A stretch of DNA of 64,000 bases, from the IMG/VR virus record IMGVR_UViG_3300029984_000001, positions 1 through 64,000 of that record, one strand, 5' to 3'. The position numbers and the translations under genes were made by a program. How positions within the stretch are numbered: the first letter of the stretch is position 1; the number at the start of each line of letters is the position of its first letter. Below are positions 1 through 64,000 of the stretch, piece after piece. Below the pieces are notes generated by a model, which was not told where the DNA came from, ran no database searches, and saw only the letters and a program-made list of their open reading frames with translations.

Positions 1-2
1 GT

Positions 3-218
3 AATATCTTTTCCATCTGTTAAAATTTTAAAAGCTGAACTTTTTTCACTATAACCTGTAATCCCTTTATCATTAGTAACAGTATACCAATAATCATTTA
101 CAACTGTAACATCAACAGTTGTACCTGATGTACATACTCCTAAAAATTTAGTTCTATTATCTGAATTCATATTATTATATATATTTATATCACTTTGCAT
201 CATAGCTTGTACACTCAC
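3..218 (-). CDS. Partial CDS (runs off window start), SH3b-like domain protein, probably virion/cell-wall associated
   Basis: Not in ORF track. GTG at 218 with GGAGG RBS; open frame MSVQAMMQSDINIYNN...TSGTTVDVTVVNDYWYTVTNDKGITGYSEKS resembles the bacterial SH3 pattern (G..V.V....WY.V....GY). Confidence 0.6.
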   Translation of the reverse strand, partial: MSVQAMMQSDINIYNNMNSDNRTKFLGVCTSGTTVDVTVVNDYWYTVTNDKGITGYSEKSSAFKILTDGKDI

Positions 219-237
219 ATTAATCGCCTCCCTTATA

Positions 238-249
238 TAATAAAATGTT
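238..249 (-). promoter_or_regulatory. Late-type promoter AACA-N6-TA
   Basis: Minus strand AACAttttatTA about 20 nt upstream of GTG 218. Confidence 0.55.
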
Positions 250-281
250 CAGATGGTATAAACCACCTGAACCGTTTTATC

Positions 282-3200
282 TTAATTTCCTAATGCTAAG
301 TTTTCCATATCTTTCATTATTTCAGAAAGAGATATATCCTGATTGCTTTGAGTAGCCTTTTGAATTTTATTTAAAATGTTTTGTTTCTTCGATTGGATAT
401 CATTATTAGAACTAGTTTGTTTATTATCATTACCATTATCTGATAATAGTTTAACCATATCAGATATTGGTGTAGTATTTACACAAATATTAGTTAAAAT
501 AGTAATAACACTTTGTAAAAACTTCCCAATCTCAGGATTATCTTTAAGTGAAGATTGCGATTGGGTTTTAGTTATATTAGAATTATCTTCATTTTCTCCA
601 CCAATCCCATTATTATTTATTTCAAAAGTTCTTCTCATATAGGTATCTGGATTTACAGGAACTCCATTTTGTCTAGTTTCATAATGTAAATGTGGACCTG
701 TACTATTTCCTGTAGAACCAATATTTCCTATACCTTGACCTTCTTTTATACTATCTCCTGGTTTGAGATTGCTAGATTCATTCATGTGTCCAAAATAATG
801 TTCTCCACCAATAGCATCTTTCACAACTAATAAATTACCTAACCCGTTACTATCTTTAGTCGATTTATTTTGGACTACTGTTCCTGATATCGGAGATTTA
901 ATCGATGTGCCTTTAGCAGCTCCAATATCTATTCCAGTATGATTTTTAGGTATAGAACCAGTAGTATCTCTAAGACCAAATCCAGAAGTAACATTACCTT
1001 TTAGACTATTACTAAAGAAATTCTCTATAGCTCCTCCAACACCTTTGTAAACAGCTCCACCTACAGAAGATCCTGTTAATACTCTTCTAATATCATATAT
1101 ATCATTTCTACTTGATAAGTCTGATATTTTCACAACATCTCCTGTTTTGGGTGCATGAATATATTTATCATCTCCAATATAAATACCAACATGAGATGGT
1201 GGTGATGAACTCCCTTTGAATAATACTATATCTCCTGCTTGAATATCTTTTTGATCTACATGAAAACCAGCATTCTTTTGATCGTAAGTTGTTCTACCAA
1301 CATCTATTCCCATTTTATTAAATACATATTGAACAAATCCTGAACAATCAAAACCATTAGGAGTCGTTCCTCCCCATAAATATGGAGTGCCTAAGAAACT
1401 TTGAGCTATCTTTATAACTTCTCCTGGTTTACCTGAAACAGTTGTTCCTGAACTACTATTACCAATAGAAGAACTGTTTGCATCTTTATTAAATCCAAAT
1501 ATATTGTTCATAGAGTTACCGATAGCACCACTTAGATCACTAAAAAATCCTGCAATCCCATTAGAACTACTTGAACTACTATTAGTACTAGATGATATAC
1601 CTGTTGCAGCTGGATTATTTGGTGTAGTATCACCTGTAGCCTTTTTATATAATGAAGTTACTGTTGGAACCCAATCTTTATTTTGACCATTTGGATCATT
1701 GGCTGCTCCTATTGGTGCGTATTTTGAACCTATTTGATCAATAGTAGTTAAACCTTTCTTTATATAATTATCACCCAAATTCTTAATTGCAAAATCTAAT
1801 CCTTCATTTAATGAATCGAAATGTTTTATTGTTTTCCAATTATTATTCCAATCCATTATACCTGCTGGATTATTATCATTGTTTAAAGCAGGACTATTTC
1901 CACCAGTTTCATTTATCATGATAGATGCAGCTAATGATGGATCTACTCCATATTTTTTTCCTAAGTCTATATATGTTTGACCCATTCCTGATAACTTACC
2001 TCTTAATATAGCATTAACACCATCAGAAGTAGATTCTCCTCCAACACCATTAAATAACTTTTTAGATTCATTAGCACCACCTACATTTTGCCATGGTAAA
2101 TTTCCAGTATATTTAGCTGATACACTATTATTATTATTATTATTAGATGATTGTGAATCTGTTGCTATGACTTTATTTTTATTTATATTTTGATAATCAA
2201 TTACACCTGGAGATACAGTTTCAACCTTATTGAATGGATTTACATTTTGAGAAGTAGGTTGGTCTTGTTTATTAATATAATCTTGATATTTATCTATTTT
2301 TGTATCGGTCATAGAATTAACTATATATTTTCCTTTTCCTTTGTTTTTATTAATATAGTCTTCCATAGATATATCAACATTATTTTTCTTTTTATAATCT
2401 TCATATTCTTGTCTAGCTTTTTCACGTTGTTGTTGTAGATCAGTGTTATCTATTCCAAATATAGGTAATAATGTATCGAATATTAAATCTATCAAGAATG
2501 AATCAGGTAAAAATGATAGAATTATAGTCAATCCAGTTAAAGCTTTCATAAGACCACAACCAACTTTTTCTAAGAATGTTGGTTCTTCTGTGATACCCAA
2601 TATAGTTTGAGCATTAGAATAACCCATTACAAAGTCCACAATAGCAAGGGCTATATTTAATACTCCACCAGTAGATAAACCAGCTAATCTAGCAGATACC
2701 TTTGTTATATTCGCTGCTATTTTTTGAGTCAATCCGCTTAAGAATTTAGGAATAAATTTTTCTACAATCTTTACGGTTCTTTCTGTACCTACAAGAGCTT
2801 CGATTTCAGGATTACTAACTAAATTAAATAAGAATTTTTTTATACTTTCCATAGCTCCACTCAATGCTTTATCCATACCAATTCCTTTATATACAGAATT
2901 CATAATTCCACCAGATTTTGCTATGAAATTGGTACTTTTTTCTACTAATGAACCTGCCCCTCTTGTGATATTTCCTAATTTAGATGCAGTATTTGTCCCC
3001 ATTATAGTTTTTAAAGGATGAAGCATATTCTTTCCTAAATCAAAACCTTTACCAATAATTCTAGATGATTTATTAGCTAACCATCCAAATCCTTTTAATG
3101 CTTTGGTTCCTGTAGCTCCACCAGTTAATATATATCTACTAATAGCTTTAGTTCCATTACCAATCTCATTATATTTTTCCCCTGTTATAGAATCTGTATG

Positions 3201-6200
3201 AGATTCACCAAAAATAGAATTAGAAACAGTAGACCCAACATCACTACTATTAGATTTATATATTTTACTGTTATTCTTTAGACTATTATTATCAGAATCT
3301 TTTATAGGACTAAGTCCAGGTAAATGAGCTAATGTAGAATTATAAAATTGAGTTAAGAATCCTTTAAATCCATTTAGAATGAATCCACCTATACCAAGTA
3401 CACCTTCTTTAACAACTGCACCTATACCACTTACAACAGCAGGTATAATTGTTCCAGTAATGAATGGGACTACTTTATCTTTTAAATATGGTATTACTGT
3501 AGATTTAGCAAATCCAATTAATTGTGGAGCGAAGGCAAACCCTAACATTCCTTTCATTAATGTAGATGCTATACCAACGGTTTTTAAATCTGTAGAATTT
3601 GATATAAAATCAGCAGCTTTACCCCTAACTTTTTCAACATTTCTAGATAAAAATGTCATCATTTTATTTTTATAAACTTTATCTTGTTTATTATCTCTTT
3701 CAACTTCTTGAGTTTGTATATCACCTTTATTATAGATTTTATTATTATTACCATCTATATGATATTCCCTACCATCCTCATCTCTTTGATTCTTATTAAC
3801 ATTTCCTTTAAGATTATATTTAGAAGGCATTGATATCAGATTTGGTTTTTTATTAATTTCCTTTGTATCATATGATAATTCATTTGCATCTATCTCTTCT
3901 TTGGTTACATATTCCTTTTCACCTCTCGTATTCATATAATATAATCTATTATCAGAATCTTTCAATATTTTCTTTTTCTCTTTTGAATTATAAGAATCAA
4001 ATGCAGATAAAGCCCTATTTGAATTTGGAGATGGATGAGCTATATCATGTAATGTGGTAATAATTTCTTCCATTTTACTATTTATTTTTTCTCTAAATGT
4101 TTCACTTCTTTCTGATTCTTGTTCTTGTAATACTTCCATTCTTTCTTCTGGAGTTTTAGTTTCATTCTTTTTCTTATTTACATTAATTTCTTTATCTAAT
4201 AGATCTATATACTTCGATAATTTTTCAGGATTATTAAGTACACTATTAGGAATTTTAACACCAGATTTTTTTAATTTATCCATGAAATCCACATAAGATT
4301 CTGTTTGTTTATATCCTTTATCTACAGATGTATTATAATTATTAACTTTACTAGCAAGACTTCTTTTTAATGTTTCTTTTTCACCGTCAGACATATGTTT
4401 AGGATTAATATTATCAATCATTTTAAAGGCTATATCACTCTTGCCGTCCCTAATCAATTTCATAATCTTCTTAGATGTAAAGTATCCAACGTCTTTACTA
4501 ACATGCCCACCCATATCGTCTATCATAGATACTCTATCAGATTTATTCTTCTTATAATCTGTTCTCATATTAGAAAAACTATCTCTCATCATATTAAGTT
4601 TCTTAGAATCACCTTGAGTGAACCCGTCAATTAATTGATCAAATTCAGAGGTTTTATCTCCTAATCCCATTGCATGTTTTCTTCTAAAGTCTAATCTTTC
4701 AGAAGCAGTCATATAATCAGCAGTACCATTTTTTATTTGACGTTTTCTTAAACGATTACCAGCCATATTTATTAATCCTATAGGTGCTCCGATTAATCCC
4801 TTTAATGCCTTACTACTTATCCATGTTAATGCTTTACCTACAGGACCAGCGATTTGTGCTACTAACTTAGATAACGGTACACCTAAACTACTTTCAATTA
4901 TTTTATCAAATATTTTAAGAACACCTTTACCTAGACCTTTAGCCATTAATTCCATTTGTTTAGAGAATGGTTTTACAGATGTAGCTAATTTTTCGAACAC
5001 ATTCTTCTTAAACCACGTTACAGCTCCATCCCTTTTCTCTTTTAAAAAAGCAGACATAGGATCTACAATCTTTTCTCTAAAATGAGGTAATAGTCCACCG
5101 ATATATTTACCATGACCATCTGGTTTACCGAATATAAAGTTTTGGAATTTTTCTGATGTTGTAGCCATACCAATAGCAGAACCAAGAAAAGCATTTCCCA
5201 TAATACCAAATGGTAATGGACTTGCTATAGCAGCAACCAAAGCTCCTGCTCCAATTCTAGGCAACATTGATTTCATCTTTTCTTTCTTTTTACCTAACCA
5301 CGATTCATTATTTTTACCGAATAACCATTCTTTCATTCTACCAGTATCTTTAGCATAAGCAAAAGATGCACCTAACATAACTCCACCTATTGGACCAAAA
5401 GGCATAAATGGTAACAATCCTGCAACTCCACCCACAATTCCATAATTCTTTAAATCTGGCAATAACTTCTTCATTTTATTTACAAATTTACTACTTGTGG
5501 CTTTTGCGACGAATCCACCTTTACGTTGTTTATCCCCATTTTCATCAGTAAATTCCTCACCAAACAACCAGTTTTGCATTGTCTCAGAATGTTTAGTTAT
5601 AGATATTCCTGCTCCAATTGCAGCTCCTAATAATGGTCCACCTAACATTCCTGTGACTAAAGATACACCTGAACCTAGTAATGCTGAACCTATAGCTTCA
5701 GGAGCATAAGTTGTAATTCCTTTAGATGCTTCTGATATAAAATTAGATACTTTCTTCTTTTCTGCTAATATTTTCTCTGGAGTTAATTCTTCATTACCAT
5801 TAGTTAAACCAGAAAAGACTTTAGTAGCAGCATTCTTTAATTCACCTTTCATTTGGTCTAGATAATCTGTAAATATATTACCATCTTTAGAAGGGTTTTT
5901 TAATTCACCTAATACAGTTTTTAATATACCAGCATATTGATTATTTTTTTCTTGAGAAGAGAAAGATTCTTTTATCTTATCATGATTAATCATATTCAAC
6001 ATAGTAGACATTGTATCATTATAATCATCTGAATCTTGTTCTTTCCCTCGAAGCATATTCTTCATTTTTAAATGAGTTCTTTTTGCTATATCTTCATTAG
6101 ATACCTTATCACTATTTACATCATTAACAGAAGTCTTTATAAACTTTTTAAAGTTTCTCCATTGTTCTGCTTCTTTTACTGGAAGTACAGCCTCACCTCT

Positions 6201-9014
6201 ACTTATAACTGCTACAGTATCTTGATCTACATTATCTGTACCTGTTGCATAATGAGGAACTTCATTGTTCATATAATTATTTATAACTGTACCTATATCA
6301 CTAGAAAACGTTTCAGCAGCTCTATCTTCACCTCTATTTAATCCCGAAAATTTACCTTTTATTTTAGATGTAATTGGAGAAAATACTGTACCAAAAGCAT
6401 TTTTAGTAGAATCCCATGCTCCAGAGAATACAGATTTGATTCCTCTTCCTATTTCAGAAAATAAACCATCAACTCCATTTTCTTTACTACCAAATAAATA
6501 TTCTTTTACTTTTGCACCTAAATCTTTCAATCCAGTTCTTTCTAGAATATCATTTAGTTTATCTTTTATTCCAAGATCTTTTATTTTATCTGTTAGAGGA
6601 TCTATAACTCTTTCATCTAACCATGTAGAGAATTTATTGAAATTTTCTTTAAGTTTATCAATCATTACTGTTACAAAACTTCTATCATCAGCTTTTTCTC
6701 CAACACCGTAAATTAAACTATATAATTTATTATCTATTTTATCAAATACTCTAGACATTATTTGATTAGGTTTATCAACAATGGATTTAATTTTATCTGT
6801 CATAGTTTTAATTTTATCATAAGATGTACCCGTCTCATCTAGATCATTCATTATCTCATGTATAAAAGACGTCCTATTTTGTAATAATGAGTTTCTTCTA
6901 AACTCTTCTGTTTCCTTTACATTATAAATTTTACCAGCTACACCTCTTTGTAATTTATCAGAATCGTAATCAGTGGTATTAATAAGACCATGATTATCTT
7001 TAGCTTTTCTTTTAGTAACTTCATATGATGCTTCAGATCTTCTTCTAGTTTCTATTTCTCTTAAATCTTCAGTACTAGTTGAATTATTATCTGGAATATT
7101 ATATGTGTCTATATTTGGTGTTGTTAATGAAGTGCCTCTTCTTCTGCCAGTACTACTTGTATTATTACTTCTAATAAATCTTAACTCTCTTAATATTTGA
7201 TCCAAATACCAGAATCCACTATAACCTTTATCACTATTTACATTTAAAGGACTATTTTTATAGGTTAAAGTAGAATTTTTCTTCACATTTCCTTTTTCAT
7301 CTACTCTATAATCATCTTTACCAAATAGATTATTGTCAATAGTATTATAAACACTATTACCTTTATTCTCTATATCTGTAAGATGATTTTTCTGATCTGC
7401 TCTACTTCTCATTATATTTTGAGATAACATTTTCTTTGTATCTTGATTAGAACCTTCAAATAATCCTTTTATAATTTCATAATTATCCGAATCTTGTATA
7501 TTATAATAACTATGATCTAGATTTTTATTATTATATTCAAATAATATACCTTTATCATAAATAGTATTCAACATACTCTTCATATCTTTAAATAAAGATT
7601 CTTGTTCAGAGTAAGTTAGATTTATATACTTAGACATTTCTTTCATTTCATTTTCTATATCTCTTGTAGCTGAATCAGCATAACCTTGTTTTAGATTATC
7701 AAAATTCTTTTTGATTTGATGTTGTTCTACAAAAGTTCCTTTTTCATGATCAAATATCTGAGCAGGCATACCAGATAATAACGAAATTATTTTTGCTAAT
7801 TGTTGTGGTATTACATCATTTAAAGTTTTATCAGAAATTCCATTCCATTTCATTTCACCTCTATGGTATTTAGCAGGAGATAATGATTTTTTTAAACCAG
7901 TATCAGGAGAGAATATTTTTGTTAATTCTCTAATTTTATCAGTGAATGGATTATCTCCTCTATCTTCATCTGTAAACCCATTTAGTTTAGCTGTTAATGA
8001 TCCGAATAGAGATGACGCAGTTTTATCTATCTTCCCCATACTCTTCTTCAAACCGTTACCTATTATGAATTTACTAACAAAACCCTCCATAAGCATACCT
8101 AAAGGATTAGCTGCCAACATCTTTAATACATTTGTATCATCACCCATAGAGTTTAAAGTAGATGTAATTAGACCTAAATCTGGATTGTTCATAACGTTTT
8201 CTTTTACATGTGAAAAATATTCTTTTATATCTGGAATACCACCAATAGCAATATCAGAATAAGATTTCTTTTTCTTAGATTCTTTCTTTTCTGGACCAAT
8301 AATAGTATTCATTTTAGTAGATATTTCTCTTAATAAAGCCGTTTGATCTTGAAGTAACTTGGTAGACTCTTCATAATATTTCTTTTGATTTTCTGCCATA
8401 CTTTTTGTAATATCAACAACAGGCATCATAGAACCTATATTATCATTTATAACTCCAAGATGTTTAGAAAACATTTGATTCGATTTAGTATTTTGCACAT
8501 ATAATAAATTAGTATTTTCTTTTGATACTTGAGTAGAGTATTCTGTTGATCTAACTATTGCTGAACTTATTGCATTAGCATTTGCTTCTGATGATTGATG
8601 AATGTTACTGGATATCATATTATCATTAGAAGGACTAGGAGAATCATTAAAATCTTCATCATCAAAATTAAAATTATCTAACCCTTCAAATTCATCATCA
8701 AAATTCATTCCTGATTGTTCAGCAGATATTTGATCTATTCTTTTAGTATTATAAAAAGTACCATCTCTTAAATCTTCCATAAGAGATTTTTTTAATTGTT
8801 CACCAGCAGTATATACTTGTGATTTTTTAGTATAATCCATCATCCTTTTATATGTTTGTTTATAATTAATAATATCAGAATAGGCTGATCTGAATAAATC
8901 GGCATTAGTCTCTTTAAAATCTTTGACTGAAGACATATTTTCTGATACATGATTAACAGTAGCATATACTATAGATTTTGCAACATTAGTACTATACCCT
9001 AATAAATTAGCCAT
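282..9014 (-). CDS. Giant tail-associated/tape-measure-like protein with C-terminal glucosaminidase/lysozyme-like (approx 1638-2005), NlpC/P60 (approx 1080-1425) and M23 peptidase (approx 636-1004) domains
   Basis: GTPYLWGG..FDCSGFVQY..HVGIYIG (NlpC/P60); HTGIDIG..HYFGHM..STGPHLHYE (M23); YGVDPSLAASIMINETG..NNPAGI..IGSKYAP (glucosaminidase-like); HYATGT..GEAVLP tape-measure-type motif; GGAGG RBS. Confidence 0.85.
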   Translation of the reverse strand: MANLLGYSTNVAKSIVYATVNHVSENMSSVKDFKETNADLFRSAYSDIINYKQTYKRMMDYTKKSQVYTAGEQLKKSLMEDLRDGTFYNTKRIDQISAEQSGMNFDDEFEGLDNFNFDDEDFNDSPSPSNDNMISSNIHQSSEANANAISSAIVRSTEYSTQVSKENTNLLYVQNTKSNQMFSKHLGVINDNIGSMMPVVDITKSMAENQKKYYEESTKLLQDQTALLREISTKMNTIIGPEKKESKKKKSYSDIAIGGIPDIKEYFSHVKENVMNNPDLGLITSTLNSMGDDTNVLKMLAANPLGMLMEGFVSKFIIGNGLKKSMGKIDKTASSLFGSLTAKLNGFTDEDRGDNPFTDKIRELTKIFSPDTGLKKSLSPAKYHRGEMKWNGISDKTLNDVIPQQLAKIISLLSGMPAQIFDHEKGTFVEQHQIKKNFDNLKQGYADSATRDIENEMKEMSKYINLTYSEQESLFKDMKSMLNTIYDKGILFEYNNKNLDHSYYNIQDSDNYEIIKGLFEGSNQDTKKMLSQNIMRSRADQKNHLTDIENKGNSVYNTIDNNLFGKDDYRVDEKGNVKKNSTLTYKNSPLNVNSDKGYSGFWYLDQILRELRFIRSNNTSSTGRRRGTSLTTPNIDTYNIPDNNSTSTEDLREIETRRRSEASYEVTKRKAKDNHGLINTTDYDSDKLQRGVAGKIYNVKETEEFRRNSLLQNRTSFIHEIMNDLDETGTSYDKIKTMTDKIKSIVDKPNQIMSRVFDKIDNKLYSLIYGVGEKADDRSFVTVMIDKLKENFNKFSTWLDERVIDPLTDKIKDLGIKDKLNDILERTGLKDLGAKVKEYLFGSKENGVDGLFSEIGRGIKSVFSGAWDSTKNAFGTVFSPITSKIKGKFSGLNRGEDRAAETFSSDIGTVINNYMNNEVPHYATGTDNVDQDTVAVISRGEAVLPVKEAEQWRNFKKFIKTSVNDVNSDKVSNEDIAKRTHLKMKNMLRGKEQDSDDYNDTMSTMLNMINHDKIKESFSSQEKNNQYAGILKTVLGELKNPSKDGNIFTDYLDQMKGELKNAATKVFSGLTNGNEELTPEKILAEKKKVSNFISEASKGITTYAPEAIGSALLGSGVSLVTGMLGGPLLGAAIGAGISITKHSETMQNWLFGEEFTDENGDKQRKGGFVAKATSSKFVNKMKKLLPDLKNYGIVGGVAGLLPFMPFGPIGGVMLGASFAYAKDTGRMKEWLFGKNNESWLGKKKEKMKSMLPRIGAGALVAAIASPLPFGIMGNAFLGSAIGMATTSEKFQNFIFGKPDGHGKYIGGLLPHFREKIVDPMSAFLKEKRDGAVTWFKKNVFEKLATSVKPFSKQMELMAKGLGKGVLKIFDKIIESSLGVPLSKLVAQIAGPVGKALTWISSKALKGLIGAPIGLINMAGNRLRKRQIKNGTADYMTASERLDFRRKHAMGLGDKTSEFDQLIDGFTQGDSKKLNMMRDSFSNMRTDYKKNKSDRVSMIDDMGGHVSKDVGYFTSKKIMKLIRDGKSDIAFKMIDNINPKHMSDGEKETLKRSLASKVNNYNTSVDKGYKQTESYVDFMDKLKKSGVKIPNSVLNNPEKLSKYIDLLDKEINVNKKKNETKTPEERMEVLQEQESERSETFREKINSKMEEIITTLHDIAHPSPNSNRALSAFDSYNSKEKKKILKDSDNRLYYMNTRGEKEYVTKEEIDANELSYDTKEINKKPNLISMPSKYNLKGNVNKNQRDEDGREYHIDGNNNKIYNKGDIQTQEVERDNKQDKVYKNKMMTFLSRNVEKVRGKAADFISNSTDLKTVGIASTLMKGMLGFAFAPQLIGFAKSTVIPYLKDKVVPFITGTIIPAVVSGIGAVVKEGVLGIGGFILNGFKGFLTQFYNSTLAHLPGLSPIKDSDNNSLKNNSKIYKSNSSDVGSTVSNSIFGESHTDSITGEKYNEIGNGTKAISRYILTGGATGTKALKGFGWLANKSSRIIGKGFDLGKNMLHPLKTIMGTNTASKLGNITRGAGSLVEKSTNFIAKSGGIMNSVYKGIGMDKALSGAMESIKKFLFNLVSNPEIEALVGTERTVKIVEKFIPKFLSGLTQKIAANITKVSARLAGLSTGGVLNIALAIVDFVMGYSNAQTILGITEEPTFLEKVGCGLMKALTGLTIILSFLPDSFLIDLIFDTLLPIFGIDNTDLQQQREKARQEYEDYKKKNNVDISMEDYINKNKGKGKYIVNSMTDTKIDKYQDYINKQDQPTSQNVNPFNKVETVSPGVIDYQNINKNKVIATDSQSSNNNNNNSVSAKYTGNLPWQNVGGANESKKLFNGVGGESTSDGVNAILRGKLSGMGQTYIDLGKKYGVDPSLAASIMINETGGNSPALNNDNNPAGIMDWNNNWKTIKHFDSLNEGLDFAIKNLGDNYIKKGLTTIDQIGSKYAPIGAANDPNGQNKDWVPTVTSLYKKATGDTTPNNPAATGISSSTNSSSSSSNGIAGFFSDLSGAIGNSMNNIFGFNKDANSSSIGNSSSGTTVSGKPGEVIKIAQSFLGTPYLWGGTTPNGFDCSGFVQYVFNKMGIDVGRTTYDQKNAGFHVDQKDIQAGDIVLFKGSSSPPSHVGIYIGDDKYIHAPKTGDVVKISDLSSRNDIYDIRRVLTGSSVGGAVYKGVGGAIENFFSNSLKGNVTSGFGLRDTTGSIPKNHTGIDIGAAKGTSIKSPISGTVVQNKSTKDSNGLGNLLVVKDAIGGEHYFGHMNESSNLKPGDSIKEGQGIGNIGSTGNSTGPHLHYETRQNGVPVNPDTYMRRTFEINNNGIGGENEDNSNITKTQSQSSLKDNPEIGKFLQSVITILTNICVNTTPISDMVKLLSDNGNDNKQTSSNNDIQSKKQNILNKIQKATQSNQDISLSEIMKDMENLALGN

Positions 9015-9039
9015 CTTAGTACCTCCTTTACTATATAAT

Positions 9040-9051
9040 TATTAGGATGTT
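9040..9051 (-). promoter_or_regulatory. Late-type promoter AACA-N6-TA for the tail protein gene
   Basis: Minus strand AACAtcctaaTA 26 nt upstream of ATG 9014. Confidence 0.6.
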
Positions 9052-9066
9052 AAATTGCGTAAAATA

Positions 9067-9090
9067 TAGATACGGGAAACCCCGTATCTA
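9067..9090 (-). terminator. Intrinsic terminator
   Basis: Perfect 10-bp stem TAGATACGGG/CCCGTATCTA, followed by a T-run on the minus strand. Confidence 0.75.
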
Positions 9091-9107
9091 CAATGTTTAG
9101 AATAATA

Positions 9108-9611
9108 TTATTTAGAAATAACTCTGATACTTTTATGTTCTTTTACATCTACATAGATTGTTTCTCTGATATCTTCACCTTTTTCATCTATTCCGATTTT
9201 CTTTGATACATGTCTCATTCTTGCAGGAACTTCTTTTTGGGCAATAGAGATATCAGAATCTTTTCTTTTTCCTAATGACATTTTTCTACCTGTATCCATA
9301 TAAGTATTGACAAATTCTTTACTTACATTAATCATATGACCTGCATCATTTTTCGTATATTCATATTCGATAGCTAATTTCTCTGCTTCTGGTTGACTTA
9401 TACCTGTAGTCTTAGATATAATTCCTCCTACCATAGAATCCATTTCTTCTGCTGGACATATATAATCTTCTACTCCATCTTTTCCATATACCGCAGCTTT
9501 AAAAGAACGGTCGTTTAATAATTCTTTCATAACCAAATTTTCTTCTTTTACGTTTACAGATCTTTGTGTTCTTCTTCCTTGAACCTCTTGTATAATTTGT
9601 TCTACTGACAT
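9108..9611 (-). CDS. Hypothetical protein, possibly divergent HU/IHF-like DNA-binding protein
   Basis: GGAGG RBS; C-terminal half IISKTTGISQPEAEKL..TGRKMSLG..EVPARMRH..IYVDVKEHKSIRVIS echoes the HU pattern. Confidence 0.4.
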   Translation of the reverse strand: MSVEQIIQEVQGRRTQRSVNVKEENLVMKELLNDRSFKAAVYGKDGVEDYICPAEEMDSMVGGIISKTTGISQPEAEKLAIEYEYTKNDAGHMINVSKEFVNTYMDTGRKMSLGKRKDSDISIAQKEVPARMRHVSKKIGIDEKGEDIRETIYVDVKEHKSIRVISK

Positions 9612-9658
9612 ATTTATTCCTCCTAATTTTTATTTAATATATAGTTTTTATTTTAGAA

Positions 9659-9781
9659 TTATACTCTAAACATAAATCTTTTAAATCTGGATTTCTTTCC
9701 ATTTAGAGATATGAATTTTGCTAGTTCTTCTGGTGTACTATTAGACACAAAATTCAAAAAGTTTTCTTTATAAGAGTTCAT
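9659..9781 (-). CDS. Small 40-aa basic protein (not in ORF track)
   Basis: GAGGAGG RBS then MNSYKENFLNFVSNSTPEELAKFISLNGKKSRFKRFMFRV*; first gene after the promoter at 9807-9818. Confidence 0.7.
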   Translation of the reverse strand: MNSYKENFLNFVSNSTPEELAKFISLNGKKSRFKRFMFRV

Positions 9782-9806
9782 TTGGATACACCTCCTCAAC
9801 ATTCTA

Positions 9807-9818
9807 TACTGCAATGTT
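9807..9818 (-). promoter_or_regulatory. Late-type promoter AACA-N6-TA
   Basis: Minus strand AACAttgcagTA 26 nt upstream of ATG 9781; divergent from the promoter at 9854. Confidence 0.6.
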
Positions 9819-9853
9819 TAGGTTAAGTTAAAAAAATATTTATTGAAAATCGA

Positions 9854-9865
9854 AACATGAGAATA
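9854..9865 (+). promoter_or_regulatory. Late-type promoter AACA-N6-TA for the RNAP beta gene
   Basis: AACAtgagaaTA just upstream of the AAGGAG RBS and ATG 9888. Confidence 0.6.
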
Positions 9866-9887
9866 ATAAGAAAGGAGTGAGTAGTTT

Positions 9888-12800
9888 ATGATATTTATAG
9901 ACGAAATAAAATCTCTTAAGTTGTATAATAAACCTTTTTATCTTCCTATTAATCTAAAAGATAAGAAGAGAGGAAGTTCTGTATTTCTTTTAGGTAGAAA
10001 TACCTATCCAGATGGTAGTGGTTATGCTGCTGCTGATATATTATCATCTAATCCATTACTTAATAAAAAATATTTCGAATCTTATTATATAGAAAAAGAT
10101 GTTACTTTCTATATAAATAATGAAGGTTATGTAATGGTTGATAAAATGTCGAAAGTGTTAAATGAAGATAGTTTAGATAAGTTATCAACTGTATTTGGTA
10201 CTGCATCATCATTAAGTATGAGACATTACAAGAATAATGGGACAGATGATGATCCTAATATCGACAAAGACGATAAAGGACAACCAAAATTAAAAGAAGG
10301 CGAAATAAATCCAGATGACACTAAAGACAACAAATTAAAAGCGGATGTATCTAAATCCGAGGACGCTGAACCAACAAATCCAAATAGTACAGATAGTAGT
10401 AATGATAATATAGATACAAATGAAGATGATAAATCTAAATTAAAACAAGATTCAAGAATAAATATATGGGATGAATTAGATAAGGTAGAAGAAAAAGGTG
10501 GAAATAAACATGAATTAATATTTGAATTAACATTCAAAGATTATGATAATAATTATGAATCTCCACGTTCTAGAAATAGTTTATCTAAATATTCTTCTAT
10601 TAAAATACATGATAGTTCCCAATTTAAACATGTTAGAATAGGTAAGAATTATAACGGAAAAGCTTTTTATGATGGAGATGCTTTAGTGGGATATGTAAAT
10701 GTAAATAAAGATAATAATACTATTCAGGCTATGGAAGTGTCTAAAGAGTATCAAGGAACTGGTTTAGGTTCTCAAATATTAAATTTTGCTATAAAAAACC
10801 TCAATGCGACGAATCTTACTGTAAATAAAAAGAATAAAGTTGCTATTAATATGTACAAAAAAAGTGGTTTTGAAAGTTATGATGAGACTGAATATATGTG
10901 GTTTATGAAATTAAATAATAGTAAAGTTGTAAAAGAACAAGTTATGAATGAGTTTTCTAGTTATGAAATGATAAGTGATTTTATGGGTATGATTAAACAA
11001 GCTAAAATAGATGCTTATAATAAAGAATGTCAAGAAAGAGCTTTACAAAATAGATTGATGTTAGAAAATGGAGTTATATCTGAAGGTAATTTTGAGCAAG
11101 AATTAGTTCCAGACGAATTTATAGGTAAAATAGAAGACTCTCTTACTGGTGGTTTCATAGAGTTTGTAAAAGAAGATTGTTCTGTTGTGTTGGGAATTAA
11201 GAGTGAGTTAGAATATATGAATGAAAATATAAATTCTAGTTATAAAAATAAAATTCATAATCTATTATATAATGATAGATTTAAAACTCCTAAAGAAGTT
11301 TTAAATCAGTATGATACTGTAAAAGAAAAAAATTCTGATATAAAATATACTTATTTAAATTATGATAAATATGTTGGAAAAAACTTGTTTATAGATTTAT
11401 CTTTTTATAATGACTCTTTCTATAAAAATAATTCACTTACAAATGACAAAGCTGTAGATTTCTATATTGATTTTATAAAAAGATTAATATTAGATAAAAG
11501 ATTAGATGGTATTTATAATAAGAGAACTATACTTATACCGTTAGACCATGTTATAGAAGATAAGAGAGATTTAATTTATACTCAAAGTATAAATATATTA
11601 TCTTGTATTATAAGAATGATTAATGATAAACATCCTGATGGTTTATGGGATTTTAAAGGTATAGAATTTTTATTATTATCCAATAATGGATATATGAAAT
11701 TTGAACCTGATAAATTGACTAAAGAAGATATTCCTAAATTTGAAAGTCTATTAATAAAATTTGTCAATAAAGAACCGATAGTTGATGATAGTAACATAAA
11801 AGATTCACCGCAAGCTATAGTCGCTAATATATCGGATAAAATTGAAACTTCACAAGGTATTAAGATACATAATCTTACAGGACAAAGTGGAGATAAGAAT
11901 ATAGATGATATAATTAATAAAGTATCAGATGTAGCATCTAAATCTATGTCAGAGGATGAAACTCTGGATAAATTAAATGATAATGATACAGATGATTTCA
12001 AGAATTTAGTTTTAAAAGCAGCTGTAACAAATGGTGAGGTAAAAATCAATGCAAGTAGACAAGCTAGATTAAATAAAGTACATGAAGAATTTATGAATGT
12101 AAAGATAAAGAATAAAACAGTAAAAGAATTATTATCTAAAGAAGATGAGAATAAGGAGTTACCCACTTTATCTTTAAATAATAAAATAGATACAGTAAAT
12201 GAGGAGTGGAATGATTTAAAATTTGTGAATTTCAATACTGTGTATGATATAAATAAAGATATAGTAGATATTCTAAATTCATTATCTACTAAGAAAAATC
12301 CTATTATGGTTAGGGATATACAAATAGAAGATACATCAACTTCTGAAGATATGGTGGAGACATGGACTGTTAAAATGGAAGATGCACATGGTCAAAGATT
12401 TAGTTTCGTATTTGAATTACCTAAATTTAAAGATAAAAGTTCATTATTTCTAAGAGGTAATAAGAAAAAGATCTCTGGACAATATGTATTAATCCCTATA
12501 TCTAAAACAGATGTTTATACAGCTCAAATTGTATCTAATTATAAAAAGATATTTATTAGAAGATTTGGATTGTCTGCTCCAGGAAAATCTTATCCAACTG
12601 CTGATTTGATTTATAAAACTTTATCTAAAAACGAATTTAAAGGATTAAAAATAACTCCAGGAGATAATACTAAAATATCTAATAAGTATGATCTTCCAAT
12701 GGATTATATAGATTTAGCTACTATATATTCTACAATAGAAACACCTAATACTATTATATATTTTAATCAAGATGAAATTAATAAAAAATATAAAGATAAA

Positions 12801-15116
12801 ATAGATAATAATAAAGGTTTACCATTTGCTGTAAATAAATCTAATAATAATATTATATATTGGAATGATAATGTTGTATTATCTGATATGATTTCTACTC
12901 AAATAAGTGTAGATATAAAAGATTATAAAGAATCTTTTGATTTACAAAAAACTAGTACTAAATACCATTATTCACAAGCAAGTATACTAGCATCAAAAAT
13001 TCCATTAATTGTTGTATTAGGTTACAATGAGGGTTTAACAAAAGTATTAGATAAATCAAAGATAGTATATAATATGCAAGAAAAAAGACCTTCTATAAAT
13101 AATACATTTGAAGATTACATAAAGTTTAAAGATGGATATATCGTCTATACCTTAACTTATGATTCTTCATTATTAATGAATGGGTTGAAAGAATGTAATA
13201 CAGAGGACTATTCTTTAACTGAAATAGATAATCCTACGATGTTTTTAGATTTCTTAGATATTTATGGAGGTAGAATATTAGCCGATGGTCTGGATAACTT
13301 TTATGAGTTAATGATAGATGGGATAACAGAAGATGTATTAGAAAGATATAATTTACCGACAGATTATGTTACACTTTGCTTACTAGCAAATAAATTGTTA
13401 GTGGATAATAAGTATATAGCTCATACTAATCCTGAAAGTAATCGTTATAGAAGTAATGAATTACTAGCTGGTTATGCGTATCAATGTATAGCTACGTCTT
13501 ATGGTGATTATAAGACATTTATTAAAAAGGGTAAGACTAAACCTATGACTATGAAGAGAACAGCTATTATAGATGCTATATTATTAGACTCAACTTGTGG
13601 GGATAAATCTGTATTAAATGAAATAATGGATTGGGAAGATGAATGTGCTTTATCTCATAAAGGTCTATCTGGTATGAACAATGATAGATCATATTCTTTA
13701 GATAAGAGAACTTATAATAAAAATATGATTAATCTTGTAGCTATGTCTACTGGATTTGCTGGTAATGTTGGAGTTAATCGTTCTTGTACAATAGATTCTA
13801 ATGTTCAAGGGAAAAGGGGATATCTTAAAATAGATCATAATGAGGATCAGTATTCTATTACCAAGACATTTTGTCCTACAGAAGCATTGACTCCTTATGG
13901 AACTACTTCTGATGATCCTTTTAGATCAGCTATGACATTTATACAAACAGGTTCTCATAGTATGAGAGTTAAAAAAGGTATGCCTAATTTAGTTACTAAT
14001 GGAGCAGACCAAGCGATGCCTTACTTTACATCAAACACATTCTCTTATAATTGTAAAGCTGATGGTGAGGTTGCAGAATTAACAGATTCATATATGGTGT
14101 TGAGATATAAAGATGGTACTCATGAATTTATAAGTTTAGAAGAAAAGGTAGAAAAGAACTCTAATGGTGGTATTTATATTACTATTAAATTAGACCCTTG
14201 TGTTAAACAAGGTCAAAAAATAAAAGCTAAAGATATAGTTGCTTATGATAAATTATCATACTCTAATAAAGTTGGGGATGGACGTAATCCTGCCTACTCT
14301 GGTTATGTAATATGTAAAATGGCTGTAATGAATACTGAGGAAGGTTATGAAGATAGTACAGTCATTTCTGATTGGTTATCAGATGCAATGGCTTCTGATG
14401 TTGTAATAAAGAAAGAAGTTATAATACCTAAAGATTCTAATATTCTTTCTATGGTAAAGAAAGGTCAACCTATTAAAGAAGGAGATTCTTTAATGGTATT
14501 CCAAAATGCATATGATCAAGAGGATGTAAATATATTATTAAAGAATTTATCCGATGATGAGGATGGTATTTCTGAATTAGGAAGAATTCCAATTAAATCT
14601 CATGTTGAAGGAATTGTACAAGATATAAAGATTTCTAGAACAGTAGAAATAGATCAATTATCTGAATCATTACAAAAAATAGTTAAAGCGTATGAAAAAC
14701 CAATTAGAGATAAAAAACAAATATTAAGTAAATATGATATTCCTAATAATGGTTTATTAGATGCCGATTATAAATTAGATAGTACTGGTAAATTGAAGAA
14801 TGTAGATGAAGGTTTATTAATAGAAATATTCTGTAAGTATGAAGATAAGCTATCTACAGGTGATAAGCAGGTGGCATACTCAGCATTAAAAGGAGTAGTT
14901 AAAGGAATGTATCCAAAAGGGATGGAACCTTTCAGTGAATTTAGACCTGATGAGAAAATACATACAATTACCGCTGTGGAAGGAATTTTAGCTCGTATGA
15001 TTGGCAGCCTTGAAAAAGTAGGTAGTATAAATAAAGGTTTAATAGAATTGGATAGATTGGTTAAAGACAAACTAGGAATTAAATGGAAATATCTAGAAGA
15101 GATGATGGAAAACTAA
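9888..15116 (+). CDS. rpoB: Split multisubunit RNA polymerase beta subunit (likely virion RNAP) with a long N-terminal extension containing a GNAT domain
   Basis: FELPKF..LRGNKKKISGQ; ALTPYGTTSDDPFRSAMTFIQ (cf. [20 protein letters not shown]); VMNTEEGYEDS (cf. GYNFEDS); GDK..LKGVV (cf. GDK..NKGVI). Ends before the bacterial beta C-terminal clamp segment, as in phiKZ/AR9-type split RNAPs. Confidence 0.92.
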   Translation: MIFIDEIKSLKLYNKPFYLPINLKDKKRGSSVFLLGRNTYPDGSGYAAADILSSNPLLNKKYFESYYIEKDVTFYINNEGYVMVDKMSKVLNEDSLDKLSTVFGTASSLSMRHYKNNGTDDDPNIDKDDKGQPKLKEGEINPDDTKDNKLKADVSKSEDAEPTNPNSTDSSNDNIDTNEDDKSKLKQDSRINIWDELDKVEEKGGNKHELIFELTFKDYDNNYESPRSRNSLSKYSSIKIHDSSQFKHVRIGKNYNGKAFYDGDALVGYVNVNKDNNTIQAMEVSKEYQGTGLGSQILNFAIKNLNATNLTVNKKNKVAINMYKKSGFESYDETEYMWFMKLNNSKVVKEQVMNEFSSYEMISDFMGMIKQAKIDAYNKECQERALQNRLMLENGVISEGNFEQELVPDEFIGKIEDSLTGGFIEFVKEDCSVVLGIKSELEYMNENINSSYKNKIHNLLYNDRFKTPKEVLNQYDTVKEKNSDIKYTYLNYDKYVGKNLFIDLSFYNDSFYKNNSLTNDKAVDFYIDFIKRLILDKRLDGIYNKRTILIPLDHVIEDKRDLIYTQSINILSCIIRMINDKHPDGLWDFKGIEFLLLSNNGYMKFEPDKLTKEDIPKFESLLIKFVNKEPIVDDSNIKDSPQAIVANISDKIETSQGIKIHNLTGQSGDKNIDDIINKVSDVASKSMSEDETLDKLNDNDTDDFKNLVLKAAVTNGEVKINASRQARLNKVHEEFMNVKIKNKTVKELLSKEDENKELPTLSLNNKIDTVNEEWNDLKFVNFNTVYDINKDIVDILNSLSTKKNPIMVRDIQIEDTSTSEDMVETWTVKMEDAHGQRFSFVFELPKFKDKSSLFLRGNKKKISGQYVLIPISKTDVYTAQIVSNYKKIFIRRFGLSAPGKSYPTADLIYKTLSKNEFKGLKITPGDNTKISNKYDLPMDYIDLATIYSTIETPNTIIYFNQDEINKKYKDKIDNNKGLPFAVNKSNNNIIYWNDNVVLSDMISTQISVDIKDYKESFDLQKTSTKYHYSQASILASKIPLIVVLGYNEGLTKVLDKSKIVYNMQEKRPSINNTFEDYIKFKDGYIVYTLTYDSSLLMNGLKECNTEDYSLTEIDNPTMFLDFLDIYGGRILADGLDNFYELMIDGITEDVLERYNLPTDYVTLCLLANKLLVDNKYIAHTNPESNRYRSNELLAGYAYQCIATSYGDYKTFIKKGKTKPMTMKRTAIIDAILLDSTCGDKSVLNEIMDWEDECALSHKGLSGMNNDRSYSLDKRTYNKNMINLVAMSTGFAGNVGVNRSCTIDSNVQGKRGYLKIDHNEDQYSITKTFCPTEALTPYGTTSDDPFRSAMTFIQTGSHSMRVKKGMPNLVTNGADQAMPYFTSNTFSYNCKADGEVAELTDSYMVLRYKDGTHEFISLEEKVEKNSNGGIYITIKLDPCVKQGQKIKAKDIVAYDKLSYSNKVGDGRNPAYSGYVICKMAVMNTEEGYEDSTVISDWLSDAMASDVVIKKEVIIPKDSNILSMVKKGQPIKEGDSLMVFQNAYDQEDVNILLKNLSDDEDGISELGRIPIKSHVEGIVQDIKISRTVEIDQLSESLQKIVKAYEKPIRDKKQILSKYDIPNNGLLDADYKLDSTGKLKNVDEGLLIEIFCKYEDKLSTGDKQVAYSALKGVVKGMYPKGMEPFSEFRPDEKIHTITAVEGILARMIGSLEKVGSINKGLIELDRLVKDKLGIKWKYLEEMMEN

Positions 15117-15131
15117 TAATGCAATAACTTA

Positions 15132-15157
15132 ATATAGGAGGGAAAACCCTCCTATAT
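15132..15157 (+). terminator. Intrinsic terminator
   Basis: 11-bp stem ATATAGGAGGG/CCCTCCTATAT with AAAA loop, followed by ATTTT. Confidence 0.8.
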
Positions 15158-15174
15158 ATTTTAACTTTATCTAC

Positions 15175-15187
15175 AATTATATATTAT
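15175..15187 (+). promoter_or_regulatory. Early-type promoter motif RRYTR-TATATTAT
   Basis: AATTATATATTAT between the terminator and the RBS of 15234. Confidence 0.6.
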
Positions 15188-15233
15188 TATATTGAATACA
15201 TATATTATATTTTAGAAGGAGGACTAATATATT

Positions 15234-15464
15234 ATGAACATATTTCAAGTAACAGCTCCATATGATCAATATACAATAATAATAACAGAAGATATGATAA
15301 AAGTTTTAGAACAAGAGGTATTAGATGAATTAGGTGAAACATCTATGATAACTGTTTGGTTAGATGGTAAGGTATTAGAAAAAATTAAAATAGAAAATGA
15401 TGTAGTTTCTTATGATGAAATTTATCTTAAAATAATAAAATATGAGAATAAGAAAGGAGAATGA
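15234..15464 (+). CDS. Hypothetical protein
   Basis: AAGGAGG RBS, 76 aa. Confidence 0.7.
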   Translation: MNIFQVTAPYDQYTIIITEDMIKVLEQEVLDELGETSMITVWLDGKVLEKIKIENDVVSYDEIYLKIIKYENKKGE

Positions 15465-15889
15465 TTAATATGATAAAAGAGGTATTTCCACACAAATTTG
15501 AAATTATAAAAGGTGAGGAGGGTAATTTAAAAATTAAAATTGAAGATAGACATGGTAAAAGAGGAGTATCTAAAATAAAAATGAAAGATGGTACAGATGC
15601 TAATATATTTATTATTAATGAAGATGTTGGAGTACTCAAAAATTTTATAATATGTAAATTAGAAGATGATAATAAAACATGTAATATTATATACAGAATA
15701 AATGTAGATGTAGATAAATTGGTTGAAGATAAAAAAGTTATATACGATTACATAAAAGAAATAAAAGATGATGGTCAAACTGAATTACTCACATTTATGT
15801 TTCATGTTTTAAAACAACATAGAAAATATGAAATGTTTCGTACTGATAGGATTAAAGGAGAATCAGATCACCCTAAATCAAATAAATAA
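15461..15889 (+). CDS. Hypothetical protein, paralog of 16893-17219
   Basis: NIFII..IICKLEDDNKTCNIIYRINV shared with the 16893 ORF. Confidence 0.7.
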   Translation: MINMIKEVFPHKFEIIKGEEGNLKIKIEDRHGKRGVSKIKMKDGTDANIFIINEDVGVLKNFIICKLEDDNKTCNIIYRINVDVDKLVEDKKVIYDYIKEIKDDGQTELLTFMFHVLKQHRKYEMFRTDRIKGESDHPKSNK

Positions 15890-15965
15890 TTTATAATAGA
15901 GGGGAATAGATTCCCTTCTTTATTTTTTGTGTAAAAGCATTAATATATGATTATATATTATATAG

Positions 15966-16703
15966 ATGAGTAAATATATAATATTTAATTTGAAGGGGAG
16001 ATTTAAAATGATAGAAAATAATTTTAAACAAAGTAGAGAAGAAATATTAAAAAGAATTTCAAAAGAACTTAGAGTTCCATTAATACCAATAAAAAGATTA
16101 AAAGTAATTGAAGATGATAATGTATTGGCTAGATTTAAATTAACTATATCTAAGGAATATGTATCTCAAGTAATAGGTGATTTATATAACCTTACATATA
16201 AAGGTTTAAATGATGATATTATAATTGCTTCAAAGAATATAGATAAAGCCTATATAATATTTATCATGAAATATAAACTGAAAGGTAAATTAAAAGAAAT
16301 ATTAAAATCAAAAGTAGGGAGTTATAATTTATCTAATAGTAAATTAGATAGATTAGCTAAAGATAATATTCCAACTAATACAATAGATAGAGTAAGTACT
16401 AAAGAAAAGTATTTAAACAAGATATCTTCTATGATACCAGTTGAGGGTTTAGAAAAAATTTCTAATTTAATAGATGAATTGGGTGAAGGTGAATATTTCC
16501 ATTATAAGGAGATGTTTAATAATTTTTGTAGAATGAAATTACCAGAATTAGAATATTCATGTTTAAGATGTAATGGTAGGGATGTAATTGGATGTAATTG
16601 GAATCGTGATTTTACGATACAAATGATAAGAATTATGATAGATTCATCTGATCTCAGAAAAGAGACTAAAACATTATATTTAAAATTTGTAAATTTATTA
16701 TAA
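15966..16703 (+). CDS. Hypothetical protein (likely start ATG 16008)
   Basis: Long ORF; AAGGGGAG RBS before MIENN. Confidence 0.65.
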   Translation: MSKYIIFNLKGRFKMIENNFKQSREEILKRISKELRVPLIPIKRLKVIEDDNVLARFKLTISKEYVSQVIGDLYNLTYKGLNDDIIIASKNIDKAYIIFIMKYKLKGKLKEILKSKVGSYNLSNSKLDRLAKDNIPTNTIDRVSTKEKYLNKISSMIPVEGLEKISNLIDELGEGEYFHYKEMFNNFCRMKLPELEYSCLRCNGRDVIGCNWNRDFTIQMIRIMIDSSDLRKETKTLYLKFVNLL

Positions 16704-16892
16704 TATTATTACATAGGAGGATTTTATTCTTCCTAATTTTTTTATGATTATATATTATATATATGAGTAGTATATAGAAATTATTATAAAGGAGTGTTTA
16801 TAAATGATTTGCGAGAGACTATTAAAAGATATAAAAAGACAAGATATAGGTATAGGTAAGGTAGTAAACCAGAAGGAGCGTTATTCCACTCT

Positions 16893-17219
16893 ATGATTTT
16901 AGTTGATGGTAAACGAACTGGATTGTTTACTGTTAATATGAATAATCAAACAGATAAAGTTAATATTTTTATAATACCAGAGATAGGAAATAAATTTGAT
17001 GGTAATATCTTGATATGCAAGTTAGAAGAAGACAACCGTTGTTACATATTATATAAAATACATATTTCAATTTTTGATTTATTAGAAAGTGATTACTATA
17101 GATTTTTATACTCTACAGAAATATTAAAAGATAATGAAAAAGGAATAGGAGTTGTATTTTTATCTACATTAAGAGTGAGAAAAAGAATACTTACTAGGTT
17201 TTATAAAGGAGAGATTTAA
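16893..17219 (+). CDS. Hypothetical protein, paralog of 15461; possibly the 3-prime part of a frameshifted gene starting at 16804
   Basis: NIFII..ILICKLEEDNRCYILYKIHI; a 30-codon ORF 16804-16896 with a strong RBS overlaps it by ATGA. Confidence 0.6.
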   Translation: MILVDGKRTGLFTVNMNNQTDKVNIFIIPEIGNKFDGNILICKLEEDNRCYILYKIHISIFDLLESDYYRFLYSTEILKDNEKGIGVVFLSTLRVRKRILTRFYKGEI

Positions 17220-17220
17220 T

Positions 17221-17820
17221 ATGAAAAATAATAAAGAAATTATGACATCAATGACTTTAAGATTATCTTTAGAAACAAAGAATAAATTTTCTAAATGGTG
17301 TAGAGTTGGAAATATAACTCAGGGTGATGGTTTAACTAAGTTGTTTAATAATTATAAGGGAGATAATTCAATTGATGGTATTAATGAAGATACAAATAAT
17401 ATCACTTTATTATTAAGATATCAAGATTATATAAATGATAAACATTTAGAATCAAAAAGATATATATGTAATGATGGTGAGGTTTTATATAAATCTAAAA
17501 TAAATAAAATTTATATAAATAATATTGAGGATAAATGGAAGCATACGTTATCTGAATCTGGTTATGAATTTATGTCTTATGATTTTAAATTAATAAAAGA
17601 GAATGATAAGGATAGATATTTAATTCATCAAAATTTTTATATAGGAAATGAATATAAAGCGGTATTTAATATAATGAATATACATATAGTGAAAGATTAT
17701 ATTGATATTATAAAGATAATAGAAAAATATACTAGAGAAGAAGATAAAGATAAAATTGAAATGTTGCTTGCTAAAGAAATGACCGACGAAGAATTTGAAG
17801 ATTATCTTAATAAAAATTAA
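17221..17820 (+). CDS. Hypothetical protein, possible N-terminal ribbon-helix-helix DNA-binding motif
   Basis: SMTLRLSLETKNKFSKWCRVGNITQGDGLTKL pattern; AAGGAG RBS. Confidence 0.45.
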   Translation: MKNNKEIMTSMTLRLSLETKNKFSKWCRVGNITQGDGLTKLFNNYKGDNSIDGINEDTNNITLLLRYQDYINDKHLESKRYICNDGEVLYKSKINKIYINNIEDKWKHTLSESGYEFMSYDFKLIKENDKDRYLIHQNFYIGNEYKAVFNIMNIHIVKDYIDIIKIIEKYTREEDKDKIEMLLAKEMTDEEFEDYLNKN

Positions 17821-17841
17821 ATTTAAAGGAGAGATTTAAAC

Positions 17842-18063
17842 ATGACTTTATCAACAAACAGATTAAAACTAATCAGAAGTTTTAAACAATTAACACCAGA
17901 TGTTTGTAAAAATGAAACAGATAATATTATCAAAGAAAGAAGATTAAAATGTATAAAGTATTTAGAATCTTTAGATACTGAAAGGATATTGGAAAATGAA
18001 ATAGATAAAGCTTTTGATATAGATAATGGTAAAATCGAATATGAAATTGAGGAGGATGAATAA
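17842..18063 (+). CDS. Hypothetical protein
   Basis: AAGGAG RBS. Confidence 0.65.
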   Translation: MTLSTNRLKLIRSFKQLTPDVCKNETDNIIKERRLKCIKYLESLDTERILENEIDKAFDIDNGKIEYEIEEDE

Positions 18064-18065
18064 AA

Positions 18066-18379
18066 TGGATAAAGATTTATCTATTAAATCTATTTTCGAT
18101 AAATTAAAAATAGTGAAATTACACTCACCATTTGAAGATTATTTGATTAAGAACAATTTACATTATACTAAATATCTTGATACTTATAGTATAAGTAATT
18201 CAAATTCTGATATTAATAAAATAATATTAAATAAATCTTGTGTTAGTATTAATATTATTTCAGATATAAATGATATGGCAGAGGAGATGAAAAGGTTAAA
18301 TGATATAGTGAAATTATTAGAGTATTATTTTAAAGTAGAAATGTATAAGAGTATTAGACCAGAATTTTGGAAAGGATAA
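18066..18379 (+). CDS. Hypothetical protein
   Basis: GAGGAGG RBS before ATG 18066 (track starts at 18026). Confidence 0.6.
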
Positions 18380-18393
18380 AATAAATAAGGAGT

Positions 18394-18927
18394 TTGATTG
18401 GAGAGATGAATAAGAAAAAGTTTATATCGTATCTTAAACATAATGGTTTTAAAGTAATAGATAAAGATAAAGAAATATTTATAGGAACAAATAATCCAGC
18501 TAATATTACTAATGTAGGAGTTACTTATAATTATATTACTCATAAAATATTTATAGAGGAATTTAGAGATATATCTATAGAGGATTTATTAAACATATGT
18601 ATTGTAATAGATGAATATAATCATGTAGAACAATTCTTTGATACTGAAGGAGTAACAGAAAAGTTTAAGAATCCTTTAAGTATATTTATGTGTAAGAAAA
18701 ATAAATATGAGGAGTATGAACAAGAGTTTCAAAAGTTTGTATTGGAATTGGAGTGTTGTAATAATAAATATAGAGAAAGTAATATAAAATTGATTGATGG
18801 GTTATTTATAGATACTAGAGGTTTATCTATAAAGAATAAAATAAAATTTCAAATAAAAAAGTCAGAAGAAATAGATGATAAGACTAAAGAAATTTATGTA
18901 ACTTTAGCAGAAAAGAAATGTAAATAA
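18394..18927 (+). CDS. Hypothetical protein
   Basis: 177-aa ORF within the operon. Confidence 0.6.
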   Translation: MIGEMNKKKFISYLKHNGFKVIDKDKEIFIGTNNPANITNVGVTYNYITHKIFIEEFRDISIEDLLNICIVIDEYNHVEQFFDTEGVTEKFKNPLSIFMCKKNKYEEYEQEFQKFVLELECCNNKYRESNIKLIDGLFIDTRGLSIKNKIKFQIKKSEEIDDKTKEIYVTLAEKKCK

Positions 18928-18944
18928 GAGGGGATGAATTAAAT

Positions 18945-19487
18945 ATGAGTAAAAATTTATGTATATTCTGTGTAAATCAAAAAGAATGTAAATCTTGTAA
19001 AGATGAAGATAAACTTATTCCTAATGATAATATTATTAGTTATTTTAAAATGAGCCATGATTATGTAGATGGAACAGTAGTATATGAATATTATTACGAT
19101 TCTTTGAATAGTAATTTAAAATCCACTAAGTCTGTAATTATGAATGATACTGAGAGATGTCCATATTGTGGTAACATTAAACTTACTATTCAATCTAAAG
19201 AAGATATATACACAACAATAGGATCTTGTTGTTTATGTGAAGGAGCTATCAATGAAATAAAATATAATGAAGATTTGAAGAAGTTGAATGATGAATATAA
19301 TAATAATAAAAATGATTTATTAAATAAATACAAAGACTTATTAAAGTATGATTTACAAACGTTATTTGAGATTAAACAAAGAGTTGAATTAAAAAGATTT
19401 AATTTCTTCAATAAAGATTCAACTTATAATACTTTGAATACATTCGGAGGAAAAGATTCAATGAAAATAGAAGATATATTATTTTAA
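18945..19487 (+). CDS. Cys-rich putative zinc-binding protein
   Basis: CIFC..CKSC, CPYC, CCLC motifs; GAGGGG RBS. Confidence 0.6.
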   Translation: MSKNLCIFCVNQKECKSCKDEDKLIPNDNIISYFKMSHDYVDGTVVYEYYYDSLNSNLKSTKSVIMNDTERCPYCGNIKLTIQSKEDIYTTIGSCCLCEGAINEIKYNEDLKKLNDEYNNNKNDLLNKYKDLLKYDLQTLFEIKQRVELKRFNFFNKDSTYNTLNTFGGKDSMKIEDILF

Positions 19488-19490
19488 CTT

Positions 19491-19513
19491 AATAGGGGAG
19501 TTGTTCCCCTATT
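19491..19513 (+). terminator. Intrinsic terminator
   Basis: AATAGGGGA/TCCCCTATT stem followed by ATTTTTT. Confidence 0.75.
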
Positions 19514-19567
19514 ATTTTTTATATTACATAGACATAAACTTTGTATTAGGGAGAGGAGGGATTTAAT

Positions 19568-20085
19568 ATGTTAATAAATAGAGTTTGGAATATGCCATCT
19601 AAAAATACTTTTGAAATTCTACCTATAAAACAATTAATTTCAAAATATATAATTGGTAAAGAGGTGGTTATAGATCCTTTTGCTAATAAAAATACTATAG
19701 CAAATATAACAAACGATCTAGATCCTCAATATGATACTATATTTAATAAAGATGCTGTAGATTTCTTAAAAATAATACCATCAGATTCAGTTGATATGGT
19801 ACTATACGATCCACCTTATTCATCTAGGCAAGTGTCTGAATCTTACAAGAAATTAGGAATGAGTGTAGATAAAACTACAACTCAATCTAGTTATTGGAGT
19901 GAGCAGAAAAAAGAGATAGCAAGAGTTACAACAAAAGGTGCTATAGTTATTTCTTTTGGTTGGAATAGTTGTGGTGTGGGAAAGGTCAGAGGTTTTGAAA
20001 TTATAGAAATATTAATGGTCAGTCATGGTGTCATGGTGGGAATCATTATGATACAATATGTACAGTAGAACAAAAAATAATATAA
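19568..20085 (+). pseudogene. Compact DNA adenine methyltransferase, frameshifted near its C-terminus by an 8-bp tandem duplication
   Basis: IDPFAN and DPPY motifs; TCATGGTG duplicated at 20023-20038; removing one copy restores [18 protein letters not shown] (stop 20083-20085), like the family C-terminus HGG.HNDTI.TVE. Confidence 0.85.
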
Positions 20086-20102
20086 GAAATGAGGAATTAA
20101 AA

Positions 20103-20894
20103 ATGAAATCATATGAAGAACAATATTTAGAACTATCAGAAAACATTTTAAAAGATGGATATTATGATAATAATAGAACTGGGGTCTCTACATATAAATT
20201 ACCACATCAAATTATACAAGTTAATTTAGAAAATGAATTTCCTATATTAACATCTAAATTCGTTGCATTTAAAACTGCTGTTAAAGAGCTTCTATGGATT
20301 TTTAAAGATCAATCTAATATAGTACAAGAACTAAAAGATCAAAATGTTAATATATGGAATGAGTGGGAAATGGAAGATGGTACTATAGGAGAAAGTTATG
20401 GATGGATTGTTAAGAAATATAATCAAATAGATACACTTATAGATGCTTTAAAAAATAATCCACAAGATAGAAGAATGATGATAAATTTATGGCAAATACC
20501 ACACTTAGATAAAGGTGCTCTATATCCATGCTGTTTCCAAACCTTATGGGATGTTACTGATGGAAGATTAAACTGTATGCTAATACAACGTAGTGCAGAT
20601 ACACCATTAGGTTTACCATTTAACACAACTCAATATGCTGTACTTGTACATATGTTAGCTCAAGTAACAGGTCTAAAAGTTGGATTGTTTACTCACGTAA
20701 TAAATAATGCTCACATTTATGAAAATCAAATAGATGGAATGAATGAGCAATTATCTAGAAAGAATGATTTATATAATAGTCCTACATTTTGGATAAATCC
20801 AGAAATAAAAGATTTTTATGATTTTACATCAGACGATGTAAAACTTATAGATTATAAACATCATAGTGCAATAAAAATGCCAGTATCAGTATAA
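20103..20894 (+). CDS. thyA: Thymidylate synthase ThyA
   Basis: GAGGA RBS before ATG 20103; NRTGV, ELLWIF, LYPCCF (catalytic Cys), QRSAD..LGLPFN, HIYENQ. Confidence 0.97.
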
Positions 20895-20912
20895 AGAAAG
20901 AGGTGTAAAATT

Positions 20913-21368
20913 TTGATAAGAATTGTAGAGGATTCTATATTCAATGCAAAGGAAAATATAATTTGCCATCAAGTAAATACGCAAGCAAAAATGGGTAGTG
21001 GGTTGGCATTAGAAATGAAAGATAGGTATCCAGTGGTGTATAATGATTATATGAGACTATGTGAAAAGCATTATAAAGAGAATAAACCATTATTAGGTAT
21101 ATGTCAATTAGTATCTGTTAATAATACTAAATTTGTAGCTAATTTATTTGGTTAAGATTTTTATGGTAATGATAAAAAATATACTAATTATAATGCATTA
21201 ATAAGAGGTTTTACAAGATTATTTCTAAATGCTAATTGTGATATAGCAATACCTTATCTAATTGGATGTGATAATGGTGGAGGAGATTGGAAGAAGCTAT
21301 ATAATATAATTGAAATATTAGCAGAGGATTTTCCATATAATGTAGTAATATATAAATACCATCCATAA
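20913..21368 (+). pseudogene. Macro domain (Poa1p/DarG-like ADP-ribose hydrolase) with an internal TAA at 21153-21155
   Basis: ICHQVN...MGSGLA; reading through TAA (expected Gln in ANLFGQ) continues in frame DFYGNDKKYTNY..IAIPYLIGCDNGGGDW to stop 21366-21368, 151 codons. Confidence 0.88.
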
Positions 21369-21372
21369 ATAC

Positions 21373-21398
21373 AATATAAGGGATTAATCCCTTATATT
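21373..21398. terminator. 26-bp perfect palindrome, probable terminator of the MTase-thyA-macro operon
   Basis: AATATAAGGGATTAATCCCTTATATT. Confidence 0.65.
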
Positions 21399-21567
21399 TC
21401 ATAAACTGGTTAAATATAATAAAAAATAATTACGTAATTCACATTAATTTAAAAGAAATAAATCCATAATTAGATTCGTAATTATAAATAAGAACTAATA
21501 ATCGTAGATAACTGATAAGAACAGACAAGAAGGGAGTATCAATATAAAATGTAAATGGGGTATATAA

Positions 21568-21981
21568 ATGAATAAAAATGATTTATTAAAATCCATATCA
21601 GAACAAAACAGAATATTACATAAAGTATCAGAAAACAATACTCATGAAATAAAATCTACAAGTAGATTAAAAACATTATCACTTACATTAAAAGTAGAAG
21701 AAACAAGATTACCTAAACCTAATGGAGTAATGCCTATAATAAAAACATTACAAAATATATCAGAAGAACTATATATAAGTACTAAAGAATTAGTAAATAA
21801 GGATAGATATAATCTAAGAAGAGTAACTAAAGAAATACAAGATTACTCATTAGAGATGGTAGAATTAATACAATCTTATAATAATTACATAAGATTTATC
21901 ATGGATAATGATATGAAGATTGAAAAAACAATAGATGAATTTACAGAAGAAGATATAAAAGAATGGTCTAAACCCAAATAA
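21568..21981 (+). CDS. Hypothetical helical protein
   Basis: 137-aa ORF with GGGG RBS and a downstream hairpin. Confidence 0.6.
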   Translation: MNKNDLLKSISEQNRILHKVSENNTHEIKSTSRLKTLSLTLKVEETRLPKPNGVMPIIKTLQNISEELYISTKELVNKDRYNLRRVTKEIQDYSLEMVELIQSYNNYIRFIMDNDMKIEKTIDEFTEEDIKEWSKPK

Positions 21982-22032
21982 CTATATAAAGGAGTATTTA
22001 ACTCCTTTATATTTTATATCAAATTTATTTAT

Positions 22033-22045
22033 AATTGTATATTAT
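22033..22045 (+). promoter_or_regulatory. Early-type promoter motif
   Basis: AATTGTATATTAT upstream of the 22104 operon. Confidence 0.6.
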
Positions 22046-22103
22046 AGTATTGTAAACAGTATATTGTATATAAATAAATTATAATGAAGAGGAGACGATT
22101 AAA

Positions 22104-22706
22104 ATGACAGTAATTTTAGGAGTAGTAGACAAGAGAAGCAAAACGGTACATATCATGGGTGATTCAATGGTTAGTAGAGGCGAAAGTATTGCATATGAAA
22201 TTAATAAAATTTGGACTTCTAATGATTTTGTAATTGGAAGTGCTGGTTCATTAACTATGATACAATCATTAAAAAGACAATTACATTTTCCATCACAAAA
22301 AGATATTGAAGATAATAATTTGACTATTGATATTGATTTTATGGTAAATCAATTATGTCCAGCAATCAAACAATTAGTCAAAAATAATAATTTATCTGAA
22401 AATGATTTAGCTGATATTCTAGTAGGATATAAAGAAGACTTATATTACATAACATCATATTTTAACGTAATAAAAATAAGAGAGTATCAATCTATAGGTT
22501 CTGGTTGTACAAGAGCAGAAGCAGCATTTCAAAATTCAAATATACAAGATATAGAAAAAGCATTATTCCATTCAATATTATATGCTACAAAAAATATAAG
22601 ATCTTGTAGTATGCCTGCTTATTGCATAAACACTAAAGATAAACAATTTAAGAAATACGATTCAAATGGACATTGGACATTAAGTAAGGTTGATGAACAA
22701 TGGTAG
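22104..22706 (+). CDS. Proteasome-beta/HslV-like Ntn threonine protease
   Basis: M-T-V-I start (Thr1 after Met removal), GDS, NKI, IGSAGS, SIGSG motifs. Confidence 0.75.
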   Translation: MTVILGVVDKRSKTVHIMGDSMVSRGESIAYEINKIWTSNDFVIGSAGSLTMIQSLKRQLHFPSQKDIEDNNLTIDIDFMVNQLCPAIKQLVKNNNLSENDLADILVGYKEDLYYITSYFNVIKIREYQSIGSGCTRAEAAFQNSNIQDIEKALFHSILYATKNIRSCSMPAYCINTKDKQFKKYDSNGHWTLSKVDEQW

Positions 22707-23284
22707 GCAATTATATATTCTTAGACATAGATGGAGTACTTAGTACCTTTAGATTTATAGATTATCAAGTAAAAAATCATGAATGTGCTCATGAAGATGC
22801 AGACTTAAATTTTGATCCTATATGTATGAAAAACTTAAAACTATTAATGTCATATATGAATAATCCTAAGATATGTATATCTTCATCATGGAGAAATAGT
22901 AATACTGGTTTAAAAGATATAGAATTAAATTTAGAATTATATAATATCATATTTGATAAACTATATGAAACTCCAGACTTAAGTAAATCATCAAGAGCTG
23001 ATGAGATACATAAATTTATAACAGATAATTATATTGATATTAGATTATCTAATATAATTATACTAGATGACGAAGATATTATTGGACATGACTTAGAAAA
23101 GTTTCATATTAAATGTGATGATTATAATGGTTTTAATAAGGAATGTTTAAAAAAAGCTGCTGAATTAATAGATAAAAATAGAAGATTAATTAAATCAAAT
23201 ATAGAAAAATTAGCACCACCAAAACCTAAAGCACCAGAACCAAAAGCTATTAAAGAAAGTATATTTAAATTAAAATGGAGGTAG
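22700..23284 (+). CDS. HAD-superfamily phosphatase (HAD_SAK_2-like)
   Basis: IFLDIDGVL, ISSSWR, IILDD. Confidence 0.85.
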   Translation: MVGNYIFLDIDGVLSTFRFIDYQVKNHECAHEDADLNFDPICMKNLKLLMSYMNNPKICISSSWRNSNTGLKDIELNLELYNIIFDKLYETPDLSKSSRADEIHKFITDNYIDIRLSNIIILDDEDIIGHDLEKFHIKCDDYNGFNKECLKKAAELIDKNRRLIKSNIEKLAPPKPKAPEPKAIKESIFKLKWR

Positions 23285-23290
23285 ATTATA

Positions 23291-23605
23291 ATGACATTTT
23301 ATGAATTTGGAATTAAAGATTTAGTAAGTAAAGGTATGTTTGATATTCAAGCAACAGAAGTTATGAATAGAGTAGTTATAGATAGTAAAAATAAAGATAG
23401 TGCTAATAATGCAATGAATGGTAGATGGGATGATAAAGTCGAAGATTATCCACCTACAATGTCAGTGGTATTATCTATAGCAATAGAACCAATCGCATTA
23501 GAATGGATAAAAGATACATTACCTGAAGCTTGGTTCAGACCAATGTTTGATAAAGATCATCCTGTAAGAAAACAATTCGAAGAAAATAAGAAGGGGGACA
23601 AATAA
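23291..23605 (+). CDS. Hypothetical protein
   Basis: GGAGG RBS. Confidence 0.65.
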   Translation: MTFYEFGIKDLVSKGMFDIQATEVMNRVVIDSKNKDSANNAMNGRWDDKVEDYPPTMSVVLSIAIEPIALEWIKDTLPEAWFRPMFDKDHPVRKQFEENKKGDK

Positions 23606-23606
23606 T

Positions 23607-24692
23607 ATGTCAGAAGTAAAACAAGTTATGAATCCTGTAGTTAGATATCAATTAGAAGATAGAGAAAACTCAGAATTTTTAACAGATGTAGGTACACCTA
23701 AAGATATATATGAACAATTGTTTACCGAAGAAGAGATAAAAGATCTAAGTTTATCATATTTGTCAATGGACGATGCTATGAGTATTGCAGTTGAAAAGAA
23801 GAATGTAAAATTTATACCTATTCATGAAATAGAAACATGTATTCATGGAAGTACTAGTAATTTATATAATTTCACTTCAACTGAGGTTACTCTAAATAGT
23901 CCAACAAGTGTAAATACAACTAATATATCACCTTTACATATAAATGGTCAATTGATTACTCATATAGAATTCATTGGACCTGATTTAATTACAACACATA
24001 AATATTTCTACAATACTGGAGATGAGTATACACCTAGTGGGTTAGATATATCATTCATACCTAACTGGTATAATTTGGTTGTTAAAGAAAAATTTATCCC
24101 AGAAGACAAAGGTCATATTCAATATGATATTAATGATCGAATAATGAAAATAATATTGGATGGAAAAGAATACGTAGTTCAATATATTATGCATGGAATT
24201 AGAATATTAGATGAATGTAGAGAGATACTTTCTATATCTAAAAGAATATCTAATGAAGATATGTATATTCATTTAAAAGTATTTCTAAAGAATATACAAG
24301 AAAATAATATAGTTGAAGATGAACCTGATCCACAAATAACTAATATACCTTTAATATGTCTTGATGATATGAATGATATAGACTCATCTGTTATAAATTC
24401 AGCTATAAAATTATATTCAGAAAATCGTAATAAATTATGTACTTTTAATAGTAGATATATTTCTGATAACAGAGGCTTTGCTAGTCTAGAAAATAACAGA
24501 ATATTATGTGATATAAATTCATATCATTTTCATAAAGATCAATCTGATGAAGATAATATGATTACTATTACTTTAGAAGATGCTAATAAATTGAATTTTG
24601 ATATAACAGCTTATTCTGCTTATTTTAAATTGAAAAATACAAACGATTCAAAAAAATGGATTGAAGCTATATTCTTGTTAGAGAATAATTAA
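23607..24692 (+). CDS. Hypothetical protein
   Basis: 361-aa ORF with AAGGGGG RBS. Confidence 0.7.
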   Translation: MSEVKQVMNPVVRYQLEDRENSEFLTDVGTPKDIYEQLFTEEEIKDLSLSYLSMDDAMSIAVEKKNVKFIPIHEIETCIHGSTSNLYNFTSTEVTLNSPTSVNTTNISPLHINGQLITHIEFIGPDLITTHKYFYNTGDEYTPSGLDISFIPNWYNLVVKEKFIPEDKGHIQYDINDRIMKIILDGKEYVVQYIMHGIRILDECREILSISKRISNEDMYIHLKVFLKNIQENNIVEDEPDPQITNIPLICLDDMNDIDSSVINSAIKLYSENRNKLCTFNSRYISDNRGFASLENNRILCDINSYHFHKDQSDEDNMITITLEDANKLNFDITAYSAYFKLKNTNDSKKWIEAIFLLENN

Positions 24693-24707
24693 TTGGAGGA
24701 ATGAATT

Positions 24708-24881
24708 ATGAAAAATTTAAATAAAGACAACTTATCATTTTTAGCTGGAGGTATTTTATTAGGGCTAGCTATATCGAAAGGTATTGAAAAAGTCAAAGAG
24801 ATGATTGTTAAAGAGAAAATAGAAGAGGTTAAAGAAGATTTAGATAAATTAGAAAAGCATATAGAAGAAGTAACAAACTAA
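24708..24881 (+). CDS. Small membrane-anchored coiled-coil protein (not in ORF track)
   Basis: GGAGG RBS; MKNLNKDNLSFLAGGILLGLAISKGIEKVKEMIVKEKIEEVKEDLDKLEKHIEEVTN*. Confidence 0.7.
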   Translation: MKNLNKDNLSFLAGGILLGLAISKGIEKVKEMIVKEKIEEVKEDLDKLEKHIEEVTN

Positions 24882-24932
24882 ATATAAAAGAGGACTCTTT
24901 TGTCCTCTTTATTTTTTGAGGAGGAATTTAAT

Positions 24933-25829
24933 ATGAATATTATAAATAAAATAAAAGGTATGTTTAAAAAGGAAAATAATAAGGAAGGTGAAGTTTATTC
25001 TGAAATTATATATATGAACGATCATATATATAATATATCTACAGCTTTAGGGATGGATATAAAATCTACATATGAAGACAGAGTCCAATATATGATCAAT
25101 AATATAAAAGATGAATCTTTATTTTATTTGTCCAATATCATAATGTATGTAAAAGCTTCTTATAATAATACTAATCTTTTAGAATTCATACCATTATGTA
25201 GTAATATGAAATATATATCAGCACAAGCTATAGATATAGAAAAAGGGGAAATTCACTTTTTAATGTGCGGAGATATTTCTCATTATAAAAATTTATTTAG
25301 AAATTCCGATAATGTGAATAATAAAATATTATTATCTGTAAAAGAACAATTATATCAAGTAGAATCAGTTTATTTTAATGACTTTATAAAAGATGGATTA
25401 ATGAAATATGATTCGTTCTTAAATTATAACCCTACAGAAAAAATAAACATGACATTTAGACAAAATGGGTTTACTATCTTAGATATAGACAACTATGATA
25501 AGATTCAATATATATTGAGACAAAAAGAAATATTTAAAGATATACAATTCAGATCAATATTAGACCTACTAACCATAACATTCAAAAGTCAATCTGAGGT
25601 TCTTAATATTCCTTATAAGGAGATATATAAAGAGTTTAATGAAGATCTACTTGATACTATTAAGGATAGTGTTTTAGATTATATTAATCATCCTGATAAT
25701 AGCACAAGGGAGACTATAGAAACAATATTACAACCATCATATAAAAAAATGATAGAATATGCTGATAAAAATGTAGAGCAAAAAGAATTTTATGAAGATG
25801 TAGATGAAGTAGTAAACTATATAGATTAA
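24933..25829 (+). CDS. Hypothetical protein
   Basis: GAGGAGG RBS before ATG 24933. Confidence 0.7.
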   Translation: MNIINKIKGMFKKENNKEGEVYSEIIYMNDHIYNISTALGMDIKSTYEDRVQYMINNIKDESLFYLSNIIMYVKASYNNTNLLEFIPLCSNMKYISAQAIDIEKGEIHFLMCGDISHYKNLFRNSDNVNNKILLSVKEQLYQVESVYFNDFIKDGLMKYDSFLNYNPTEKINMTFRQNGFTILDIDNYDKIQYILRQKEIFKDIQFRSILDLLTITFKSQSEVLNIPYKEIYKEFNEDLLDTIKDSVLDYINHPDNSTRETIETILQPSYKKMIEYADKNVEQKEFYEDVDEVVNYID

Positions 25830-25877
25830 AATATAAATATAATTGTATATTATAATAATGTAAAGGAGAACCATAAT

Positions 25878-26174
25878 ATGAAAAAGTTTATGAATAGAGA
25901 ACCAAATATAATAAAGGAGGATATATTAACAAATTTAGAATTAAGAAAAAACATAATAAGTTTAAATGAAATTAAACCTGTTGAAATACCATTAAATTCT
26001 ATTAATAGTGAATATATTGGGTCTGATTTTTATAATATAATGTCACTACTAGGTCCATATATTAAACTCATGATAAATACTAACAATATAACAAAAGAAA
26101 CTTTATTGGAATTAAAAGATACTGGAAAATTAACTCAATATGATTATGATAAATTAATTTATTATGTAAAATAA
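25878..26174 (+). CDS. Hypothetical protein
   Basis: Early motif at 25841-25853 and AAGGAG RBS. Confidence 0.65.
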   Translation: MKKFMNREPNIIKEDILTNLELRKNIISLNEIKPVEIPLNSINSEYIGSDFYNIMSLLGPYIKLMINTNNITKETLLELKDTGKLTQYDYDKLIYYVK

Positions 26175-26191
26175 ATTTATGGGGGATTTAT

Positions 26192-26437
26192 ATGAATAAA
26201 CGGTTAAATAATTTAAAGGTTTTTAGGTCCTGTATAGGAGTTTGGTTTATAGCAGGATGTATCGCATTGATTATGGTTATTATAATATCAATAATAAGTA
26301 AACCTACCATAAACAGAGGTTTAATTAAATTTTACAGTCTATACATAGCAAATATAATATTTGCATCTCTATCACTTATACTTATAAATAAAAAGATACA
26401 TAATTTTTATAAAAATTTATTTAAGGAGGTAAGTTAA
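26192..26437 (+). CDS. Small membrane protein with two hydrophobic segments
   Basis: CIGVWFIAGCIALIMVIIISII and YIANIIFASLSLILI. Confidence 0.65.
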   Translation: MNKRLNNLKVFRSCIGVWFIAGCIALIMVIIISIISKPTINRGLIKFYSLYIANIIFASLSLILINKKIHNFYKNLFKEVS

Positions 26438-26439
26438 GG

Positions 26440-27216
26440 TTGGATTATATTTACTTATATCACAACTTTATACAAGAAGTTTTTACATATCTGAAGAAAA
26501 CCATATTAGTAGACTTTCCATCAATGAAATTGGATATTAATTATGATACGGTGTTTGAAAGTAAATATGCTGGTAATATATTTAATAAAATAACAGTTTA
26601 TATGGGAGTAAGAATGAAAGACCAAAACTTTTATAATGTAATATATATGAAGAATCAAATATTATATAGTCTATTTCATGAATCCATACATCAATTAGAA
26701 TTTACAGATCCTCAAAGATATGTAAGTGATAGAAAATATAAAATGAATGTGGAACGAAATGTTGACTATACCACGATGCATTATATAAATGATAACAATC
26801 TAGAATTACAAAGAATATTTAATATAATAGTGTATGAATATAATATTGATACTTTATCTAATCATTATGATAAAGGTGGAGTGATTATCAATAGAAACAA
26901 TATTGATATGAAGTATTTTAATAAGCTTATTAACAAATTTATAGATATATCTAATATTCAAATATATAACATGTTTATGAAATACGGTAGGATAAGGATA
27001 CATTTTGTATTAAATAATGAATCTCTAGTAGATCAATATACAATTAGAGATGACTTTGTATTGGATTTTGAAAAAATGAATACTATTATGGTCAAATATA
27101 TGTATCAGGGTTATGTGCAAAGAATATACAGAGGCACATTATTAGAAAAGAAAGATGAAGTTATATTTAGTATATTCATGAATAATGATAATATAAAATT
27201 TATGGAAAGAGGTTGA
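26440..27216 (+). CDS. Putative zinc metallopeptidase-like protein (HExxH)
   Basis: SLFHESIHQLE; TTG start with AAGGAGG RBS. Confidence 0.55.
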   Translation: MDYIYLYHNFIQEVFTYLKKTILVDFPSMKLDINYDTVFESKYAGNIFNKITVYMGVRMKDQNFYNVIYMKNQILYSLFHESIHQLEFTDPQRYVSDRKYKMNVERNVDYTTMHYINDNNLELQRIFNIIVYEYNIDTLSNHYDKGGVIINRNNIDMKYFNKLINKFIDISNIQIYNMFMKYGRIRIHFVLNNESLVDQYTIRDDFVLDFEKMNTIMVKYMYQGYVQRIYRGTLLEKKDEVIFSIFMNNDNIKFMERG

Positions 27217-27575
27217 TTAAAATGAAATTTTTAGAATGGAGTGAAAAGGTAAAAATTGATATTAAAAAAGAAATAAGATTAATGTTTATAAGTAATAATA
27301 TGGGATATTATTTAGAGAATGAATTAGATATGATAATGACGTCTAATATATATTCTATACATTCTAGTTGTTTATTTGGAATAAAAGAAAGTGATATTGG
27401 TGTACAAATATCCATCCCAGAGATAAAGAATATAAGAATAATAAAAGATTATGTTCAAAATTATATAATATCAGAATTGATACTTATAGATATTCCTATA
27501 ACTACTATTGAGCTTAGAGAATTAACTAAAAATATAAGAGTAATAATAGAAAAAACAAATTTAGAATTAATTTAA
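27213..27575 (+). CDS. Hypothetical protein
   Basis: Overlaps the previous stop; GAGG RBS. Confidence 0.6.
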   Translation: MIKMKFLEWSEKVKIDIKKEIRLMFISNNMGYYLENELDMIMTSNIYSIHSSCLFGIKESDIGVQISIPEIKNIRIIKDYVQNYIISELILIDIPITTIELRELTKNIRVIIEKTNLELI

Positions 27576-27580
27576 TAGTA

Positions 27581-27610
27581 AAGAGAGGATTAGTTTCCTC
27601 TCTTTATTTT
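27581..27610 (+). repeat. 30-bp direct repeat copy 1 (terminator hairpin)
   Basis: AAGAGAGGATTAGTTTCCTCTCTTTATTTT, identical to 28608-28637. Confidence 0.9.
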
Positions 27611-27623
27611 AAAGGAGATTATT

Positions 27624-28620
27624 ATGATAAAAATTGATGAAAAACACACTAGTTTAGATTATATGAAATTTATATATAATATTATAACTACATTTAAAAT
27701 GAATGATAAATCTATAAAACATTTTAGAATAAATGTTCAGTTAGGTGAAGATGTAGATATGAGAGTATCTTATGTATATGGAGATTATATGTTATTTGAT
27801 GTGATAGATATAATAATAGATAAGGATATAAATAAACTTGTAGAAAATATAGAAAAATCATCTCCTGATTTTATAAAATTTATAAGTTCTTTAATTAAAG
27901 AACCTACAGTTTTTGATTTATTGATTATTACTATTTTACATGAAATCGGACATTTAAAATTATCATTAAAATTATCTAATAACGACAAATGAGATTATAT
28001 GAACAAGATTAACCATACCTTAGAAGTTTCTATAGAAAATATATTCAATTCATCAGAAAAAAAATATAGATTATTGGTACAGACTATTACCAAAAGAGGT
28101 ATACAGTGATATGTATGCTTATTCTAATTTTATAAAAGTACATAAGATGTTAAATAAAGAAAAAATAGTAGATAGTATAATAGAATTACCACACTTATTA
28201 GAAGACAGATCTGATGTTAATATAGTAAATAAAATAATATCACAAAAATTAAATTTTAATAAATATATTATTACATATGGTAAAGAAAATATAATAAACA
28301 CAAAAGAAAAATCTATTAAGATAAATTTGAAAGGAAATTTAAAATATAAAAAAGAATTAGATAATTTTATAAATAGTTTTGGTAATCAAAAAAGAGTAAT
28401 TCAAAGTCTTATATATAAATTATCAATATTACAAGAATATATATTCCTTGAAAGTGATTTATATTATATTTATAGAAATTTATTAAACAATATTGGAACA
28501 TGTTTTGATTTGGAAGTAATTGATATGAATAGATATGCTGAATTGATGGCAGTAATAAATTTATTTGAGTATATTGATAAAATAAACAAAGTAGATATAT
28601 CTGATTTAAGAGAGGATTAG
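27624..28620 (+). pseudogene. HExxH metallopeptidase gene broken by TGA (27990-27992) and a +1 frameshift in an A8 run (28057-28064)
   Basis: ILHEIGHL in the first ORF; repair gives ..DK*DYMNKINH..SEKNIDYWYRLLPKEVYSDMYAY.. joining the 28111 ORF, with the YRxxPxE..D..A third-ligand pattern; 331 aa repaired. Confidence 0.7.
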
Positions 28621-28637
28621 TTTCCTCTCTTTATTTT
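28608..28637 (+). repeat. 30-bp direct repeat copy 2 (terminator hairpin)
   Basis: Identical to 27581-27610. Confidence 0.9.
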
Positions 28638-29336
28638 TTACATTTAATATAAAATAATTATAGTTATCTGTTTAGAAAATAACAATATAGGTATATACAT
28701 ATCATTTGGTATATGGTTTATATGTTTTCACAGCTATCCCAAATAGGTACTAAAAAGTAGTTGTAACTTTCTATTGTTAGATTCACATAAATGTAAAAGA
28801 TAAAACACAAATAGAAAAGTAAATAGATTAATAAATAAATCATTAGAAAAATATATTATTAGATAATAAAATTCATTATTATAGATACAAATAAATAAGA
28901 AAATCATAAACCACATTTATTAATCAGAATGATTAATAAATAAAATTGAACTTGAATATAGCATAATACAACAGTTCAACTGAAATACAAGCAAAGATAC
29001 TGACTTGGTCTTCAGACCAAGTAAAATGAAGAACGATACTGATATTCCATAGAAAGTTTTAGTATAGATAATAAGAATGAGAAAACAATAACTTATCATA
29101 TTGTATTGGCTTATGACGATTTCAATATAGAAGAATATTTAAATAAAAAGATGAAAACTGAAGGAATAACATCATTTGAGATATCTAGAATAGTATCTAA
29201 CAAAGAACAATAATTATACTATTACGAATAATTGATAAGGGTTTACACTCTTATCTTTTATTTTTTATATATTTAGTATATTATCTATACTTATCAAATA
29301 GATAAGCTGAATAATATATTTATATACATAAGGACA

Positions 29337-29348
29337 AACATTAGATTA
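29337..29348 (+). promoter_or_regulatory. Late-type promoter AACA-N6-TA for nrdD
   Basis: AACAttagatTA upstream of the AAGGGAG RBS. Confidence 0.55.
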
Positions 29349-29379
29349 CAATATATAGAAGAAAAGGGAGATGTGTATT

Positions 29380-30012
29380 ATGAATATTATAAAAAGAGAT
29401 GGAAGAAAAGAAGTAGCAGTATCGCATAAAATAATAAATGCAATGATAATGTCTACTAATGGTCAAAAAGGATATGATCATTATAAATTAACATGTTTGG
29501 GAATGAGTTGTTTAGATGAAATAATAGAAAAGTATGGAAATGATTCTACAATAGAAGTAGACACAATTCATGATGAAGTAATAGATTTTTTAAAGAAAAA
29601 TCATTTATATGAATTAGCAATAAACTATTCTGAATATAGAGATGATAGATCTAAATGTAGGATGAAGAATAGTGAATTAATGAAAATGGTATCAGGTTTA
29701 TCAAAAGAAACTAATCGTGGAAATGCAAATGTGGGTAATAATTTTAGTTCGAAATTATTAATGATTGCATCTGGTGCAAATAAATGTAGTGTACTAGGAG
29801 AAATGCCAAAAGAAATAGCAAGACTTCATGAAGTAGGAGATCTATATTATCACGATTTAGATAGTTTTAACCTTACCACAAATTGTTTACATATACCAGC
29901 AGCTAAGACACTTAGTAAAGGCTTTAACACTGGTTATGGATACATTAAACCTCCCCAAAGGATAGAATCAGCATCAGATTTAATCTGTATACTAATACAA
30001 TCCGTACAGAAT
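29380..30012 (+). CDS. nrdD: Anaerobic ribonucleoside-triphosphate reductase, exon 1 (ATP cone)
   Basis: MNIIKRDGRKE ATP cone; GDLYYHDLD..NCLHIP; ends IQSVQN. Confidence 0.92.
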
Positions 30013-30508
30013 AATTGAATTGTTCCCTCATATGGTAACATATGTTGAATAACCCTGTGAACCTAGATATCTAGGGTGTGTATATAAGTCTAGAGATATA
30101 TGCTAACGGTAGAAGTGAAATAAGATTGATTGCACGACAATTGTAATCCTTTGAGAAATAAGCGAATAAGCTTCGTAAGAGAGCCTGAAGATCCTTTGAT
30201 AACTTCTAAGGATAGCTGGTAATAGCCGTGCTAAATTACATAATTAATATTATGTATAAATGTGAAACGAGTATCTGAAATCTATACACTAAGAGTTGTC
30301 TTAGTTGAAAATAAGGTATTAGAAATAATACACGAAGAAAGTAAGAGTAGGGATAAGTTTAGAGACTTATATGGTATATAATAATTGGTTTTATTATATG
30401 TCACCGAAGTGCAGGGTATCCTATAACAAATACTTATAGGATAATGATATAGTCTAGTCCGATAATTTTAAATTATGTTAAAGTATCACGAAAGTGACGG
30501 TATAATAG
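30013..30508 (+). mobile_element. Group I intron 1 in nrdD (496 nt, no ORF)
   Basis: Splicing joins QSVQN to DQYGGVSIPDLD in frame; exon ends in U with U-G at G30022 (P1 GAAU/GUUC); terminal G30508; ATGATATAGTCT S element; GAAA-capped P9. Confidence 0.9.
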
Positions 30509-31018
30509 GATCAATACGGTGGAGTAAGTATTCCTGATCTAGATAATACGTTAGGATTCTTTGTAAATCTAACAAAAGCAGAAATTCTAGAAGAAATGAA
30601 TGAAGATGAAACAGAAGTAACAAAAGACAAATTAGATAGAAAAGTAAGAAAGAAAACTAGACAAGCTATGCAAGGTATTTGTTATAATCTTAATACAATG
30701 CATTCAAGAGCTGGTTCACAAGTTCCTTTCTCTTCAGTTAATTTAGGATTACCTTTAGATGATGACGCTGCATTAGTGTGTGAGTTATTTTTAGAAGAAT
30801 TTGATAAAGGAATGGGAAAAGGAAGTCCTCTAATTTTTCCTAATGTTGTCTTTACTGTTAAAGATGGTGTAAATAGGAAAGAAGGAGACCCTTATTATTA
30901 TCTATATAAATTAGCATGTAAAGTTGCATCTAAGAAGATGAATCCAACTTTCTTAAATATAGATGCTGATTTTAATTTAGAATATTATAATAAAGGTATT
31001 GTTGCACAAACTATGGGT
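30509..31018 (+). CDS. nrdD: NrdD exon 2
   Basis: DQYGG..NLNTMHSRAGSQVPFSS..IFPN..AQTMG. Confidence 0.92.
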
Positions 31019-31464
31019 TAGGTTACGAGCAGCCCATATAAAACCTCATGAACCTAGAAATCTAGGGTGTATATACGAGTCTAGAAGTATATGCTAACGG
31101 TAGAAGTTGAATAAGATTGGTTATAGAAAAGTGATTATAACCCTACTAGAAATAGTAGTCCATAAACGAAGTAGCTTCGTAAGAGAGCCTAAGGTCCTTT
31201 TTTAATAAGGATAGCTAGGGAATACCGTGTCTGTTAATATAATTTTTATTATAAAAATGAGATGTAACGACTAGTTGAAATCTATATATCAGAGAGAAAT
31301 ACTTTGATTGAAAATAAGGTATAATTAACATTATACACGAAGAAAGTAGACGTAGCAAGAAACTCGGTGAAAGTCCGTAATGCGAAGTATGAGGCTTATT
31401 ATATATGGTAACAGTATATAATAATGAAGAGATAGTCTGTTTAATATTAAAATATTATTAAGCG
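31019..31464 (+). mobile_element. Group I intron 2 in nrdD (446 nt, no ORF)
   Basis: Splicing joins TMG to CRTQVLS; perfect P1 AUGGGU/GCCCAU (G31032); P7 AACGACUA/UAGUCU; terminal G31464. Confidence 0.93.
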
Positions 31465-32433
31465 TGTCGTACTCAAGTATTGTCGAATATAAACGGGTCT
31501 GCTGGACCTACAGGTAGGGGGAATATTGGAAATACAACGATGAATCTACCAAGATTAGGAATCTTATCTAATAATGATATAGATAAATTCTTTGAATTAT
31601 TAACAAATTTATTAGAAGAATGTAAGAATTCCTTACTATATAGAAAAGATGTATTATCAAATCTAAAAGTAAAAGATCTACCATTTATAGCAGGGCAAGA
31701 ATTATTCTTAGGATCTGAAGGATTAAAAGAAACAGATTCTATATTACCTATATTAGAACAAGGAACTTATGGTATGGGATTTGTAGGGTTAGCAGAAACT
31801 CTAGTAGCTTTATTAGGAGTGCATCATGGACAAACATTAGAAGCTAGAGAATTAGGTGAAAAAATAAATGGTTTTATAAGAGAGAAAGCAGATTATTATA
31901 CTACTAAATACTCCTTAAATTTCAGTGCATATGCTTCTCCAGCTGAGGAAGTATCTGGGAAACTTTGTAAAAGTGATATAAAGAAATTTGGTATTATAGA
32001 GGGTGTAAATGATAAAGAATTCTATACAAATGGATTTCATATACCTGTAGATTTCCCTATATCAATTATGAATAAAATACAAATAGAAGCACCTTATCAT
32101 AAAATGTGTAATGGTGGTCATATATCATATATAGAGGTAGATGATTATCCAACTCCAAAATTAGTTGAAAAGGTTGTAACAAAATCATTCACTGAAACTA
32201 ATATAGCTTATATAGGAATCAACTTTCATATAAGATATTGTAAAGAATGTGGAACTCTTTTACATGGAGAATCAAAATGTGATTGTGGGTCTACTAGTAT
32301 TCAAGGTATTTCTAGACTTACAGGATATTTAGGTCTTGATGAAAGATTTGGAGAGACAAAATCAAAAGAAAGATCTTTAAGAATTAATCATAATTCAGAT
32401 CATGCAAAAGTATATAATAATGTAAAGAAATAA
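31465..32433 (+). CDS. nrdD: NrdD exon 3 (spliced product about 703 aa)
   Basis: CRT thiyl Cys, GRGN, GFVGLAE, YTNGFH, GGHISY, CKEC..CDC zinc site, SRLTGYLG glycyl-radical loop. Confidence 0.93.
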   Translation, partial: CRTQVLSNINGSAGPTGRGNIGNTTMNLPRLGILSNNDIDKFFELLTNLLEECKNSLLYRKDVLSNLKVKDLPFIAGQELFLGSEGLKETDSILPILEQGTYGMGFVGLAETLVALLGVHHGQTLEARELGEKINGFIREKADYYTTKYSLNFSAYASPAEEVSGKLCKSDIKKFGIIEGVNDKEFYTNGFHIPVDFPISIMNKIQIEAPYHKMCNGGHISYIEVDDYPTPKLVEKVVTKSFTETNIAYIGINFHIRYCKECGTLLHGESKCDCGSTSIQGISRLTGYLGLDERFGETKSKERSLRINHNSDHAKVYNNVKK

Positions 32434-32487
32434 TCTAATAGAAACAGGAGAAATCCTGTTTCCTTTTTTGTAAATAAAAAATATTAT

Positions 32488-32500
32488 AGTTATATATTAT
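32488..32500 (+). promoter_or_regulatory. Early-type promoter motif
   Basis: AGTTATATATTAT downstream of the nrdD terminator. Confidence 0.6.
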
Positions 32501-32532
32501 ATCTATGAAGAAAGGGGATTAAAAGAAATAAA

Positions 32533-32835
32533 ATGATAGAAGAAATTATAAACGGAGATTCAGACCCCAGAGATTTATCATTAAATAATTTAAAGGAGGA
32601 TTTAGTATTAGAAATAAATTATGAATTTTATAGTGAAAAATTAAATAAACTTAAACTTATAATTGGATATGAAAAATTATTTATTAATAAAAATCTATCT
32701 AATACTAATAACGATTTGTTATCTATTAGAAGAAAACAAAATATGATAAACGGGTTGAATTTTGTTATAGACAAAATCGACAGTAGATTACGACGTCTTA
32801 AATACATACAATACGAATATGTAGAAGAAAATTAA
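32533..32835 (+). CDS. Hypothetical protein, paralog of 32917
   Basis: 100 aa; D..DLS and RKQ..LN..I.KID..L..L.YI shared. Confidence 0.65.
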   Translation: MIEEIINGDSDPRDLSLNNLKEDLVLEINYEFYSEKLNKLKLIIGYEKLFINKNLSNTNNDLLSIRRKQNMINGLNFVIDKIDSRLRRLKYIQYEYVEEN

Positions 32836-32916
32836 AATAAAAGGGCAATTATTGCCCTTTTATTTTTAATGAGATAAACAAAGGAGGGTAATAAAATTAT
32901 AAAAGAGGTGTGAAGA

Positions 32917-33219
32917 ATGCTTGAAAAATTATTAAAAAACAAAATTGATATTCATGATTTATCAGATAAGCAAATGAAAATACTTGTAGAGGATATATGT
33001 AAAGTAGATTGCATATTAACTCTAATACATATCAAATGTATATTTACTTTTGAGAAAAATAATATTAAGAAAAGGTTAGATTATTTATCTAATTATATTG
33101 GATATGATGGTTTTTTAGAAGAGAAGAGAAAACAAAAAAGATTTATATTATTAAATCAAATCATACATAAAATTGATTTAAGTTTAGATAACTTAGAATA
33201 CATAGAAGAATTAAATTAA
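32917..33219 (+). CDS. Hypothetical protein, paralog of 32533
   Basis: 100 aa; GAGGTG RBS. Confidence 0.65.
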   Translation: MLEKLLKNKIDIHDLSDKQMKILVEDICKVDCILTLIHIKCIFTFEKNNIKKRLDYLSNYIGYDGFLEEKRKQKRFILLNQIIHKIDLSLDNLEYIEELN

Positions 33220-33222
33220 AAA

Positions 33223-34518
33223 ATGAGGGAGAGATTTATTATGTGTAAACAAAAAGACTTAGTACAACAATCAATTGAGGATAAAACATATTCAAATTTT
33301 CATGAGGCTATTAGAAAAATATTTACAAAAGAATACTTCTATAAAGATTATGTTGATAATTTTACTGAACATGAAAAAACTTTTTTAATTAATCTTAAAG
33401 ATTTAAGAGTAAGACTTAGAGAATTCAATTATCCAGTACATAATATAAGTAGGCTTGGTGAATATAATGATTATAAAGATATTTTTGTAGTATATCATGA
33501 AGCTGATATAGATGGTCATAGTGTAAAAATAATCAACGGTCTATTAAATAATGGTGATATGTCTAATACTTTTGGTTGTGATGTAAGAGCTGATGAAGCT
33601 TTTGATATTATAAAAGAAAAATTAGATGAAGGTATGTTTGTAATAGTTGCAGATTTAAACTTTACAGAAGAATATGCTGAAAGAGTAGAAAATGAATTAG
33701 ATACTTCAAGATTTATATTATTAGATCATCATGGACATGCTATGTATTTAAATCAATATGATTGGGCTTTTGTGTTATCTCATGATGAAGAAAGTTTATA
33801 TTTATCTTCTGGTACTTTATTGTATTCTATGTTTTGTGTTGCTAACTTTAATTGCAATTTAATATTAGATACAATAATAGATTTAGCAATGAATACTGCT
33901 TTGTATGATACTTGGTTCTGGTCTTCTAATTTTGATTATACTAGAGAATTATCTGAAAAGTATTTTGGTAATAGACCAGAAGATATATGTATGTTATTTA
34001 AATCTATGAGTAAAGATAAATATGCTCAACATGTTTTAAATAATATTAATAATTTTCATGATATATTTGATAATGATGATAAATTAAAAATAAAATTTAT
34101 GAGAGATATGACTAGAAAAACTATTTATAGATATTACCATAATATGAGAATAGTAAACATTGATGATAAAAAGATTGGAATAGTATTTGGAGATAATGAA
34201 GTTTCTGCTGTTGGTAATTTTATTTTAAGAGCTAATAGAGAATTATCTTATTTTGCTATGGTAAATTTAAATAGTAATCAAATATATCTTAGATGTAGAA
34301 ATGATTATGATGTAAAAGAAATTGCTATTAGGAATGGTGGAGGAGGTCATACTCAAGCTGCTGGATTCCCTATGATTGATATATTATTTAATGATAAATT
34401 CTTAATAGATTTATTATCAAAAACACATCAAGTAGAAGAAGATTGTTTAGCATCTATTAAAATGATAAAAGATTGTGCAGAATTTGATGAAGATACTAAA
34501 GTATATAGATTAAGATAA
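33223..34518 (+). CDS. DHH/DHHA1 phosphoesterase (nanoRNase/NrnB-like)
   Basis: YHEADIDG, ADLNF, LDHH, GGGHTQAAG. Confidence 0.88.
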   Translation: MRERFIMCKQKDLVQQSIEDKTYSNFHEAIRKIFTKEYFYKDYVDNFTEHEKTFLINLKDLRVRLREFNYPVHNISRLGEYNDYKDIFVVYHEADIDGHSVKIINGLLNNGDMSNTFGCDVRADEAFDIIKEKLDEGMFVIVADLNFTEEYAERVENELDTSRFILLDHHGHAMYLNQYDWAFVLSHDEESLYLSSGTLLYSMFCVANFNCNLILDTIIDLAMNTALYDTWFWSSNFDYTRELSEKYFGNRPEDICMLFKSMSKDKYAQHVLNNINNFHDIFDNDDKLKIKFMRDMTRKTIYRYYHNMRIVNIDDKKIGIVFGDNEVSAVGNFILRANRELSYFAMVNLNSNQIYLRCRNDYDVKEIAIRNGGGGHTQAAGFPMIDILFNDKFLIDLLSKTHQVEEDCLASIKMIKDCAEFDEDTKVYRLR

Positions 34519-34593
34519 TTAGTTATTTATTCTAGGAGGATTTCTATCTTCCTAGATTTTATATGAATAAATTTTTAAGAAGAGGTGTATTAA

Positions 34594-35692
34594 ATGAAAA
34601 AATTATTAAAAAATATTAACAAACAAGAAATTAAAAAGAAAGCTATTATGGGTGCAAAAGCAATGATTGTTAGAACAGTAGTAAGAGCTGTTACTAATAA
34701 ACAAAATAGAAAGAGATTATATGAACTATGTATTAGATAATACAGCCGAAGGTCTATATATAAATCAATATAATCATAGAGAAGATTATAATAATATCAT
34801 TGTATGGTTATATAGTTTAAATAATAAAAATCTAAATAATAATATAAATACAACTGTAACTTCATATGGAAATAATAGTACTATTAAAGATGGTACTTAT
34901 AAAATAATACATAATAAATGTTTGATAATAGTAGAGGCAGGTCATCTTGGTCTTGATCAAGAGACTTCTATATATAAAGAAATTAAAATAAATATATTAG
35001 GTTCTAATAATAAAACCATTATAAAAGATGCTTATAAAACTATTAAAATAGATAGTGAATCTTGTATCCAATTAGAAAGAAGAAATGGACAACCTGTATC
35101 CATTGCTAAAAGAAAATTAGATACTATATTTAGTGATCAATTTGATGAAATAAATAATCTAATAATAAAATGGAAGGATCAACAAGATGTATTTAGAGAA
35201 CATGGTATGGCATTTAAAACAGGTATATTGTTACATGGGGTTCCAGGAACAGGAAAGACTTCTATAGTTAGAGCTATAGCTACAGAATTTAATATGAATA
35301 TAATGTATGTTAATGTAGCTACAATAAAAGCTCAAGATATAGACTATATCAATATTAGAAATAACAGTATTTTACTATTAGAAGAAATAGATTTAATGAA
35401 AGATGACGAAGATTATAAAAAGAAAGTAAGTTCTTTATTATCTTTATTAGATGGAATTACAAGTCCTAATAATTGTATCATAATAGCAACAAGTAATTAC
35501 ATAGATGCAATTGATGAAAGACTAGTGAGAAAAGGTAGATTTGATAATATAATAGAGGTTACTAATATTTGTAGACATACCGCTATTAGAATGTGTGAAA
35601 GTTTCAATATAGATCCTGTACTTGTATTAGAAGAGGGTAAAAAATCTTTTAATCCTAGTGAATTACAAGATAAAATATTAAAAATAATATAA
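34594..35692 (+). pseudogene. BCS1-like AAA+ ATPase copy 1; probable +1 frameshift near 34721 (ORF 34721-35692 retains the whole AAA domain)
   Basis: GILLHGVPGTGKTS, LLEEID, LLDG, ATSN..D..L.RKGRFD; strong AAGAGGTG RBS lies before ATG 34594 (48-codon ORF), weak before 34721. Confidence 0.7.
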
Positions 35693-35710
35693 TCATAATG
35701 GGGTGTTAAA

Positions 35711-37064
35711 ATGAATAAAACTGTAATAAAAGAATTTTTAATTAAAGAAGCGAAGAAAGAAATCAAAAAACAATTAGTGAATACTATATTTAGTAATAAT
35801 AATAAAAAGAAAGTAAAAGATTTAATATTCTCGAAAATATCATCATCTTATAAAGTATCTACAGTTAAAAATACTATATCATTAGAATATAAATTCTTAA
35901 TACACTGGATTAGAGATATAAAAAATAAAGAACTTTATAAAAATTTAAAACAATTCGAAAATAATGATGTCATGTTATTAGAAAATGGGGAATATAAAAT
36001 ATTATATGAAAATAATTTAATATTAATAAAATCATATACAGATGATATGTACATATAATATAATAATAGATGTTATTGGTAAAACAGGTAAAGAAATTGT
36101 TGAAGACATCATAGAATACATAGTTTCTAGTATTAAGAATGTTAGAAACACTAAAAAAGATCCAGACAGTATATACATAGATTATAAAAGATTTCCTACA
36201 GACGATTATTATATTTCAATATTAGGAAGAAAATTAGAAACTATATATTCTGAACAAATTGATGATATAATAAATATTATATGCAATTGGTCTAATGATA
36301 GTGATATATATCATAAACATGGACTAGCATTTAAAACTGGTATTATATTACATGGTGTTCCAGGAACAGGAAAAACCTCGATAGTTAAAGCCTTATCAAC
36401 ATATTTCGCCATGAATATGATTACATTAAATATAGCTTCTATATCTGCTAAAGATTTAATAAAATTTTCTCAACAAATAAGAACAGATGAAAATAAGATA
36501 GTATTATTAGAAGAAATAGATTTAAGAGATTCTGATGAAAAAGATAAAAAAATGCAAGAACTACTAACTCTATTAGATGGGGTTGATGGAGTAAATAATA
36601 TAATATTTATAGCTACTACTAATGATATTGATGGGGTTGATGTACGATTAAAAAGACCAGGAAGGTTTGATAATATAATCGAGATTACAAATATAAATAT
36701 AGATTTAGCTACTAAAATGTGTGAAAGTTTTAAAGTTGATTCTAATATAGTATTAGAAAATTATAATATTAAATTTCCTAATTCAGAAAAATACAATCCA
36801 GCTACATTGCAAGCAGAAATATTAAATGAATATCATAAACAAAAATCAAATATAAATAATATTGTAAATATAGACAATATTAACCTTAAAAATAAATCTA
36901 ATAATAAAACTTCATGTAAAGCTGAATATACACCATCATCTTATATAGGGGAGGTAAATTCGTTTAATATAAATAAGGGAGTAGATAATAAGTGGAATTC
37001 AAACGGACACCGTATTTATGGTTCTGAACCAATATATGATGAAAAGATAATAGCAACTAATTAA
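35711..37064 (+). pseudogene. BCS1-like AAA+ ATPase copy 2, split by a frameshift at about 36050-36060
   Basis: ORF 35711-36058 aligns with the N-domains of copies 1 and 3 (W..GEYKILYENNLILI); ORF 36042-37064 has no RBS but carries GVPGTGKTS/LEEID/RPGRFD. Confidence 0.8.
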
Positions 37065-37091
37065 TTTTAATTTATAGGAGTGTGTATTAAA

Positions 37092-38252
37092 ATGAATAAT
37101 AAAATATTAAATGTTTTGGTAAAAGAATCTAAACAAATGGCTATCCGTATAATAAGAGATAAAACATCAAAATTAATATCAGATAATAAATACAGAAATT
37201 GTGTGAAAAATGATATACTTTCTAAATTTAGTAGAAATTTAAAATTGATGGGTCATGAAGACAAATTTAAAATTAAATATGTTAGGATTATAAGATGGTT
37301 AATAAAAACTTTTAATATAGAGGATGTGTATATGCTGGATAGATTCAAATCCATTCCATACAAATGTTACACTTTCAAATATAATGGCTCTGTGTTGTAT
37401 ATAGATCATAGCAAAGAAGGGGATAATATATTATTAGATATAAAAATAATAACTATCAAAAAAGAAATAGGTGATAATATATATAAAGAATTAGTAGATA
37501 TATCAGCAGGGTCTCTAGAATGTATTTCGGATTCATCAAATAATTTTATAGCTATGTATAAATGTGATGGTGAAGATATATGTGATAGAATGTTGGTACC
37601 AAAAAGATCATTGGATACTATATTCTCTAATGAATTACCATTAATAATTTCCGATTTAGAAAACTTTATGAGTAAAAAATCTATATTCAAAAAACATCAA
37701 CTTCCATTTAAAACTGGTATATTTTTATATGGGGAACCAGGAACAGGTAAGTCTTCTATCGTAAAAGCCATTGCATCTAATTTTAATATGGATATATTTT
37801 ATATCAATTTAACTGAATTGAATTATGGTCAATTAAAGAATACTGTTAATGATATTAACGGTAGAACTCGCAGAATAAGAACTTCAATAATATTATTAGA
37901 AGAAATTGATCTATCAGAAAATGAAGATAACTCATTCAATGAAAAGAATAAAAAATTAAGTTTATTATTGAATTGGTTAGACGGACAAGAATCACCATCA
38001 GATATAATATTTATAGCTACTACCAATTATATAGATAAAGTTGATGAAAGAATAAAAAGATCTGGTAGATTTGATTATAAATATGAAATAAGTCAATTAG
38101 ACGAAGATCAAGCTTCTAAGATGTGTATGAGTTTTGACATAAATCCTAAAGAGATATTAGAATTAGATGAGTTTAAAGATTGTGTTACATATAGTCCCGC
38201 AAAAGTTCAAGAATATATTTTAAAGAAAATAGTGGTGGGTATAAATGAGTAG
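37092..38252 (+). CDS. BCS1-like AAA+ ATPase copy 3 (intact, 386 aa)
   Basis: GIFLYGEPGTGKSS, LLEEID, WLDG, ATTNY.DKVDERIKRSGRFD; AGGAG RBS. Confidence 0.9.
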   Translation: MNNKILNVLVKESKQMAIRIIRDKTSKLISDNKYRNCVKNDILSKFSRNLKLMGHEDKFKIKYVRIIRWLIKTFNIEDVYMLDRFKSIPYKCYTFKYNGSVLYIDHSKEGDNILLDIKIITIKKEIGDNIYKELVDISAGSLECISDSSNNFIAMYKCDGEDICDRMLVPKRSLDTIFSNELPLIISDLENFMSKKSIFKKHQLPFKTGIFLYGEPGTGKSSIVKAIASNFNMDIFYINLTELNYGQLKNTVNDINGRTRRIRTSIILLEEIDLSENEDNSFNEKNKKLSLLLNWLDGQESPSDIIFIATTNYIDKVDERIKRSGRFDYKYEISQLDEDQASKMCMSFDINPKEILELDEFKDCVTYSPAKVQEYILKKIVVGINE

Positions 38253-38565
38253 ATTTGAATCACAAGGAATACATACTAGATTATATTACATAATAGAAAG
38301 AAGTGGAGATGTAGATTATAAACTTAGAATAGAATATCTTATGAAAGAATATAATCTAACTCAAGAACAATCGGAGTTTGTTTCTCCAATAAAATATAAC
38401 TTTGAGAAACTTATCAAATCAAATTCAATAGAAGAAATAATGAATCTTTTAGAAAATGAAATAATAGATGAACTCAAAGCAAAAGAAGCATCTCGTATTA
38501 GGGTGCATAATCTTATGTATAATTTAAGAACTATGAATAGAAATAGTAGATTAGGGATGTTTTAA
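38245..38565 (+). CDS. Hypothetical protein
   Basis: Overlaps the AAA3 stop. Confidence 0.6.
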   Translation: MSRFESQGIHTRLYYIIERSGDVDYKLRIEYLMKEYNLTQEQSEFVSPIKYNFEKLIKSNSIEEIMNLLENEIIDELKAKEASRIRVHNLMYNLRTMNRNSRLGMF

Positions 38566-38623
38566 TTAGAGAGGGACTTAGTTCCCTCTTTTTATTTTAT
38601 ATTTTTAATAAGGGGAGATTAAA

Positions 38624-38887
38624 ATGAATATATTAAAATATAAAAGATTATTAAATCTTAGGAAAAGTGAAGAAACAATGTTATTTTACATGATATTAAC
38701 ACGTGGAGATAAAAGTGTAAGAGAAATAATAAAAATATCTGGAATTAATTATAAAAGAGCATGGTATATATTAGAAAAATGGATTGGTAGAGGGATATAT
38801 AATTGTGGTGTATCCTTGGATATGGGATGGTTAGAATTAGAAAAATTGCCTGCTGATTTTAATATAATAAAGGAGAAAATGATATGA
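38624..38887 (+). CDS. Small putative winged-helix DNA-binding protein
   Basis: SVREIIKISGINYKRAWYILEKWIGRGIY pattern. Confidence 0.45.
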   Translation: MNILKYKRLLNLRKSEETMLFYMILTRGDKSVREIIKISGINYKRAWYILEKWIGRGIYNCGVSLDMGWLELEKLPADFNIIKEKMI

Positions 38888-39753
38888 AATTTAATTTAAA
38901 TTTTGATAATATAATAAAGATTGAAAACTTAAGAGGAGAATTTGAAATTAAACATACTAAATATTTAAGGGATGACAGAAAATTTGAGTATAATGAAGAC
39001 AATGGTGAAGAATCAATATTATTAAATTATGAGGAATATAAAGAAATAACAAAAGATAATAATAAGATTAAAAATATTAAGAAATATAAGACAATAATAG
39101 ATAAATTTGAATTAATTGGCTTTAATAATAATTATATAATAAATATACCAGTTACAAAAGATAAAGAATTATTAATCATTACCATATGGAAATATCCTTT
39201 AAAAAATAATAAAGATGAAATATTTTGTGATAGTCTTATAGTTAAATATTATAATTATAATGGAAAATTTATAATATATATTAAGGATAAATATTTTATG
39301 GATGATAAATCTGAATTTATTATAAAAGATTCTTTAGGGAGAATATATGAATTAAAAATATCTAAAGAAATGGAATATAATAAGAACTCTATATGTAAAA
39401 CAGTAAATGATAATTATGATCCTATATATCTAATATCATCTAACGGTGAACTAGAAGTAGTATCAGTTGATGTATTACATAAAGAAAATAATTTTGTTGA
39501 ATTATATATGATAAATCCAGATCTACCAATGTTTTTATCCCTTATATATACAAATAATGATAAATTATTCTCTAGTTTAATATCATTGAAAATTAAAGAT
39601 ATAACCATAAATTTACCAGATGAATATGAATTAGAAAATGGAGTTAAATATTATTATATAGAATCAGATATCATGTTTGATGATATCTATGTAAATAATT
39701 TACTGAATGAAGAGTTTGTAATATTTAATAAAAATAAACCTAGATTAATATAA
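38884..39753 (+). CDS. Hypothetical protein
   Basis: 289-aa ORF with AAGGAG RBS. Confidence 0.65.
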   Translation: MKFNLNFDNIIKIENLRGEFEIKHTKYLRDDRKFEYNEDNGEESILLNYEEYKEITKDNNKIKNIKKYKTIIDKFELIGFNNNYIINIPVTKDKELLIITIWKYPLKNNKDEIFCDSLIVKYYNYNGKFIIYIKDKYFMDDKSEFIIKDSLGRIYELKISKEMEYNKNSICKTVNDNYDPIYLISSNGELEVVSVDVLHKENNFVELYMINPDLPMFLSLIYTNNDKLFSSLISLKIKDITINLPDEYELENGVKYYYIESDIMFDDIYVNNLLNEEFVIFNKNKPRLI

Positions 39754-39777
39754 CAAAATTAAAAGGAGAATGATAAT

Positions 39778-40587
39778 ATGAAAAACTTTATGAAAAGAGA
39801 TAAAGAAATAAATATTGAAATATCAAATCAATTAGAAAGCAATTCTAACCAATATTTTAACACTCAACCAGTTCAATTTCCAATAACAAATAATCCTTAT
39901 GAATTATGTATGAGTAATATTATATCAACTGAAGATGATATATTAACTGATGTATCTACCAGAAATAGAATGTTAAATAATGATTTTGTAATGACAAAAG
40001 TTAAAAATATTATGACGCTATCACATTTAAATTATTGTAATGTAAAAATGGTTGCAGAATACTTTGAAGTCCCAGAGGATACTATAAATACTGTTATAAA
40101 AAGAAATAGAGATGAACTTCTACAAAATGGAATGAAAATATTATCTGGTTCTGATATTAAAAATATGATTAATTCTGTGTATGAAGATATGGAACCTTTA
40201 GTAGAGTTCGAAATGAACTCTACTAAAATAATTAATATGAAAGGATATTTCATATACAATAATCAAAGATTTGCAAATAATAGCAACATACTTTTAAACA
40301 AAAGATCTATATTAAATATAGCGATGTTGTTAAGAGACTCTATAATAGCTCAACGAATTAGAAAAGAATTATTAGATATAGAAGAAAATCAAAATGATAG
40401 AAGAATAGAACAGGAACAACATGATTATAATAATTATAACAATAAGAGATTATATGATGAGCTTATAGAAAATAGAAAACAAATAAAAGAAATTAGCCTA
40501 GCTCAATCTTATTTAGATTATTTATTTTCTATAAATAAATTAGATATTTCAGATTATGAAAAATATAAAAATAATTATAACAAATAA
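39778..40587 (+). CDS. Phage antirepressor-like DNA-binding protein
   Basis: VAEYFEV..TINTVIKRNRDEL and RSILNIAMLLRDS..AQRIR..LLDIE resemble a widespread Firmicute phage DNA-binding family. Confidence 0.55.
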   Translation: MKNFMKRDKEINIEISNQLESNSNQYFNTQPVQFPITNNPYELCMSNIISTEDDILTDVSTRNRMLNNDFVMTKVKNIMTLSHLNYCNVKMVAEYFEVPEDTINTVIKRNRDELLQNGMKILSGSDIKNMINSVYEDMEPLVEFEMNSTKIINMKGYFIYNNQRFANNSNILLNKRSILNIAMLLRDSIIAQRIRKELLDIEENQNDRRIEQEQHDYNNYNNKRLYDELIENRKQIKEISLAQSYLDYLFSINKLDISDYEKYKNNYNK

Positions 40588-40640
40588 TCAAAGAGAGGGG
40601 ATAATTCTCCTCTTTCTTTTTTGTAAAAATACTTTATTAT

Positions 40641-40653
40641 AATTGTATATTAT
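40641..40653 (+). promoter_or_regulatory. Early-type promoter motif
   Basis: AATTGTATATTAT. Confidence 0.6.
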
Positions 40654-40698
40654 ATTTATGAATAAACAATATAAATTATTTTAAAGGAGCGTATTAAT

Positions 40699-41208
40699 AT
40701 GGTATTTATAAAAACATTAAAACATTATATGAGTAAAAAACCAATAGTAGTAGATGAGAAAGTTACAGAAGATTGTATAGAATTTATAGGTCTTGTACTA
40801 CCAAAGATTAAAGAATATTTAAATATAGAATCAGCCCCATTTATCCAATTATGTACATCATTTGACTTACCTACTGTTTATGGGTTATATAAATTCGATA
40901 CAAAAGAATTGTTTATATGTCCTTATGAATTAGCTAAACTTTTTAAACTCAAAAACTATGGTGAATTATTCCTTAATATTACTGCTGCGATAGTGCATGA
41001 ATTAACCCATTATAAACAAGATATAGAAGGTAGATATTCACAAGAGAAATTCTTAAATGAATATACAACTATAACCAATTTAGAAGGTTACATGGACCAA
41101 GATATAGAGAAAGAAGCCTATAGTAATCAATTTGATTTTACTAAAATTAATAGGATGTATATCTATACATTAGCTGGTATAGTTCTTAATAGAAGATTAA
41201 AAAAGTAA
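40699..41208 (+). CDS. Putative zinc metallopeptidase (HExxH)
   Basis: IVHELTHYKQ..QDIEKEAY. Confidence 0.7.
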   Translation: MVFIKTLKHYMSKKPIVVDEKVTEDCIEFIGLVLPKIKEYLNIESAPFIQLCTSFDLPTVYGLYKFDTKELFICPYELAKLFKLKNYGELFLNITAAIVHELTHYKQDIEGRYSQEKFLNEYTTITNLEGYMDQDIEKEAYSNQFDFTKINRMYIYTLAGIVLNRRLKK

Positions 41209-41221
41209 GGAGTGAAAATAA

Positions 41222-41776
41222 ATGAAAAAATATAAATCAAAAAAGGAATTTAAATCTGATTTATTAAATCTTTCTGCTATAGAAATATATAAAAATGTAT
41301 TAGCAGGTAAATATATAAAAAGATTTCCAACAGATTTTTGGAAAAAACCAGAAGCTTTAGATAACGCTAATAAAATTATTATATATTTAATAGAAGAAAA
41401 ATTAAAACTTACAGATGATGAATTGAAAAAAGAATTATCAGCTGAAATGTTTAAAGATACAAGATTATATAGCATGTTGCATGATAAATTTAATAATTCT
41501 CCATATGATGCTATAAATTCAGCTTATCCAAATAAATTTAAACGATGGGAATTTAATAGAGTAGCTAATAACTATTGGGACAAAGAAACTTCTAAAGAAG
41601 CTGTGATATGGTTAATAGAAGAAAAATTAAAACTTAATATTAAGGATATAAAAAATATTAGCAATTTAGCTAATTTATTTATAGACAATGGTTTAATAGG
41701 AATGGTTTCTTCGGTTTTCAATGGATCTACATATGATGCAATTAATAATGCATATCCAAATACATTTAAAAAATAG
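41222..41776 (+). CDS. DUF4046-like repeat protein
   Basis: EIYKNVLAGK..RFP..FW; FNNSPYDAINSAYP repeated as FNGSTYDAINNAYP. Confidence 0.7.
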   Translation: MKKYKSKKEFKSDLLNLSAIEIYKNVLAGKYIKRFPTDFWKKPEALDNANKIIIYLIEEKLKLTDDELKKELSAEMFKDTRLYSMLHDKFNNSPYDAINSAYPNKFKRWEFNRVANNYWDKETSKEAVIWLIEEKLKLNIKDIKNISNLANLFIDNGLIGMVSSVFNGSTYDAINNAYPNTFKK

Positions 41777-41808
41777 AGGGCTTTAATTAGCCTTTTATTT
41801 TTTATCAA

Positions 41809-41820
41809 AACATATCAATA
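41809..41820 (+). promoter_or_regulatory. Late-type promoter AACA-N6-TA
   Basis: AACAtatcaaTA immediately before the AAGGAG RBS of 41838. Confidence 0.6.
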
Positions 41821-41837
41821 AAAGGAGTTGATATGTT

Positions 41838-42662
41838 ATGCGAGACCCGTATGAAATTAAGGAGATTTTATTTGACAATGATCCTAATCCTTCACATGTT
41901 CATAAAATACCATCTGTACCTAAATTTGACGTAGATGATTATGATTTAATGAATGAAAAAGAATTCTCAAAATACATGGGTAACATAGAAAAAATATGCC
42001 GTGGTTCATTTGAGTATAGACAACTAACTAATTATCTAAGAGATAATATGGATATGAATAAATGTGCTTTCATGCAAAATGTTTCCAATGAGAATAATTA
42101 TAAGATCAAAATCCATATTCATCATGAACCTTTTACTTTATATGATATTACTAGAACAATCTATAATAAACGTGTTAGAATGAGACATTCTATAAATGAG
42201 AATTTAGTAGCAGAAGAAGTAATGTATCTACATTATTCTTTATTAGTGGGATTAGTCCCATTATCAGAAACTGTTCATGAATTGGTACATGGTAATTATT
42301 TATTTGTGCCTATGGATAAAGTATTTGGGAATATAGAAAGATTTATAGGAATGTATGAACCTTATTTTGAACCAGAAACCAGACTACTATTAGATAAAAT
42401 AAGAAAATATACTTCTGTATATAATTCAGACTTAGCAAAGAATATAAGATTAATTGAAAGAAATTATTTATATTTAGATATGACAGATGTGTACCAATTA
42501 CCAACTTATGATTCTATTGTAGAAAAAATGAATCAAAGAATTGATACTTTGAGACAACAAGAATCATCTCCTGTTATAGAATTAAAATTAGGAGATAGAG
42601 ATTTATATGATAGAAAAGTATTTATGGTAAGAGATAAACCAAAGAACTTACAAGTAATTTAA
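41838..42662 (+). CDS. Late protein with HNH-like His pattern; paralog of 52460-53170
   Basis: NKCAFM..IHIHH..TLYDI..LVPLSETVHELVH..VFGN. Confidence 0.6.
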   Translation: MRDPYEIKEILFDNDPNPSHVHKIPSVPKFDVDDYDLMNEKEFSKYMGNIEKICRGSFEYRQLTNYLRDNMDMNKCAFMQNVSNENNYKIKIHIHHEPFTLYDITRTIYNKRVRMRHSINENLVAEEVMYLHYSLLVGLVPLSETVHELVHGNYLFVPMDKVFGNIERFIGMYEPYFEPETRLLLDKIRKYTSVYNSDLAKNIRLIERNYLYLDMTDVYQLPTYDSIVEKMNQRIDTLRQQESSPVIELKLGDRDLYDRKVFMVRDKPKNLQVI

Positions 42663-42681
42663 AATATAAGGAGGACTAAGA

Positions 42682-43191
42682 ATGTTAAATGATAAGACTT
42701 TAAGTATTATGCAAGAATGTGCTAGTATTGATACAAATAACTATAAACATATGTCAGAACAAAGTATTGATTCTGATATAGAACAATTCTTTTCTGAATG
42801 TACAGAAATGCCAGAGGAATTTATATATAGAGTAGAGGATATTCCTGTACAAGAGAGAGTAACTTCAATTGGTACAGAAAATTATGTAGATTATAATGAT
42901 ATATATAATCTATCAGAATATTGTGATTGTACTATTAAAGAAGCTCTAGATAAAGTTTGTCAACTTGAGGAAAATGTATCAGTAGGAATGAATTTGTCTA
43001 ATACTTATCTGGTATTTGATGAAAAAGCTTCTATACTTAAATCTTTAAAGAAAAAAGGTAAAGAAGAAAAAGAGAAGATAAAGAAAACTATTGATGATAT
43101 AAAAGAAAAAGGTATTAAAGTAACAACAAAGAATTCTACATCAAAAACTAAGTGTAAGAAATGTGGTAAGAAGAAATGTGAATGTAAATAA
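42682..43191 (+). CDS. Probable virion head/inner protein with basic Cys-rich C-terminus
   Basis: Acidic N-terminus, C-terminal KCKKCGKKKCECK; co-transcribed with 41838. Confidence 0.45.
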   Translation: MLNDKTLSIMQECASIDTNNYKHMSEQSIDSDIEQFFSECTEMPEEFIYRVEDIPVQERVTSIGTENYVDYNDIYNLSEYCDCTIKEALDKVCQLEENVSVGMNLSNTYLVFDEKASILKSLKKKGKEEKEKIKKTIDDIKEKGIKVTTKNSTSKTKCKKCGKKKCECK

Positions 43192-43313
43192 ATACAACAA
43201 ATATAACTATAAATTGATAAAAAACATCTTAATTTAATACACACTCAATTTGAGATAGCTTAGGCTATCTCTATTTTTTAATGAGAAAGGGATAGGTATA
43301 TAATTATATTTAT

Positions 43314-43326
43314 AGTTATATATTAT
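43314..43326 (+). promoter_or_regulatory. Early-type promoter motif
   Basis: AGTTATATATTAT. Confidence 0.6.
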
Positions 43327-43354
43327 ATAGATGTACAAAGGGGGAATGTATTAT

Positions 43355-44071
43355 ATGAAGGATTTAATTGTAGATGAAATTTTTAATCCTTATACTTTAA
43401 ATGTGTTTACAGATGCTTCTGTAAAAATGGTAGGAAACTATTTTATAGCATGCCCAGGTGCAGTCGCAGTCACCACGTTCAATGGTTTGCCTTATATTTG
43501 TAATCAACAAGCATATTTATCTTATGATTCTACTAATAACTCTGGAGAAATACAAGCAGTAAGATTAGGAATTTTTCTTGCTAATATGTATAAATATAGA
43601 TTTAGAGTTATAAATCTATTTGCCGATTCTAATATATGTATATCAGGATTAAATGTATGGTTAGATTCATGGATAAAGAATGCTAAAAATGGATCATTTG
43701 TAAATAGTTCTAGAAAACCTGTAGAAAATCAAGATACATTTAAAAACATAATCGATGACATAATTACCAATCAACTCTACATAAATTTCTATCATCAAAA
43801 AGGACATGTTGATGTAAAGAATAAAGATTCAGTAGACAACGCTATTAATGTATTTAGAACAATAAACAATATAAACCCTTCTACTAATTTAATAGAAAAT
43901 CTATCTAAGTATAACAATGAAGTAGATATAATGACAAAAGTTTATTTAGATAATGTAGAGAAAAGTTTAATAGGTATGAAAACTGAAAAAATGGTTTATA
44001 GAGACTTCTATAATAATAAACAAGGTTTAGAACAATTTAGAAATATAACAAATCAATTTAAGAAAGGATGA
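43355..44071 (+). CDS. rnhA: Ribonuclease HI
   Basis: VFTDAS, NNSGEIQA, ADS, W..W.KN..KPVENQD, HQKGH, NNEVD; RBS favours ATG 43355. Confidence 0.88.
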   Translation: MKDLIVDEIFNPYTLNVFTDASVKMVGNYFIACPGAVAVTTFNGLPYICNQQAYLSYDSTNNSGEIQAVRLGIFLANMYKYRFRVINLFADSNICISGLNVWLDSWIKNAKNGSFVNSSRKPVENQDTFKNIIDDIITNQLYINFYHQKGHVDVKNKDSVDNAINVFRTINNINPSTNLIENLSKYNNEVDIMTKVYLDNVEKSLIGMKTEKMVYRDFYNNKQGLEQFRNITNQFKKG

Positions 44072-44078
44072 ATAAACA

Positions 44079-44522
44079 ATGTATAATGATAATAATTATC
44101 TACCATCACAATATGACATTGGAATACAACAACCAAATCTAATAAGATTACCATGGCAAGAGGAACAAAACTTACAAGGATTATCTCCAAAATATAATAA
44201 TCATCTAGATGATAATGATTATGTTCCTAGTAAACAAAGATCTGTTAATGTTACAAATTATTCTAATACATATCTAAAGAGATTAAACTTTAGAAAAGAA
44301 CTTACAGATTTTATATCAGCTTTAAATAATTTACCTTCGATTCAATCTAATAATATAATAGAAATAACTGATAAGGTTTTAACTAATATTTACTTTGAAG
44401 AGCAGTTAGACAAATCTAATTCAGATATTTTATCAGAATCAATAAAAATAGAATTGAATAGGTTGAATATAATTGTAGATATTAATTCTATAAAAAACTT
44501 AGTTACTAAATATTTTCAATAA
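44079..44522 (+). CDS. Hypothetical protein
   Basis: AAAGGA RBS. Confidence 0.65.
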   Translation: MYNDNNYLPSQYDIGIQQPNLIRLPWQEEQNLQGLSPKYNNHLDDNDYVPSKQRSVNVTNYSNTYLKRLNFRKELTDFISALNNLPSIQSNNIIEITDKVLTNIYFEEQLDKSNSDILSESIKIELNRLNIIVDINSIKNLVTKYFQ

Positions 44523-44549
44523 AAATTTTATAATAGAGGAGAATGAAAA

Positions 44550-45272
44550 ATGGAAAAAATGATAACATCAGAATTAAAAACATTTATGAGAAGAGACGAC
44601 ATGTTCCCAGGAGCACCAAATGTGAGGACTATATATCAAACTATGAATGATAATTTATGTAGGCAACAGTTCATAGCTGATAGAGTAAACTCACGTAATA
44701 TCGCTGATTTATTTAGAAATAGAACAGAATATTTATTAACAACAACCACAAGACAATTATGTAATTATATCAATTCTGATATTACTAATATTGATAAAAG
44801 AGAAGTTTTAGGTGAAATGTTATTTAATTCACTCTTAAGATCAAATTCAGATGATAGTTCATGTCGCTATAATTGCGAGAAATTATTCCGTATAACCTCA
44901 ATACATATATATAATACATTCTTTGGTGATTTTATAATAGATGGAAAGTTAAAAGATATTAATATAATTTATCAAAATTTCTTTTTAGAAGGAATGACAA
45001 AAGCTGAAACTTTATTTAATATTTACATGCTAGGTGAAGTTAACAACGACCCAATAGATTCTAATCGAATGATACATGTGGTAGGAAGAATAGCTGATGT
45101 GTACACATATACTTTAATGAAACTATTTGTAGAATTAATATGTTTTTATCTTGGACATGTTAAACCAGAGATAGAAATAACTGGTGAATATTTCTTAAGA
45201 ATGATGAAAATATATAATGAAAAATGTGCAACTGTAGAAAAACTTTATGATGAATACGAATTTAAATTATAG
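44550..45272 (+). CDS. Hypothetical protein
   Basis: GAGGAG RBS. Confidence 0.7.
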   Translation: MEKMITSELKTFMRRDDMFPGAPNVRTIYQTMNDNLCRQQFIADRVNSRNIADLFRNRTEYLLTTTTRQLCNYINSDITNIDKREVLGEMLFNSLLRSNSDDSSCRYNCEKLFRITSIHIYNTFFGDFIIDGKLKDINIIYQNFFLEGMTKAETLFNIYMLGEVNNDPIDSNRMIHVVGRIADVYTYTLMKLFVELICFYLGHVKPEIEITGEYFLRMMKIYNEKCATVEKLYDEYEFKL

Positions 45273-45283
45273 TTATATATTAT
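45271..45283 (+). promoter_or_regulatory. Early-type promoter motif
   Basis: AGTTATATATTAT. Confidence 0.55.
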
Positions 45284-45316
45284 AGAACTGATAGATCTTA
45301 GAAGGGAGATAACATT

Positions 45317-46108
45317 ATGCAGTTTTTTAATAACAATAACTATATCCCTCCCAATCCAATTGGTGGTCCATCTTCCGAACCTGCTGGATATAATCATTTA
45401 GGTGAACCAATATCTTCTGCTGGATATAATAATATGGGAGGATATTATACTAACAATTATAATTATTACAATCCATATCTAGAAGAAGAAAAGAAAAAAC
45501 AAGAACAAATACATATGAAAGAACAAATGAGACAACAAGGTGACGTTATGAAAGCTATCAGTATGTCTGCTAGTAAATGTAGTAATGAGACAGTAAACGA
45601 ATCTTTAATGGGAGAATTATATGATCCAGTGTTTGAAGAAGATGTATCTAAAGAAGTAAAAAATCAGATGATGTTATTAAATACATTCTATAACATACCA
45701 GAAAATCAAACATCATCTGCTATATTTGAGGCACAGTCTAAAGTGTATGATTATAGACAAACATTAGTTCCTAAAGATTGTACTTTCAACGAATTCATGG
45801 ATAAGTCTGCCAATCTGGTAGATGATATAATAAGAGATGAAGAGAAACAAAGAAACACAGAGAACTTGGCTAGATTATATAATAAAGATAGTTATAAAAG
45901 TTTAGTAGGAGTACACAAAGGTGATTCATCTGATTATTTCAACAGTATGTATGACAACAATGGACCTATGAATGTATCTATAGATGATTTAGAATCTAAT
46001 CTTCCTCACTATGAAGAAAAATCTGAAAATGTTGCTGCAAGAAAGGATTTTATGAATAGAATCTTGATCGAAATAGAAAAAAGAAATGCAGGAGGATATG
46101 GGGTGTGA
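45317..46108 (+). CDS. Hypothetical protein with N/Y/P/G-rich N-terminus
   Basis: AAGGGAG RBS; GTGA overlap with the next gene. Confidence 0.7.
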   Translation: MQFFNNNNYIPPNPIGGPSSEPAGYNHLGEPISSAGYNNMGGYYTNNYNYYNPYLEEEKKKQEQIHMKEQMRQQGDVMKAISMSASKCSNETVNESLMGELYDPVFEEDVSKEVKNQMMLLNTFYNIPENQTSSAIFEAQSKVYDYRQTLVPKDCTFNEFMDKSANLVDDIIRDEEKQRNTENLARLYNKDSYKSLVGVHKGDSSDYFNSMYDNNGPMNVSIDDLESNLPHYEEKSENVAARKDFMNRILIEIEKRNAGGYGV

Positions 46109-47355
46109 GTAAAGTTAATGTGCTAGATATTCTTTATAATGAAGAACGAAGCCCATTAGAATTCCATTTTGATGCTTTAATGGGTCCAAATGTTTCTAAT
46201 TTCTTTATAGAATCTGAAATATATGAATTATATAATATCGCAAAATCAAATAAGTTAGCAGGAAATGTTAAGGAAAAGAAAAGGTTAATTAATGAAATAG
46301 TATACTCTAAGGGATTTAGAAGATGGTTTTCTGGGACAAATAGGGTCATATATAGATATTTAGAAGACAATTCATTTTGTCTTAAGATAGCATTTGATTC
46401 TGTAGGATTATCTGATTCTTTAAGAGAATATGAAAATCAATTCTATCTAAAACCATTCTGTACAAAAATATTCGATGTACATTCATGTGGTGTAGTATCC
46501 ACTACAGAGGTAGTACAACCAATTAGATTATTTGAAGAATTTGCACAAGTAGCAGAAGATGTTTTTGATTTAATAGTAAATAGAATAATAGGTAAATATG
46601 TTCTAGATGATATTGGTTGTATAGAATTCTTTCAAAATTATGGTGTAAGGAAAGGTTTTGGTCCTGTACTATTAGACTTTCCTTACATGTATAAATTAGA
46701 TGGTAATAAGTTATATTGCACATTAAAGGACAAAGCATCTGGGGTTAATTGTTCTGGTCTTATAGATTATGATAAGACTTTTGATAATATAATATGTACT
46801 AAATGTGGAAAAAGATACTTCGCAAAAGATTTACAATCAAGTATTGATAATAATATAATATATGTAAAAGGAGTGAATGACGTTATGTCAAAAGTATATT
46901 TATATCAAGGAGAAAATTTAGAATCAATTATAGGTGGTAATGAAAGTGATTTTATAGATAGATCATCTAATAGAATAACTCCATCTACTAAGGATCAACA
47001 AATCTATGATGATTTTGTTCCTAATGGAAGAAGAAATAGAATTAAAGAGCAATCTAAATCTGAAACTAATATTCCTAATATCATAGAACAAAAAGTAAGA
47101 GTTAGATCTACTACAGAAATACATAAAGATAAATTAGAAATTCCTTCTAATCTTGGAGAGATAATAAATCAAAATATATTAGACGAAGAAGATGATGAAG
47201 AAAATATACTTAATAAATTTAATTTAAAAGATTCGGATTTTGAAGAAAATAGTCAAATCAATACAGAATACAATCAAGAAGATGATGTAGAATATGTAGA
47301 GAAGATCAGAAAGATGAAACAAAAAGTAGATCAAGATAACGATCATTTATATTAA
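46105..47355 (+). CDS. Protein kinase-like fold protein with Cys cluster and acidic tail
   Basis: SGTNRVIY (Gly loop), CLKIA, LREYEN, DDIG..NYG, VLLDFP; C..C..CTKC downstream. Confidence 0.65.
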   Translation: MSKVNVLDILYNEERSPLEFHFDALMGPNVSNFFIESEIYELYNIAKSNKLAGNVKEKKRLINEIVYSKGFRRWFSGTNRVIYRYLEDNSFCLKIAFDSVGLSDSLREYENQFYLKPFCTKIFDVHSCGVVSTTEVVQPIRLFEEFAQVAEDVFDLIVNRIIGKYVLDDIGCIEFFQNYGVRKGFGPVLLDFPYMYKLDGNKLYCTLKDKASGVNCSGLIDYDKTFDNIICTKCGKRYFAKDLQSSIDNNIIYVKGVNDVMSKVYLYQGENLESIIGGNESDFIDRSSNRITPSTKDQQIYDDFVPNGRRNRIKEQSKSETNIPNIIEQKVRVRSTTEIHKDKLEIPSNLGEIINQNILDEEDDEENILNKFNLKDSDFEENSQINTEYNQEDDVEYVEKIRKMKQKVDQDNDHLY

Positions 47356-47368
47356 GAAAGGAGAATAT

Positions 47369-47710
47369 ATGAGTACTAATTTAATATTATGTAAAGGGAA
47401 TAAAAAAATAGATAATAAATATTGTGATGAATTTGTATCAAGACAATCAAATATATGGTTTAGTGATATTATAGCTTACTTTTTAGACAAAGTACAAGAT
47501 TCTTGTATTTCATTAGAATTATATGATGATGAAAAAGATAAAGAGATAATCAATTATCAAATATTAAATAAAGAAAAGTATGAACAATTAAAACAAATGA
47601 TAGCTTCATATGATCTAAAATCATTATCTAAAGAATATAGACAAAGTTTATTCGATTTTGTAAATATATTAAATGATCCATTTCATGATTTCATATTATT
47701 GGATTATTAA
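47369..47710 (+). CDS. Hypothetical protein
   Basis: AAGGAG RBS. Confidence 0.65.
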   Translation: MSTNLILCKGNKKIDNKYCDEFVSRQSNIWFSDIIAYFLDKVQDSCISLELYDDEKDKEIINYQILNKEKYEQLKQMIASYDLKSLSKEYRQSLFDFVNILNDPFHDFILLDY

Positions 47711-47728
47711 GAAAGGGGAATATATTAT

Positions 47729-48412
47729 ATGATTACTGGTGATATATATTTAACGACTGATCCTAATATTGTTGTACATCAATGCATAGCACCTAATACA
47801 ATTGTTATGTTTTTACAAGATGGTCAAGATATAGATCAGAATCTATTTAGAACAATCAGAGCACAACAAGGGAATATTGCCAGTTCCCTACTTCCAGATT
47901 ATCAATCATTTATGTCTCAAATAGAAGAAGGTAACGAAGCTTTTGAAACTAATTATTTTAGGTATCTTCAAAGTCAAGAACCATTGACTACTTTTATGCT
48001 TATAATAGCATCTCTATGTAAAGGAAACAATATCATATTGTATACCTCAAAAGATCATGCAGATACTTTTGTACCACAATTGATGAAGTTTGCAGGGATC
48101 ACGTTTGGATTGATTATAGGAATTATAGGAACTAATATGGATAGACCTTGTAGTTTTGATTTGAATTATACTAAGAATATAATAGAATTATTATATCTAT
48201 TTAATTTCTATACAATAGAAGATTTATTTATGGATTTCCCTAAATCAGAATGGTTTTCTGATAATGTTATAATTAAATTAAGTATGGATATGAAACCATA
48301 TTTAAAGAATCCTAATCCAACATTAGAAGATTATGCACTATACTTCTATAATTATAAAGAACAAGTGAAAACTATAGGTAAATTTTTAAAACCTATGGTT
48401 CACAGAGGTTAG
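47729..48412 (+). CDS. Hypothetical protein
   Basis: AAGGGGA RBS. Confidence 0.7.
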   Translation: MITGDIYLTTDPNIVVHQCIAPNTIVMFLQDGQDIDQNLFRTIRAQQGNIASSLLPDYQSFMSQIEEGNEAFETNYFRYLQSQEPLTTFMLIIASLCKGNNIILYTSKDHADTFVPQLMKFAGITFGLIIGIIGTNMDRPCSFDLNYTKNIIELLYLFNFYTIEDLFMDFPKSEWFSDNVIIKLSMDMKPYLKNPNPTLEDYALYFYNYKEQVKTIGKFLKPMVHRG

Positions 48413-48417
48413 TTAAT

Positions 48418-48927
48418 ATGGTTACATTTATGACATCAGATACATTGAGTAAATTGTATATAACAAAAGATACATATTTTCTAAATTTAAGTTCTTTTAA
48501 AATGGGATTCCAAAGAGTAAACTTAGCACCTCCATATGAGTGTACATCATTAGAACCAAAGTTATTTGATATGATGTATGCCAAATTTATTCTAGAGAAT
48601 AATATAGTGTTTATGGAATTGATGAATATAATAGTTCCAGTATTTGAAGGTAAAAGTATAGTCATATTAATTACTATGGGAGATGGTTGGGATGTAATTA
48701 CAGAATCATTACAAAAATTTTTACAACAAAGATATAATATTATCTCCACTATTTGTTATAATCCTGAAGACTATGAATATGGTCAAGAAGTTATAATGAA
48801 TAAAAGTTCATTATATAATTTTGAACAAGATAGAAAGAGATTCTTAAATCTATTTGTAATGGAAAATGGTGAGGATATTGTCAAAAAATCAATAATCACA
48901 AATGATAATATTTCAAAATATTTCTAA
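48418..48927 (+). CDS. Hypothetical protein
   Basis: GAGG RBS. Confidence 0.65.
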   Translation: MVTFMTSDTLSKLYITKDTYFLNLSSFKMGFQRVNLAPPYECTSLEPKLFDMMYAKFILENNIVFMELMNIIVPVFEGKSIVILITMGDGWDVITESLQKFLQQRYNIISTICYNPEDYEYGQEVIMNKSSLYNFEQDRKRFLNLFVMENGEDIVKKSIITNDNISKYF

Positions 48928-49024
48928 CATATTACTGATGTTATCATTACCCCTAATTATAAAATTATAGAGTAGGGTTTCCTACTCTATTTTTTAACAA
49001 AAAATATTAAGGAAGTGTTAATTT

Positions 49025-49828
49025 ATGAGCAGTAAATTATACAAACATATAAGATACAAAGCTGAAATACCATTTATAATTTCTCAATTAATAAGAGAGT
49101 ATGATATATCTAAAGCTAATATTAATATATTATTTAAATATGGAATTTTATCAGAGAGTCAATATCAATACTTTTTAAAATGTCCTAGAATGGAAAGACA
49201 AATTACTATAGGTAAAATGGAAAAGAACAATCCTAAGATAATAAAAATAAAACAACAAGGTATTGAGGAATCTAGAAAGTTATTTTTTGAAGCTAATGAT
49301 ATATCAGATACAGATGTATTGTCAATAAGAAATGATGCTATATTCTTGATAAATAAAACAGCCAAAATTACTAAGTTTGAGAATATAGAATTTCTCAATA
49401 ATAACACTTTTTCTTCATTTTATAGTCTAGATCATAAAGATTTAGAAGCATATTATATGTACGATTCATTCTCTCAAAAAGAGAAGATAACAATAAAAGG
49501 AATGAAACCTGAAGAGTTAGTTAAACATGAGAATTTCTTCTTAGATTTTTTATTAGCTGTATTTCAGTCTGCTGAATTGGAAGGTGTAGAAGAGACCATT
49601 AAATTAATAGCATCATTTAATCAACTATACGTAGGATTAGAGTTAGATGTTGAATATTATCGTAATTTCGATAATATGTCTAGATATATTATAAATACCA
49701 AGAATCATTCAAACTATTTACCATATATAGAAAGGGATGATTTAAAACATATAAATACTATATGTAATCTAAATATAATAAGAGAATTGTGGGGATACAT
49801 AGGATCAATAAAATTTAGATATAAATAA
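49025..49828 (+). CDS. Hypothetical protein with possible minimal DNA polymerase palm motifs
   Basis: IREYDISKANINIL and LSIRNDAIFLI. Confidence 0.4.
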   Translation: MSSKLYKHIRYKAEIPFIISQLIREYDISKANINILFKYGILSESQYQYFLKCPRMERQITIGKMEKNNPKIIKIKQQGIEESRKLFFEANDISDTDVLSIRNDAIFLINKTAKITKFENIEFLNNNTFSSFYSLDHKDLEAYYMYDSFSQKEKITIKGMKPEELVKHENFFLDFLLAVFQSAELEGVEETIKLIASFNQLYVGLELDVEYYRNFDNMSRYIINTKNHSNYLPYIERDDLKHINTICNLNIIRELWGYIGSIKFRYK

Positions 49829-49857
49829 AGGATATGGGGTTGACCCATATCCATATT

Positions 49858-50337
49858 TTATCTATCTTCGTCTGCTTCAAAACTAAAATTAAACTCTTTA
49901 GCTTCATCATCTGATTTATATTTTTGTCCATTTATTTCTCTAGCCCATTCTAATACTTTTAAATAACATCTTTCAGCCAATACATCCGTCATACAATTCT
50001 TATTATATACTGTTGACAATCTATTGATTAAAGATGGTGAAATTCTTTCTGATACTGTATTAGATACTAGATTAAGTATTTCTATTTGATTATCTCTGGA
50101 TACAGATTGTAATTTAGCATAATCTATATTTTTAGATATTACATTTATCATACAGTCCTCTACAAATATATCCAACATTGGGATTACATCCATATTATTT
50201 ACAAATTGTCTATCTAATGCGACAACTTCAGCATTAGTCATAATGACATCACATTTATTTTTTACCTGTATACGTCTAGCTAGTAGACTTAATATAATAA
50301 CCGTAACTATAATTATATATCCGTAATAAAATTCCAT
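49858..50337 (-). CDS. Membrane-anchored protein
   Basis: AAGGAG RBS before ATG 50337; N-terminal TM YYGYIIIVTVIILSLLA. Confidence 0.65.
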   Translation of the reverse strand: MEFYYGYIIIVTVIILSLLARRIQVKNKCDVIMTNAEVVALDRQFVNNMDVIPMLDIFVEDCMINVISKNIDYAKLQSVSRDNQIEILNLVSNTVSERISPSLINRLSTVYNKNCMTDVLAERCYLKVLEWAREINGQKYKSDDEAKEFNFSFEADEDR

Positions 50338-50417
50338 AATCAACACTCCTTAATATTTTTTATTATTTAAAAGTTTAAGATATAAAAAATAAGAGTGGAA
50401 TAACCACTCTTATAATT

Positions 50418-51437
50418 TTAATGATCGGAATTATAAACTCCATTTAAACACATTTCAACCCTAGATTCACATCTCTTAGTTAACCCTGAACTTACTACAC
50501 CATTAGCCTTATTCCAACTCATCAATTTAGTTGTTATTAAATCTGAATCACCTGATATAATAGCTTTCCAAGTATTACCTCCTATTACAGCTCCAGTACC
50601 AGCATTATATCCAATATCACATAAACAATCAAATGCTTGTTGTGAGATAGAATTATAATTATCACCTAAAGCAGATTTAATAGTATTTGCTACTAAATTT
50701 ATTTCTTGTTTTAACCAACCTAAGGCTTGGTCTTGTGTACATGTAGAACTCAATCCGTTAGGGAAAGCTTCAGGGATTGCACAATAACATGTACCATAAC
50801 CAATAGTCCAATATCTTTGATCTCCTGGATAATATGGATCTTCATATGCATTCTCTGATTCTGAACTCCATTCTCCCGATTCCCAACCAGCTACATAAGA
50901 AACTAATGAATCGGATACTAACGAATCGCTTGATCTTGAATAATCCAATTGCCACACACCATTCTTATCAAAAGAATAATTTTGACCATTAATTTCTAAT
51001 ATAGTGTTACATACACATGAACCTTTAGAATAAGTCATTCCATTATAATATGTATCTTTCTCTAAAAGATAATACCATTTTTGTTTATCTCCAAGTTTCA
51101 CCCAATTAGTAGCCATAGCTCCTTCTTGATATTTAATTCCATAATTGCCAGTTTCTTGAGGATATAAATAATACCAACTTCCTTTATATTCAATCCATCC
51201 TGTAGACATTTCACCAACATAATGAGTATCTCCATCTTTTTCAGTTTTTTCCGAATAAGAAAAAAACCAATGGTCTTGATTAGTTGCTGTTTGGAAAAAT
51301 CCAGTATCCAATGAACCATCTTTATCATTTAAATGATACCATTTTTCATTATCTTTTTTCCATCCTAGAATATTTACATTATCTTCCGAAGCAAACCATT
51401 TTTTACTATTATCATCCTGTATCCAATTTAATGACAT
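50418..51437 (-). CDS. Endolysin: N-terminal WYY-type cell-wall-binding repeats plus C-terminal GH24 lysozyme
   Basis: GWKKDNEKWYHL, GWIEYKGSWYYL, KWYYL repeats; WES..ED..WTIGYGT, FDCLCDIGYNAG, WNKANG..GLTKR. Confidence 0.88.
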   Translation of the reverse strand: MSLNWIQDDNSKKWFASEDNVNILGWKKDNEKWYHLNDKDGSLDTGFFQTATNQDHWFFSYSEKTEKDGDTHYVGEMSTGWIEYKGSWYYLYPQETGNYGIKYQEGAMATNWVKLGDKQKWYYLLEKDTYYNGMTYSKGSCVCNTILEINGQNYSFDKNGVWQLDYSRSSDSLVSDSLVSYVAGWESGEWSSESENAYEDPYYPGDQRYWTIGYGTCYCAIPEAFPNGLSSTCTQDQALGWLKQEINLVANTIKSALGDNYNSISQQAFDCLCDIGYNAGTGAVIGGNTWKAIISGDSDLITTKLMSWNKANGVVSSGLTKRCESRVEMCLNGVYNSDH

Positions 51438-51464
51438 AAAAACACATCCTTTCTTTATTTTAAT

Positions 51465-51476
51465 TACTTATATGTT
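51465..51476 (-). promoter_or_regulatory. Late-type promoter AACA-N6-TA for endolysin
   Basis: Minus strand AACAtataagTA 28 nt upstream of ATG 51437. Confidence 0.6.
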
Positions 51477-51499
51477 TTTTAGTAAAAGTTCAATATTAT

Positions 51500-51512
51500 A
51501 ACTGTATATTAT
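51500..51512 (+). promoter_or_regulatory. Early-type promoter motif
   Basis: AACTGTATATTAT. Confidence 0.55.
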
Positions 51513-51544
51513 AATAGTGAAATATAATATTATTATTTAGGAGA

Positions 51545-51919
51545 GTGTTGAATATGATGAAAGAAATTATTAATGTAATACAAAGATTAAATAGAGGGAG
51601 TGTTGAATTATTAAAAGAACATGATGTAGTATATGTATTTACTAAAGTAGATAATGAAATGATAAAACATCTATATTCAAATAGAAACCAATTAATAGAA
51701 ACATTAATAAATGACATAAATGAATTAGAAGTATTTACTCAAGAAATAAAAGATATAAATACTTACATATTACAAATGGACAAAATTTATGAAATATATA
51801 ATCTAGAAAAAGGTACAAGTGTGGGCGAAATAAAATGTTTCATTTACACATTAAATGCTTATTATAGATTCTTAAAAAGAATAGATATAAGATTCAAAGA
51901 AAAATTAGGAATAGCTTGA
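51545..51919 (+). CDS. Hypothetical protein
   Basis: AGGAG RBS. Confidence 0.6.
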   Translation: MLNMMKEIINVIQRLNRGSVELLKEHDVVYVFTKVDNEMIKHLYSNRNQLIETLINDINELEVFTQEIKDINTYILQMDKIYEIYNLEKGTSVGEIKCFIYTLNAYYRFLKRIDIRFKEKLGIA

Positions 51920-51944
51920 TACATAAAATAGAGGAGAGATTTAA

Positions 51945-52424
51945 ATGAATAAAGAATTAATTAAAGAAAAAGTTTTAACAGCATTAAAAATTAGAAAAGA
52001 TATTCAAGAAATATATGAGAAGCACAAAGTACTGACAGTGTTGTGTAATGAAAGTCCAAATCAATATTATAATCAGGTAGATGAAAATTCAGAAGGAATA
52101 ATGGTTGAATATTATTATAACACTCCATCAAAAATATATACCCCATTAGGATACATCTCAATTACATCTGGGTATTTATCTCTTGATGAGAATTATTTAG
52201 AAGCTGAAAAAGAAATAAAAGAAAAATTCGGTTTTCAATTAGGCAAAGATTCGTATCAAAATTCTATGGGATGTTTTGGTCCATGGTATTATATAACCAA
52301 ATTACCATGGGGTGATAAAATAGAATTAAAACCATATGTTACAAATAGAGATAAATATATAGAATATAATGAAGCTGGAAAACTTTATGATGAAATATTG
52401 ACTGAATTTAATTTAAAACAATAA
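51945..52424 (+). CDS. Hypothetical protein
   Basis: GAGGAG RBS. Confidence 0.65.
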   Translation: MNKELIKEKVLTALKIRKDIQEIYEKHKVLTVLCNESPNQYYNQVDENSEGIMVEYYYNTPSKIYTPLGYISITSGYLSLDENYLEAEKEIKEKFGFQLGKDSYQNSMGCFGPWYYITKLPWGDKIELKPYVTNRDKYIEYNEAGKLYDEILTEFNLKQ

Positions 52425-52459
52425 AAACAAGGTGGACAATTGTCCACCTTTTATTTTTT

Positions 52460-53170
52460 CTAAAAATTAACTACTGCACCACAATTAGACCAATCCATTA
52501 TTTTATTTCTTAAATCTAACAGTTTATTATCATTAGACAATCCATCTTCATCCATACATCTTTTAAGATAGAATATAATCTTAAATGCAATATCTTGACT
52601 TATTCCCATATAATATTTATTTATAAAATCATACCAATTACCAAATACCATTTTAGGTGATATATAAAAATTATCATCATTATGATATAATTGGTGAGGA
52701 GTTAATGATAAGAAACATAAGGGAACATTATGAAGTATATGTTCTTGTCTAATTAATTCTGATAGTTTAAATGAATTGATTTTACCTTGAGTCTTTAGAG
52801 TATGCTCACAGATCATATAACCTATATCATATATAGTTAATATAGAATGATGCATCTCTAATGTTATAGCATCTCGCTTTGATTTTGAATCAGCATTCAA
52901 ATCTGTTGTTATATTACTCATAAATTGACACCTATTCAAACCCATTTCCATTAAGAATCCTTTGTAATGTTTGTATGTTACTGAGTGTCTGAATCTTTGT
53001 ATAGAATTTTTAAGAAATTGTTTATAGACCTCCGTATCCATAAGAGATTCTTGAGTTTGATAGAAAGCTATCTGATAACAACTATTAGGGCTAGATATTG
53101 TGGGGTTTCCTTCCATATCCAAGAAAAAATCAACCTCTGGGAAAGCATTAAAATCATTCAATTCAATCAC
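52460..53170 (-). CDS. Late protein with HNH-like His pattern; paralog of 41838
   Basis: NRCQFM..LEMHH..TIYDI..LCFLSLTPHQLYH..VFGN; AACA-N6-TG at 53178-53189. Confidence 0.6.
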   Translation of the reverse strand: MIELNDFNAFPEVDFFLDMEGNPTISSPNSCYQIAFYQTQESLMDTEVYKQFLKNSIQRFRHSVTYKHYKGFLMEMGLNRCQFMSNITTDLNADSKSKRDAITLEMHHSILTIYDIGYMICEHTLKTQGKINSFKLSELIRQEHILHNVPLCFLSLTPHQLYHNDDNFYISPKMVFGNWYDFINKYYMGISQDIAFKIIFYLKRCMDEDGLSNDNKLLDLRNKIMDWSNCGAVVNF

Positions 53171-53227
53171 ATCCTTTCATTAAAATGTTTCAACTGTATA
53201 ATAACTATAGATGAAAGGAGAAATATT

Positions 53228-53479
53228 ATGGATTTAATGAATTATATAAATGATAAAACAATTATACTAATACCTGTATTATATTATATAGGTACATTAT
53301 TTAAATCTACTGAAAAGATAGATGATAAATTTATTCCTATTTTATTATTACCTATAGGAATTATAATGTCTATGCTTTTAATGAAAGACTTATCTATCAA
53401 TTCTTTTATACAAGGAATATTAACTGTAGCTTGTTCTACTTATGCCAATCAAATTTATAAACAATTTAAAAATAAATAA
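53228..53479 (+). CDS. Holin (Clostridium-phage type, 83 aa)
   Basis: AAAGGAG RBS before ATG 53228 (track start 52985 is spurious); ILIPVLYYIG..IDDKFIPILL..IQGIL..YANQIYKQ. Confidence 0.88.
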   Translation: MDLMNYINDKTIILIPVLYYIGTLFKSTEKIDDKFIPILLLPIGIIMSMLLMKDLSINSFIQGILTVACSTYANQIYKQFKNK

Positions 53480-53564
53480 TTGGACAAACATAATTATAAT
53501 CTCTTGTCATGAATATGTATAGAGATGGCTAAGGTCATCTCTATATTTTAACAAAAAAGATTAT

Positions 53565-53577
53565 AGTTATATATTAT
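53565..53577 (+). promoter_or_regulatory. Early-type promoter motif
   Basis: AGTTATATATTAT. Confidence 0.6.
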
Positions 53578-53595
53578 ATTATTGAATAAATTTAA

Positions 53596-54435
53596 ATGGG
53601 GGGAATGTTTAAAATGTTACCAATATCAGAAAGTGATAAAAGAAAAATACAAGCATTAAAAAATAGAACTATATCTAATGGAAATACTTTGGAAGAAGTA
53701 AAAGAAGCTCAATTTAAAATTAAAAAGATTATGTTTAAATATGAAGAACCACCAAATCAATCTTCACAATACTCTAATCCAGTAAAAAATAATCCTTATA
53801 CAAATTACAATCCATATACACAACAAACTTCACCTCCACCAGTACAACCACAACGACCACCACAAACTCCACCTTTTAATTCAGCAAATAGTGATATTGT
53901 TGATGAATTTATAAAATATAGAGAAACTAATGATTCTTTTGATATATTTATGAATATTAAAAGAAATGAAAAAAGACATGAAGAAGAAAAGCAAAAGGAA
54001 AAAAGACATGAAGAAGAAAAGCAAAAGGAAAAAAGACATGAAGAAGAAAAGCAAAAGGAAAAAAGACATGAAGAAGAAAAGCAAAAAAGTTATATAACTT
54101 GTCCTAATTGTGGAGGTACTAAATTTTATACTAATAAATATGCTACTAAAATTAATGAAACTCCATTATGTACTGGATGTCTTAAGATTGTAGATGTAGA
54201 TTGTTCAAGCTATATATTCGACAATGGAATTTATGAGTACCGATATTTTACAAGAAATACTACTGTGAAAGAAATAATGGATAATTATGATGTAAATTTT
54301 TGGTTATTACATGCAGTAAATAAGAGTTTAGTAAAAGTTGTATTAAAGAATGAACCTATAAAATCAAGGATAAAATTTTACATAAGACTTACATTACATA
54401 GATTAAATGGTATACTAATAGCTTTAGGTATATAA
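53596..54435 (+). CDS. Modular protein: DUF2786-like N-terminus, P/Q/N-rich linker, EKRHEEEKQK repeats, zinc ribbon
   Basis: KIQALKNR..EEVKEAQFKIKKIMFKY; CPNCG..CTGC. Confidence 0.55.
   Translation: MGGMFKMLPISESDKRKIQALKNRTISNGNTLEEVKEAQFKIKKIMFKYEEPPNQSSQYSNPVKNNPYTNYNPYTQQTSPPPVQPQRPPQTPPFNSANSDIVDEFIKYRETNDSFDIFMNIKRNEKRHEEEKQKEKRHEEEKQKEKRHEEEKQKEKRHEEEKQKSYITCPNCGGTKFYTNKYATKINETPLCTGCLKIVDVDCSSYIFDNGIYEYRYFTRNTTVKEIMDNYDVNFWLLHAVNKSLVKVVLKNEPIKSRIKFYIRLTLHRLNGILIALGI
53968..54087 (+). repeat. Coding tandem repeat, 4 x 30 bp
   Basis: GAAAAAAGACATGAAGAAGAAAAGCAAAAG x4 (last copy ends AAA). Confidence 0.95.
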
Positions 54436-54507
54436 AATAGAGAGTTTTAATACTCTCTTTATTTTTTATCTTTTCACATATAAATAAGATAGAGGAGGTA
54501 TTATATA

Positions 54508-56973
54508 ATGAGTGATATAAAGAAAATTACAAACAGTAATACAATACCATTAGTAGATGAATTGGTTTATTATTCAAAAATTATATGTAGAGATATAGAG
54601 ATAAAAGATCAAACAAGTGCTAATAAATACGAATCATTAGACTCAATCAAAAATTCAGATTTATATATAAAATGTCTAGATTCCAAAGCCAACATATCTA
54701 ATTTTTCATATAGTCGTGATGAATTATTATCATATGGATTAGATTCAATATATATAGATGGTTATTTAGAAAGCCCATTGACTATACCATCGACTATACA
54801 AAAAACAATAATAAACAATAGAACTAATATATATTTAAAATCATATAATGAATTAAATAATTATTATCGAATGCTTAATGGTCTTCCAGATATAGGAGAT
54901 ATAGGTATAACATTGAATGAAAGTTATATAGATACTACTTTATATACTATAAATCTAAATAATAAAATACATGAAATGAGTAAAGATGAACAAGATATTT
55001 TACAAGTATTAGGTATTATTGATATATTAATATTGGAATACCCTAATTCTAAATACCTGAAACATATTGGTTCTAATAAGGTTTCTATATATAAAGCTAG
55101 AAAAGCTTTAGAATTTCAATTGTTATATTTACCTACAGATATCCCAGTAGAAATATCTAAGAGATTTGAATCTAGTTATGAAATAAATAGACAATATACT
55201 ATGAAAAGAGTTTATTCTGATGCATATAAATATAAATCAGATAATTATGATGCCTTTATATCTATATTTATTATTATAACTACTTTATCTGATATATTTG
55301 CTAAAATTCCTGACTTCTTTATAAAAGGAGATATATTTGATTTAAAAACTATAGAATTGATATTTGAATCTAATGGTATAGATTATTTTCCTGATATTCC
55401 AAAGAAGTATCAACTAGCAATGGTACGAAATCTAAATAGATTAAAAAAGTATAGAGCTAGTCATCAGAGTATAGTTGATATTAGTTCTTTATTTGGATTT
55501 GACAATATAGAAGTATTTAAATATTATATATTAAAAGAAAGATTACAAGATTCAGATGGAAATTATACTTTTAATGAAGATGACTCTACGAATTACGATT
55601 TAAAATTTATCAAAGTTCCTATTGATAAAATACCTGATAATTATATAAATCAACCTATTAATCAATTTTCTTATGACGAAATTGTTTCTCAGGATAAATA
55701 TTGGGATGGAGATCAAGACCATGAATATATAAGAAAAAAAATAATCGATTATGAATTTAACATTCTTAGATCTCAGTATATGTCAATAGATAGTGTATAT
55801 TCAATGACTCAATTATCATTTCAAACTACATATTTTTATAATATGCTTTTTGATGATGTATTTATAGAAGATCAATTATTATTAAAAATACCTACAATAA
55901 GTACAATAACATCTTTTAAATTTACCGATATATTAGTATACTTATTTGCTTTAGGTTATATGTATATAGGAGTCACTGATAATATATTATATAAACCAAC
56001 AGAAGTTCTTACTATAAATGGTTTTAATTTTAAAGCTAATTTAGAATTATTGGGAAACTATGTAGCTAATAAAGGTTATACTTTAGAAGAATTAGGAGTA
56101 GCAGATTTTCAAATACCAGATTCATCTATATTGACATATAATCAATTGATGTATATATTCACACAAAATACTAAAGTATATGATCACATATGTAAAGAAA
56201 TGAGAACGGCTGATAATAAAGATATATACGATATTTATAAATCATTATACGATGCATTATTAACAACTGAAGTTAATATGGAATTCTTTAAAAAATCGGA
56301 TGGTACTACTGCAACAGGATATACTGATTTTATAAAAGATAAAAATCCTATTTTATATAAATCTATTCAGGATATAAGAGATATAAAAGATAAAGATGAA
56401 AGGACTTCTAAAATTAGTAATACTATTAATGATATTGTATATATAATAGAATCTTATATGGACTCTGACGATTTTAAATTCTTATGGTATAGAATTCCTA
56501 CAGTATCTTCAGAATCTATAAAAATGTATATGTATGAAGTTATAAATTTCTTTAAATCATATAAGAGTACAATACTTAATATTAATACTATATATAAATT
56601 TGATGATAAATTAGATAACGCTGTTGGTATCATAGATAGAATTAGAATTAATTATGAATTGCATAAAAGTGATATGATTGGAATATTAGATAATATAATT
56701 TTGAATATTTATTTAAATAAAAAAGATAGTATAGATATTAGAGAACAAATATATATTCATGGTTATAATAATAAACCTAGAAATTGTTCAGACCTAATAG
56801 ATATAGTAGATAAAATATCATCAACATATGTTTATCTAAATAAAAAATCAGAAGTTGGTATAAAAGATGTAATAAGAATATATGGTACTTTGACTAAGAG
56901 AACCAATATAGGAATTACTGAAAGATTATTTATAAATGATACTAAGATAGATTTAGAAGAGGAAAACATATAA
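54508..56973 (+). CDS. Putative virion structural protein (baseplate-like), 821 aa
   Basis: CACA-N6-TA late-like site at 54475; NNYYRMLNGLP and LKKYRASHQSIVDISSLFGF recall jumbo-phage structural proteins. Confidence 0.5.
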   Translation: MSDIKKITNSNTIPLVDELVYYSKIICRDIEIKDQTSANKYESLDSIKNSDLYIKCLDSKANISNFSYSRDELLSYGLDSIYIDGYLESPLTIPSTIQKTIINNRTNIYLKSYNELNNYYRMLNGLPDIGDIGITLNESYIDTTLYTINLNNKIHEMSKDEQDILQVLGIIDILILEYPNSKYLKHIGSNKVSIYKARKALEFQLLYLPTDIPVEISKRFESSYEINRQYTMKRVYSDAYKYKSDNYDAFISIFIIITTLSDIFAKIPDFFIKGDIFDLKTIELIFESNGIDYFPDIPKKYQLAMVRNLNRLKKYRASHQSIVDISSLFGFDNIEVFKYYILKERLQDSDGNYTFNEDDSTNYDLKFIKVPIDKIPDNYINQPINQFSYDEIVSQDKYWDGDQDHEYIRKKIIDYEFNILRSQYMSIDSVYSMTQLSFQTTYFYNMLFDDVFIEDQLLLKIPTISTITSFKFTDILVYLFALGYMYIGVTDNILYKPTEVLTINGFNFKANLELLGNYVANKGYTLEELGVADFQIPDSSILTYNQLMYIFTQNTKVYDHICKEMRTADNKDIYDIYKSLYDALLTTEVNMEFFKKSDGTTATGYTDFIKDKNPILYKSIQDIRDIKDKDERTSKISNTINDIVYIIESYMDSDDFKFLWYRIPTVSSESIKMYMYEVINFFKSYKSTILNINTIYKFDDKLDNAVGIIDRIRINYELHKSDMIGILDNIILNIYLNKKDSIDIREQIYIHGYNNKPRNCSDLIDIVDKISSTYVYLNKKSEVGIKDVIRIYGTLTKRTNIGITERLFINDTKIDLEEENI

Positions 56974-56976
56974 ATA
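56965..56976 (+). promoter_or_regulatory. Late-type promoter AACA-N6-TA
   Basis: AACAtataaaTA 24 nt upstream of ATG 57000. Confidence 0.6.
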
Positions 56977-56999
56977 AAGAAAAAGAGGAGGAATAAATA

Positions 57000-57848
57000 A
57001 TGATTATACTTAAAAATGAAATAGTAAAAGTAAGTGATAGGATAAATATAACAGACAAAAATCAAATTGATGAGTTTAGTAGAAAGAATCGTATATTTAT
57101 CAAAGATCATGCAACTGGTAAAGATATTTTTGGTTCAGATCCATTACATAATAAAGTTGTACTCGCAGGTTCTACTTATAATGCTCAAAGAATATGTCCT
57201 GTAATAAAACCTAAGATTTGGACTCCTACATATAATACTGATTTAGTATTAGATAATAGTGTTAATGAACCATATACAGGAGAAGGTGGTAGACCTGGTG
57301 AATACGTATTCTTAATTGCTGTTGGTAAGAATGGTAGTGGTCCAGATTTATCTCAAAAGAAGTTAGTTAAATATGCTTCAAGAATTGAACCTGAAGATCT
57401 AGTGCCATTTAAATATGTACCAGTTGCTAATGATATTACAGTAGCACAAAGAGCTAAATATTTTGGTAGAAAAAAAGGTGATGCTAGAATAGCTTATAAT
57501 TTCAAAACATGGGAAGGTACTCCTGAATATAAACAACAATTCTTAGATGGAACTCCTATAGATGAAAATATATATAGTTCTGAAAGAGCAAAGAAAGAAG
57601 AAGTAGAATCATTTATTCAATACTACTTTAAAATAACAACAGATGATTGTAGAGATTGGTTTAGATATACAACATCTATGGCTGATGCTAGAATATCCCA
57701 AATATCATTATTAACTGCATGGAAGAAGACAATAAATGGTTTTGATTATTTCCAAGATATAAGACCATATACAGTATTAAATCTTACTACAGAATTATTA
57801 ATAGATGAAGATAAAGCATTTGATATAATATATCAAGTACTTCCATAA
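57000..57848 (+). CDS. Putative virion structural protein
   Basis: GAGGAGG RBS, late-type promoter, next to 54508. Confidence 0.5.
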   Translation: MIILKNEIVKVSDRINITDKNQIDEFSRKNRIFIKDHATGKDIFGSDPLHNKVVLAGSTYNAQRICPVIKPKIWTPTYNTDLVLDNSVNEPYTGEGGRPGEYVFLIAVGKNGSGPDLSQKKLVKYASRIEPEDLVPFKYVPVANDITVAQRAKYFGRKKGDARIAYNFKTWEGTPEYKQQFLDGTPIDENIYSSERAKKEEVESFIQYYFKITTDDCRDWFRYTTSMADARISQISLLTAWKKTINGFDYFQDIRPYTVLNLTTELLIDEDKAFDIIYQVLP

Positions 57849-57919
57849 TATTATCTAATACAAATTATGATTATATATTAATGAATACATAATTAATAAT
57901 TTGAAAGAAGGTAATATAA

Positions 57920-58303
57920 ATGGAAAAGAAATTATATGAAGGTGATTTAAAAGTATTAGTATATAATAATATAAATAATGTTGATATACCTTATATATTA
58001 GTAAAATTAAATAATAATTTTTTAAGAAAACCTATATGGACTTTAGAAAAAGATAATTTAAATGGAATATGTATTATATTTGATCATATAAATATAATGA
58101 ATGAAAAACATTTACATAAAGTATGTCAGATTATAGATAATAAAGCATATATATTATATGAGATAGAGATTAATGTAAATTTAGCTTTAAAAGACAAATC
58201 ATATGTATATGGAAAAATGCTTGATATACAAGAAGATGGTTATGAAGAATTATATAGTTTAGTTTCTAATTATATAATGAAATATGCTGAAATATGTAGG
58301 TGA
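57920..58303 (+). CDS. Hypothetical protein
   Basis: Early-like motif at 57869-57881; AAGG RBS. Confidence 0.6.
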   Translation: MEKKLYEGDLKVLVYNNINNVDIPYILVKLNNNFLRKPIWTLEKDNLNGICIIFDHINIMNEKHLHKVCQIIDNKAYILYEIEINVNLALKDKSYVYGKMLDIQEDGYEELYSLVSNYIMKYAEICR

Positions 58304-58364
58304 TTTTAAACATAAAGAGTTATTTAGGTAGCTCTTTATTTTTTTCTGAAAGGAGGTATTATAA

Positions 58365-59588
58365 TTGAGATATCCTAAAATGATTGATAAAGAAGAAGAT
58401 GTAAAATATATATTAAATCTTAAACCTTCTGATGTTACTAAATCAACAGTAATAAAAATGTTTGGAGAGTTTAATGGTAAAGCAAGATTTAATCCTTATG
58501 ATGAAATAATGATTCCTAAGGATGCTTATGGTGAATCTCCTTGGAAGAATAAAAAACCTTTCTTAACAACTGTTGGATTATGGATGTTTAATATCCATTT
58601 TATATCAGAGAAATTTACACATGTATTCGATGGTTATATAAATAAAACTATAAATGGTAAAGAGTTTGGTAAAATGAATTCCAGATTATCTTATGCTTTA
58701 ATGGAAGATGATATTACTACAGATGACATGGATTATTTTTTTATGAGATGTGAAAAGTTCATGCCATTTGTTTCTATAATTTCTCCAACCATGAGTGAAA
58801 AAATGTTAACCTGTGGTACAGTAGCAGCTAAGAAATTAAATGAATTATATAAGAAGAAATATAAAGAGAGAATAGATGCTAAAGATCCTTTTGCTGCTGA
58901 TCAAATGGAACAAGAAGTATTAGATTACATGAGAGTGTATTTAGATGGTGATGAGTCTATGGATTTATTTGATTCTGGTGCAAGAGGAAGCTTTGGTAAT
59001 AACTTTAAAAACATGTTTGTTAGTAAAGGTGCTACAAGAGACCCAGACACTGGTGAATATAATATAATTATGAGTAATTATATGAATGGTATATCTAAAA
59101 AAGACTATGCTCCTATGTCTAATTCATTGGCTAGTGGACCTTATGGTAGAAGCCGTTTAACGGCACTTGGAGGTTACAAAGAGAAGCAAATATCGTCCGC
59201 GTATCAACATGTCGTACTCATGGACGGAGGATCTGATTGTTTAACTAAAAGATATATTGAGGTTTTCTTAACGGATAAAAATGTAGAAGAATATATGTAT
59301 AATTATATAATTGATGGTCCAGATTTAATTGAAATGACAAGTAAAAATATGAAAAAATATATAAATAAAGTTGTTAAAATGAGATTCTCTAATATGTGTG
59401 AATCGAAAAATGGATATTGTAATAAATGTGCTGGAAACATGTTCTTTAGATTAGGATTTAAGAATATAGGTCTAGCCTTATCTATTATAGCAGCAACTCA
59501 AAAACAAAAAACGATGAAGGGTTTCCACGATTCTACAATTAAATTTACTGAGATGAATCCACTTAAAGCTTTTACAGGACATTTTTAA
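58365..59588 (+). CDS. rpoC: Split RNA polymerase beta-prime subunit, C-terminal part (bridge helix and trigger loop)
   Basis: SGARGS, SNYMNGI, TALGGY..SAYQ..SDC, MC..GYCNKCAG zinc site, NIG..QKTMKGFH (cf. QLTMRTFH); TTG start with AAGGAGG RBS. Confidence 0.9.
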   Translation: MRYPKMIDKEEDVKYILNLKPSDVTKSTVIKMFGEFNGKARFNPYDEIMIPKDAYGESPWKNKKPFLTTVGLWMFNIHFISEKFTHVFDGYINKTINGKEFGKMNSRLSYALMEDDITTDDMDYFFMRCEKFMPFVSIISPTMSEKMLTCGTVAAKKLNELYKKKYKERIDAKDPFAADQMEQEVLDYMRVYLDGDESMDLFDSGARGSFGNNFKNMFVSKGATRDPDTGEYNIIMSNYMNGISKKDYAPMSNSLASGPYGRSRLTALGGYKEKQISSAYQHVVLMDGGSDCLTKRYIEVFLTDKNVEEYMYNYIIDGPDLIEMTSKNMKKYINKVVKMRFSNMCESKNGYCNKCAGNMFFRLGFKNIGLALSIIAATQKQKTMKGFHDSTIKFTEMNPLKAFTGHF

Positions 59589-59596
59589 TTATTCAT

Positions 59597-59622
59597 TATA
59601 GAGAGGATAATTCCTCTCTATA
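59597..59622 (+). terminator. Intrinsic terminator
   Basis: TATAGAGAGGA/TCCTCTCTATA stem, T-run. Confidence 0.75.
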
Positions 59623-59672
59623 TTTTATTTTTTTACTATAGGTCGTACATACTGTTAGAGGTGATGATTTAA

Positions 59673-60464
59673 ATGAAAACGTTTATGACTAGAATACCAA
59701 TAATACCCGAATCAACGGAAAGAATAGCTGATTATTTTCCAGAAATTCAAGATATATACACAATAACTAATAAAGGGAAAATATATAGTGAAGTTGCAAA
59801 TAGAAATCTAAAACCAAAAATAAGTAAGAAAGGTTATGAAGAGTTAAAATTAAGATTAAAACCAGAATTTCATGTTGGTAATAGAGAAGAAAAACATTTC
59901 TCTGTTCATAGGGGAGTAAAGTTATGTTTTGACCCAATACCAAACCCAGAAAAATATCAAGTAAATCATGTATTGGGTATTAAAACAATAAATGAAATAG
60001 AAGTATTAGAATATTGTACTAATAGAGAAAATATGGATCACGCAATGAGAATGAATTTGGTCTCTAAATGTGAAACTAAATATAATGCTACTCTGACAAA
60101 TGAACAAGTCCATCAAATATGCAAATACTTACAAATAGGGATGCCGTATAAAGATATATCTAGAATTATGTTGAATAGAGATGTAGATAAAAGTATAAGC
60201 GATATTCTTAGTTCAATTAAACATAATCGTAGTTGGTCTGATATATCCTTACAATATAATTTTGATATCAGTAAACCTCATTATCAAATTTTTAATGATA
60301 ATCAAATAGAAATTATATTAAATCATATCTCTGACGGATTGGATAATAATAACATTTTAAAATCTATGAATTATGATTTAGAAAACATACCATCAGAAGT
60401 TATAAATAAATTAAATAATGATATGAATGCTATTAGAAATGGTGCTAAATCTTCAAGAGGATGA
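59673..60464 (+). CDS. Free-standing NUMOD4/HNH homing endonuclease, possibly degenerate
   Basis: YTITNKGKIYS..LKP..KGY..L; VHR; VNHVLGIKTINEIEVLEYCTNRENMDHA. Confidence 0.8.
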   Translation: MKTFMTRIPIIPESTERIADYFPEIQDIYTITNKGKIYSEVANRNLKPKISKKGYEELKLRLKPEFHVGNREEKHFSVHRGVKLCFDPIPNPEKYQVNHVLGIKTINEIEVLEYCTNRENMDHAMRMNLVSKCETKYNATLTNEQVHQICKYLQIGMPYKDISRIMLNRDVDKSISDILSSIKHNRSWSDISLQYNFDISKPHYQIFNDNQIEIILNHISDGLDNNNILKSMNYDLENIPSEVINKLNNDMNAIRNGAKSSRG

Positions 60465-60488
60465 TAGAGAGGGATTATCCCTCTCTAT
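60464..60488 (+). terminator. Intrinsic terminator
   Basis: ATAGAGAGGGA/TCCCTCTCTAT stem, T-run. Confidence 0.75.
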
Positions 60489-60512
60489 ATTTTAACGAAT
60501 AACATCTCCTAC

Positions 60513-60525
60513 AACTATATATTAT
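60513..60525 (+). promoter_or_regulatory. Early-type promoter motif
   Basis: AACTATATATTAT. Confidence 0.6.
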
Positions 60526-60565
60526 ATAAGTGTATATAAATCAAATTTTAAGGAGATGTTTATAA

Positions 60566-61954
60566 ATGGAAGAGAAAATCAAAGAAAACCAAGTACATAT
60601 TGTAGTATTTGATCAGAATGGATTACCTACGGTAAGAGTTTTTACAGACCTAGACAAATGTTCTGATTATGTTAAATTTATATCATTAAAGACTAATATA
60701 TTCACAAAAGGTATGTTTACAGAAACTCTTGATAGAGGATCGAACGAAATAAAATACACCGATAATAATTTTATAAAAGTATGGAAAGATTCACATCCAG
60801 AACCTACTGAAGAAAACCAATTACATGTAGTATTATTTTCATTGGATGGAAAACCTTTAGTACGAGTTTTTACTGATTTAAGTAAAGGTGCTGAATATCA
60901 AAACTATATATCATTAAATCGTCATATTACGGTTTATATGTTTACAGAAACTATTGATATAGGATTAGAAGAGATGAAATCTATGACTCCTCTTATGTTT
61001 CCTGAAGTATGGGGAAATGCATATCTGGATTCTGATCAAAATTATAAACAAATGAAAGAACTCGATATAGATCAAGAATGTAACAAAATGAATTTAAAAG
61101 ACGATATTAAAGCTAGGGGATTTATTCAAACTAAGAATGAATCTGACATTTCTGAAGAAAAAGAAGAAAGTTCTTTTATAACAATGAAAGTCCCAGAATT
61201 CTTAGGGATAGGTTCGGCATTTAATACAGACTTAGGTAATACTTCTTGTTATTTTATAGAGCTAGATACATTAATATTAATTGATTGTGGTAGTGATGTA
61301 TTTCCTAAAGTAAAGAAAATATTGAATAAATATGATTATATAAAACACGTTAATATATTAATAACACACATGCATTCAGATCATACAGGTTCATTACCTA
61401 CCCTAATAGAATATTGTTATCATACTAAAAAGATAATACCTGAAATAATATATCCTGAACAATCAAAAATGAGAGATATGCTAAATGATCATTTAATTGG
61501 AGAAGAATTATATAGTACGGATTTTCATTCTTCACCAATAAGAGGTGAAAAAGGATATTGTGTAACGTCTACTAATAGTGCTGTTAAATTCAAAATAAAT
61601 ACTATAAAATTAGTACATAATATATATAATGATTGGTATTCGTATGGATATATAATAAATCGTTCTGATAAAACTTTTATATTTGTATGGGATACTTGTG
61701 ATGTACATCCAGAAATACATAGTATCTTTAGATCTGAATGTAATAGATTAGGAAGTGAAAATGTATATTTATTTCATGATGTTTATTTTGAAGATTTTGC
61801 GGGATGTCCACATACCAATTTTAATAAAATTAAAAGTGTTATAACCAAAAATAAAGATAGAGTTTTCTTTGTACATTTAGATAATAAAGAAGAGTTAGAT
61901 AAGATTGCTAAAGAAAGTGGATTTGGTGATATAAATTTATTCTATAAAAAATAA
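60566..61954 (+). CDS. Metallo-beta-lactamase-fold hydrolase fused to a duplicated N-terminal domain
   Basis: FLGIGSAF, LIDCG, ITHMHSDH (THxHxDH), HT, FVHLD; two N-terminal repeats of about 75 aa. Confidence 0.85.
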   Translation: MEEKIKENQVHIVVFDQNGLPTVRVFTDLDKCSDYVKFISLKTNIFTKGMFTETLDRGSNEIKYTDNNFIKVWKDSHPEPTEENQLHVVLFSLDGKPLVRVFTDLSKGAEYQNYISLNRHITVYMFTETIDIGLEEMKSMTPLMFPEVWGNAYLDSDQNYKQMKELDIDQECNKMNLKDDIKARGFIQTKNESDISEEKEESSFITMKVPEFLGIGSAFNTDLGNTSCYFIELDTLILIDCGSDVFPKVKKILNKYDYIKHVNILITHMHSDHTGSLPTLIEYCYHTKKIIPEIIYPEQSKMRDMLNDHLIGEELYSTDFHSSPIRGEKGYCVTSTNSAVKFKINTIKLVHNIYNDWYSYGYIINRSDKTFIFVWDTCDVHPEIHSIFRSECNRLGSENVYLFHDVYFEDFAGCPHTNFNKIKSVITKNKDRVFFVHLDNKEELDKIAKESGFGDINLFYKK

Positions 61955-61966
61955 GGAGGAAATAAT

Positions 61967-62269
61967 GTGACTAATAAAAAAGCTATCCCTAGAGCAGCCA
62001 GATCCTTAAGAGTAGTTCTTGGATTTAAAAATTCTATTAAAGTAGTTAAAAAGTTAATTAATCATGATAGTGAAGAAGAAATATTAAAATTCATTTCAAA
62101 TTGTGATGTATTTATTGAAACTAAAATAACGGGAATATGTGACAGAGATGGAGGTTTAGAAGGATATCATACTCTTAATAAAAATAATAAATCTTGCCGT
62201 ATTTCTTTTTGTTGCACTGGTATGTATATACCAAATTCTGATAATACTAAGGCTGACCCCTTGGTATGA
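61967..62269 (+). CDS. Hypothetical protein
   Basis: GTG start with AAGGAGG RBS. Confidence 0.6.
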   Translation: MTNKKAIPRAARSLRVVLGFKNSIKVVKKLINHDSEEEILKFISNCDVFIETKITGICDRDGGLEGYHTLNKNNKSCRISFCCTGMYIPNSDNTKADPLV

Positions 62270-62294
62270 ATCAATAAATTAGGAGGAATTATAA

Positions 62295-62897
62295 ATGGAT
62301 AAAAAAGGACATATTTGGTATATAAATGAAGAGGGAAAATATTGTAGATTATTTGAGTTTATGGTTTATATAATTAAACCCGTGACAATATCTGATATAA
62401 TTAAATTTGAATTAGATTTTGATAATGGTCAAAAATTAATAAGAGAAGTGAATGAATGTAAAATAGAAGGACCTTATATTTTAGATCAACATTGTTTTGG
62501 TGACAATGAATCTATTGTAATGAAACATCATAAATTAGGTAATTTGCAAGAGATAAATAAAGAAGAAATAATATCTGGTATAAAAGAAAAAATAAATGAA
62601 ATAGAAAGATTAAAAGAACTTATAACATTATCAGAAGAAATCAATATGGGTAATATTTGTACTAATAATATAATTGTTGATTTTGGAATAACTAAATGTG
62701 TATTCACAGATAGCGAAATTTATTATTTACACTCAATTAATAAAATAGGAATTTCTACAGATATAGATTGTACTGGTACAAGTTTTGAATTTGATGATAT
62801 TAAAGAAGGTTATAAAATCATAGTATCATATAAAGATTCAGGTAATGAATCAATATATGATGAACCTCATTTATTAGTAGAATTTATAGAAAAATAA
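62295..62897 (+). CDS. Hypothetical protein
   Basis: AGGAGG RBS. Confidence 0.65.
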   Translation: MDKKGHIWYINEEGKYCRLFEFMVYIIKPVTISDIIKFELDFDNGQKLIREVNECKIEGPYILDQHCFGDNESIVMKHHKLGNLQEINKEEIISGIKEKINEIERLKELITLSEEINMGNICTNNIIVDFGITKCVFTDSEIYYLHSINKIGISTDIDCTGTSFEFDDIKEGYKIIVSYKDSGNESIYDEPHLLVEFIEK

Positions 62898-62993
62898 ATA
62901 TACACAAACTATATAATGTTGAGAGGTTTTCTATATATAATTTATTATTTATAAAGAGGTGTAAAAACCTCTTTATTTTTTAATATCCGTTAT

Positions 62994-63006
62994 AATTATA
63001 TATTAT
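62994..63006 (+). promoter_or_regulatory. Early-type promoter motif for the beta-prime N gene
   Basis: AATTATATATTAT after a terminator hairpin. Confidence 0.6.
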
Positions 63007-63084
63007 AATATTGAGAGGGGATGATTGTATTGTGATAGTTTTATTAAATAAAATATACTTTATACTGGAGGGAGAAAAATATAA

Positions 63085-64000
63085 ATGGGAAATTTTGAGG
63101 TAAAATGCTCGTATCCTAATAATCCGAATTTTACATATGAACCCACACTAGAAGTTATTAATATGGATGAGGACAAGAAATATAATATATTATATGAGGA
63201 TGGTTTTGTTCTTAGTGGAATTCAAAGTTCATTCAAGAAAGATCTGAAGAATCCATCAGGTATTTTCTCTACTAAATTTGGACAAGGTCTAGGAGATATA
63301 AATGCGTTTGATAATAGATACAAATGTACATGTGGTAATGTTAATCAAAGAATTCATAACGGAGCTATATGTCCAGATTGTGGGACTAAAGTAAAATATG
63401 TAGATGATAATTTAAATATATTTGGTTGGATGACTGTTCAAAATTATTGGATTATACATCCTAATCTATTTAAAGCAATAGCATCATATATTTCTCCTAA
63501 GAAATTTGAAAAGATTATAGGATATGAAGAGAAGAAAGATCAAAATGGGCATAAAATAATTGTAGAATATCAACCAGATAAGGAAAAGAAAGAAGAAAGA
63601 TATTTTGGTTTAGGGTTAATAGATTTTAAAGAGAAATTTGACGAGATCATGCAGTTCTATTATACTCCTAAGAAGAAAGAAAAATATGACCACATCATGA
63701 AGAATAGAGATAAAGTATTTACACAATCTATTGCCGTGTTCTCTAGTCTCCTCAGACCTACCGAAACGACGTCTGACAAATTTATATTCGAAAGTTCTAA
63801 TGCTCAGTATCATATGATGACTAAATTAGTTACTTTATTAAACGACAAGTACATAAGGAGTTCTTACGGTAAGAAAACAAAAAATCAATTACTATATGAT
63901 TTGTGTTTAAAATATCAAGAATTATATGGAGAGATTGAAAACATATTATCTTCTAAGAAAGGACAACTAAGACAATGCTTTGGTGGTAGATCTTCTTTTT
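63085..64000 (+). CDS. rpoC: Partial CDS: RNA polymerase beta-prime N-terminal subunit (likely non-virion RNAP); absent from ORF track
   Basis: GGAGGGAG RBS; open frame to window end: GIFSTKFG..YKCTCG..GAICPDCGTKV..GWM..IIHP..SIAVFSSLLRP..SKKGQLRQCFGGRS (cf. GLFC.RIFG, CxC..CxxC, PV.PP.LRP, GK.GR.R.NLLGKR). Confidence 0.93.
   Translation, partial: MGNFEVKCSYPNNPNFTYEPTLEVINMDEDKKYNILYEDGFVLSGIQSSFKKDLKNPSGIFSTKFGQGLGDINAFDNRYKCTCGNVNQRIHNGAICPDCGTKVKYVDDNLNIFGWMTVQNYWIIHPNLFKAIASYISPKKFEKIIGYEEKKDQNGHKIIVEYQPDKEKKEERYFGLGLIDFKEKFDEIMQFYYTPKKKEKYDHIMKNRDKVFTQSIAVFSSLLRPTETTSDKFIFESSNAQYHMMTKLVTLLNDKYIRSSYGKKTKNQLLYDLCLKYQELYGEIENILSSKKGQLRQCFGGRSSF

What the first reader, a model, noticed from the sequence alone, without database searches (positions are those of the whole stretch)
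238..59657. AR9-type AACA-N6-TA late promoters in a phage that encodes ThyA
Seen: AACA-N6-TA lies 18-32 nt upstream of the starts of the SH3 gene (238-249, minus), tail protein (9040, minus), 40-aa/HU-like operon (9807, minus), RNAP beta (9854), nrdD (29337), 41838 (41809), endolysin (51465, minus) and 57000 (56965). A TG variant sits at 53178 (minus), and AACT/CACA/TACA variants precede the MTase-thyA operon, 50337, holin (53192), 54508 and the HNH. Known: this is the late consensus of Bacillus phage AR9, whose non-virion RNAP needs uracils in the template strand opposite the AA. Inference: this relative encodes an intact ThyA, so either its DNA contains thymine and its RNAP reads the same promoter without uracil, or thyA serves another role. 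The motif is short and AT-rich, so the argument is positional.
Basis: partly seen in the sequence, partly recalled or inferred. Interest (0 to 1): 0.8.

Follow-up and report, generated by a model that had tools for sequence, protein, structure and literature searches.

The report
AR9-type promoters in a thymidylate-synthase phage
An uncultured 264-kb giant phage uses the same early and late promoter signals and the same phage-made RNA polymerase as the uracil-DNA phage AR9. It carries genes for making thymidine nucleotides, lacks AR9's uracil-DNA genes, and its promoter-reading subunit lacks the residue that makes AR9 depend on uracil, so it probably reads these promoters in ordinary thymine DNA.

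Summary
Every cited motif is at its stated coordinate. AACA-N6-TA is not enriched in the window as a whole (72 found, 89 expected). It is strongly enriched 10-40 nt upstream of start codons. In 86% of the 263,571-bp genome, 28 of 261 genes carry it against 8.3±2.7 expected (0 of 500 shuffles). The spacing is specific, and the motif is kept upstream of one orthologous gene in 8 of 10 distant relatives. AR9 run through the same pipeline behaves the same way.

The phage is AR9-like in its transcription machinery:
- It has the AR9 early promoter (TTRTATATTAT-N6-G; 11 found, 0.5 expected).
- It has orthologues of virion RNAP β and β'C and of non-virion RNAP βC and β'C.
- It has a gp226 orthologue, supported by profile, AR9-like gene order and fold.

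ThyA is intact and canonical. The genome also encodes a thymidylate kinase and a dUTPase-fold dCTP deaminase. I found no homologue of AR9's Dcd, Dtm or Ugi. AR9 has none of the target's three enzymes.

In the gp226 orthologue the uracil-selecting Val206 is Ala and Tyr210 is Asn.

Best reading (about 0.65): thymine DNA read by a uracil-independent AR9-type polymerase. DNA chemistry and start sites remain untested.

The parts
238..249 (-). Late-type promoter AACATTTTATTA. The predicted start site at 238 lies 35 nt before the SH3-domain gene, which starts at 203 and runs off the window.
9040..9051 (-). Late-type promoter AACATCCTAATA, 25 nt before the 2910-aa tail protein / tail lysin (282-9014).
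9807..9818 (-). Late-type promoter AACATTGCAGTA before the 40-aa ORF (9659-9781) and the 167-aa ORF (9108-9611). It stands back to back with the next promoter.
9854..9865 (+). Late-type promoter AACATGAGAATA, 22 nt before the virion RNAP beta gene.
9888..15116 (+). Virion RNAP beta-like subunit, 1742 aa, with an N-terminal GNAT domain (aa 250-335). It is the orthologue of AR9 virion RNAP beta (record 149146-155764).
19537..19548 (+). AACT-type motif AACTTTGTATTA, 19 nt before the MTase-thyA operon. The adjacent TACA match at 19525-19536 is at chance level.
19568..20068 (+). Small protein similar to a DNA methyltransferase (166 aa).
20103..20894 (+). Thymidylate synthase ThyA, 263 aa, intact. 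NF002495 scores 348.8 bits against a cut-off of 327. The best solved-structure match is B. subtilis ThyA (1BKO, 2.6e-60). The catalytic Cys, the Arg pairs, Asp, Asn, His and Tyr are all present.
29337..29348 (+). Late-type promoter AACATTAGATTA before nrdD. nrdD is split into 29371-30018, 30596-31021 and 31480-32433.
41809..41820 (+). Late-type promoter AACATATCAATA, 17 nt before 41838-42662 (phrog_12252).
51465..51476 (-). Late-type promoter AACATATAAGTA, 27 nt before the endolysin (50418-51437; lysozyme domain plus choline-binding repeats).
53178..53189 (-). Late-type TG variant AACATTTTAATG before 52460-53170, a paralogue of 41838-42662.
53192..53203 (+). AACT-type motif AACTGTATAATA, 24 nt before the holin (53228-53479).
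56965..56976 (+). Late-type promoter AACATATAAATA, 23 nt before 57000-57848. It follows the virion structural gene 54508-56973.
58365..59588 (+). Virion RNAP beta' C-terminal subunit. tblastn against AR9 virion RNAP beta'C gives 4e-51. An HNH endonuclease follows at 59673-60464.
15178..63013 (+). Thirteen AR9-type early (virion RNAP) promoters of the form T[AG]TATATTAT-N6-G. They start at 15178, 15952, 16749, 22036, 25844, 32491, 40644, 43317, 45274, 51503, 53568, 60516 and 62997. All lie on the + strand, upstream of + strand genes.
   Evidence: AR9 consensus from PMC5312081

Best explanation
The window is bases 1-64000 of an uncultured 263,571-bp jumbo phage. Its transcription programme is of the AR9 type.

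How transcription most likely runs:
- An injected virion RNAP fires from TTRTATATTAT-N6-G early promoters.
- Early genes include the non-virion RNAP subunits and the gp226-like specificity subunit.
- The non-virion RNAP holoenzyme then starts at AACA(T)-N6-TA promoters. These lie 15-35 nt upstream of virion, tail, lysis and virion-RNAP genes, often directly after a terminator.
- By analogy with AR9, the enzyme reads the template strand (3'-TTGT-5') of the AACA element.

How it differs from AR9: the phage very probably replicates thymine DNA. It encodes the dTTP branch (a dUTPase-fold dCTP deaminase, ThyA and thymidylate kinase). It lacks AR9's dU-DNA kit (zinc-type Dcd, dTMP phosphatase, Ugi). 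Its gp226 orthologue has Ala in place of the uracil-selecting Val206 and a remodelled 2.1bis helix. Its polymerase would therefore accept thymine at template positions -11 and -10.

What is shown and what is inferred:
- Shown: motif statistics and conservation, gene content, orthology, residue changes.
- Inferred: the start sites, which polymerase reads which promoter, and the DNA chemistry.
For: Motif:
- Positional enrichment is 28 of 261 genes against 8.3±2.7 expected (0 of 500 shuffles). For AACAT it is 24 against 2.7. The 6-nt spacer is specific.
- The same pipeline run on AR9 gives 25 of 106 genes against 3.9 expected. On seven relatives' loci it gives 27 of 151 against 4.4.
- The orthologue family of genome gene 220118-221317 keeps AACA-N6-TA in 8 of 10 relatives at 32-70% protein identity, while the flanks diverge.
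- The major capsid gene (genome 205940) has AACAATATAGTA 30 nt upstream.

Early promoter:
- 11 matches against 0.52 expected in the window, and 21 against 0.15 genome-wide.
- It matches AR9's AAATATATATTAT-N6-G (PMC5312081).

Machinery:
- The window's RNAP beta matches AR9 virion RNAP beta.
- Virion RNAP beta'C matches at 4e-51, non-virion betaC at 6e-75 (7S00_C 1.7e-74) and non-virion beta'C at 2e-35.
- The gp226 orthologue (genome 213996-215510) has profile E 2e-29 and the AR9 gene order GroEL-hyp-gp226-primase.
- It has an early promoter 15 nt upstream.
- Its AlphaFold model (pLDDT 87.8) hits 7S01_A best, at E 4e-14.

DNA chemistry:
- ThyA is a curated equivalog with intact catalytic residues.
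- Tmk (PF02223) is present.
- A DCD domain (PF22769) is present. Its best solved-structure matches are 4XJC and the M. tuberculosis and M. jannaschii enzymes, some named dUMP-forming.
- The complete AR9 genome has no tblastn match to these three proteins. 86% of the target genome has no match to AR9 Dcd, Dtm or Ugi.
- Iyer et al. (PMC7824862) state that dU phages such as PBS1 lack TS/ThyX and dUTPase.

Pocket:
- With the near-invariant W208 as anchor (170 of 173 sequences), AR9 V206 aligns to Ala, Y210 to Asn, D204 to Asn and T200 to Asn.
- V206G makes AR9's enzyme accept -10T (PMC9209446).
Against: - No nucleoside analysis exists and no transcript 5' ends are available. No RNA run was listed.
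- Ala still has a C-beta. The published test was V206G, not V206A.
- The exclusion of thymine at -11 in AR9 comes from DNA backbone packing, not from one residue.
- The W-2 position varies in the target's own subclade (A, R, V, I, T). Ala is therefore not a clean signature.
- A DCD-type deaminase and a Tmk-like kinase could equally feed dUTP, as in the PBS2-style dCTP deaminase plus dUMP kinase route.
- 14% of the genome was not read here.
- Non-virion RNAP betaN and beta'N were not located.
- The low G+C (25%) resembles the known dU phages.
Confidence: 0.65

Rival explanations
1. The phage still makes dU-DNA like AR9, and its polymerase still needs uracil. The DCD-type enzyme would supply dUTP, and the Tmk-like kinase would act as a dUMP kinase. 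ThyA would be a recently acquired, dispensable or differently used gene.
For: - PBS2 biochemistry includes a dCTP deaminase and a dUMP kinase (PMC12697855).
- The closest ThyA relatives are in unrelated Bacillus phages and other contigs, which suggests horizontal acquisition.
- thyA lies behind its own terminator and only an AACT-type motif.
- G+C is 25%, as in known dU phages (PMC8460666).
- Several close relatives have beta-branched V, I or T at the Val206 position.
Against: - A canonical, intact ThyA together with Tmk raises dTTP. That is self-defeating without a dTMP or dTTP hydrolase.
- No NT5C, HD or Ham1-type enzyme was seen in 86% of the genome.
- No Ugi homologue was found.
- The DCD domain scores best against dUMP-forming bifunctional enzymes.
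- The gp226 2.1bis helix has lost V206, Y210, D204 and T200.
- Other jumbo contigs with AR9-type early promoters also carry thyA, in one case behind an early promoter.
Confidence: 0.2
2. The DNA carries neither plain T nor U but another 5-substituted pyrimidine. The ThyA homologue would make a modified dUMP, for example a hydroxymethylated one, and the polymerase would read that base.
For: The TS superfamily includes dUMP and dCMP hydroxymethylases (PMC7824862). A methyltransferase-like gene sits next to thyA.
Against: - ThyA exceeds the curated equivalog cut-offs for thymidylate synthase.
- It is most similar to B. subtilis ThyA and phi3T ThyP3-type enzymes, with Asn at the dUMP-specificity position and a complete C-terminus.
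- No hmdUMP kinase, glycosyltransferase or other hypermodification gene turned up in the Pfam or PHROGs scans.
Confidence: 0.05
3. The AACA-N6-TA matches are not promoters. They would be a by-product of AT-rich leaders or terminators, or an RNA processing site. Alternatively they are promoters read by the host RNAP with a phage factor.
For: The motif is short and AT-rich, and it is not enriched in the window as a whole. AR9 itself encodes a sigma-like protein.
Against: - No dinucleotide-preserving shuffle reaches the observed count.
- The spacing is strict at 6 nt, the motif is strand-specific, and the distance window is narrow.
- It is conserved across relatives with diverged flanks.
- It is identical to the experimentally mapped AR9 late consensus, in a genome that carries the matching polymerase and specificity subunit.
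- The unbiased X4-N6-Y2 scan ranks it just behind motifs that contain the ribosome-binding site or the early promoter.
Confidence: 0.05

Closest known systems
Bacillus phage AR9 / PBS1 (Takahashivirus): late promoters AACA-N6-TA/G read by the five-subunit non-virion RNAP with gp226 (PMC5312081, PMC5449584, PMC9209446)
   Same: - Same core late consensus and spacing.
- Same early consensus (TATATTAT-N6-G).
- Same split virion and non-virion RNAP genes.
- A gp226 orthologue in the same GroEL-hyp-gp226-primase gene order, behind an early promoter.
- UvsX-betaC-ligase neighbourhood, homing endonucleases and intron-split genes.
   Different: - Protein identities are only about 20-31%.
- The late consensus is longer here: T at -7 in 24 of 28 sites against 26 of 62 in AR9, plus A at -3 and A at +2.
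- An AACT class also exists here.
- gp226 Val206 is Ala and Tyr210 is Asn.
- The target encodes ThyA, Tmk and a DCD-type deaminase and lacks zinc-Dcd, Dtm and Ugi. AR9 is the exact reverse.
- It has a class III (NrdD) rather than a class I ribonucleotide reductase.
- Its virion RNAP beta is fused to a GNAT domain.
AR9 gp226 V206G mutant holoenzyme (PMC9209446)
   Same: A small residue at the position that packs against C5 of the -10 base. The mutant reads -10T and -10U promoters equally, which is the behaviour proposed here.
   Different: The mutant is engineered and carries Gly. The target is natural and carries Ala, within a helix that differs at several other positions. Tolerance of thymine at -11 was not achieved in the mutant.
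phiKZ-type jumbo phages (thymine DNA, non-virion RNAP with gp68, late promoter TATG)
   Same: Thymine DNA combined with two phage multisubunit RNAPs. The Tmk here is most similar to those of phiKZ/EL-like phages.
   Different: - The promoter consensus differs: TATG at the start site, with no AACA element.
- The target's betaC matches AR9's at 1.7e-74 but phiKZ's at only 7e-10.
- The fold of the specificity subunit matches gp226 far better than gp68.
- I did not search for chimallin or other nucleus genes.
Staphylococcus jumbo phages S6 / MarsHill, Listeria LPJP1 and Yersinia phiR1-37 (dU or presumed dU)
   Same: They give the best tblastn matches for the virion RNAP beta, at 26-31% identity. 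MarsHill shares the TATATTAT early motif (bioRxiv 10.1101/2020.12.14.422802).
   Different: These phages are reported or presumed to have dU-DNA and carry dCMP-deaminase-type genes. No cultured phage has a close homologue of the target's gp226-like protein; the best is phiR1-37 at 23% identity, E 7e-5.

Membership tests
AR9-type late (non-virion RNAP) promoter | Consensus AACA-(6N)-T(A/G) on the non-template strand, upstream of late genes | tested here: met
   28 of 261 genes against 8.3±2.7 expected, with a specific 6-nt spacer. The motif precedes tail, capsid, endolysin and virion RNAP genes. It is conserved in relatives.
AR9-type late (non-virion RNAP) promoter | The last A/G of the motif is the transcription start site | not testable with these tools
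   No RNA run was listed for two stretches. Only the tight 15-31 nt distance to start codons is consistent with this feature.
AR9-type late (non-virion RNAP) promoter | Recognition requires uracil at template positions -11 and -10 | not testable with these tools
   This needs in vitro transcription on U and T templates. Indirect evidence (gene content and the Val206 replacement) argues against it here.
AR9 gp226 family (sigma-like specificity subunit) | Sequence and fold homology to gp226, and the same genomic context | tested here: met
   Profile E 2e-29. Gene order GroEL-hyp-gp226-primase. Model pLDDT 87.8, with best fold match 7S01_A at E 4e-14 and TM 0.50/0.55.
AR9 gp226 family (sigma-like specificity subunit) | Conserved 2.1bis helix with the uracil-selecting Val206 (and Ile207, Tyr210) | tested here: not met
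   AR9 TKYSDVVIWTY aligns to target NK-RNNAIWNN. Val206 becomes Ala and Tyr210 becomes Asn; Ile207 and Trp208 are kept. Across 173 family members the position is V in 93, I in 18, T in 10, K in 9, A in 7 and P in 7.
AR9-type non-virion RNAP core | Four split beta/beta' subunits (betaN, betaC, beta'N, beta'C) | tested here: inconclusive
   betaC (genome 117376-119544; 7S00_C 1.7e-74) and beta'C (genome 191925-194045; 2e-35) were found. betaN and beta'N were not found in the 86% of the genome read.
AR9-type early (virion RNAP) promoter | AT-rich ...TATATATTAT-(6N)-G upstream of early operons | tested here: met
   11 matches against 0.52 expected in the window and 21 against 0.15 genome-wide. One lies in front of the gp226 orthologue, as in AR9.
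dU-DNA jumbo phages (PBS1/AR9 type) | No thymidylate synthase; presence of a dCTP-deaminating dCMP-deaminase homologue, a dTMP phosphatase (NT5C family) and Ugi | tested here: not met
   ThyA is present. There is no tblastn match to AR9 Dcd, Dtm or Ugi in 227 kb. No PF00383 or PF06941 hit appeared in the Pfam listings. 14% of the genome was not read.
Thymidylate synthase ThyA (EC 2.1.1.45) | Curated model cut-offs and catalytic residues (Cys nucleophile, the Arg pairs, Asp169, Asn177, His/Tyr, intact C-terminus) | tested here: met
   NF002495 scores 348.8 bits against 327, and TIGR03284 scores 221 against 108. The alignment to 1BKO shows all motifs.
dCTP deaminase / dUTPase-fold DCD family | PF22769 domain with the catalytic Ser/Arg/Glu motifs; monofunctional (dUTP-forming) or bifunctional (dUMP-forming) | tested here: inconclusive
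   The domain is present (3e-31) with the RSSxxR and LE motifs. The best solved-structure matches are 4XJC, the M. tuberculosis enzyme and the M. jannaschii dUMP-forming enzymes; E. coli Dcd scores lower. The product cannot be assigned from sequence. The 280-aa C-terminal part is unexplained.

The most novel reading that the evidence does not exclude
This phage, and probably a wider uncultured clade of peat and wetland jumbo phages, is a natural thymine-DNA lineage of AR9-type phages. Its non-virion RNAP would read the template-strand 3'-TTGT-5' element without needing uracil.

If so, uracil dependence is a derived speciality of the PBS1/AR9 branch, not a property of the AACA promoter system. 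In this lineage, discrimination of phage from host DNA would rest on a longer consensus (AACAT..A.TAA) instead of on base chemistry.
Probability: 0.55. Interest if true: 0.7.

Novelty: new variant of a known kind. Interest (0 to 1): 0.6.

Why it matters
AR9's non-virion RNAP is the only known cellular-type polymerase that reads a promoter on the template strand and demands uracil there. That demand is thought to be how the phage avoids transcribing host DNA.

A natural relative that has the same promoter, the same enzyme and the same specificity subunit, but carries a thymidylate pathway and lacks the uracil-selecting valine, would have three consequences:
- It would separate template-strand AACA recognition from uracil dependence.
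- It would supply natural sequence variants for testing the published pocket model.
- It would show how such phages keep promoter specificity without an unusual base.

The work also shows that the gp226 family is far larger than the few cultured dU phages: 510 clusters at 50% identity.

Tried and rejected
- Megablast of 21 kb against the phage records gave no match.
- Rfam at gathering threshold found nothing in the window.
- A word-indexed protein search with AR9 gp226 reached only close relatives. The exhaustive profile search was needed.
- The first early-promoter pattern scan of IMG/VR returned mostly chance AT-rich hits. A longer pattern worked.
- One contig look-up failed because my start codon differed from the called one.
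- My last NCBIfam search went on ten wrong candidates for the DCD protein. I then found it by motif and by a solved-structure search.
- HAD-family protein 22700-23284 as a possible dTMP phosphatase: rejected. Its relatives are T4-like Klebsiella phage proteins, and it has no match in AR9.
- The C-terminal 280 aa of the DCD fusion: the Atlas search was uninformative.
- Transcript evidence: no RNA runs were listed for a 9-kb stretch or for the capsid gene.
- ThyA in the close relatives that share the gp226 locus: the ThyA scan returned different contigs, so co-occurrence across the clade could not be scored.
- The CACA and TACA one-mismatch variants, and the 'HU-like' label, are rejected as unsupported (6, 12, 26).
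- AACAGTATATTG at 22055 overlaps the region downstream of an early promoter. I treat it as a chance match.

Full report
**What the window is**

The window has 25% G+C and has no near match among deposited phage genomes. A protein-guided scan placed it as bases 1-64000 of IMGVR_UViG_3300029984_000001, a 263,571-bp viral contig. The same phage is also assembled as Ga0311333_10000012 (143,890 bp). That contig runs across the ends of the first, so the genome is circularly permuted. Its genes occur in dozens of JGI and ENA metagenome assemblies.

I recovered 226,916 bp (86%) of the genome by combining a promoter-pattern scan, protein-guided scans and contig look-ups.

**The observation**

Counted over the whole window, AACA-N6-TA is not enriched: 72 matches against 89.5±9.1 in shuffles.

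| Data set | Genes with sense AACA-N6-T[AG], predicted start 10-40 nt before the start codon (window row: motif within -55..-6) | Expected (dinucleotide shuffles) | Shuffles reaching the count |
|---|---|---|---|
| Window | 8 of 70 | 2.85±1.6 | 12 of 2000 |
| 147 kb | 15 of 170 | 5.6±2.3 | 0 of 1000 |
| 227 kb | 28 of 261 | 8.3±2.7 | 0 of 500 |

- AACAT-N5-T[AG] is in 24 genes against 2.7±1.6 expected.
- A 6-nt spacer gives 28 genes, other spacers 5-18, and the antisense orientation 5.
- An unbiased scan of all 4096 X4-N6-Y2 motifs ranks AACA-N6-TA sixth. The motifs ahead of it contain the ribosome-binding site or the early promoter, or are the AACT variant.
- The logo is A-11 A C A T-7 (24 of 28) .. 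A-3 (24 of 28) a T-1 A+1 A+2 (23 of 28).

AR9 run through the same pipeline serves as a positive control. It gives 25 of 106 genes against 3.9 expected in 93 kb and 62 sites for 293 genes genome-wide. In AR9, position -7 is not fixed (30 A, 26 T).

AACT-N6-TA is enriched: 21 genes against 6.0±2.4 (0 of 300 shuffles). It precedes the MTase-thyA operon, UvsX and the DNA polymerase pieces.

**Conservation in relatives**

Seven non-redundant loci from relatives that share the gp226 region show the same enrichment, 27 of 151 genes against 4.4 expected. Upstream of the orthologues of genome gene 220118-221317 (32-70% protein identity), 8 of 10 relatives keep AACA-N6-TA just after a T-run, while the flanking sequence has diverged. 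Conservation of this kind is expected of a functional element and not of a chance match.

TTRTATATTAT-N6-G occurs 11 times in the window against 0.52 expected. All copies are on the + strand, in front of + strand genes. Genome-wide, 21 genes carry it against 0.15 expected. This is the AR9 early (virion RNAP) consensus AAATATATATTAT-(6N)-G (PMC5312081). The same core was reported for Staphylococcus phage MarsHill (bioRxiv 10.1101/2020.12.14.422802). A 24-nt version of the pattern pulls out mostly 100-430 kb contigs from IMG/VR, so a large uncultured group shares it.

**The machinery**

- The 1742-aa protein at 9888-15116 is a GNAT domain fused to an RNAP beta-like body. Its best matches are the virion RNAP beta genes of LPJP1, the Staphylococcus jumbo phages, PBS1/AR9 and phiR1-37 (AR9 annotation).
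- 58365-59588 matches AR9 virion RNAP beta'C (4e-51).
- Outside the window, genome 117376-119544 matches AR9 non-virion betaC: 7S00 chain C at 1.7e-74, against 7e-10 for phiKZ.
- Genome 191925-194045 matches non-virion beta'C (2e-35).
- The specificity subunit lies at genome 213996-215510. A gp226 profile scores it at 2e-29.
- It sits in the AR9 gene order GroEL-hyp-gp226-primase and has an early promoter 15 nt upstream, as gp226 does in AR9.
- Its AlphaFold model (pLDDT 87.8) has AR9 gp226 as best fold match (7S01_A, E 4e-14), followed by phiKZ gp68.

Genes behind the late motif are the expected ones:
- the SH3-domain protein;
- the 2910-aa tail protein;
- virion RNAP beta;
- the endolysin;
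- a virion structural neighbour;
- the capsid gene;
- genes next to the tail tube gene.

**Thymine or uracil?**

ThyA (20103-20894) exceeds the curated equivalog cut-offs. It is closest to B. subtilis ThyA (1BKO, 2.6e-60) and to phi3T-type phage enzymes (42-47% identity), and it keeps the catalytic motifs.

The genome also encodes:
- a thymidylate kinase next to an NrdG-like protein, closest to the Tmk of thymine-DNA jumbo phages such as EL;
- a 463-aa protein whose N-terminus is a dUTPase-fold dCTP deaminase (PF22769). Its best solved-structure matches are 4XJC and the M. tuberculosis and M. jannaschii enzymes, the last named dUMP-forming in the PDB. Its phage relatives sit beside thymidylate synthases in haloviruses.

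I fetched the complete AR9 genome and compared the two genomes in both directions.

| | AR9 | Target (86% read) |
|---|---|---|
| Zinc-type dCMP-deaminase homologue (Dcd) | annotated | no tblastn match |
| 5'(3')-deoxyribonucleotidase (Dtm) | annotated | no tblastn match |
| Ugi | annotated | no tblastn match |
| ThyA, Tmk, DCD-type deaminase | no tblastn match | present |

Iyer et al. note that dU phages such as PBS1 are marked by the absence of TS/ThyX and dUTPase (PMC7824862). The AR9 Dcd/Dtm pathway is described in PMC12697855.

At least one other 248-kb contig with AR9-type early promoters also carries thyA, 375 nt behind such a promoter.

**The uracil pocket**

In AR9, the C5 of the -10 uracil lies 3.9 Å from the Val206 C-beta. 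V206G makes the enzyme accept -10T, and the valine is invariant among close homologues from dU phages (PMC9209446).

Trp208 is kept in 170 of 173 family members and serves as the alignment anchor. With it, the target reads NK-RNNAIWNN against AR9 TKYSDVVIWTY:
- Val206 becomes Ala.
- Tyr210, which stacks on -9G, becomes Asn.
- Asp204 becomes Asn, and Thr200 becomes Asn.

Family-wide, the position is V in 93 sequences, I in 18, T in 10, K in 9, A in 7 and P in 7. Valine is invariant only among sequences at least 40% identical to AR9. 67 of the 173 sequences lack the AR9-type T..SD helix motif altogether.

The replacement fits a thymine-tolerant pocket but does not prove one:
- Ala keeps a C-beta.
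- The target's nearest relatives vary at this site.
- AR9's exclusion of thymine at -11 is a matter of backbone packing.

In the target, one-mismatch variants at -11 or -10 are not enriched. Both positions are therefore still read.

**Conclusion**

That the DNA contains thymine and that the polymerase works without uracil is the best-supported reading (about 0.65-0.7). It rests on gene content and one pocket comparison. The main rival, retained dU-DNA with an accessory thyA, keeps about 0.2.

No transcript data could be found. 14% of the genome remains unread.

Noticed in passing
window 15178-63013 (13 sites): A strong AR9-type early promoter, T[AG]TATATTAT-N6-G, sits in front of small unknown genes, RNase H, the Apyc1-like gene and others.
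   Followed up: yes
window 19537-19548, 42645-42656, 50364-50375(-), 53192-53203; genome-wide 21 genes: A third upstream motif, AACT-N6-TA, is enriched (21 genes against 6.0 expected). It precedes MTase-thyA, UvsX and the DNA polymerase pieces. It may be a separate temporal class or a tolerated -8 variant.
   Followed up: partly
window 29371-32433: nrdD is split into three ORFs. Both gaps give weak, sub-threshold Rfam group I intron matches (30382-30478, E 0.003; 31347-31458, E 0.16).
   Followed up: partly
window 9888-15116: The virion RNAP beta subunit carries an N-terminal GNAT acetyltransferase domain (aa 250-335). In AR9 a virion RNAP subunit is instead fused to an HD-hydrolase part that is cleaved off.
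   Followed up: no
window 60566-61954: An MBL-fold protein with a Pfam Anti-Pycsar_Apyc1 hit, behind an early promoter. It is a likely anti-defence cyclic-nucleotide phosphodiesterase.
   Followed up: no
window 20913-21155: An 80-aa ORF right after thyA resembles only the N-terminus of the DarG macrodomain antitoxin and a PHROG 'phosphatase'. It looks like a gene fragment.
   Followed up: no
window 34721-38252; 41838-42662 and 52460-53170: There are three tandem paralogous AAA+ ATPases (phrog_7485). There are also two paralogues of phrog_12252, each behind a late-type motif.
   Followed up: no
L210:4943-6331 (genome 239248-240639): The dCTP-deaminase-like domain is fused to a 280-aa C-terminal part. 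That part has no Pfam, solved-structure or Atlas match.
   Followed up: partly
L253:12264-17557 (genome about 150.7-156 kb): Four tandem genes of about 430 aa encode Kelch-repeat beta-propeller proteins in the structural region.
   Followed up: no
P0014-P0166: The gp226 family has 510 clusters at 50% identity in public metagenomes. This is far beyond the handful of cultured dU phages, and the 'uracil' residue varies among them.
   Followed up: partly

Follow-up and report, generated by a model that had tools for sequence, protein, structure and literature searches.

The T4 protein Alt is an ADP-ribosyltransferase that is carried in the capsid, injected together with the DNA and modifies the host. 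Jumbo phages with polymerases of their own are models for host-independent infection; to our knowledge, no virion RNA polymerase (RNAP) has been purified so far, and we know of no role assigned to the N-terminal, phage-specific parts of its subunits. The virion RNAP subunits are ejection proteins which are assembled before packaging (PMC5694885). In phage 201phi2-1, the 275 N-terminal residues of the virion beta subunit are removed by the prohead protease with the cleavage at TFE-275, whereas the orthologues of SPN3US and probably phiKZ are uncleaved (PMC5694885), indicating that the processing of the subunit varies between phages. A fused accessory enzyme, an HD phosphohydrolase domain, has been described in the virion RNAP beta-C subunit of the Bacillus phages AR9, PBS1 and BpSp (PMC7598289, PMC7824862). 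Phages and conjugative elements also encode large polyvalent proteins (Iyer et al. 2017, PMC5512222), in which unrelated enzymatic effector domains are combined, among them RimI-like GNATs with NUDIX neighbours. Packaging of these proteins and their injection along with the DNA have been predicted, and the domains have been repeatedly gained and lost. According to a citation in PMC7824862, Rac of the phiKMV group is a GNAT that acetylates the alpha subunit of the host RNAP.

A window of 64,000 nucleotides (positions 1 to 64,000 of the IMG/VR virus record IMGVR_UViG_3300029984_000001), originating from a giant uncultured phage of peat, was analysed. The plus-strand ORF 9888..15116 encodes 1742 aa and, according to the ORF list, phrog_3148 and BLASTP, is a beta-N/DPBB-type subunit of a jumbo-phage multisubunit RNAP with a cargo slot, putatively of the virion type by orthology. 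The Shine-Dalgarno sequence AAGGAG is located 9 nt 5' of the ATG, and the gene start MIF[IL]D is kept among the aligned relatives. An intrinsic terminator-like hairpin (15132-15157, plus strand) with an 11-bp stem, 5 G-C pairs and a T-rich tail lies directly 3' of the stop codon; such sites were observed 4 times in the region compared with 0.9 expected. The promoter scan resulted in no enrichment over the shuffled sequence.

The protein was identical on nine contigs, the longest of which is 263,666 bp, pointing to a jumbo phage of about 264 kb. Near-identical DNA was not found in cultured phages. Logan contigs from two separate peat samples covered 9600-12332 and 9600-12034, in both cases with 0 mismatches and 0 gaps. 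Both junctions of the GNAT, that with the linker and that with the body, were bridged by shorter contigs from two further samples, and at least 12 samples contained at least 85% of the sampled words. The preliminary description had named a misassembly at the linker as the finding that would overturn the GNAT-polymerase fusion. As all junctions are covered without a mismatch by contigs assembled independently from several peat metagenomes, the fusion is not a misassembly. The probability of an assembly chimera or sequencing artefact that joined an acetyltransferase to a polymerase gene is also practically negligible in view of the identical ORF in two IMG/VR contigs (L006, L007) and the other GNAT-bearing members of the family described below.

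The protein had been proposed to be a beta-type RNAP subunit, and this was borne out by the PHROGs family phrog_3148 "RNA polymerase beta subunit", which matches aa 640-1727 with an E-value of 4.6e-132, and by the BLASTP match to phiKZ gp178, a structural head protein (E 4e-37). The sole AR9 match was the annotated virion RNAP beta subunit, with one match per genome. Against the RNAP chains of the solved non-virion enzymes of phiKZ and AR9, no match was obtained even at E 10, and the family profile gave none at E 0.01. Another RNAP piece of 407 aa is encoded in the window at 58365..59588, which would be in agreement with a non-virion polymerase whose subunit and GNAT are never injected and act late inside the infected cell. 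This explanation is very improbable, however, as the best and only AR9 and phiKZ matches of the subunit are virion subunits, similarity to the solved non-virion enzymes is missing and the gene resides within a virion-gene neighbourhood. The gp180 of phiKZ was rejected as a counterpart of gene 9888..15116 and of the 407-aa piece at 58365 due to the lack of similarity.

The divergent neighbour at 282..9014 (minus strand) encodes a 2910-aa virion-type protein that matched tail, virion and peptidase families of PHROGs. Its C-terminal part matched Pfam NLPC_P60 (E 3e-30) and Peptidase_M23 (E 1e-25), together with a weak glucosaminidase match. Homologues of this protein were located upstream and on the opposite strand in 12 of the 21 related IMG/VR loci, and in phiKZ the tail-associated lysin gp181 is encoded beside the virion RNAP genes gp178-gp180. 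The conserved synteny with the giant lysin-bearing protein supports a virion gene module. On the basis of homology and synteny, the subunit appears to be orthologous to the virion-packaged enzyme, a possibility raised in the preliminary description, and is most likely packaged in the virion.

The subunit starts with N1, a small alpha/beta domain (aa 1-78; 9888..10121, plus strand) with 35-56% identity in 22 of the 23 homologues and a pLDDT of about 85-90. N1 occurs in nearly all family members, cargo-bearing or not, and had no Pfam, PHROG or NCBIfam match. It is followed by the first part of the slot, a disordered tether (aa 79-229; 10122..10574, plus strand) with AlphaFold2 pLDDT values below 50 over aa 79-220. 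The D/K/N-rich linker reported ahead of the GNAT was recovered in this region, the composition of aa 111-205 being 20% D, 15% K and 12% N; the tether was matched by none of the 23 homologues compared. The mini-GNAT domain (aa 230-345; 10575..10922, plus strand) was delimited by Pfam matches above the gathering thresholds, AlphaFold2 (pLDDT >90), Foldseek and a 58-sequence alignment, and according to the AlphaFold2 pLDDT values its flanks are disordered on both sides. The end of the slot and the transition to the body, determined by AlphaFold2 and the BLAST slot boundaries, consist of a helical spacer and a low-confidence segment (aa 346-449; 10923..11234, plus strand), in which a long helix was predicted at aa 359-393 with a pLDDT of 60-73 and aa 399-449 were below 50. 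A TADA2A-like Pfam match at aa 350-402 was discarded as spurious, since it was below the threshold and fell on the predicted single long helix.

The phage-specific "mid" domain (aa 450-720; 11235..12047, plus strand) precedes the beta-homologous core and was found in all 23 homologues with 27-44% identity; its pLDDT was 82-93, and it had no match in any family library searched. The RNAP beta-homologous core (aa 721-1742; 12048..15113, plus strand) reaches the DPBB region and shares 41-57% identity with family members, the jumbo-phage beta matches covering aa 723-1729. Positions 1019-1207 of the family profile matched bacterial beta 570-744 and positions 1344-1408 matched Thermus beta 823-885 (E 2e-6 to 6e-6), and weak Pfam RNA_pol_Rpb2_6 matches were detected in the homologues. 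The N-terminal 720 aa had no match among 50,697 phage records.

The preliminary description had recognised GNAT motifs A and B in a peptide that corresponds to aa 265-328 (nt 10680-10871) and thus falls within the interval 10600-10915 given there. In the Pfam search, aa 252-334 matched Acetyltransf_10 (E 1.2e-11; 45.2 bits, cut-off 23.6), Acetyltransf_1 (E 1.9e-9; 38.2 bits, cut-off 20.7) and Acetyltransf_7 (E 6.4e-9; 36.5 bits, cut-off 27), and FR47 reached 26.1 bits compared with the cut-off of 22.1. Acetyltransferase families of PHROGs matched aa 240-337. Foldseek resulted in 233 PDB matches at E<=1e-3 with SpeG, RimI, PaiA, HP0935 and Naa60 as the best ones; viral acetyltransferases were also among the GNAT matches. 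The ESM Atlas added only "GNAT", with some viral clusters. The sequence and fold matches in the PDB were generic GNATs.

The fold of the GNAT superfamily is β1-α1-α2-β2-β3-β4-α3-β5-α4-β6(-β7), in which the α1-α2 arm usually shapes the acceptor site. The order predicted by AlphaFold2 was β1, a loop replacing α1/α2, β2-β4, α3, β5, α4, β6, β7; the core from β2 onwards had pLDDT values above 90 and the short loop at aa 240-254 stood in the place of α1-α2. Motif A, Q289-G-T-G-L-G294, agrees with the Q/R-x-x-G-x-G/A pattern and lies in the model between the strand 278-284 and the helix 293-305. In the alignment of 58 diverged GNAT-family members (30-50% identity), the Y.G.GLG pattern was conserved, H248, E283 and N316 were nearly invariant and Tyr323, the Tyr of α4, was kept. 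The kept Q-x-x-G-x-G motif and Tyr323 together with the three near-invariant residues argue for selection on the activity. Thus, by family profiles and the predicted structure, aa 230-345 were confirmed as an intact-looking GNAT acetyltransferase domain with a predicted activity.

The missing α1-α2 arm, the apparently non-conserved catalytic Glu of RimI and a slot that tolerates from 1 to 1485 aa could also refer to an inactive passenger, i.e. a decaying domain or a purely structural insert such as a spacer or an aid in folding or packing. This is judged improbable, given the conservation of motif A, Tyr323, H248, E283 and N316 across the 58 members and the confidently predicted fold. In addition, the domain is a shortened variant whose lack of α1-α2 is a trait of its family; the same form is common to solo proteins of 120-165 aa, and therefore does not reflect local decay.

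No NCBIfam equivalog was assigned to the GNAT, the scores of RimI, SpeG, Sat and PseH all being far below their cut-offs. The RimI equivalog TIGR01575 had an E-value of 9e-11 and reached 42 bits, which is below the cut-off of 86.4, and due to this difference the substrate is not readable from homology. The catalytic positions of RimI, Glu on β5 and Tyr on α4, were presumed to be those of the Salmonella enzyme. The phmmer alignment with 9mto, a RimI-type structure, placed Tyr323 at the Tyr of α4 and Thr311 where the L-E-V motif has its Glu. The alignment of the general-base Glu with Thr311 implies that the chemistry of the GNAT may differ or need a partner. With the GNAT alone, the cultured-phage sequences gave only weak partial matches with up to 41% identity over 61% of the length.

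The GNAT had been placed within a long N-terminal extension of the beta gene. The phage-specific N-terminal region was found as described, but a simple extension or a one-off fusion did not hold: the domain lies in a slot between two conserved parts, the 78-aa N1 and the polymerase body. The slot, about aa 84-405 here, was delimited by BLAST against the cargo-less homologue P0010, a close relative with a slot of 1 aa. The comparison of orthologues called for in the preliminary description revealed a variable insert, with slots of 1 to about 1485 aa across 48 relatives. Of the 28 slots of at least 80 aa, 13 contained DUF6582, eight GNAT, four NUDIX, two HAD and one a P-loop kinase-like domain. 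Combinations were also detected: the slot of P0014 carries a GNAT, two NUDIX domains and DUF6582, and that of P0009 a kinase-like domain, a GNAT and a NUDIX domain. The literature search for DUF6582 found nothing.

A GNAT was present in the same slot of seven other family members. Its presence was scattered over the polymerase core tree, requiring at least six gains or losses. The scan of a genome collection with the family profile detected five MAG-binned relatives, none of which (0/5) had the GNAT; the bin names of these relatives give a weak hint about the host. The GNAT is one filling of a hypervariable slot, and the variability of the slot suggests that the delivery of enzymes to the host cell is an additional task of the polymerase.

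The same mini-GNAT family, with hundreds of members, was found in solo proteins and also in further giant phage proteins that contain several enzymes. The GNAT-domain tree was built to test a single origin of the polymerase-borne GNATs. Only 8 of its 55 branches were well supported, and these force no more than at least two origins; due to the weak resolution, the tree was regarded only as consistent with shuffling.

The long flexible linkers tether the GNAT covalently to the polymerase, and the NUDIX, HAD phosphatase and P-loop kinase-like domains of the relatives match enzymes of nucleotides and RNA ends. Eukaryotic and poxviral polymerases have RNA-end-modifying enzymes tethered to them. 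The cargo could accordingly act in cis, i.e. the GNAT, NUDIX, HAD and kinase domains would serve early transcription by modifying the ends of nascent RNA, initiating nucleotides, co-ejected phage proteins or the polymerase itself. This is considered unlikely, as members of this GNAT family are frequently encountered as solo proteins and in multi-enzyme proteins other than polymerases, and the nearest structural relatives acetylate amines of proteins or polyamines. Moreover, the slot is empty in close relatives; the single residue in P0010 indicates that the cargo is dispensable for transcription.

The best reading of the data is that the GNAT is a polyvalent-protein-like effector which is carried into the host by the virion polymerase. 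We estimate a probability of roughly 55% that the gene encodes a virion-packaged RNAP beta-N/DPBB subunit with a GNAT-loaded slot, the tethered GNAT being co-ejected and modifying the host; the virion location, the co-ejection, the activity and the target are those that we infer. The slot of this phage would consist of a disordered tether of ~150 aa, a compact 115-aa GNAT and a helical spacer. The polymerase complex would assemble and be loaded into the prohead. At infection, the DNA and the polymerase would leave the particle together, and the GNAT on its tether would reach the cell ahead of any phage gene expression. In the cell it would N-acetylate a host amine using the acetyl-CoA of the host. 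Due to the RimI-like affinity the target would most likely be a protein amino group, or possibly a small amine, e.g. a polyamine, and the outcome would be host takeover or counter-defence.

The removal of N1, tether and GNAT as a propeptide by the prohead protease carries a real but minor probability. In that case the GNAT would no longer belong to the polymerase at ejection; it would act in the producing cell or prohead, or be freed as an internal protein that is perhaps ejected. The cleavage of the virion beta of 201phi2-1 and the varying processing between phages (PMC5694885) are in accordance with this possibility. Sites of the phiKZ type, [S/A/G]-x-E, were found neither in N1 nor in the tether, and SYE at aa 358-360, just after the GNAT, is the only such site outside the GNAT fold within aa 1-450. 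Taken together with the propeptide loss in 201phi2-1, this site implies that the GNAT could be cut off and then lost or freed. SYE 358-360 is a lead only, as the motif is of the phiKZ type and may not be that of the present clade. Against the propeptide, N1 is kept even in cargo-less relatives and the slot is located between conserved parts, which fits an integral domain with an insertion equally well; discarding an enzymatic cargo of up to 1485 aa would also be costly.

Returning to the co-ejected effector, the slot would function as an exchangeable effector bay into which relatives load NUDIX, HAD, P-loop kinase-like or DUF6582 domains, more GNATs, or nothing. The wider proposal of a "polyvalent RNA polymerase", in which the slot is a general, fast-evolving effector bay throughout the clade and the injected polymerase carries exchangeable enzymes in at time zero, disarming defences or remodelling metabolism, is put forward tentatively, at slightly below even odds. 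If true, the N-terminal region would gain a function, the carriage of cargo, and the idea of polyvalent proteins would then include a core enzyme of transcription. The proposal would also represent a delivery principle undescribed for multisubunit RNAPs and provide a catalogue of candidate time-zero effectors, namely the hundreds of mini-GNATs, NUDIX, HAD and DUF6582. For the engineering of jumbo-phage virions, the slot may offer a natural site at which inserted cargo is tolerated.

In comparison with the known systems, the core at aa 721-1742 is homologous to phiKZ gp178, SPN3US gp241 and the AR9 virion beta subunit. The identity to the AR9/PBS1 virion beta is about 31%, and the overall range for the cultured virion beta subunits is about 22-31%. 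As here, the phiKZ- and AR9-like virion beta subunits have a phage-specific N-terminal region before the beta homology and virion genes adjoin, but no counterpart of N1, the slot or the mid domain was detectable in these cultured phages. No enzymatic insert in this subunit, and no such fusion, was found in any cultured member. In the literature searched, an RNAP-GNAT fusion was not described, in agreement with the earlier statement that none is known.

The HD fusion of AR9, PBS1 and BpSp is similar in being an accessory enzyme domain on a virion RNAP subunit of jumbo phages. It differs in that it resides on beta-C instead of beta-N, belongs to another enzyme class, is terminal and fixed in one clade, and has no variable slot. 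RimI/SpeG-type GNATs were the best matches by sequence and structure (PDB 9mto, 5isv, 2cnm, 8fv1), with motif A and the Tyr of α4 aligned; in contrast to these, the present GNAT is far below the equivalog cut-off, lacks α1-α2, has Thr311 aligned with the general-base Glu and possesses its own conserved H248 and E283. Rac, as cited, is likewise a phage GNAT, but it is encoded by a solo early gene and is unpackaged, unlike the polymerase-tethered domain. T4 Alt, a packaged and injected host-modifying enzyme, is comparable to the role proposed for the GNAT, although it is a separate protein with a capsid-targeting sequence and another chemistry.

With polyvalent proteins the subunit shares several unrelated enzymatic domains, here the RNAP core and the GNAT, and their repeated gain and loss. 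The carriers of polyvalent proteins are MuF, portal-associated or relaxase-type scaffolds, whereas here a catalytic RNAP subunit bears the domain in an internal slot. Two GNAT families have been described for polyvalent proteins; the GNAT family of the present slot is a shortened form that lacks α1-α2. The concept is preceded by T4 Alt, by the RimI-like GNATs of injected polyvalent proteins and by the HD domain of the virion beta-C subunit of AR9. Accessory enzyme fusions and injected effectors are thus already known, and what is new here is a GNAT in an internal hypervariable slot of a virion-type RNAP beta subunit.

The peptide proposed as a GNAT acetyltransferase in the preliminary description was located at aa 265-328 of a 1742-aa ORF (9888..15116, plus strand), corresponding to nt 10680-10871. 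A Shine-Dalgarno sequence lies 9 nt 5' of the ATG, the N-terminal start MIF[IL]D... is kept among relatives, and the stop codon is followed by a strong terminator-like hairpin. Four Pfam GNAT models matched aa 252-336 above their gathering scores (best Acetyltransf_10, E 1.2e-11), and acetyltransferase families of PHROGs matched over the same stretch. Due to the peptide's location, the gene signals and these matches, the domain is regarded as a real sequence feature, far beyond chance. The AlphaFold2 model, built with an alignment of 58 GNAT subfamily members as input, had a mean pLDDT of 85.5, with aa 230-345 above 90, and its elements followed the order b1, short loop, b2-b3-b4, a3, b5, a4, b6, b7. 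With Foldseek, 233 PDB structures were matched at E<=1e-3, the top ones being SpeG, RimI, PaiA, HP0935 (a protein acetyltransferase), Naa60 and PseH; the best viral-model match was an 'acetyltransferase' within a 785-aa protein of an uncultured myovirus. Together with the Pfam and PHROGs matches, the model and the structural matches confirm the proposed GNAT domain in the RNAP beta gene.

The acetyl-CoA loop corresponds to Q289-G-T-G-L-G294 and the a4 tyrosine to Tyr323, while H248, E283 and N316 are among the nearly invariant residues of the 58 subfamily members. These conserved motifs speak against the GNAT being an inactive passenger, which is improbable, and the domain is predicted to be active. 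In contrast to textbook GNATs, the domain has no a1-a2 arm, and Thr311 occupies the position of the Glu of RimI-type GNATs. Membership in a characterised equivalog family was rejected, as the best named relative, RimI, scored 42 bits against a cut-off of 86. As judged from the sequence, homology does not reveal the substrate.

An IMG/VR contig of 263.6 kb, derived from a peat metagenome, has the window as its initial 64 kb. At least 85% of the sampled words of nt 9800-12200 were present in at least 12 peat samples. Logan contigs from two different samples covered 9600-12332 and 9600-12034 with 0 mismatches and 0 gaps, both starting 5' of the ATG and extending across N-terminal domain, linker and GNAT as far as the conserved body, and individual junctions were bridged by shorter contigs from two further samples. 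An identical focal ORF was found on a second IMG/VR contig. Since independent contigs cross all the junctions and the ORF recurs intact, the fusion is not an assembly artefact; the suspected misassembly at the linker was not borne out, and an artefact of any kind is extremely improbable. Versions of 11227-11435 and 13088-13277 diverged by about 9-10% were detected beside identical sequence on contigs of two runs, which indicates that related phage strains coexist in the peat samples. In a 1742-aa variant (P0025), two residues only, 1404 and 1406, differed.

The polymerase part was matched by phrog_3148 'RNA polymerase beta subunit' over aa 640-1727 (E 4.6e-132). In a tblastn search against 50,697 phage records, 294 jumbo phages matched, over aa ~723-1729 only and with at most 31% identity; among the matches listed, there was a single match per genome. 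The AR9 counterpart is an intron-split gene annotated 'virion RNAP subunit', and BLASTP matched phiKZ gp178 with E 4e-37 over 900 columns; gp178 is a structural protein of the head that carries an RNAP beta annotation. The family profile matched bacterial beta at ~570-744 and Thermus beta at 823-885. The solved non-virion polymerases of phiKZ and AR9 were detected neither by the family profile nor by the single sequence; that the focal subunit belongs to a non-virion enzyme is highly improbable. From orthology and synteny, we infer that the protein is a virion polymerase subunit.

The divergent upstream neighbour is a virion-type ORF of 2910 aa (282..9014, minus strand) with NlpC/P60 (aa 2542-2635) and M23 peptidase (aa 2691-2789) domains; a glucosaminidase match at aa 2346-2442 was weak, and the first ~2100 aa matched no family. 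It probably encodes a giant lysin, either of the virion or tail-associated, in a position resembling that of phiKZ gp181: in phiKZ, this tail-associated lysin adjoins gp178-gp180, as the lysin-bearing ORF adjoins the polymerase gene in the window. Of 21 related IMG/VR loci, 12 have a homologue of it upstream of the polymerase gene. Homologues (35-46% identity) of a 167-aa ORF (9108..9611, minus strand), which had no Pfam or PHROG match, occurred there in 13 of the 21, which marks this ORF as a stable companion of the two genes. A further piece of the virion RNAP is probably encoded at 58365..59588 (plus strand), where a 407-aa protein matches phrog_2962 ('RNA polymerase beta subunit') and is not similar to phiKZ gp180. 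Annotations of its homologues in cultured jumbo phages vary between beta and beta-prime; Staphylococcus phage SA1 has the homologues of this protein and of the GNAT-bearing gene ~1.6 kb apart.

The main new result, as read from sequence comparison, is a variable cargo slot in the polymerase subunit. A word-indexed protein search with aa 1-720 gave 23 full-length relatives, and scanning IMG/VR with the N-terminal domain gave 23 loci, the window's own contig and the one with the identical ORF included. At all these loci the ORFs were complete (1437-1765 aa), on contigs mostly of 225-290 kb. Segment-wise BLAST revealed three conserved parts, N1 (aa 1-~80), mid (aa ~450-720) and core (aa 721-1742), with identities to relatives of 35-56% in N1 and 41-57% in the core; the region between N1 and mid was common to no two distant relatives. 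Measured relative to the cargo-less homologue P0010 (1 aa), the slot comprises 17-37 aa in sixteen proteins, 322 aa in the window protein and 1185 and 1485 aa in the longest cases, P0009 and P0014. Orthologue comparison thus established the GNAT as a variable insert in a slot of 1-1485 aa, the contents of which differ among relatives.

Among the 28 slots of at least 80 aa, Pfam detected DUF6582 in 13, GNAT in 8 (two copies in P0004), NUDIX in 4 (two stretches in P0014), HAD in 2 and P-loop kinase-like domains in 1. DUF6582 (PF20223; rough consensus L.D..FG.P..RKYPL....HV.SAI.FFN), the commonest filling (P0013, P0014, P0017, P0019-P0023 and others), does not occur in the window protein, and no mention of it was found in the literature covered. 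Module exchange is evident from the core tree (46 rows), in which well-supported branches force at least 6 changes in GNAT presence and GNAT-bearing proteins cluster no more than with shuffled labels. The nearest relatives of the window protein include P0010 with an empty slot, P0005 with 68 aa, and the GNAT-bearing P0002 and P0162. The set of NUDIX, HAD and kinase-like cargo suggests that the cargo could serve transcription itself, acting in cis on RNA ends or nucleotides, but the empty slots of close relatives weaken this reading, which is considered unlikely.

The GNAT subfamily is not confined to polymerases. When 1.84 billion cluster representatives were searched exhaustively with phmmer, 887 proteins matched at E<=1e-3, 214 of these at E<=1e-10, and 7 of the best 150 matches were members or fragments of the window's polymerase family. 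Among the carriers are solo proteins of 89-200 aa at one extreme and proteins exceeding 2000 aa at the other, and two tandem copies are common. Apart from the polymerases, the large carriers combine several enzymatic domains, as in P0070 (phosphoesterase, two GNAT, crotonase-like, HAD) and P0099 (endonuclease, crotonase-like, two GNAT, helicase), and a census of 49 of them added NUDIX, HAD, P-loop kinase-like, SNF2 helicase and zinc finger domains. Tandem pairs are frequent within giant multi-enzyme phage proteins (P0070, P0099, P0057 and others). The crotonase-like (enoyl-CoA hydratase) domain adjoining the mini-GNAT in two cases hints at acyl-CoA chemistry beyond acetyl transfer. In the poorly resolved GNAT-domain tree, polymerase-borne, solo and other-carrier GNATs were intermixed, and well-supported branches require that those carried by polymerases arose at least twice.

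In the AlphaFold2 model of aa 1-760, the pLDDT was ~88 for N1, below 50 for aa 79-220, ~90 for the GNAT, 60-73 for a long helix (aa 359-393), below 50 for aa 399-449 and 82-93 for mid; the GNAT is thus modelled as a folded bead between long flexible strings. Within aa 1-450, a phiKZ-type [S/A/G]-x-E site occurs outside the fold only once, as SYE 358-360 just after the GNAT. The N-terminal segment could therefore be a propeptide clipped off in the capsid, as the 201phi2-1 orthologue loses 275 residues, although the SPN3US orthologue is not clipped and the phiKZ one probably not. This explanation is rather unlikely, and it is partly compatible with delivery of the GNAT if the fragment stays in the head.

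The host is weakly indicated as a low-GC Gram-positive-type or wall-less anaerobe by the G+C of ~25%, the NlpC/P60 and M23 lysin domains of the 282..9014 neighbour and an anaerobic ribonucleotide reductase fragment. Hosts of the best cultured relatives by tblastn against phage records are Listeria, Staphylococcus, Bacillus and Fusobacterium, and MAG bins holding family members carry the names Izemoplasmatales, Solobacterium, Tenericutes and Clostridia. One jumbo-phage-sized contig (JAQUZN010000001.1, 246,077 bp), whose ~1690-aa family member has no GNAT, is filed in a 'Candidatus Izemoplasmatales' MAG, which may either point to the host or stem from a binning error. The reductase fragment, a 317-aa ORF with a TTG start (31480..32433, plus strand), covers the C-terminal half of NrdD only (profile positions 405-715 of 718) and was noted together with a 141-aa ORF (30596..31021), with local G+C up to 0.31; the gene may be split, intron-interrupted or truncated. 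Two adjacent paralogous AAA+/clamp-loader-like ATPases (36042..37064 and 37080..38252, plus strand; both best matching phrog_7485), a DHH phosphoesterase-like protein (33223..34518) and a metallo-beta-lactamase-fold hydrolase (60566..61954) were also found. The GC skew flips locally at 50-54 kb, around an endolysin on the opposite strand (50418..51437, minus).

Putting these data together with published precedents, we favour, with a probability of about 0.55, the slot as an effector bay. The GNAT would be packaged and enter the host tethered to the polymerase, and, using host acetyl-CoA, would acetylate a host amine at the very start of infection. The literature covered (jumbo-phage comparative genomics, jumbo-phage multisubunit RNAPs, polyvalent proteins and a 2026 review) contained no description of a jumbo-phage RNAP subunit with a GNAT or with any variable insert of an enzyme, subscription journals being thinly represented and absence there not being proof; within this limited coverage, the earlier statement that no described RNAP-GNAT fusion was known still holds. 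A 2021 survey mentions for this subunit just 'a unique N-terminal region', its nature unstated. The idea of injected effector domains is already established, therefore the fusion is not categorically new. In cultured relatives, the five virion RNAP subunits, 'ejection proteins', assemble before prohead entry, and the virion RNAP transcribes early genes off the injected DNA (PMC5694885; PMC13282480). RimI-like GNATs on injected multidomain 'polyvalent' proteins are a described theme (PMC5512222), and effects on host transcription are reported for packaged T4 Alt and the phiKMV-group acetyltransferase Rac (PMC7824862). The only accessory enzyme described in the literature covered is the HD domain carried by another virion RNAP subunit in the Bacillus phages AR9, PBS1 and BpSp (PMC7598289).

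What the first reader, a model, noticed from the sequence alone, without database searches (positions are those of the whole stretch)
16804..36060. Cluster of single, repairable lesions confined to accessory genes
Lesions: MTase (8-bp duplication), macro domain (TAA), HExxH peptidase (TGA plus A8 slip), AAA copy 1 (+1), AAA copy 2 (frameshift), possibly 16804, and a P7 mismatch in intron 1. The 8.7-, 5.2- and 2.5-kb core ORFs are intact. Uniform sequencing error would hit the long genes too, so this suggests recent relaxed selection or slippage-based on/off switching of an anti-defence arsenal.
Basis: partly seen in the sequence, partly recalled or inferred. Interest (0 to 1): 0.6.

Follow-up and report, generated by a model that had tools for sequence, protein, structure and literature searches.

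The report
Recently broken accessory genes, jumbo phage
Five dispensable genes of a 264-kb peat phage carry real, very recent inactivating mutations, two of them still varying between samples, so this is natural gene decay caught early and not sequencing error or a proven on/off switch.

Summary
The window is the first 64 kb of a 263,571-bp AR9/PBS1-like jumbo phage from peat metagenomes. Five of the seven claimed lesions are real. The methyltransferase has an 8-bp tandem duplication. The macro-domain gene has TAA in place of a near-invariant Gln codon. A zincin-like HExxH gene has an in-frame TGA plus a shift at an A8 run. AAA ATPase copies 1 and 2 each carry a +1 shift. In every case, uninterrupted homologues or a family profile align across the break. 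The "16804" break is ambiguous, and the intron "P7 mismatch" is unsupported.

The lesions are not errors. Independent assemblies from other samples are 100% identical, and each broken form is found on 11 to 40 contigs. They are recent. AAA2 is intact in five samples whose contigs differ from the window only by one T. The methyltransferase has dN/dS 0.02 against an intact relative.

The 8-bp unit occurs in 1, 2 and 3 copies, which is the only hint of slippage. No in-frame revertant was found in the near-identical lineage, and the A8 run never varies.

The genome uses the standard code and has no tRNA genes. More decayed genes lie outside the window.

Verdict: genuine ongoing pseudogenisation of accessory genes. 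The cause, neutral or selected, is unresolved.

The parts
19568..20085 (+). Small N6-adenine DNA methyltransferase (DPPY motif), frameshifted by an 8-bp tandem duplication (GTCATGGT at 20022-20029 and 20030-20037). The present ORF ends at 20068. The ancestral frame ends at 20083-20085.
   Evidence: phrog_11619 E 1.5e-38, matching only profile positions 21-162 of 186. Nine homologues end ...HGGNHNDTIxTVExK, which equals the window's shifted frame (A1). Intact 169-aa allele P0127/L036; 3-copy allele P0126/L117.
20913..21368 (+). Macro-domain gene (151 codons) with an in-frame TAA at 21153-21155 (codon 81).
   Evidence: The read-through P0001 aligns in one stretch (residues 2-149) to phrog_335, E 6.5e-33. 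Homologues of 150-165 aa carry PF01661. Codon 81 falls on the near-invariant Q of NLFGQ. The closest homologue resembles the DarG macro domain.
27624..28620 (+). Zincin-like HExxH gene (about 331 codons) with two lesions: TGA at 27990-27992 and a +1 shift at the A8 run 28057-28064.
   Evidence: Homologues P0222 (341 aa) and P0223 (303 aa). The N part matches their residues 3-120. The frame-2 part from 28066 matches P0222 residues 155-341, E 1e-23, and the conserved DYxYRLxPxE motif lies upstream of the ATG at 28111. Open-frame and codon-usage tests agree.
34594..35692 (+). AAA ATPase copy 1, split 48 + 323 codons by a +1 shift somewhere in 34686-34740.
   Evidence: The read-through P0124 aligns in one stretch (residues 16-340) to phrog_7485 positions 20-377, across the break. 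It is split in every contig seen, including those with intact AAA2.
35711..37064 (+). AAA ATPase copy 2, split 115 + 340 codons by a single inserted T at 36048.
   Evidence: Intact 450-aa allele P0137 on 5 contigs from 5 samples. The only difference from the window over up to 7.2 kb is the absence of T36048, plus one SNP in L032. The read-through P0125 aligns across the break to phrog_7485.
37080..38252 (+). AAA ATPase copy 3, intact paralogue used as reference.
   Evidence: PF00004 E 5.9e-25; alignment A2.
16804..17219 (+). 30-codon ORF overlapping (ATGA) a 108-codon ORF. This is the claimed 'possible' frameshift and remains ambiguous.
   Evidence: Three-frame reading. The paralogue N-terminus alignment is not significant. 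No longer allele appears in the cluster.
29371..32433 (+). Anaerobic ribonucleotide reductase nrdD in three exons (29371-30012, 30509-31018, 31465-32433), with two group-I-like introns (30013-30508, 31019-31464). No lesion is shown.
   Evidence: The exons match PF13597 positions 2-100, 101-263 and 264-562. Rfam Intron_gpI matches are below threshold: 23.1 bits (E 0.0028) and 17.4 bits. The two introns are 74% alike.
282..9014 (-). Intact 2910-aa ORF with glucosaminidase, NlpC/P60 and M23 domains.
9888..15116 (+). Intact 1742-aa ORF: GNAT acetyltransferase fused to an RNA polymerase beta-like subunit.
54508..56973 (+). Intact 821-aa virion structural protein.
   Evidence: phrog_20751 E 1.1e-50

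Best explanation
These are genuine, recent loss-of-function mutations in dispensable accessory genes of a nearly clonal population of an AR9/PBS1-like jumbo phage living in peat.

Ordinary mutations have each interrupted a gene that is uninterrupted in its relatives:
- one nonsense substitution, most simply CAA to TAA, in the macro-domain gene;
- one TGA;
- single-base insertions in AAA1, AAA2 and an A-run;
- one 8-bp tandem duplication in the methyltransferase.

The phage has no way to read through them: it uses the standard code and has no tRNA genes. The products are therefore truncated or split. The long virion and transcription genes stay intact because broken alleles there are not viable.

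The lesions accumulated one after another. The AAA1 break is shared by all contigs. The AAA2 break is still polymorphic between samples. The methyltransferase repeat is still changing copy number.

Shown: the lesions, their presence in many samples, their recency and the polymorphism. Inferred: that the products are non-functional, and that the genes are dispensable in the present host.
For: Homologues or family profiles align across each break.

Independent assemblies are identical to the window:
- IMG/VR UViG_3300030114_000003: 100% over 16133-44249.
- Ga0302209 contig: 100% over 10133-30891.
- Logan contigs of two further runs: identical over 27001-29646 and 27022-28421, including the TGA and the A8 run.
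- The broken protein forms occur on 11-24 contigs each. The index lists the broken methyltransferase in 41 blocks of the collection and the AAA2 N-terminal fragment in 34.

Recency:
- The intact AAA2 allele sits in 5 samples and differs only by T36048.
- Methyltransferase against the intact relative L036: dS 0.54, dN 0.011, dN/dS 0.02.

No recoding:
- Stops of long ORFs are TAA 139, TAG 39, TGA 14.
- The whole genome has no tRNA genes.

Ten neighbouring genes that are intact in the window were looked up as a control. The eight found in the collection show only full-length variants, apart from two shorter forms (90 and 230 aa) whose cause was not checked.
Against: - Function of the truncated products was not tested. 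AAA1 keeps a 323-codon ORF with its own ATG, and the methyltransferase loses only its last 15 or so residues, so some activity could remain.
- Raw reads were not available. Only per-run contigs could be laid, so minority intact alleles within a sample cannot be excluded.
- All samples are peat metagenomes deposited in 2019, possibly from one site, so 'fixed' may mean fixed locally.
- My screen for broken genes outside the window was less sensitive than the reading inside it, so the apparent enrichment in 16.8-37 kb is uncertain.
Confidence: 0.8

Rival explanations
1. Selected loss. The genes were knocked out because their products had become liabilities. For example, they might be sensed by host abortive-infection systems, or DNA methylation might attract a methylation-dependent restriction enzyme. 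On this view the breaks are escape mutations that swept through the population.
For: - Several independent knock-outs reached high frequency in a population with almost no other variation.
- Each gene carries only one or two lesions and no other decay. The methyltransferase shows strong past constraint.
- Laboratory escaper phages are often mutated in the gene that the defence system senses (abstract of 10.1101/2022.08.27.505566).
- The broken AAA2 allele is in more contigs than the intact one.
Against: - No host, defence system or fitness measurement is available.
- A bottleneck with hitch-hiking of neutral or slightly harmful mutations gives the same picture.
- The contig counts are not allele frequencies.
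Confidence: 0.25
2. Reversible phase variation. Slippage at the 8-bp repeat of the methyltransferase, and at the A8 run of the HExxH gene, switches the genes on and off.
For: The 8-bp unit is found in 1, 2 and 3 copies. The 3-copy contig L117 is otherwise identical to the window over 1,296 bp. One of only seven A8 runs in the genome lies at the HExxH shift.
Against: - The 2-copy and 3-copy states are both out of frame.
- No 1-copy or 4-copy allele was found in the near-identical lineage, among 24 or more contigs.
- Relatives have a single copy, so the repeat is not a conserved device.
- The A8 run shows no length variant in about 20 contigs and two laid runs.
- The HExxH gene also has a TGA that slippage cannot repair.
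- The macro, AAA1 and AAA2 lesions are not in repeats.
Confidence: 0.08
3. Sequencing or assembly artefacts in the consensus.
For: One lesion lies in a homopolymer (A8). The genome is a metagenome assembly.
Against: Identical lesions appear in JGI, ENA (MEGAHIT) and Logan assemblies of many different samples. An 8-bp duplication and two stop-creating substitutions are not typical error types. The alternative alleles are themselves reproducible across 5 samples.
Confidence: 0.02
4. Programmed recoding. Stop read-through and +1 ribosomal frameshifting produce the full-length proteins.
For: Both AAA shifts are +1, and each can formally be placed at the zero-frame TAA.
Against: - That placement follows from how a +1 overlap is read, so it carries no weight.
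- The AAA2 shift is absent from an otherwise identical allele.
- The two shifts sit at different positions of the protein (codons 49 and 116).
- AAA3 and the family profile are contiguous.
- The genome has no suppressor tRNA.
- TAA is the commonest stop codon.
Confidence: 0.03

Closest known systems
Unitary pseudogenes, meaning recent loss-of-function alleles of accessory genes in microbial and viral populations
   Same: There are single point lesions in genes whose homologues are uninterrupted. Past purifying selection is still visible. Intact and broken alleles segregate. Essential genes are spared.
   Different: Tailed phages are usually thought to purge dead DNA quickly. Here five broken genes persist within 20 kb of a 264-kb genome, with one possible deletion variant of the HExxH gene.
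Phase-variable methyltransferases of bacteria (phasevarions), switched by simple-sequence repeats
   Same: A repeat inside a methyltransferase ORF changes copy number in nature and shifts the frame.
   Different: There are only 2-3 copies of an 8-bp unit. The repeat is not conserved in relatives. No ON-length allele was seen in the same lineage. The gene is phage-borne and has no partner restriction enzyme.
AR9/PBS1-like jumbo phages of Bacillus and Staphylococcus
   Same: - The large terminase is 33-38% identical to theirs.
- It has a multisubunit-type RNA polymerase beta-like gene.
- It has many group-I-like introns and HNH homing endonucleases.
- The genome is about 250-265 kb and has low GC.
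   Different: It is only distantly related. It encodes thymidylate synthase, so uracil DNA is doubtful. It has no tRNA genes. It is known only from peat metagenomes.
DarG-type macro domains, the antitoxin of the DarTG system
   Same: The closest homologue of the broken macro gene (77% identical) matches the PADLOC DarG profile over its whole length, E 8.4e-14.
   Different: It is a stand-alone 151-aa domain without the DarG C-terminal part and without darT. The window's copy is truncated at codon 81.

Membership tests
Recent pseudogene (loss-of-function allele) | Homologues encode one uninterrupted protein spanning the break | tested here: met
   Methyltransferase A1; macro A3 and phrog_335; AAA1 and AAA2 against phrog_7485 and P0137; HExxH against P0222 and P0223. 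Not met for '16804'.
Recent pseudogene (loss-of-function allele) | The lesion is in the DNA, not an artefact | tested here: met
   Identical in independent assemblies and runs.
Recent pseudogene (loss-of-function allele) | No recoding machinery that would read the lesion | tested here: met
   All three stop codons are used as stops. The genome has no tRNA genes.
Recent pseudogene (loss-of-function allele) | The product is non-functional | not testable with these tools
   Inferred from the loss of conserved segments only: the methyltransferase C-terminal HGGNHNDT motif, the macro C-terminal half, and the HExxH conserved DYxYRLxPxE block being out of frame.
Phase-variable (contingency) gene | Repeat tract whose length varies within a lineage | tested here: met
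   Met for the methyltransferase 8-mer only: 2 versus 3 copies in otherwise identical DNA. The A8 run is invariant.
Phase-variable (contingency) gene | Both in-frame (ON) and out-of-frame (OFF) lengths occur in the same lineage | tested here: not met
   Only the 2-copy and 3-copy alleles, both OFF, occur in near-identical DNA. The 1-copy allele belongs to an 88%-identical relative. Contigs can hide rare variants.
Phase-variable (contingency) gene | The repeat tract is conserved among relatives | tested here: not met
   All nine aligned homologues have a single SHGG.
Programmed ribosomal frameshift or read-through | The shift or stop is conserved in relatives at the same site | tested here: not met
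   The intact AAA2 allele lacks it. The paralogues and the family are contiguous. Macro homologues have Gln at the stop position.
Macro domain (PF01661) | Significant match to the family profile | tested here: inconclusive
   The window's read-through gave no Pfam match at E 0.01 or below. It matches phrog_335 at E 6.5e-33, and its homologues at 35-47% identity carry PF01661.
Zincin metallopeptidase | HExxH motif in a zincin fold with a third metal ligand | tested here: inconclusive
   The HEIGH motif is invariant in the three homologues (A4). The Atlas look-alikes are small zincins (Tox-MPTase3, SprT-like, Zincin_1, M78) at lead-level scores. There is no Pfam or PHROG match.
Group I intron (the two nrdD insertions) | Exons join to a complete gene; U before the 5' splice site and G at the intron end; catalytic core | tested here: inconclusive
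   The exons tile PF13597 exactly, at profile junctions 100|101 and 263|264. The boundaries are ...AAT|...TAG| and ...GGT|...GCG|. The Rfam Intron_gpI matches are below the gathering score, at 23.1 and 17.4 bits against 50. The joined coding sequence was not built or searched.

The most novel reading that the evidence does not exclude
The 8-bp repeat in the phage's orphan adenine methyltransferase is a working contingency locus. Copy number would move between 1, 2, 3 and 4, toggling DNA methylation. Part of the phage population would then be protected from classical restriction and part from methylation-dependent restriction. That would be a phasevarion-like bet-hedging switch carried by a virus. 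A broader version of the idea is that the serial knock-outs are escape mutations from host sensors, seen sweeping in nature.
Probability: 0.08. Interest if true: 0.65.

Novelty: new member of a known kind. Interest (0 to 1): 0.35.

Why it matters
Tailed phages are assumed to keep compact genomes with almost no pseudogenes. This is a natural, uncultured jumbo-phage population in which the order and recency of gene inactivation can be read directly. One break is fixed, one is segregating between samples, one repeat is still expanding, and one gene may already be deleted in a variant.

It gives a concrete system for asking whether accessory or counter-defence genes are lost neutrally or by selection. 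It also carries two practical warnings. Automated annotation splits these genes into fragments. One public gene call read the TGA-broken gene with genetic code 4, which produced a spurious 'intact' protein.

Tried and rejected
- Alternative genetic code: rejected. All three stops terminate long ORFs. The only 'TGA=W' protein, P0131, is the same DNA mis-called with code 4.
- Suppressor tRNA: none in the window or the genome.
- Close relatives in the phage database by DNA: none.
- Synteny in phages whose thymidylate synthase is 57-80% identical: they lack these accessory genes, so they gave no comparison.
- Word search with the HExxH read-through: blank. The exhaustive search was needed.
- Four-letter-word read-throughs with TGTA and TACA: not unique, so discarded.
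- Paralogue BLAST for the AAA N-termini: too diverged.
- Paralogue support for the 16804 frameshift: not significant.
- P7 of intron 1: I could not assign P7 for this intron family from five copies. From my recollection of the R and S core consensus, which is a lead and not a test, intron 1 has GUUUAGAGACUUAUA and GAUAUAGUCU, which would pair over 5 bp without a mismatch.
- Pfam and PHROG on further candidate broken genes at 216.7, 238.2-239.1 and 245.0-245.9 kb: no support.
- Raw-read allele frequencies: not obtainable. All 24 runs are kept as contigs only.


Full report
WHAT THE WINDOW IS

The 64-kb window is the first quarter of a 263,571-bp IMG/VR virus record that CheckV rates as complete. 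GC is 25.8% and there are no Ns. Its large terminase is 33-38% identical to those of Bacillus phages BpSp, Goe21 and AR9/PBS1 and of Staphylococcus jumbo phages. The 1742-aa ORF is a GNAT acetyltransferase fused to an RNA-polymerase beta-like subunit. The 2910-aa ORF carries cell-wall hydrolase domains. The 821-aa ORF is a virion protein.

The stretch 19500-29400 is held by 24 public runs, all labelled peat metagenome and dated 2019. Long ORFs end in TAA (139), TAG (39) and TGA (14). Neither the window nor the genome has a tRNA gene. The genome therefore uses the standard code, and I named no other code except X at breaks.

THE LESIONS, ONE BY ONE

1. Methyltransferase, 19568-20068. GTCATGGT stands twice, at 20022-20029 and 20030-20037. 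The ORF matches phrog_11619 only up to profile position 162 of 186. About 2,600 homologues of 166-175 aa exist, and they align to only 93% of the query. Nine that I aligned end in HGGNHNDTIxTVExK, with H, N, D and T nearly invariant. The window encodes exactly this ([17 protein letters not shown]) in the frame reached by dropping one 8-mer. This is a real frameshift that replaces a conserved C-terminal motif.

2. Macro domain, 20913-21368. Read through with X at the in-frame TAA (21153-21155), it aligns in one stretch to phrog_335 (E 6.5e-33). It also aligns to 150-165-aa proteins carrying PF01661. The X falls on the near-invariant Gln of NLFGQ, so CAA to TAA is the simplest change. The downstream half has no start codon.

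3. HExxH gene, 27624-28620. Family libraries and the word search were blank.
   - Intrinsic tests favoured one gene. The frame stays open for 38 codons after the TGA (P 0.0035) and for 27 codons before the ATG at 28111 (P 0.018). Codon usage favours frame 1 and then frame 2.
   - The exhaustive search then found two homologues of 341 and 303 aa.
   - The N part matches their residues 3-120. The frame-2 part starting at 28066, which is upstream of the ATG, matches residues 155-341 of P0222 (E 1e-23). A conserved DYxYRLxPxE..AD.Y.Y block begins right after the A8 run.
   - This is therefore one gene of about 331 codons with two lesions. 'Peptidase' is only a lead. HEIGH is conserved in the three proteins, and the Atlas look-alikes are small zincins.

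4. AAA1 and 5. AAA2. With X at the shift, each read-through aligns as a single stretch across the break to phrog_7485 (AAA1 residues 16-340, AAA2 residues 69-399). Both also align to the intact paralogue AAA3.

6. '16804'. The 30-codon ORF and the 108-codon ORF overlap by ATGA, which is a normal coupled junction. The similarity of the upstream piece to the N-terminus of the paralogue at 15461 is no better than shuffled sequence. This one is left open.

7. 'P7 mismatch in intron 1'.
   - The three nrdD exons, searched exon by exon by reference, match Pfam NRDD positions 2-100, 101-263 and 264-562. I did not build or search the joined sequence.
   - Both insertions follow a U and end in G. They are 74% alike, and they share a core with three more copies near 65.3, 103.5 and 186.8 kb.
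   - Rfam's group I model matches only below threshold.
   - I could not assign P7 reliably, and a mismatch-free pairing can be drawn, so there is no evidence of a lesion.

THE LESIONS ARE NOT ERRORS

- IMG/VR contig UViG_3300030114_000003 is 100.000% identical to the window over 16133-44249.
- A Ga0302209 contig is identical over 10133-30891.
- Logan contigs of runs X4 and X6 are identical over 27001-29646 and 27022-28421, including the TGA and the A8 run.
- Each broken protein fragment is on record from 11 to 24 contigs assembled by JGI, ENA and Logan.
- The index lists the broken methyltransferase in 41 blocks of the collection and the AAA2 fragment in 34.
- All runs are kept as contigs, so minority alleles within a sample cannot be seen.

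Seven uniformly placed events miss the three long ORFs with P = 0.125.

THE LESIONS ARE RECENT, AND TWO ARE POLYMORPHIC

- A 450-aa intact AAA2 (P0137) is encoded on five contigs from five other samples. Over 1.7 to 7.2 kb, four of them differ from the window only by the absence of T36048, plus one SNP in L032. The fifth adds an 18-SNP patch at 35344-35455.
- AAA1 is split in these contigs too, so its break is older.
- The methyltransferase cluster holds a 169-aa intact allele (P0127) on a contig 88% identical in DNA. Against it the window gene has dS 0.54, dN 0.011 and dN/dS 0.02 over 153 codons. It was therefore under strong constraint until recently.
- That relative co-occurs with the broken lineage in sample ERZ27248528.
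- A 163-aa form (P0126) comes from a contig identical to the window over 1,296 bp except for a third copy of the 8-mer.
- No intact near-identical allele was found for the macro gene (best hit 77%), AAA1 or the HExxH gene.
- P0131, which looks like a TGA-to-Trp allele, is the same DNA called with code 4.
- Of ten neighbouring genes that are intact in the window, the eight found in the collection show only full-length variants, apart from two shorter forms (90 and 230 aa) whose cause I did not check.
- The HExxH locus may also vary in structure. One low-depth X12 contig joins 27538 to 28789, which would remove the gene. L119 breaks off at 27929. X6 and X9 hold contigs with other flanks around 27870-28048.

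BEYOND THE WINDOW

A TerL-like paralogue is 45% identical to residues 24-372 of the intact terminase, carries an in-frame TGA, and is truncated. It lies at 181890-182933 on the minus strand, next to the intact gene. A homing-endonuclease remnant at 209070-209682 is split and internally deleted.

Three further candidates, at 216.7, 238.2-239.1 and 245.0-245.9 kb, have no homology support. Decay is therefore not confined to 16.8-36 kb, but it is confined to redundant or dispensable genes. My screen outside the window was cruder than the reading inside it, so any enrichment is uncertain.

MECHANISM

The best reading is ordinary mutation filtered by selection, in a population with very little other diversity. 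Breaks in essential genes are removed, while breaks in dispensable genes drift or sweep.

Whether the losses are neutral (relaxed selection, a bottleneck) or favoured (escape from host systems that sense these proteins, or from methylation-dependent restriction) cannot be decided here. Laboratory escapers commonly carry mutations in the sensed gene (10.1101/2022.08.27.505566, abstract seen).

Switching is supported only by the copy-number variation of the 8-mer. Both states observed in the lineage are out of frame. The repeat is absent from relatives. The A8 run never varies. The other lesions are not in repeats.

Programmed recoding is contradicted by the intact AAA2 allele and by the contiguous family members.

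The 'anti-defence' label is plausible for the orphan methyltransferase and for the macro domain, whose closest homologue matches the DarG macro profile (E 8.4e-14). The AAA proteins give only generic AAA matches such as IetA, and the HExxH protein gives none.

The broken genes sit in separate units bounded by terminator-like hairpins, 17 found against 2.0 expected.

HOUSEKEEPING

- The metagenome scan returned some contigs from human-gut metagenome assemblies. I took none of them for human DNA. They were used only in one local tblastn screen and gave no hits.
- Read-throughs used X at every break.

Noticed in passing
window 30013-30508 and 31019-31464; genome about 65313-65412, 103545-103642 and 186794-186879 (minus strand): A family of at least five group-I-like introns shares a core of about 90 nt. 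Two are in nrdD. One lies just upstream of an RNA polymerase beta-prime-like fragment (AADFDGD motif, 65442-65918). Rfam's group I model sees them only below threshold.
   Followed up: partly
genome 181890-182933 (minus strand; L024): A second, 45%-identical copy of the terminase ATPase half lies next to the intact terminase (179257-181473). It has an in-frame TGA and has lost the nuclease half. It may be a remnant of gene exchange driven by a homing endonuclease.
   Followed up: partly
genome 209070-209682 (L025); paralogues at 65996-66805, 119699-120445 and 167400-167969: This is an HNH/AP2-type homing endonuclease family. The copy at 209 kb is frameshifted and lacks its middle part.
   Followed up: partly
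window 21436-21555 and genome 139650-139769: A 120-bp non-coding stretch downstream of the macro gene is repeated at 96.7% identity 118 kb away. It could be a regulatory or promoter cassette.
   Followed up: no
window 27583-27606 and 28608-28631; also 16714-16735 and 34531-34556: Nearly the same hairpin (AGAGAGGATTAGTTTCCTCTCT) stands on both sides of the HExxH gene. Related AGGAGGA...TCCT hairpins bound other units. Terminator-like sites number 17 against 2.0 expected.
   Followed up: partly
window 27538-28789, 27870-28048 and 27929: The HExxH locus shows structural variants in other samples. One low-depth contig skips the whole gene, another breaks off into unrelated sequence at 27929, and others have different flanks around an identical 179-bp core.
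   Followed up: partly
window 35344-35455 (L031): One contig has 18 SNPs within 112 bp at the 3' end of AAA1 and is otherwise identical. This looks like a short recombination tract from a relative.
   Followed up: no
window 53964-54086: A 30-bp unit is repeated 4.1 times at 98% identity, in frame, inside ORF 53596-54435, giving a Lys-rich 10-residue repeat.
   Followed up: no
window 9888-15116: The RNA polymerase beta-like subunit carries an N-terminal GNAT acetyltransferase domain (residues about 250-335), which is an unusual fusion.
   Followed up: no
window 20058-20894; whole genome: The phage encodes thymidylate synthase although its nearest cultured relatives (AR9, PBS1) use uracil DNA. 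It has no tRNA genes despite its 264 kb.
   Followed up: no
L118 (same DNA as window 27572-29311): A public gene call on a 1.7-kb contig used TGA=Trp, producing a 167-aa 'intact-looking' protein (P0131) from the broken gene. This is a pitfall for allele surveys.
   Followed up: yes
genome 216676-216915, 238242-239146 and 245014-245866: These are open frames with coding-like composition but no start codon, or with long overlaps with the upstream ORF. They may be further broken genes, but they have no homology support.
   Followed up: partly
window 28621-29358: A 738-bp stretch upstream of nrdD has no convincing gene. It contains a 50-codon open frame without an ATG (...YHIVLAYDDFNIEEYLNKKMKTEGITSFEISRIVSNKEQ) that could be the tail of a decayed gene.
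   Followed up: no
window 16580-16602: A perfect 10-bp tandem duplication (GGATGTAATT, 2.3 copies) lies inside ORF 15966-16703. By composition it may be chance, and I did not check whether it shifted the ancestral frame.
   Followed up: no
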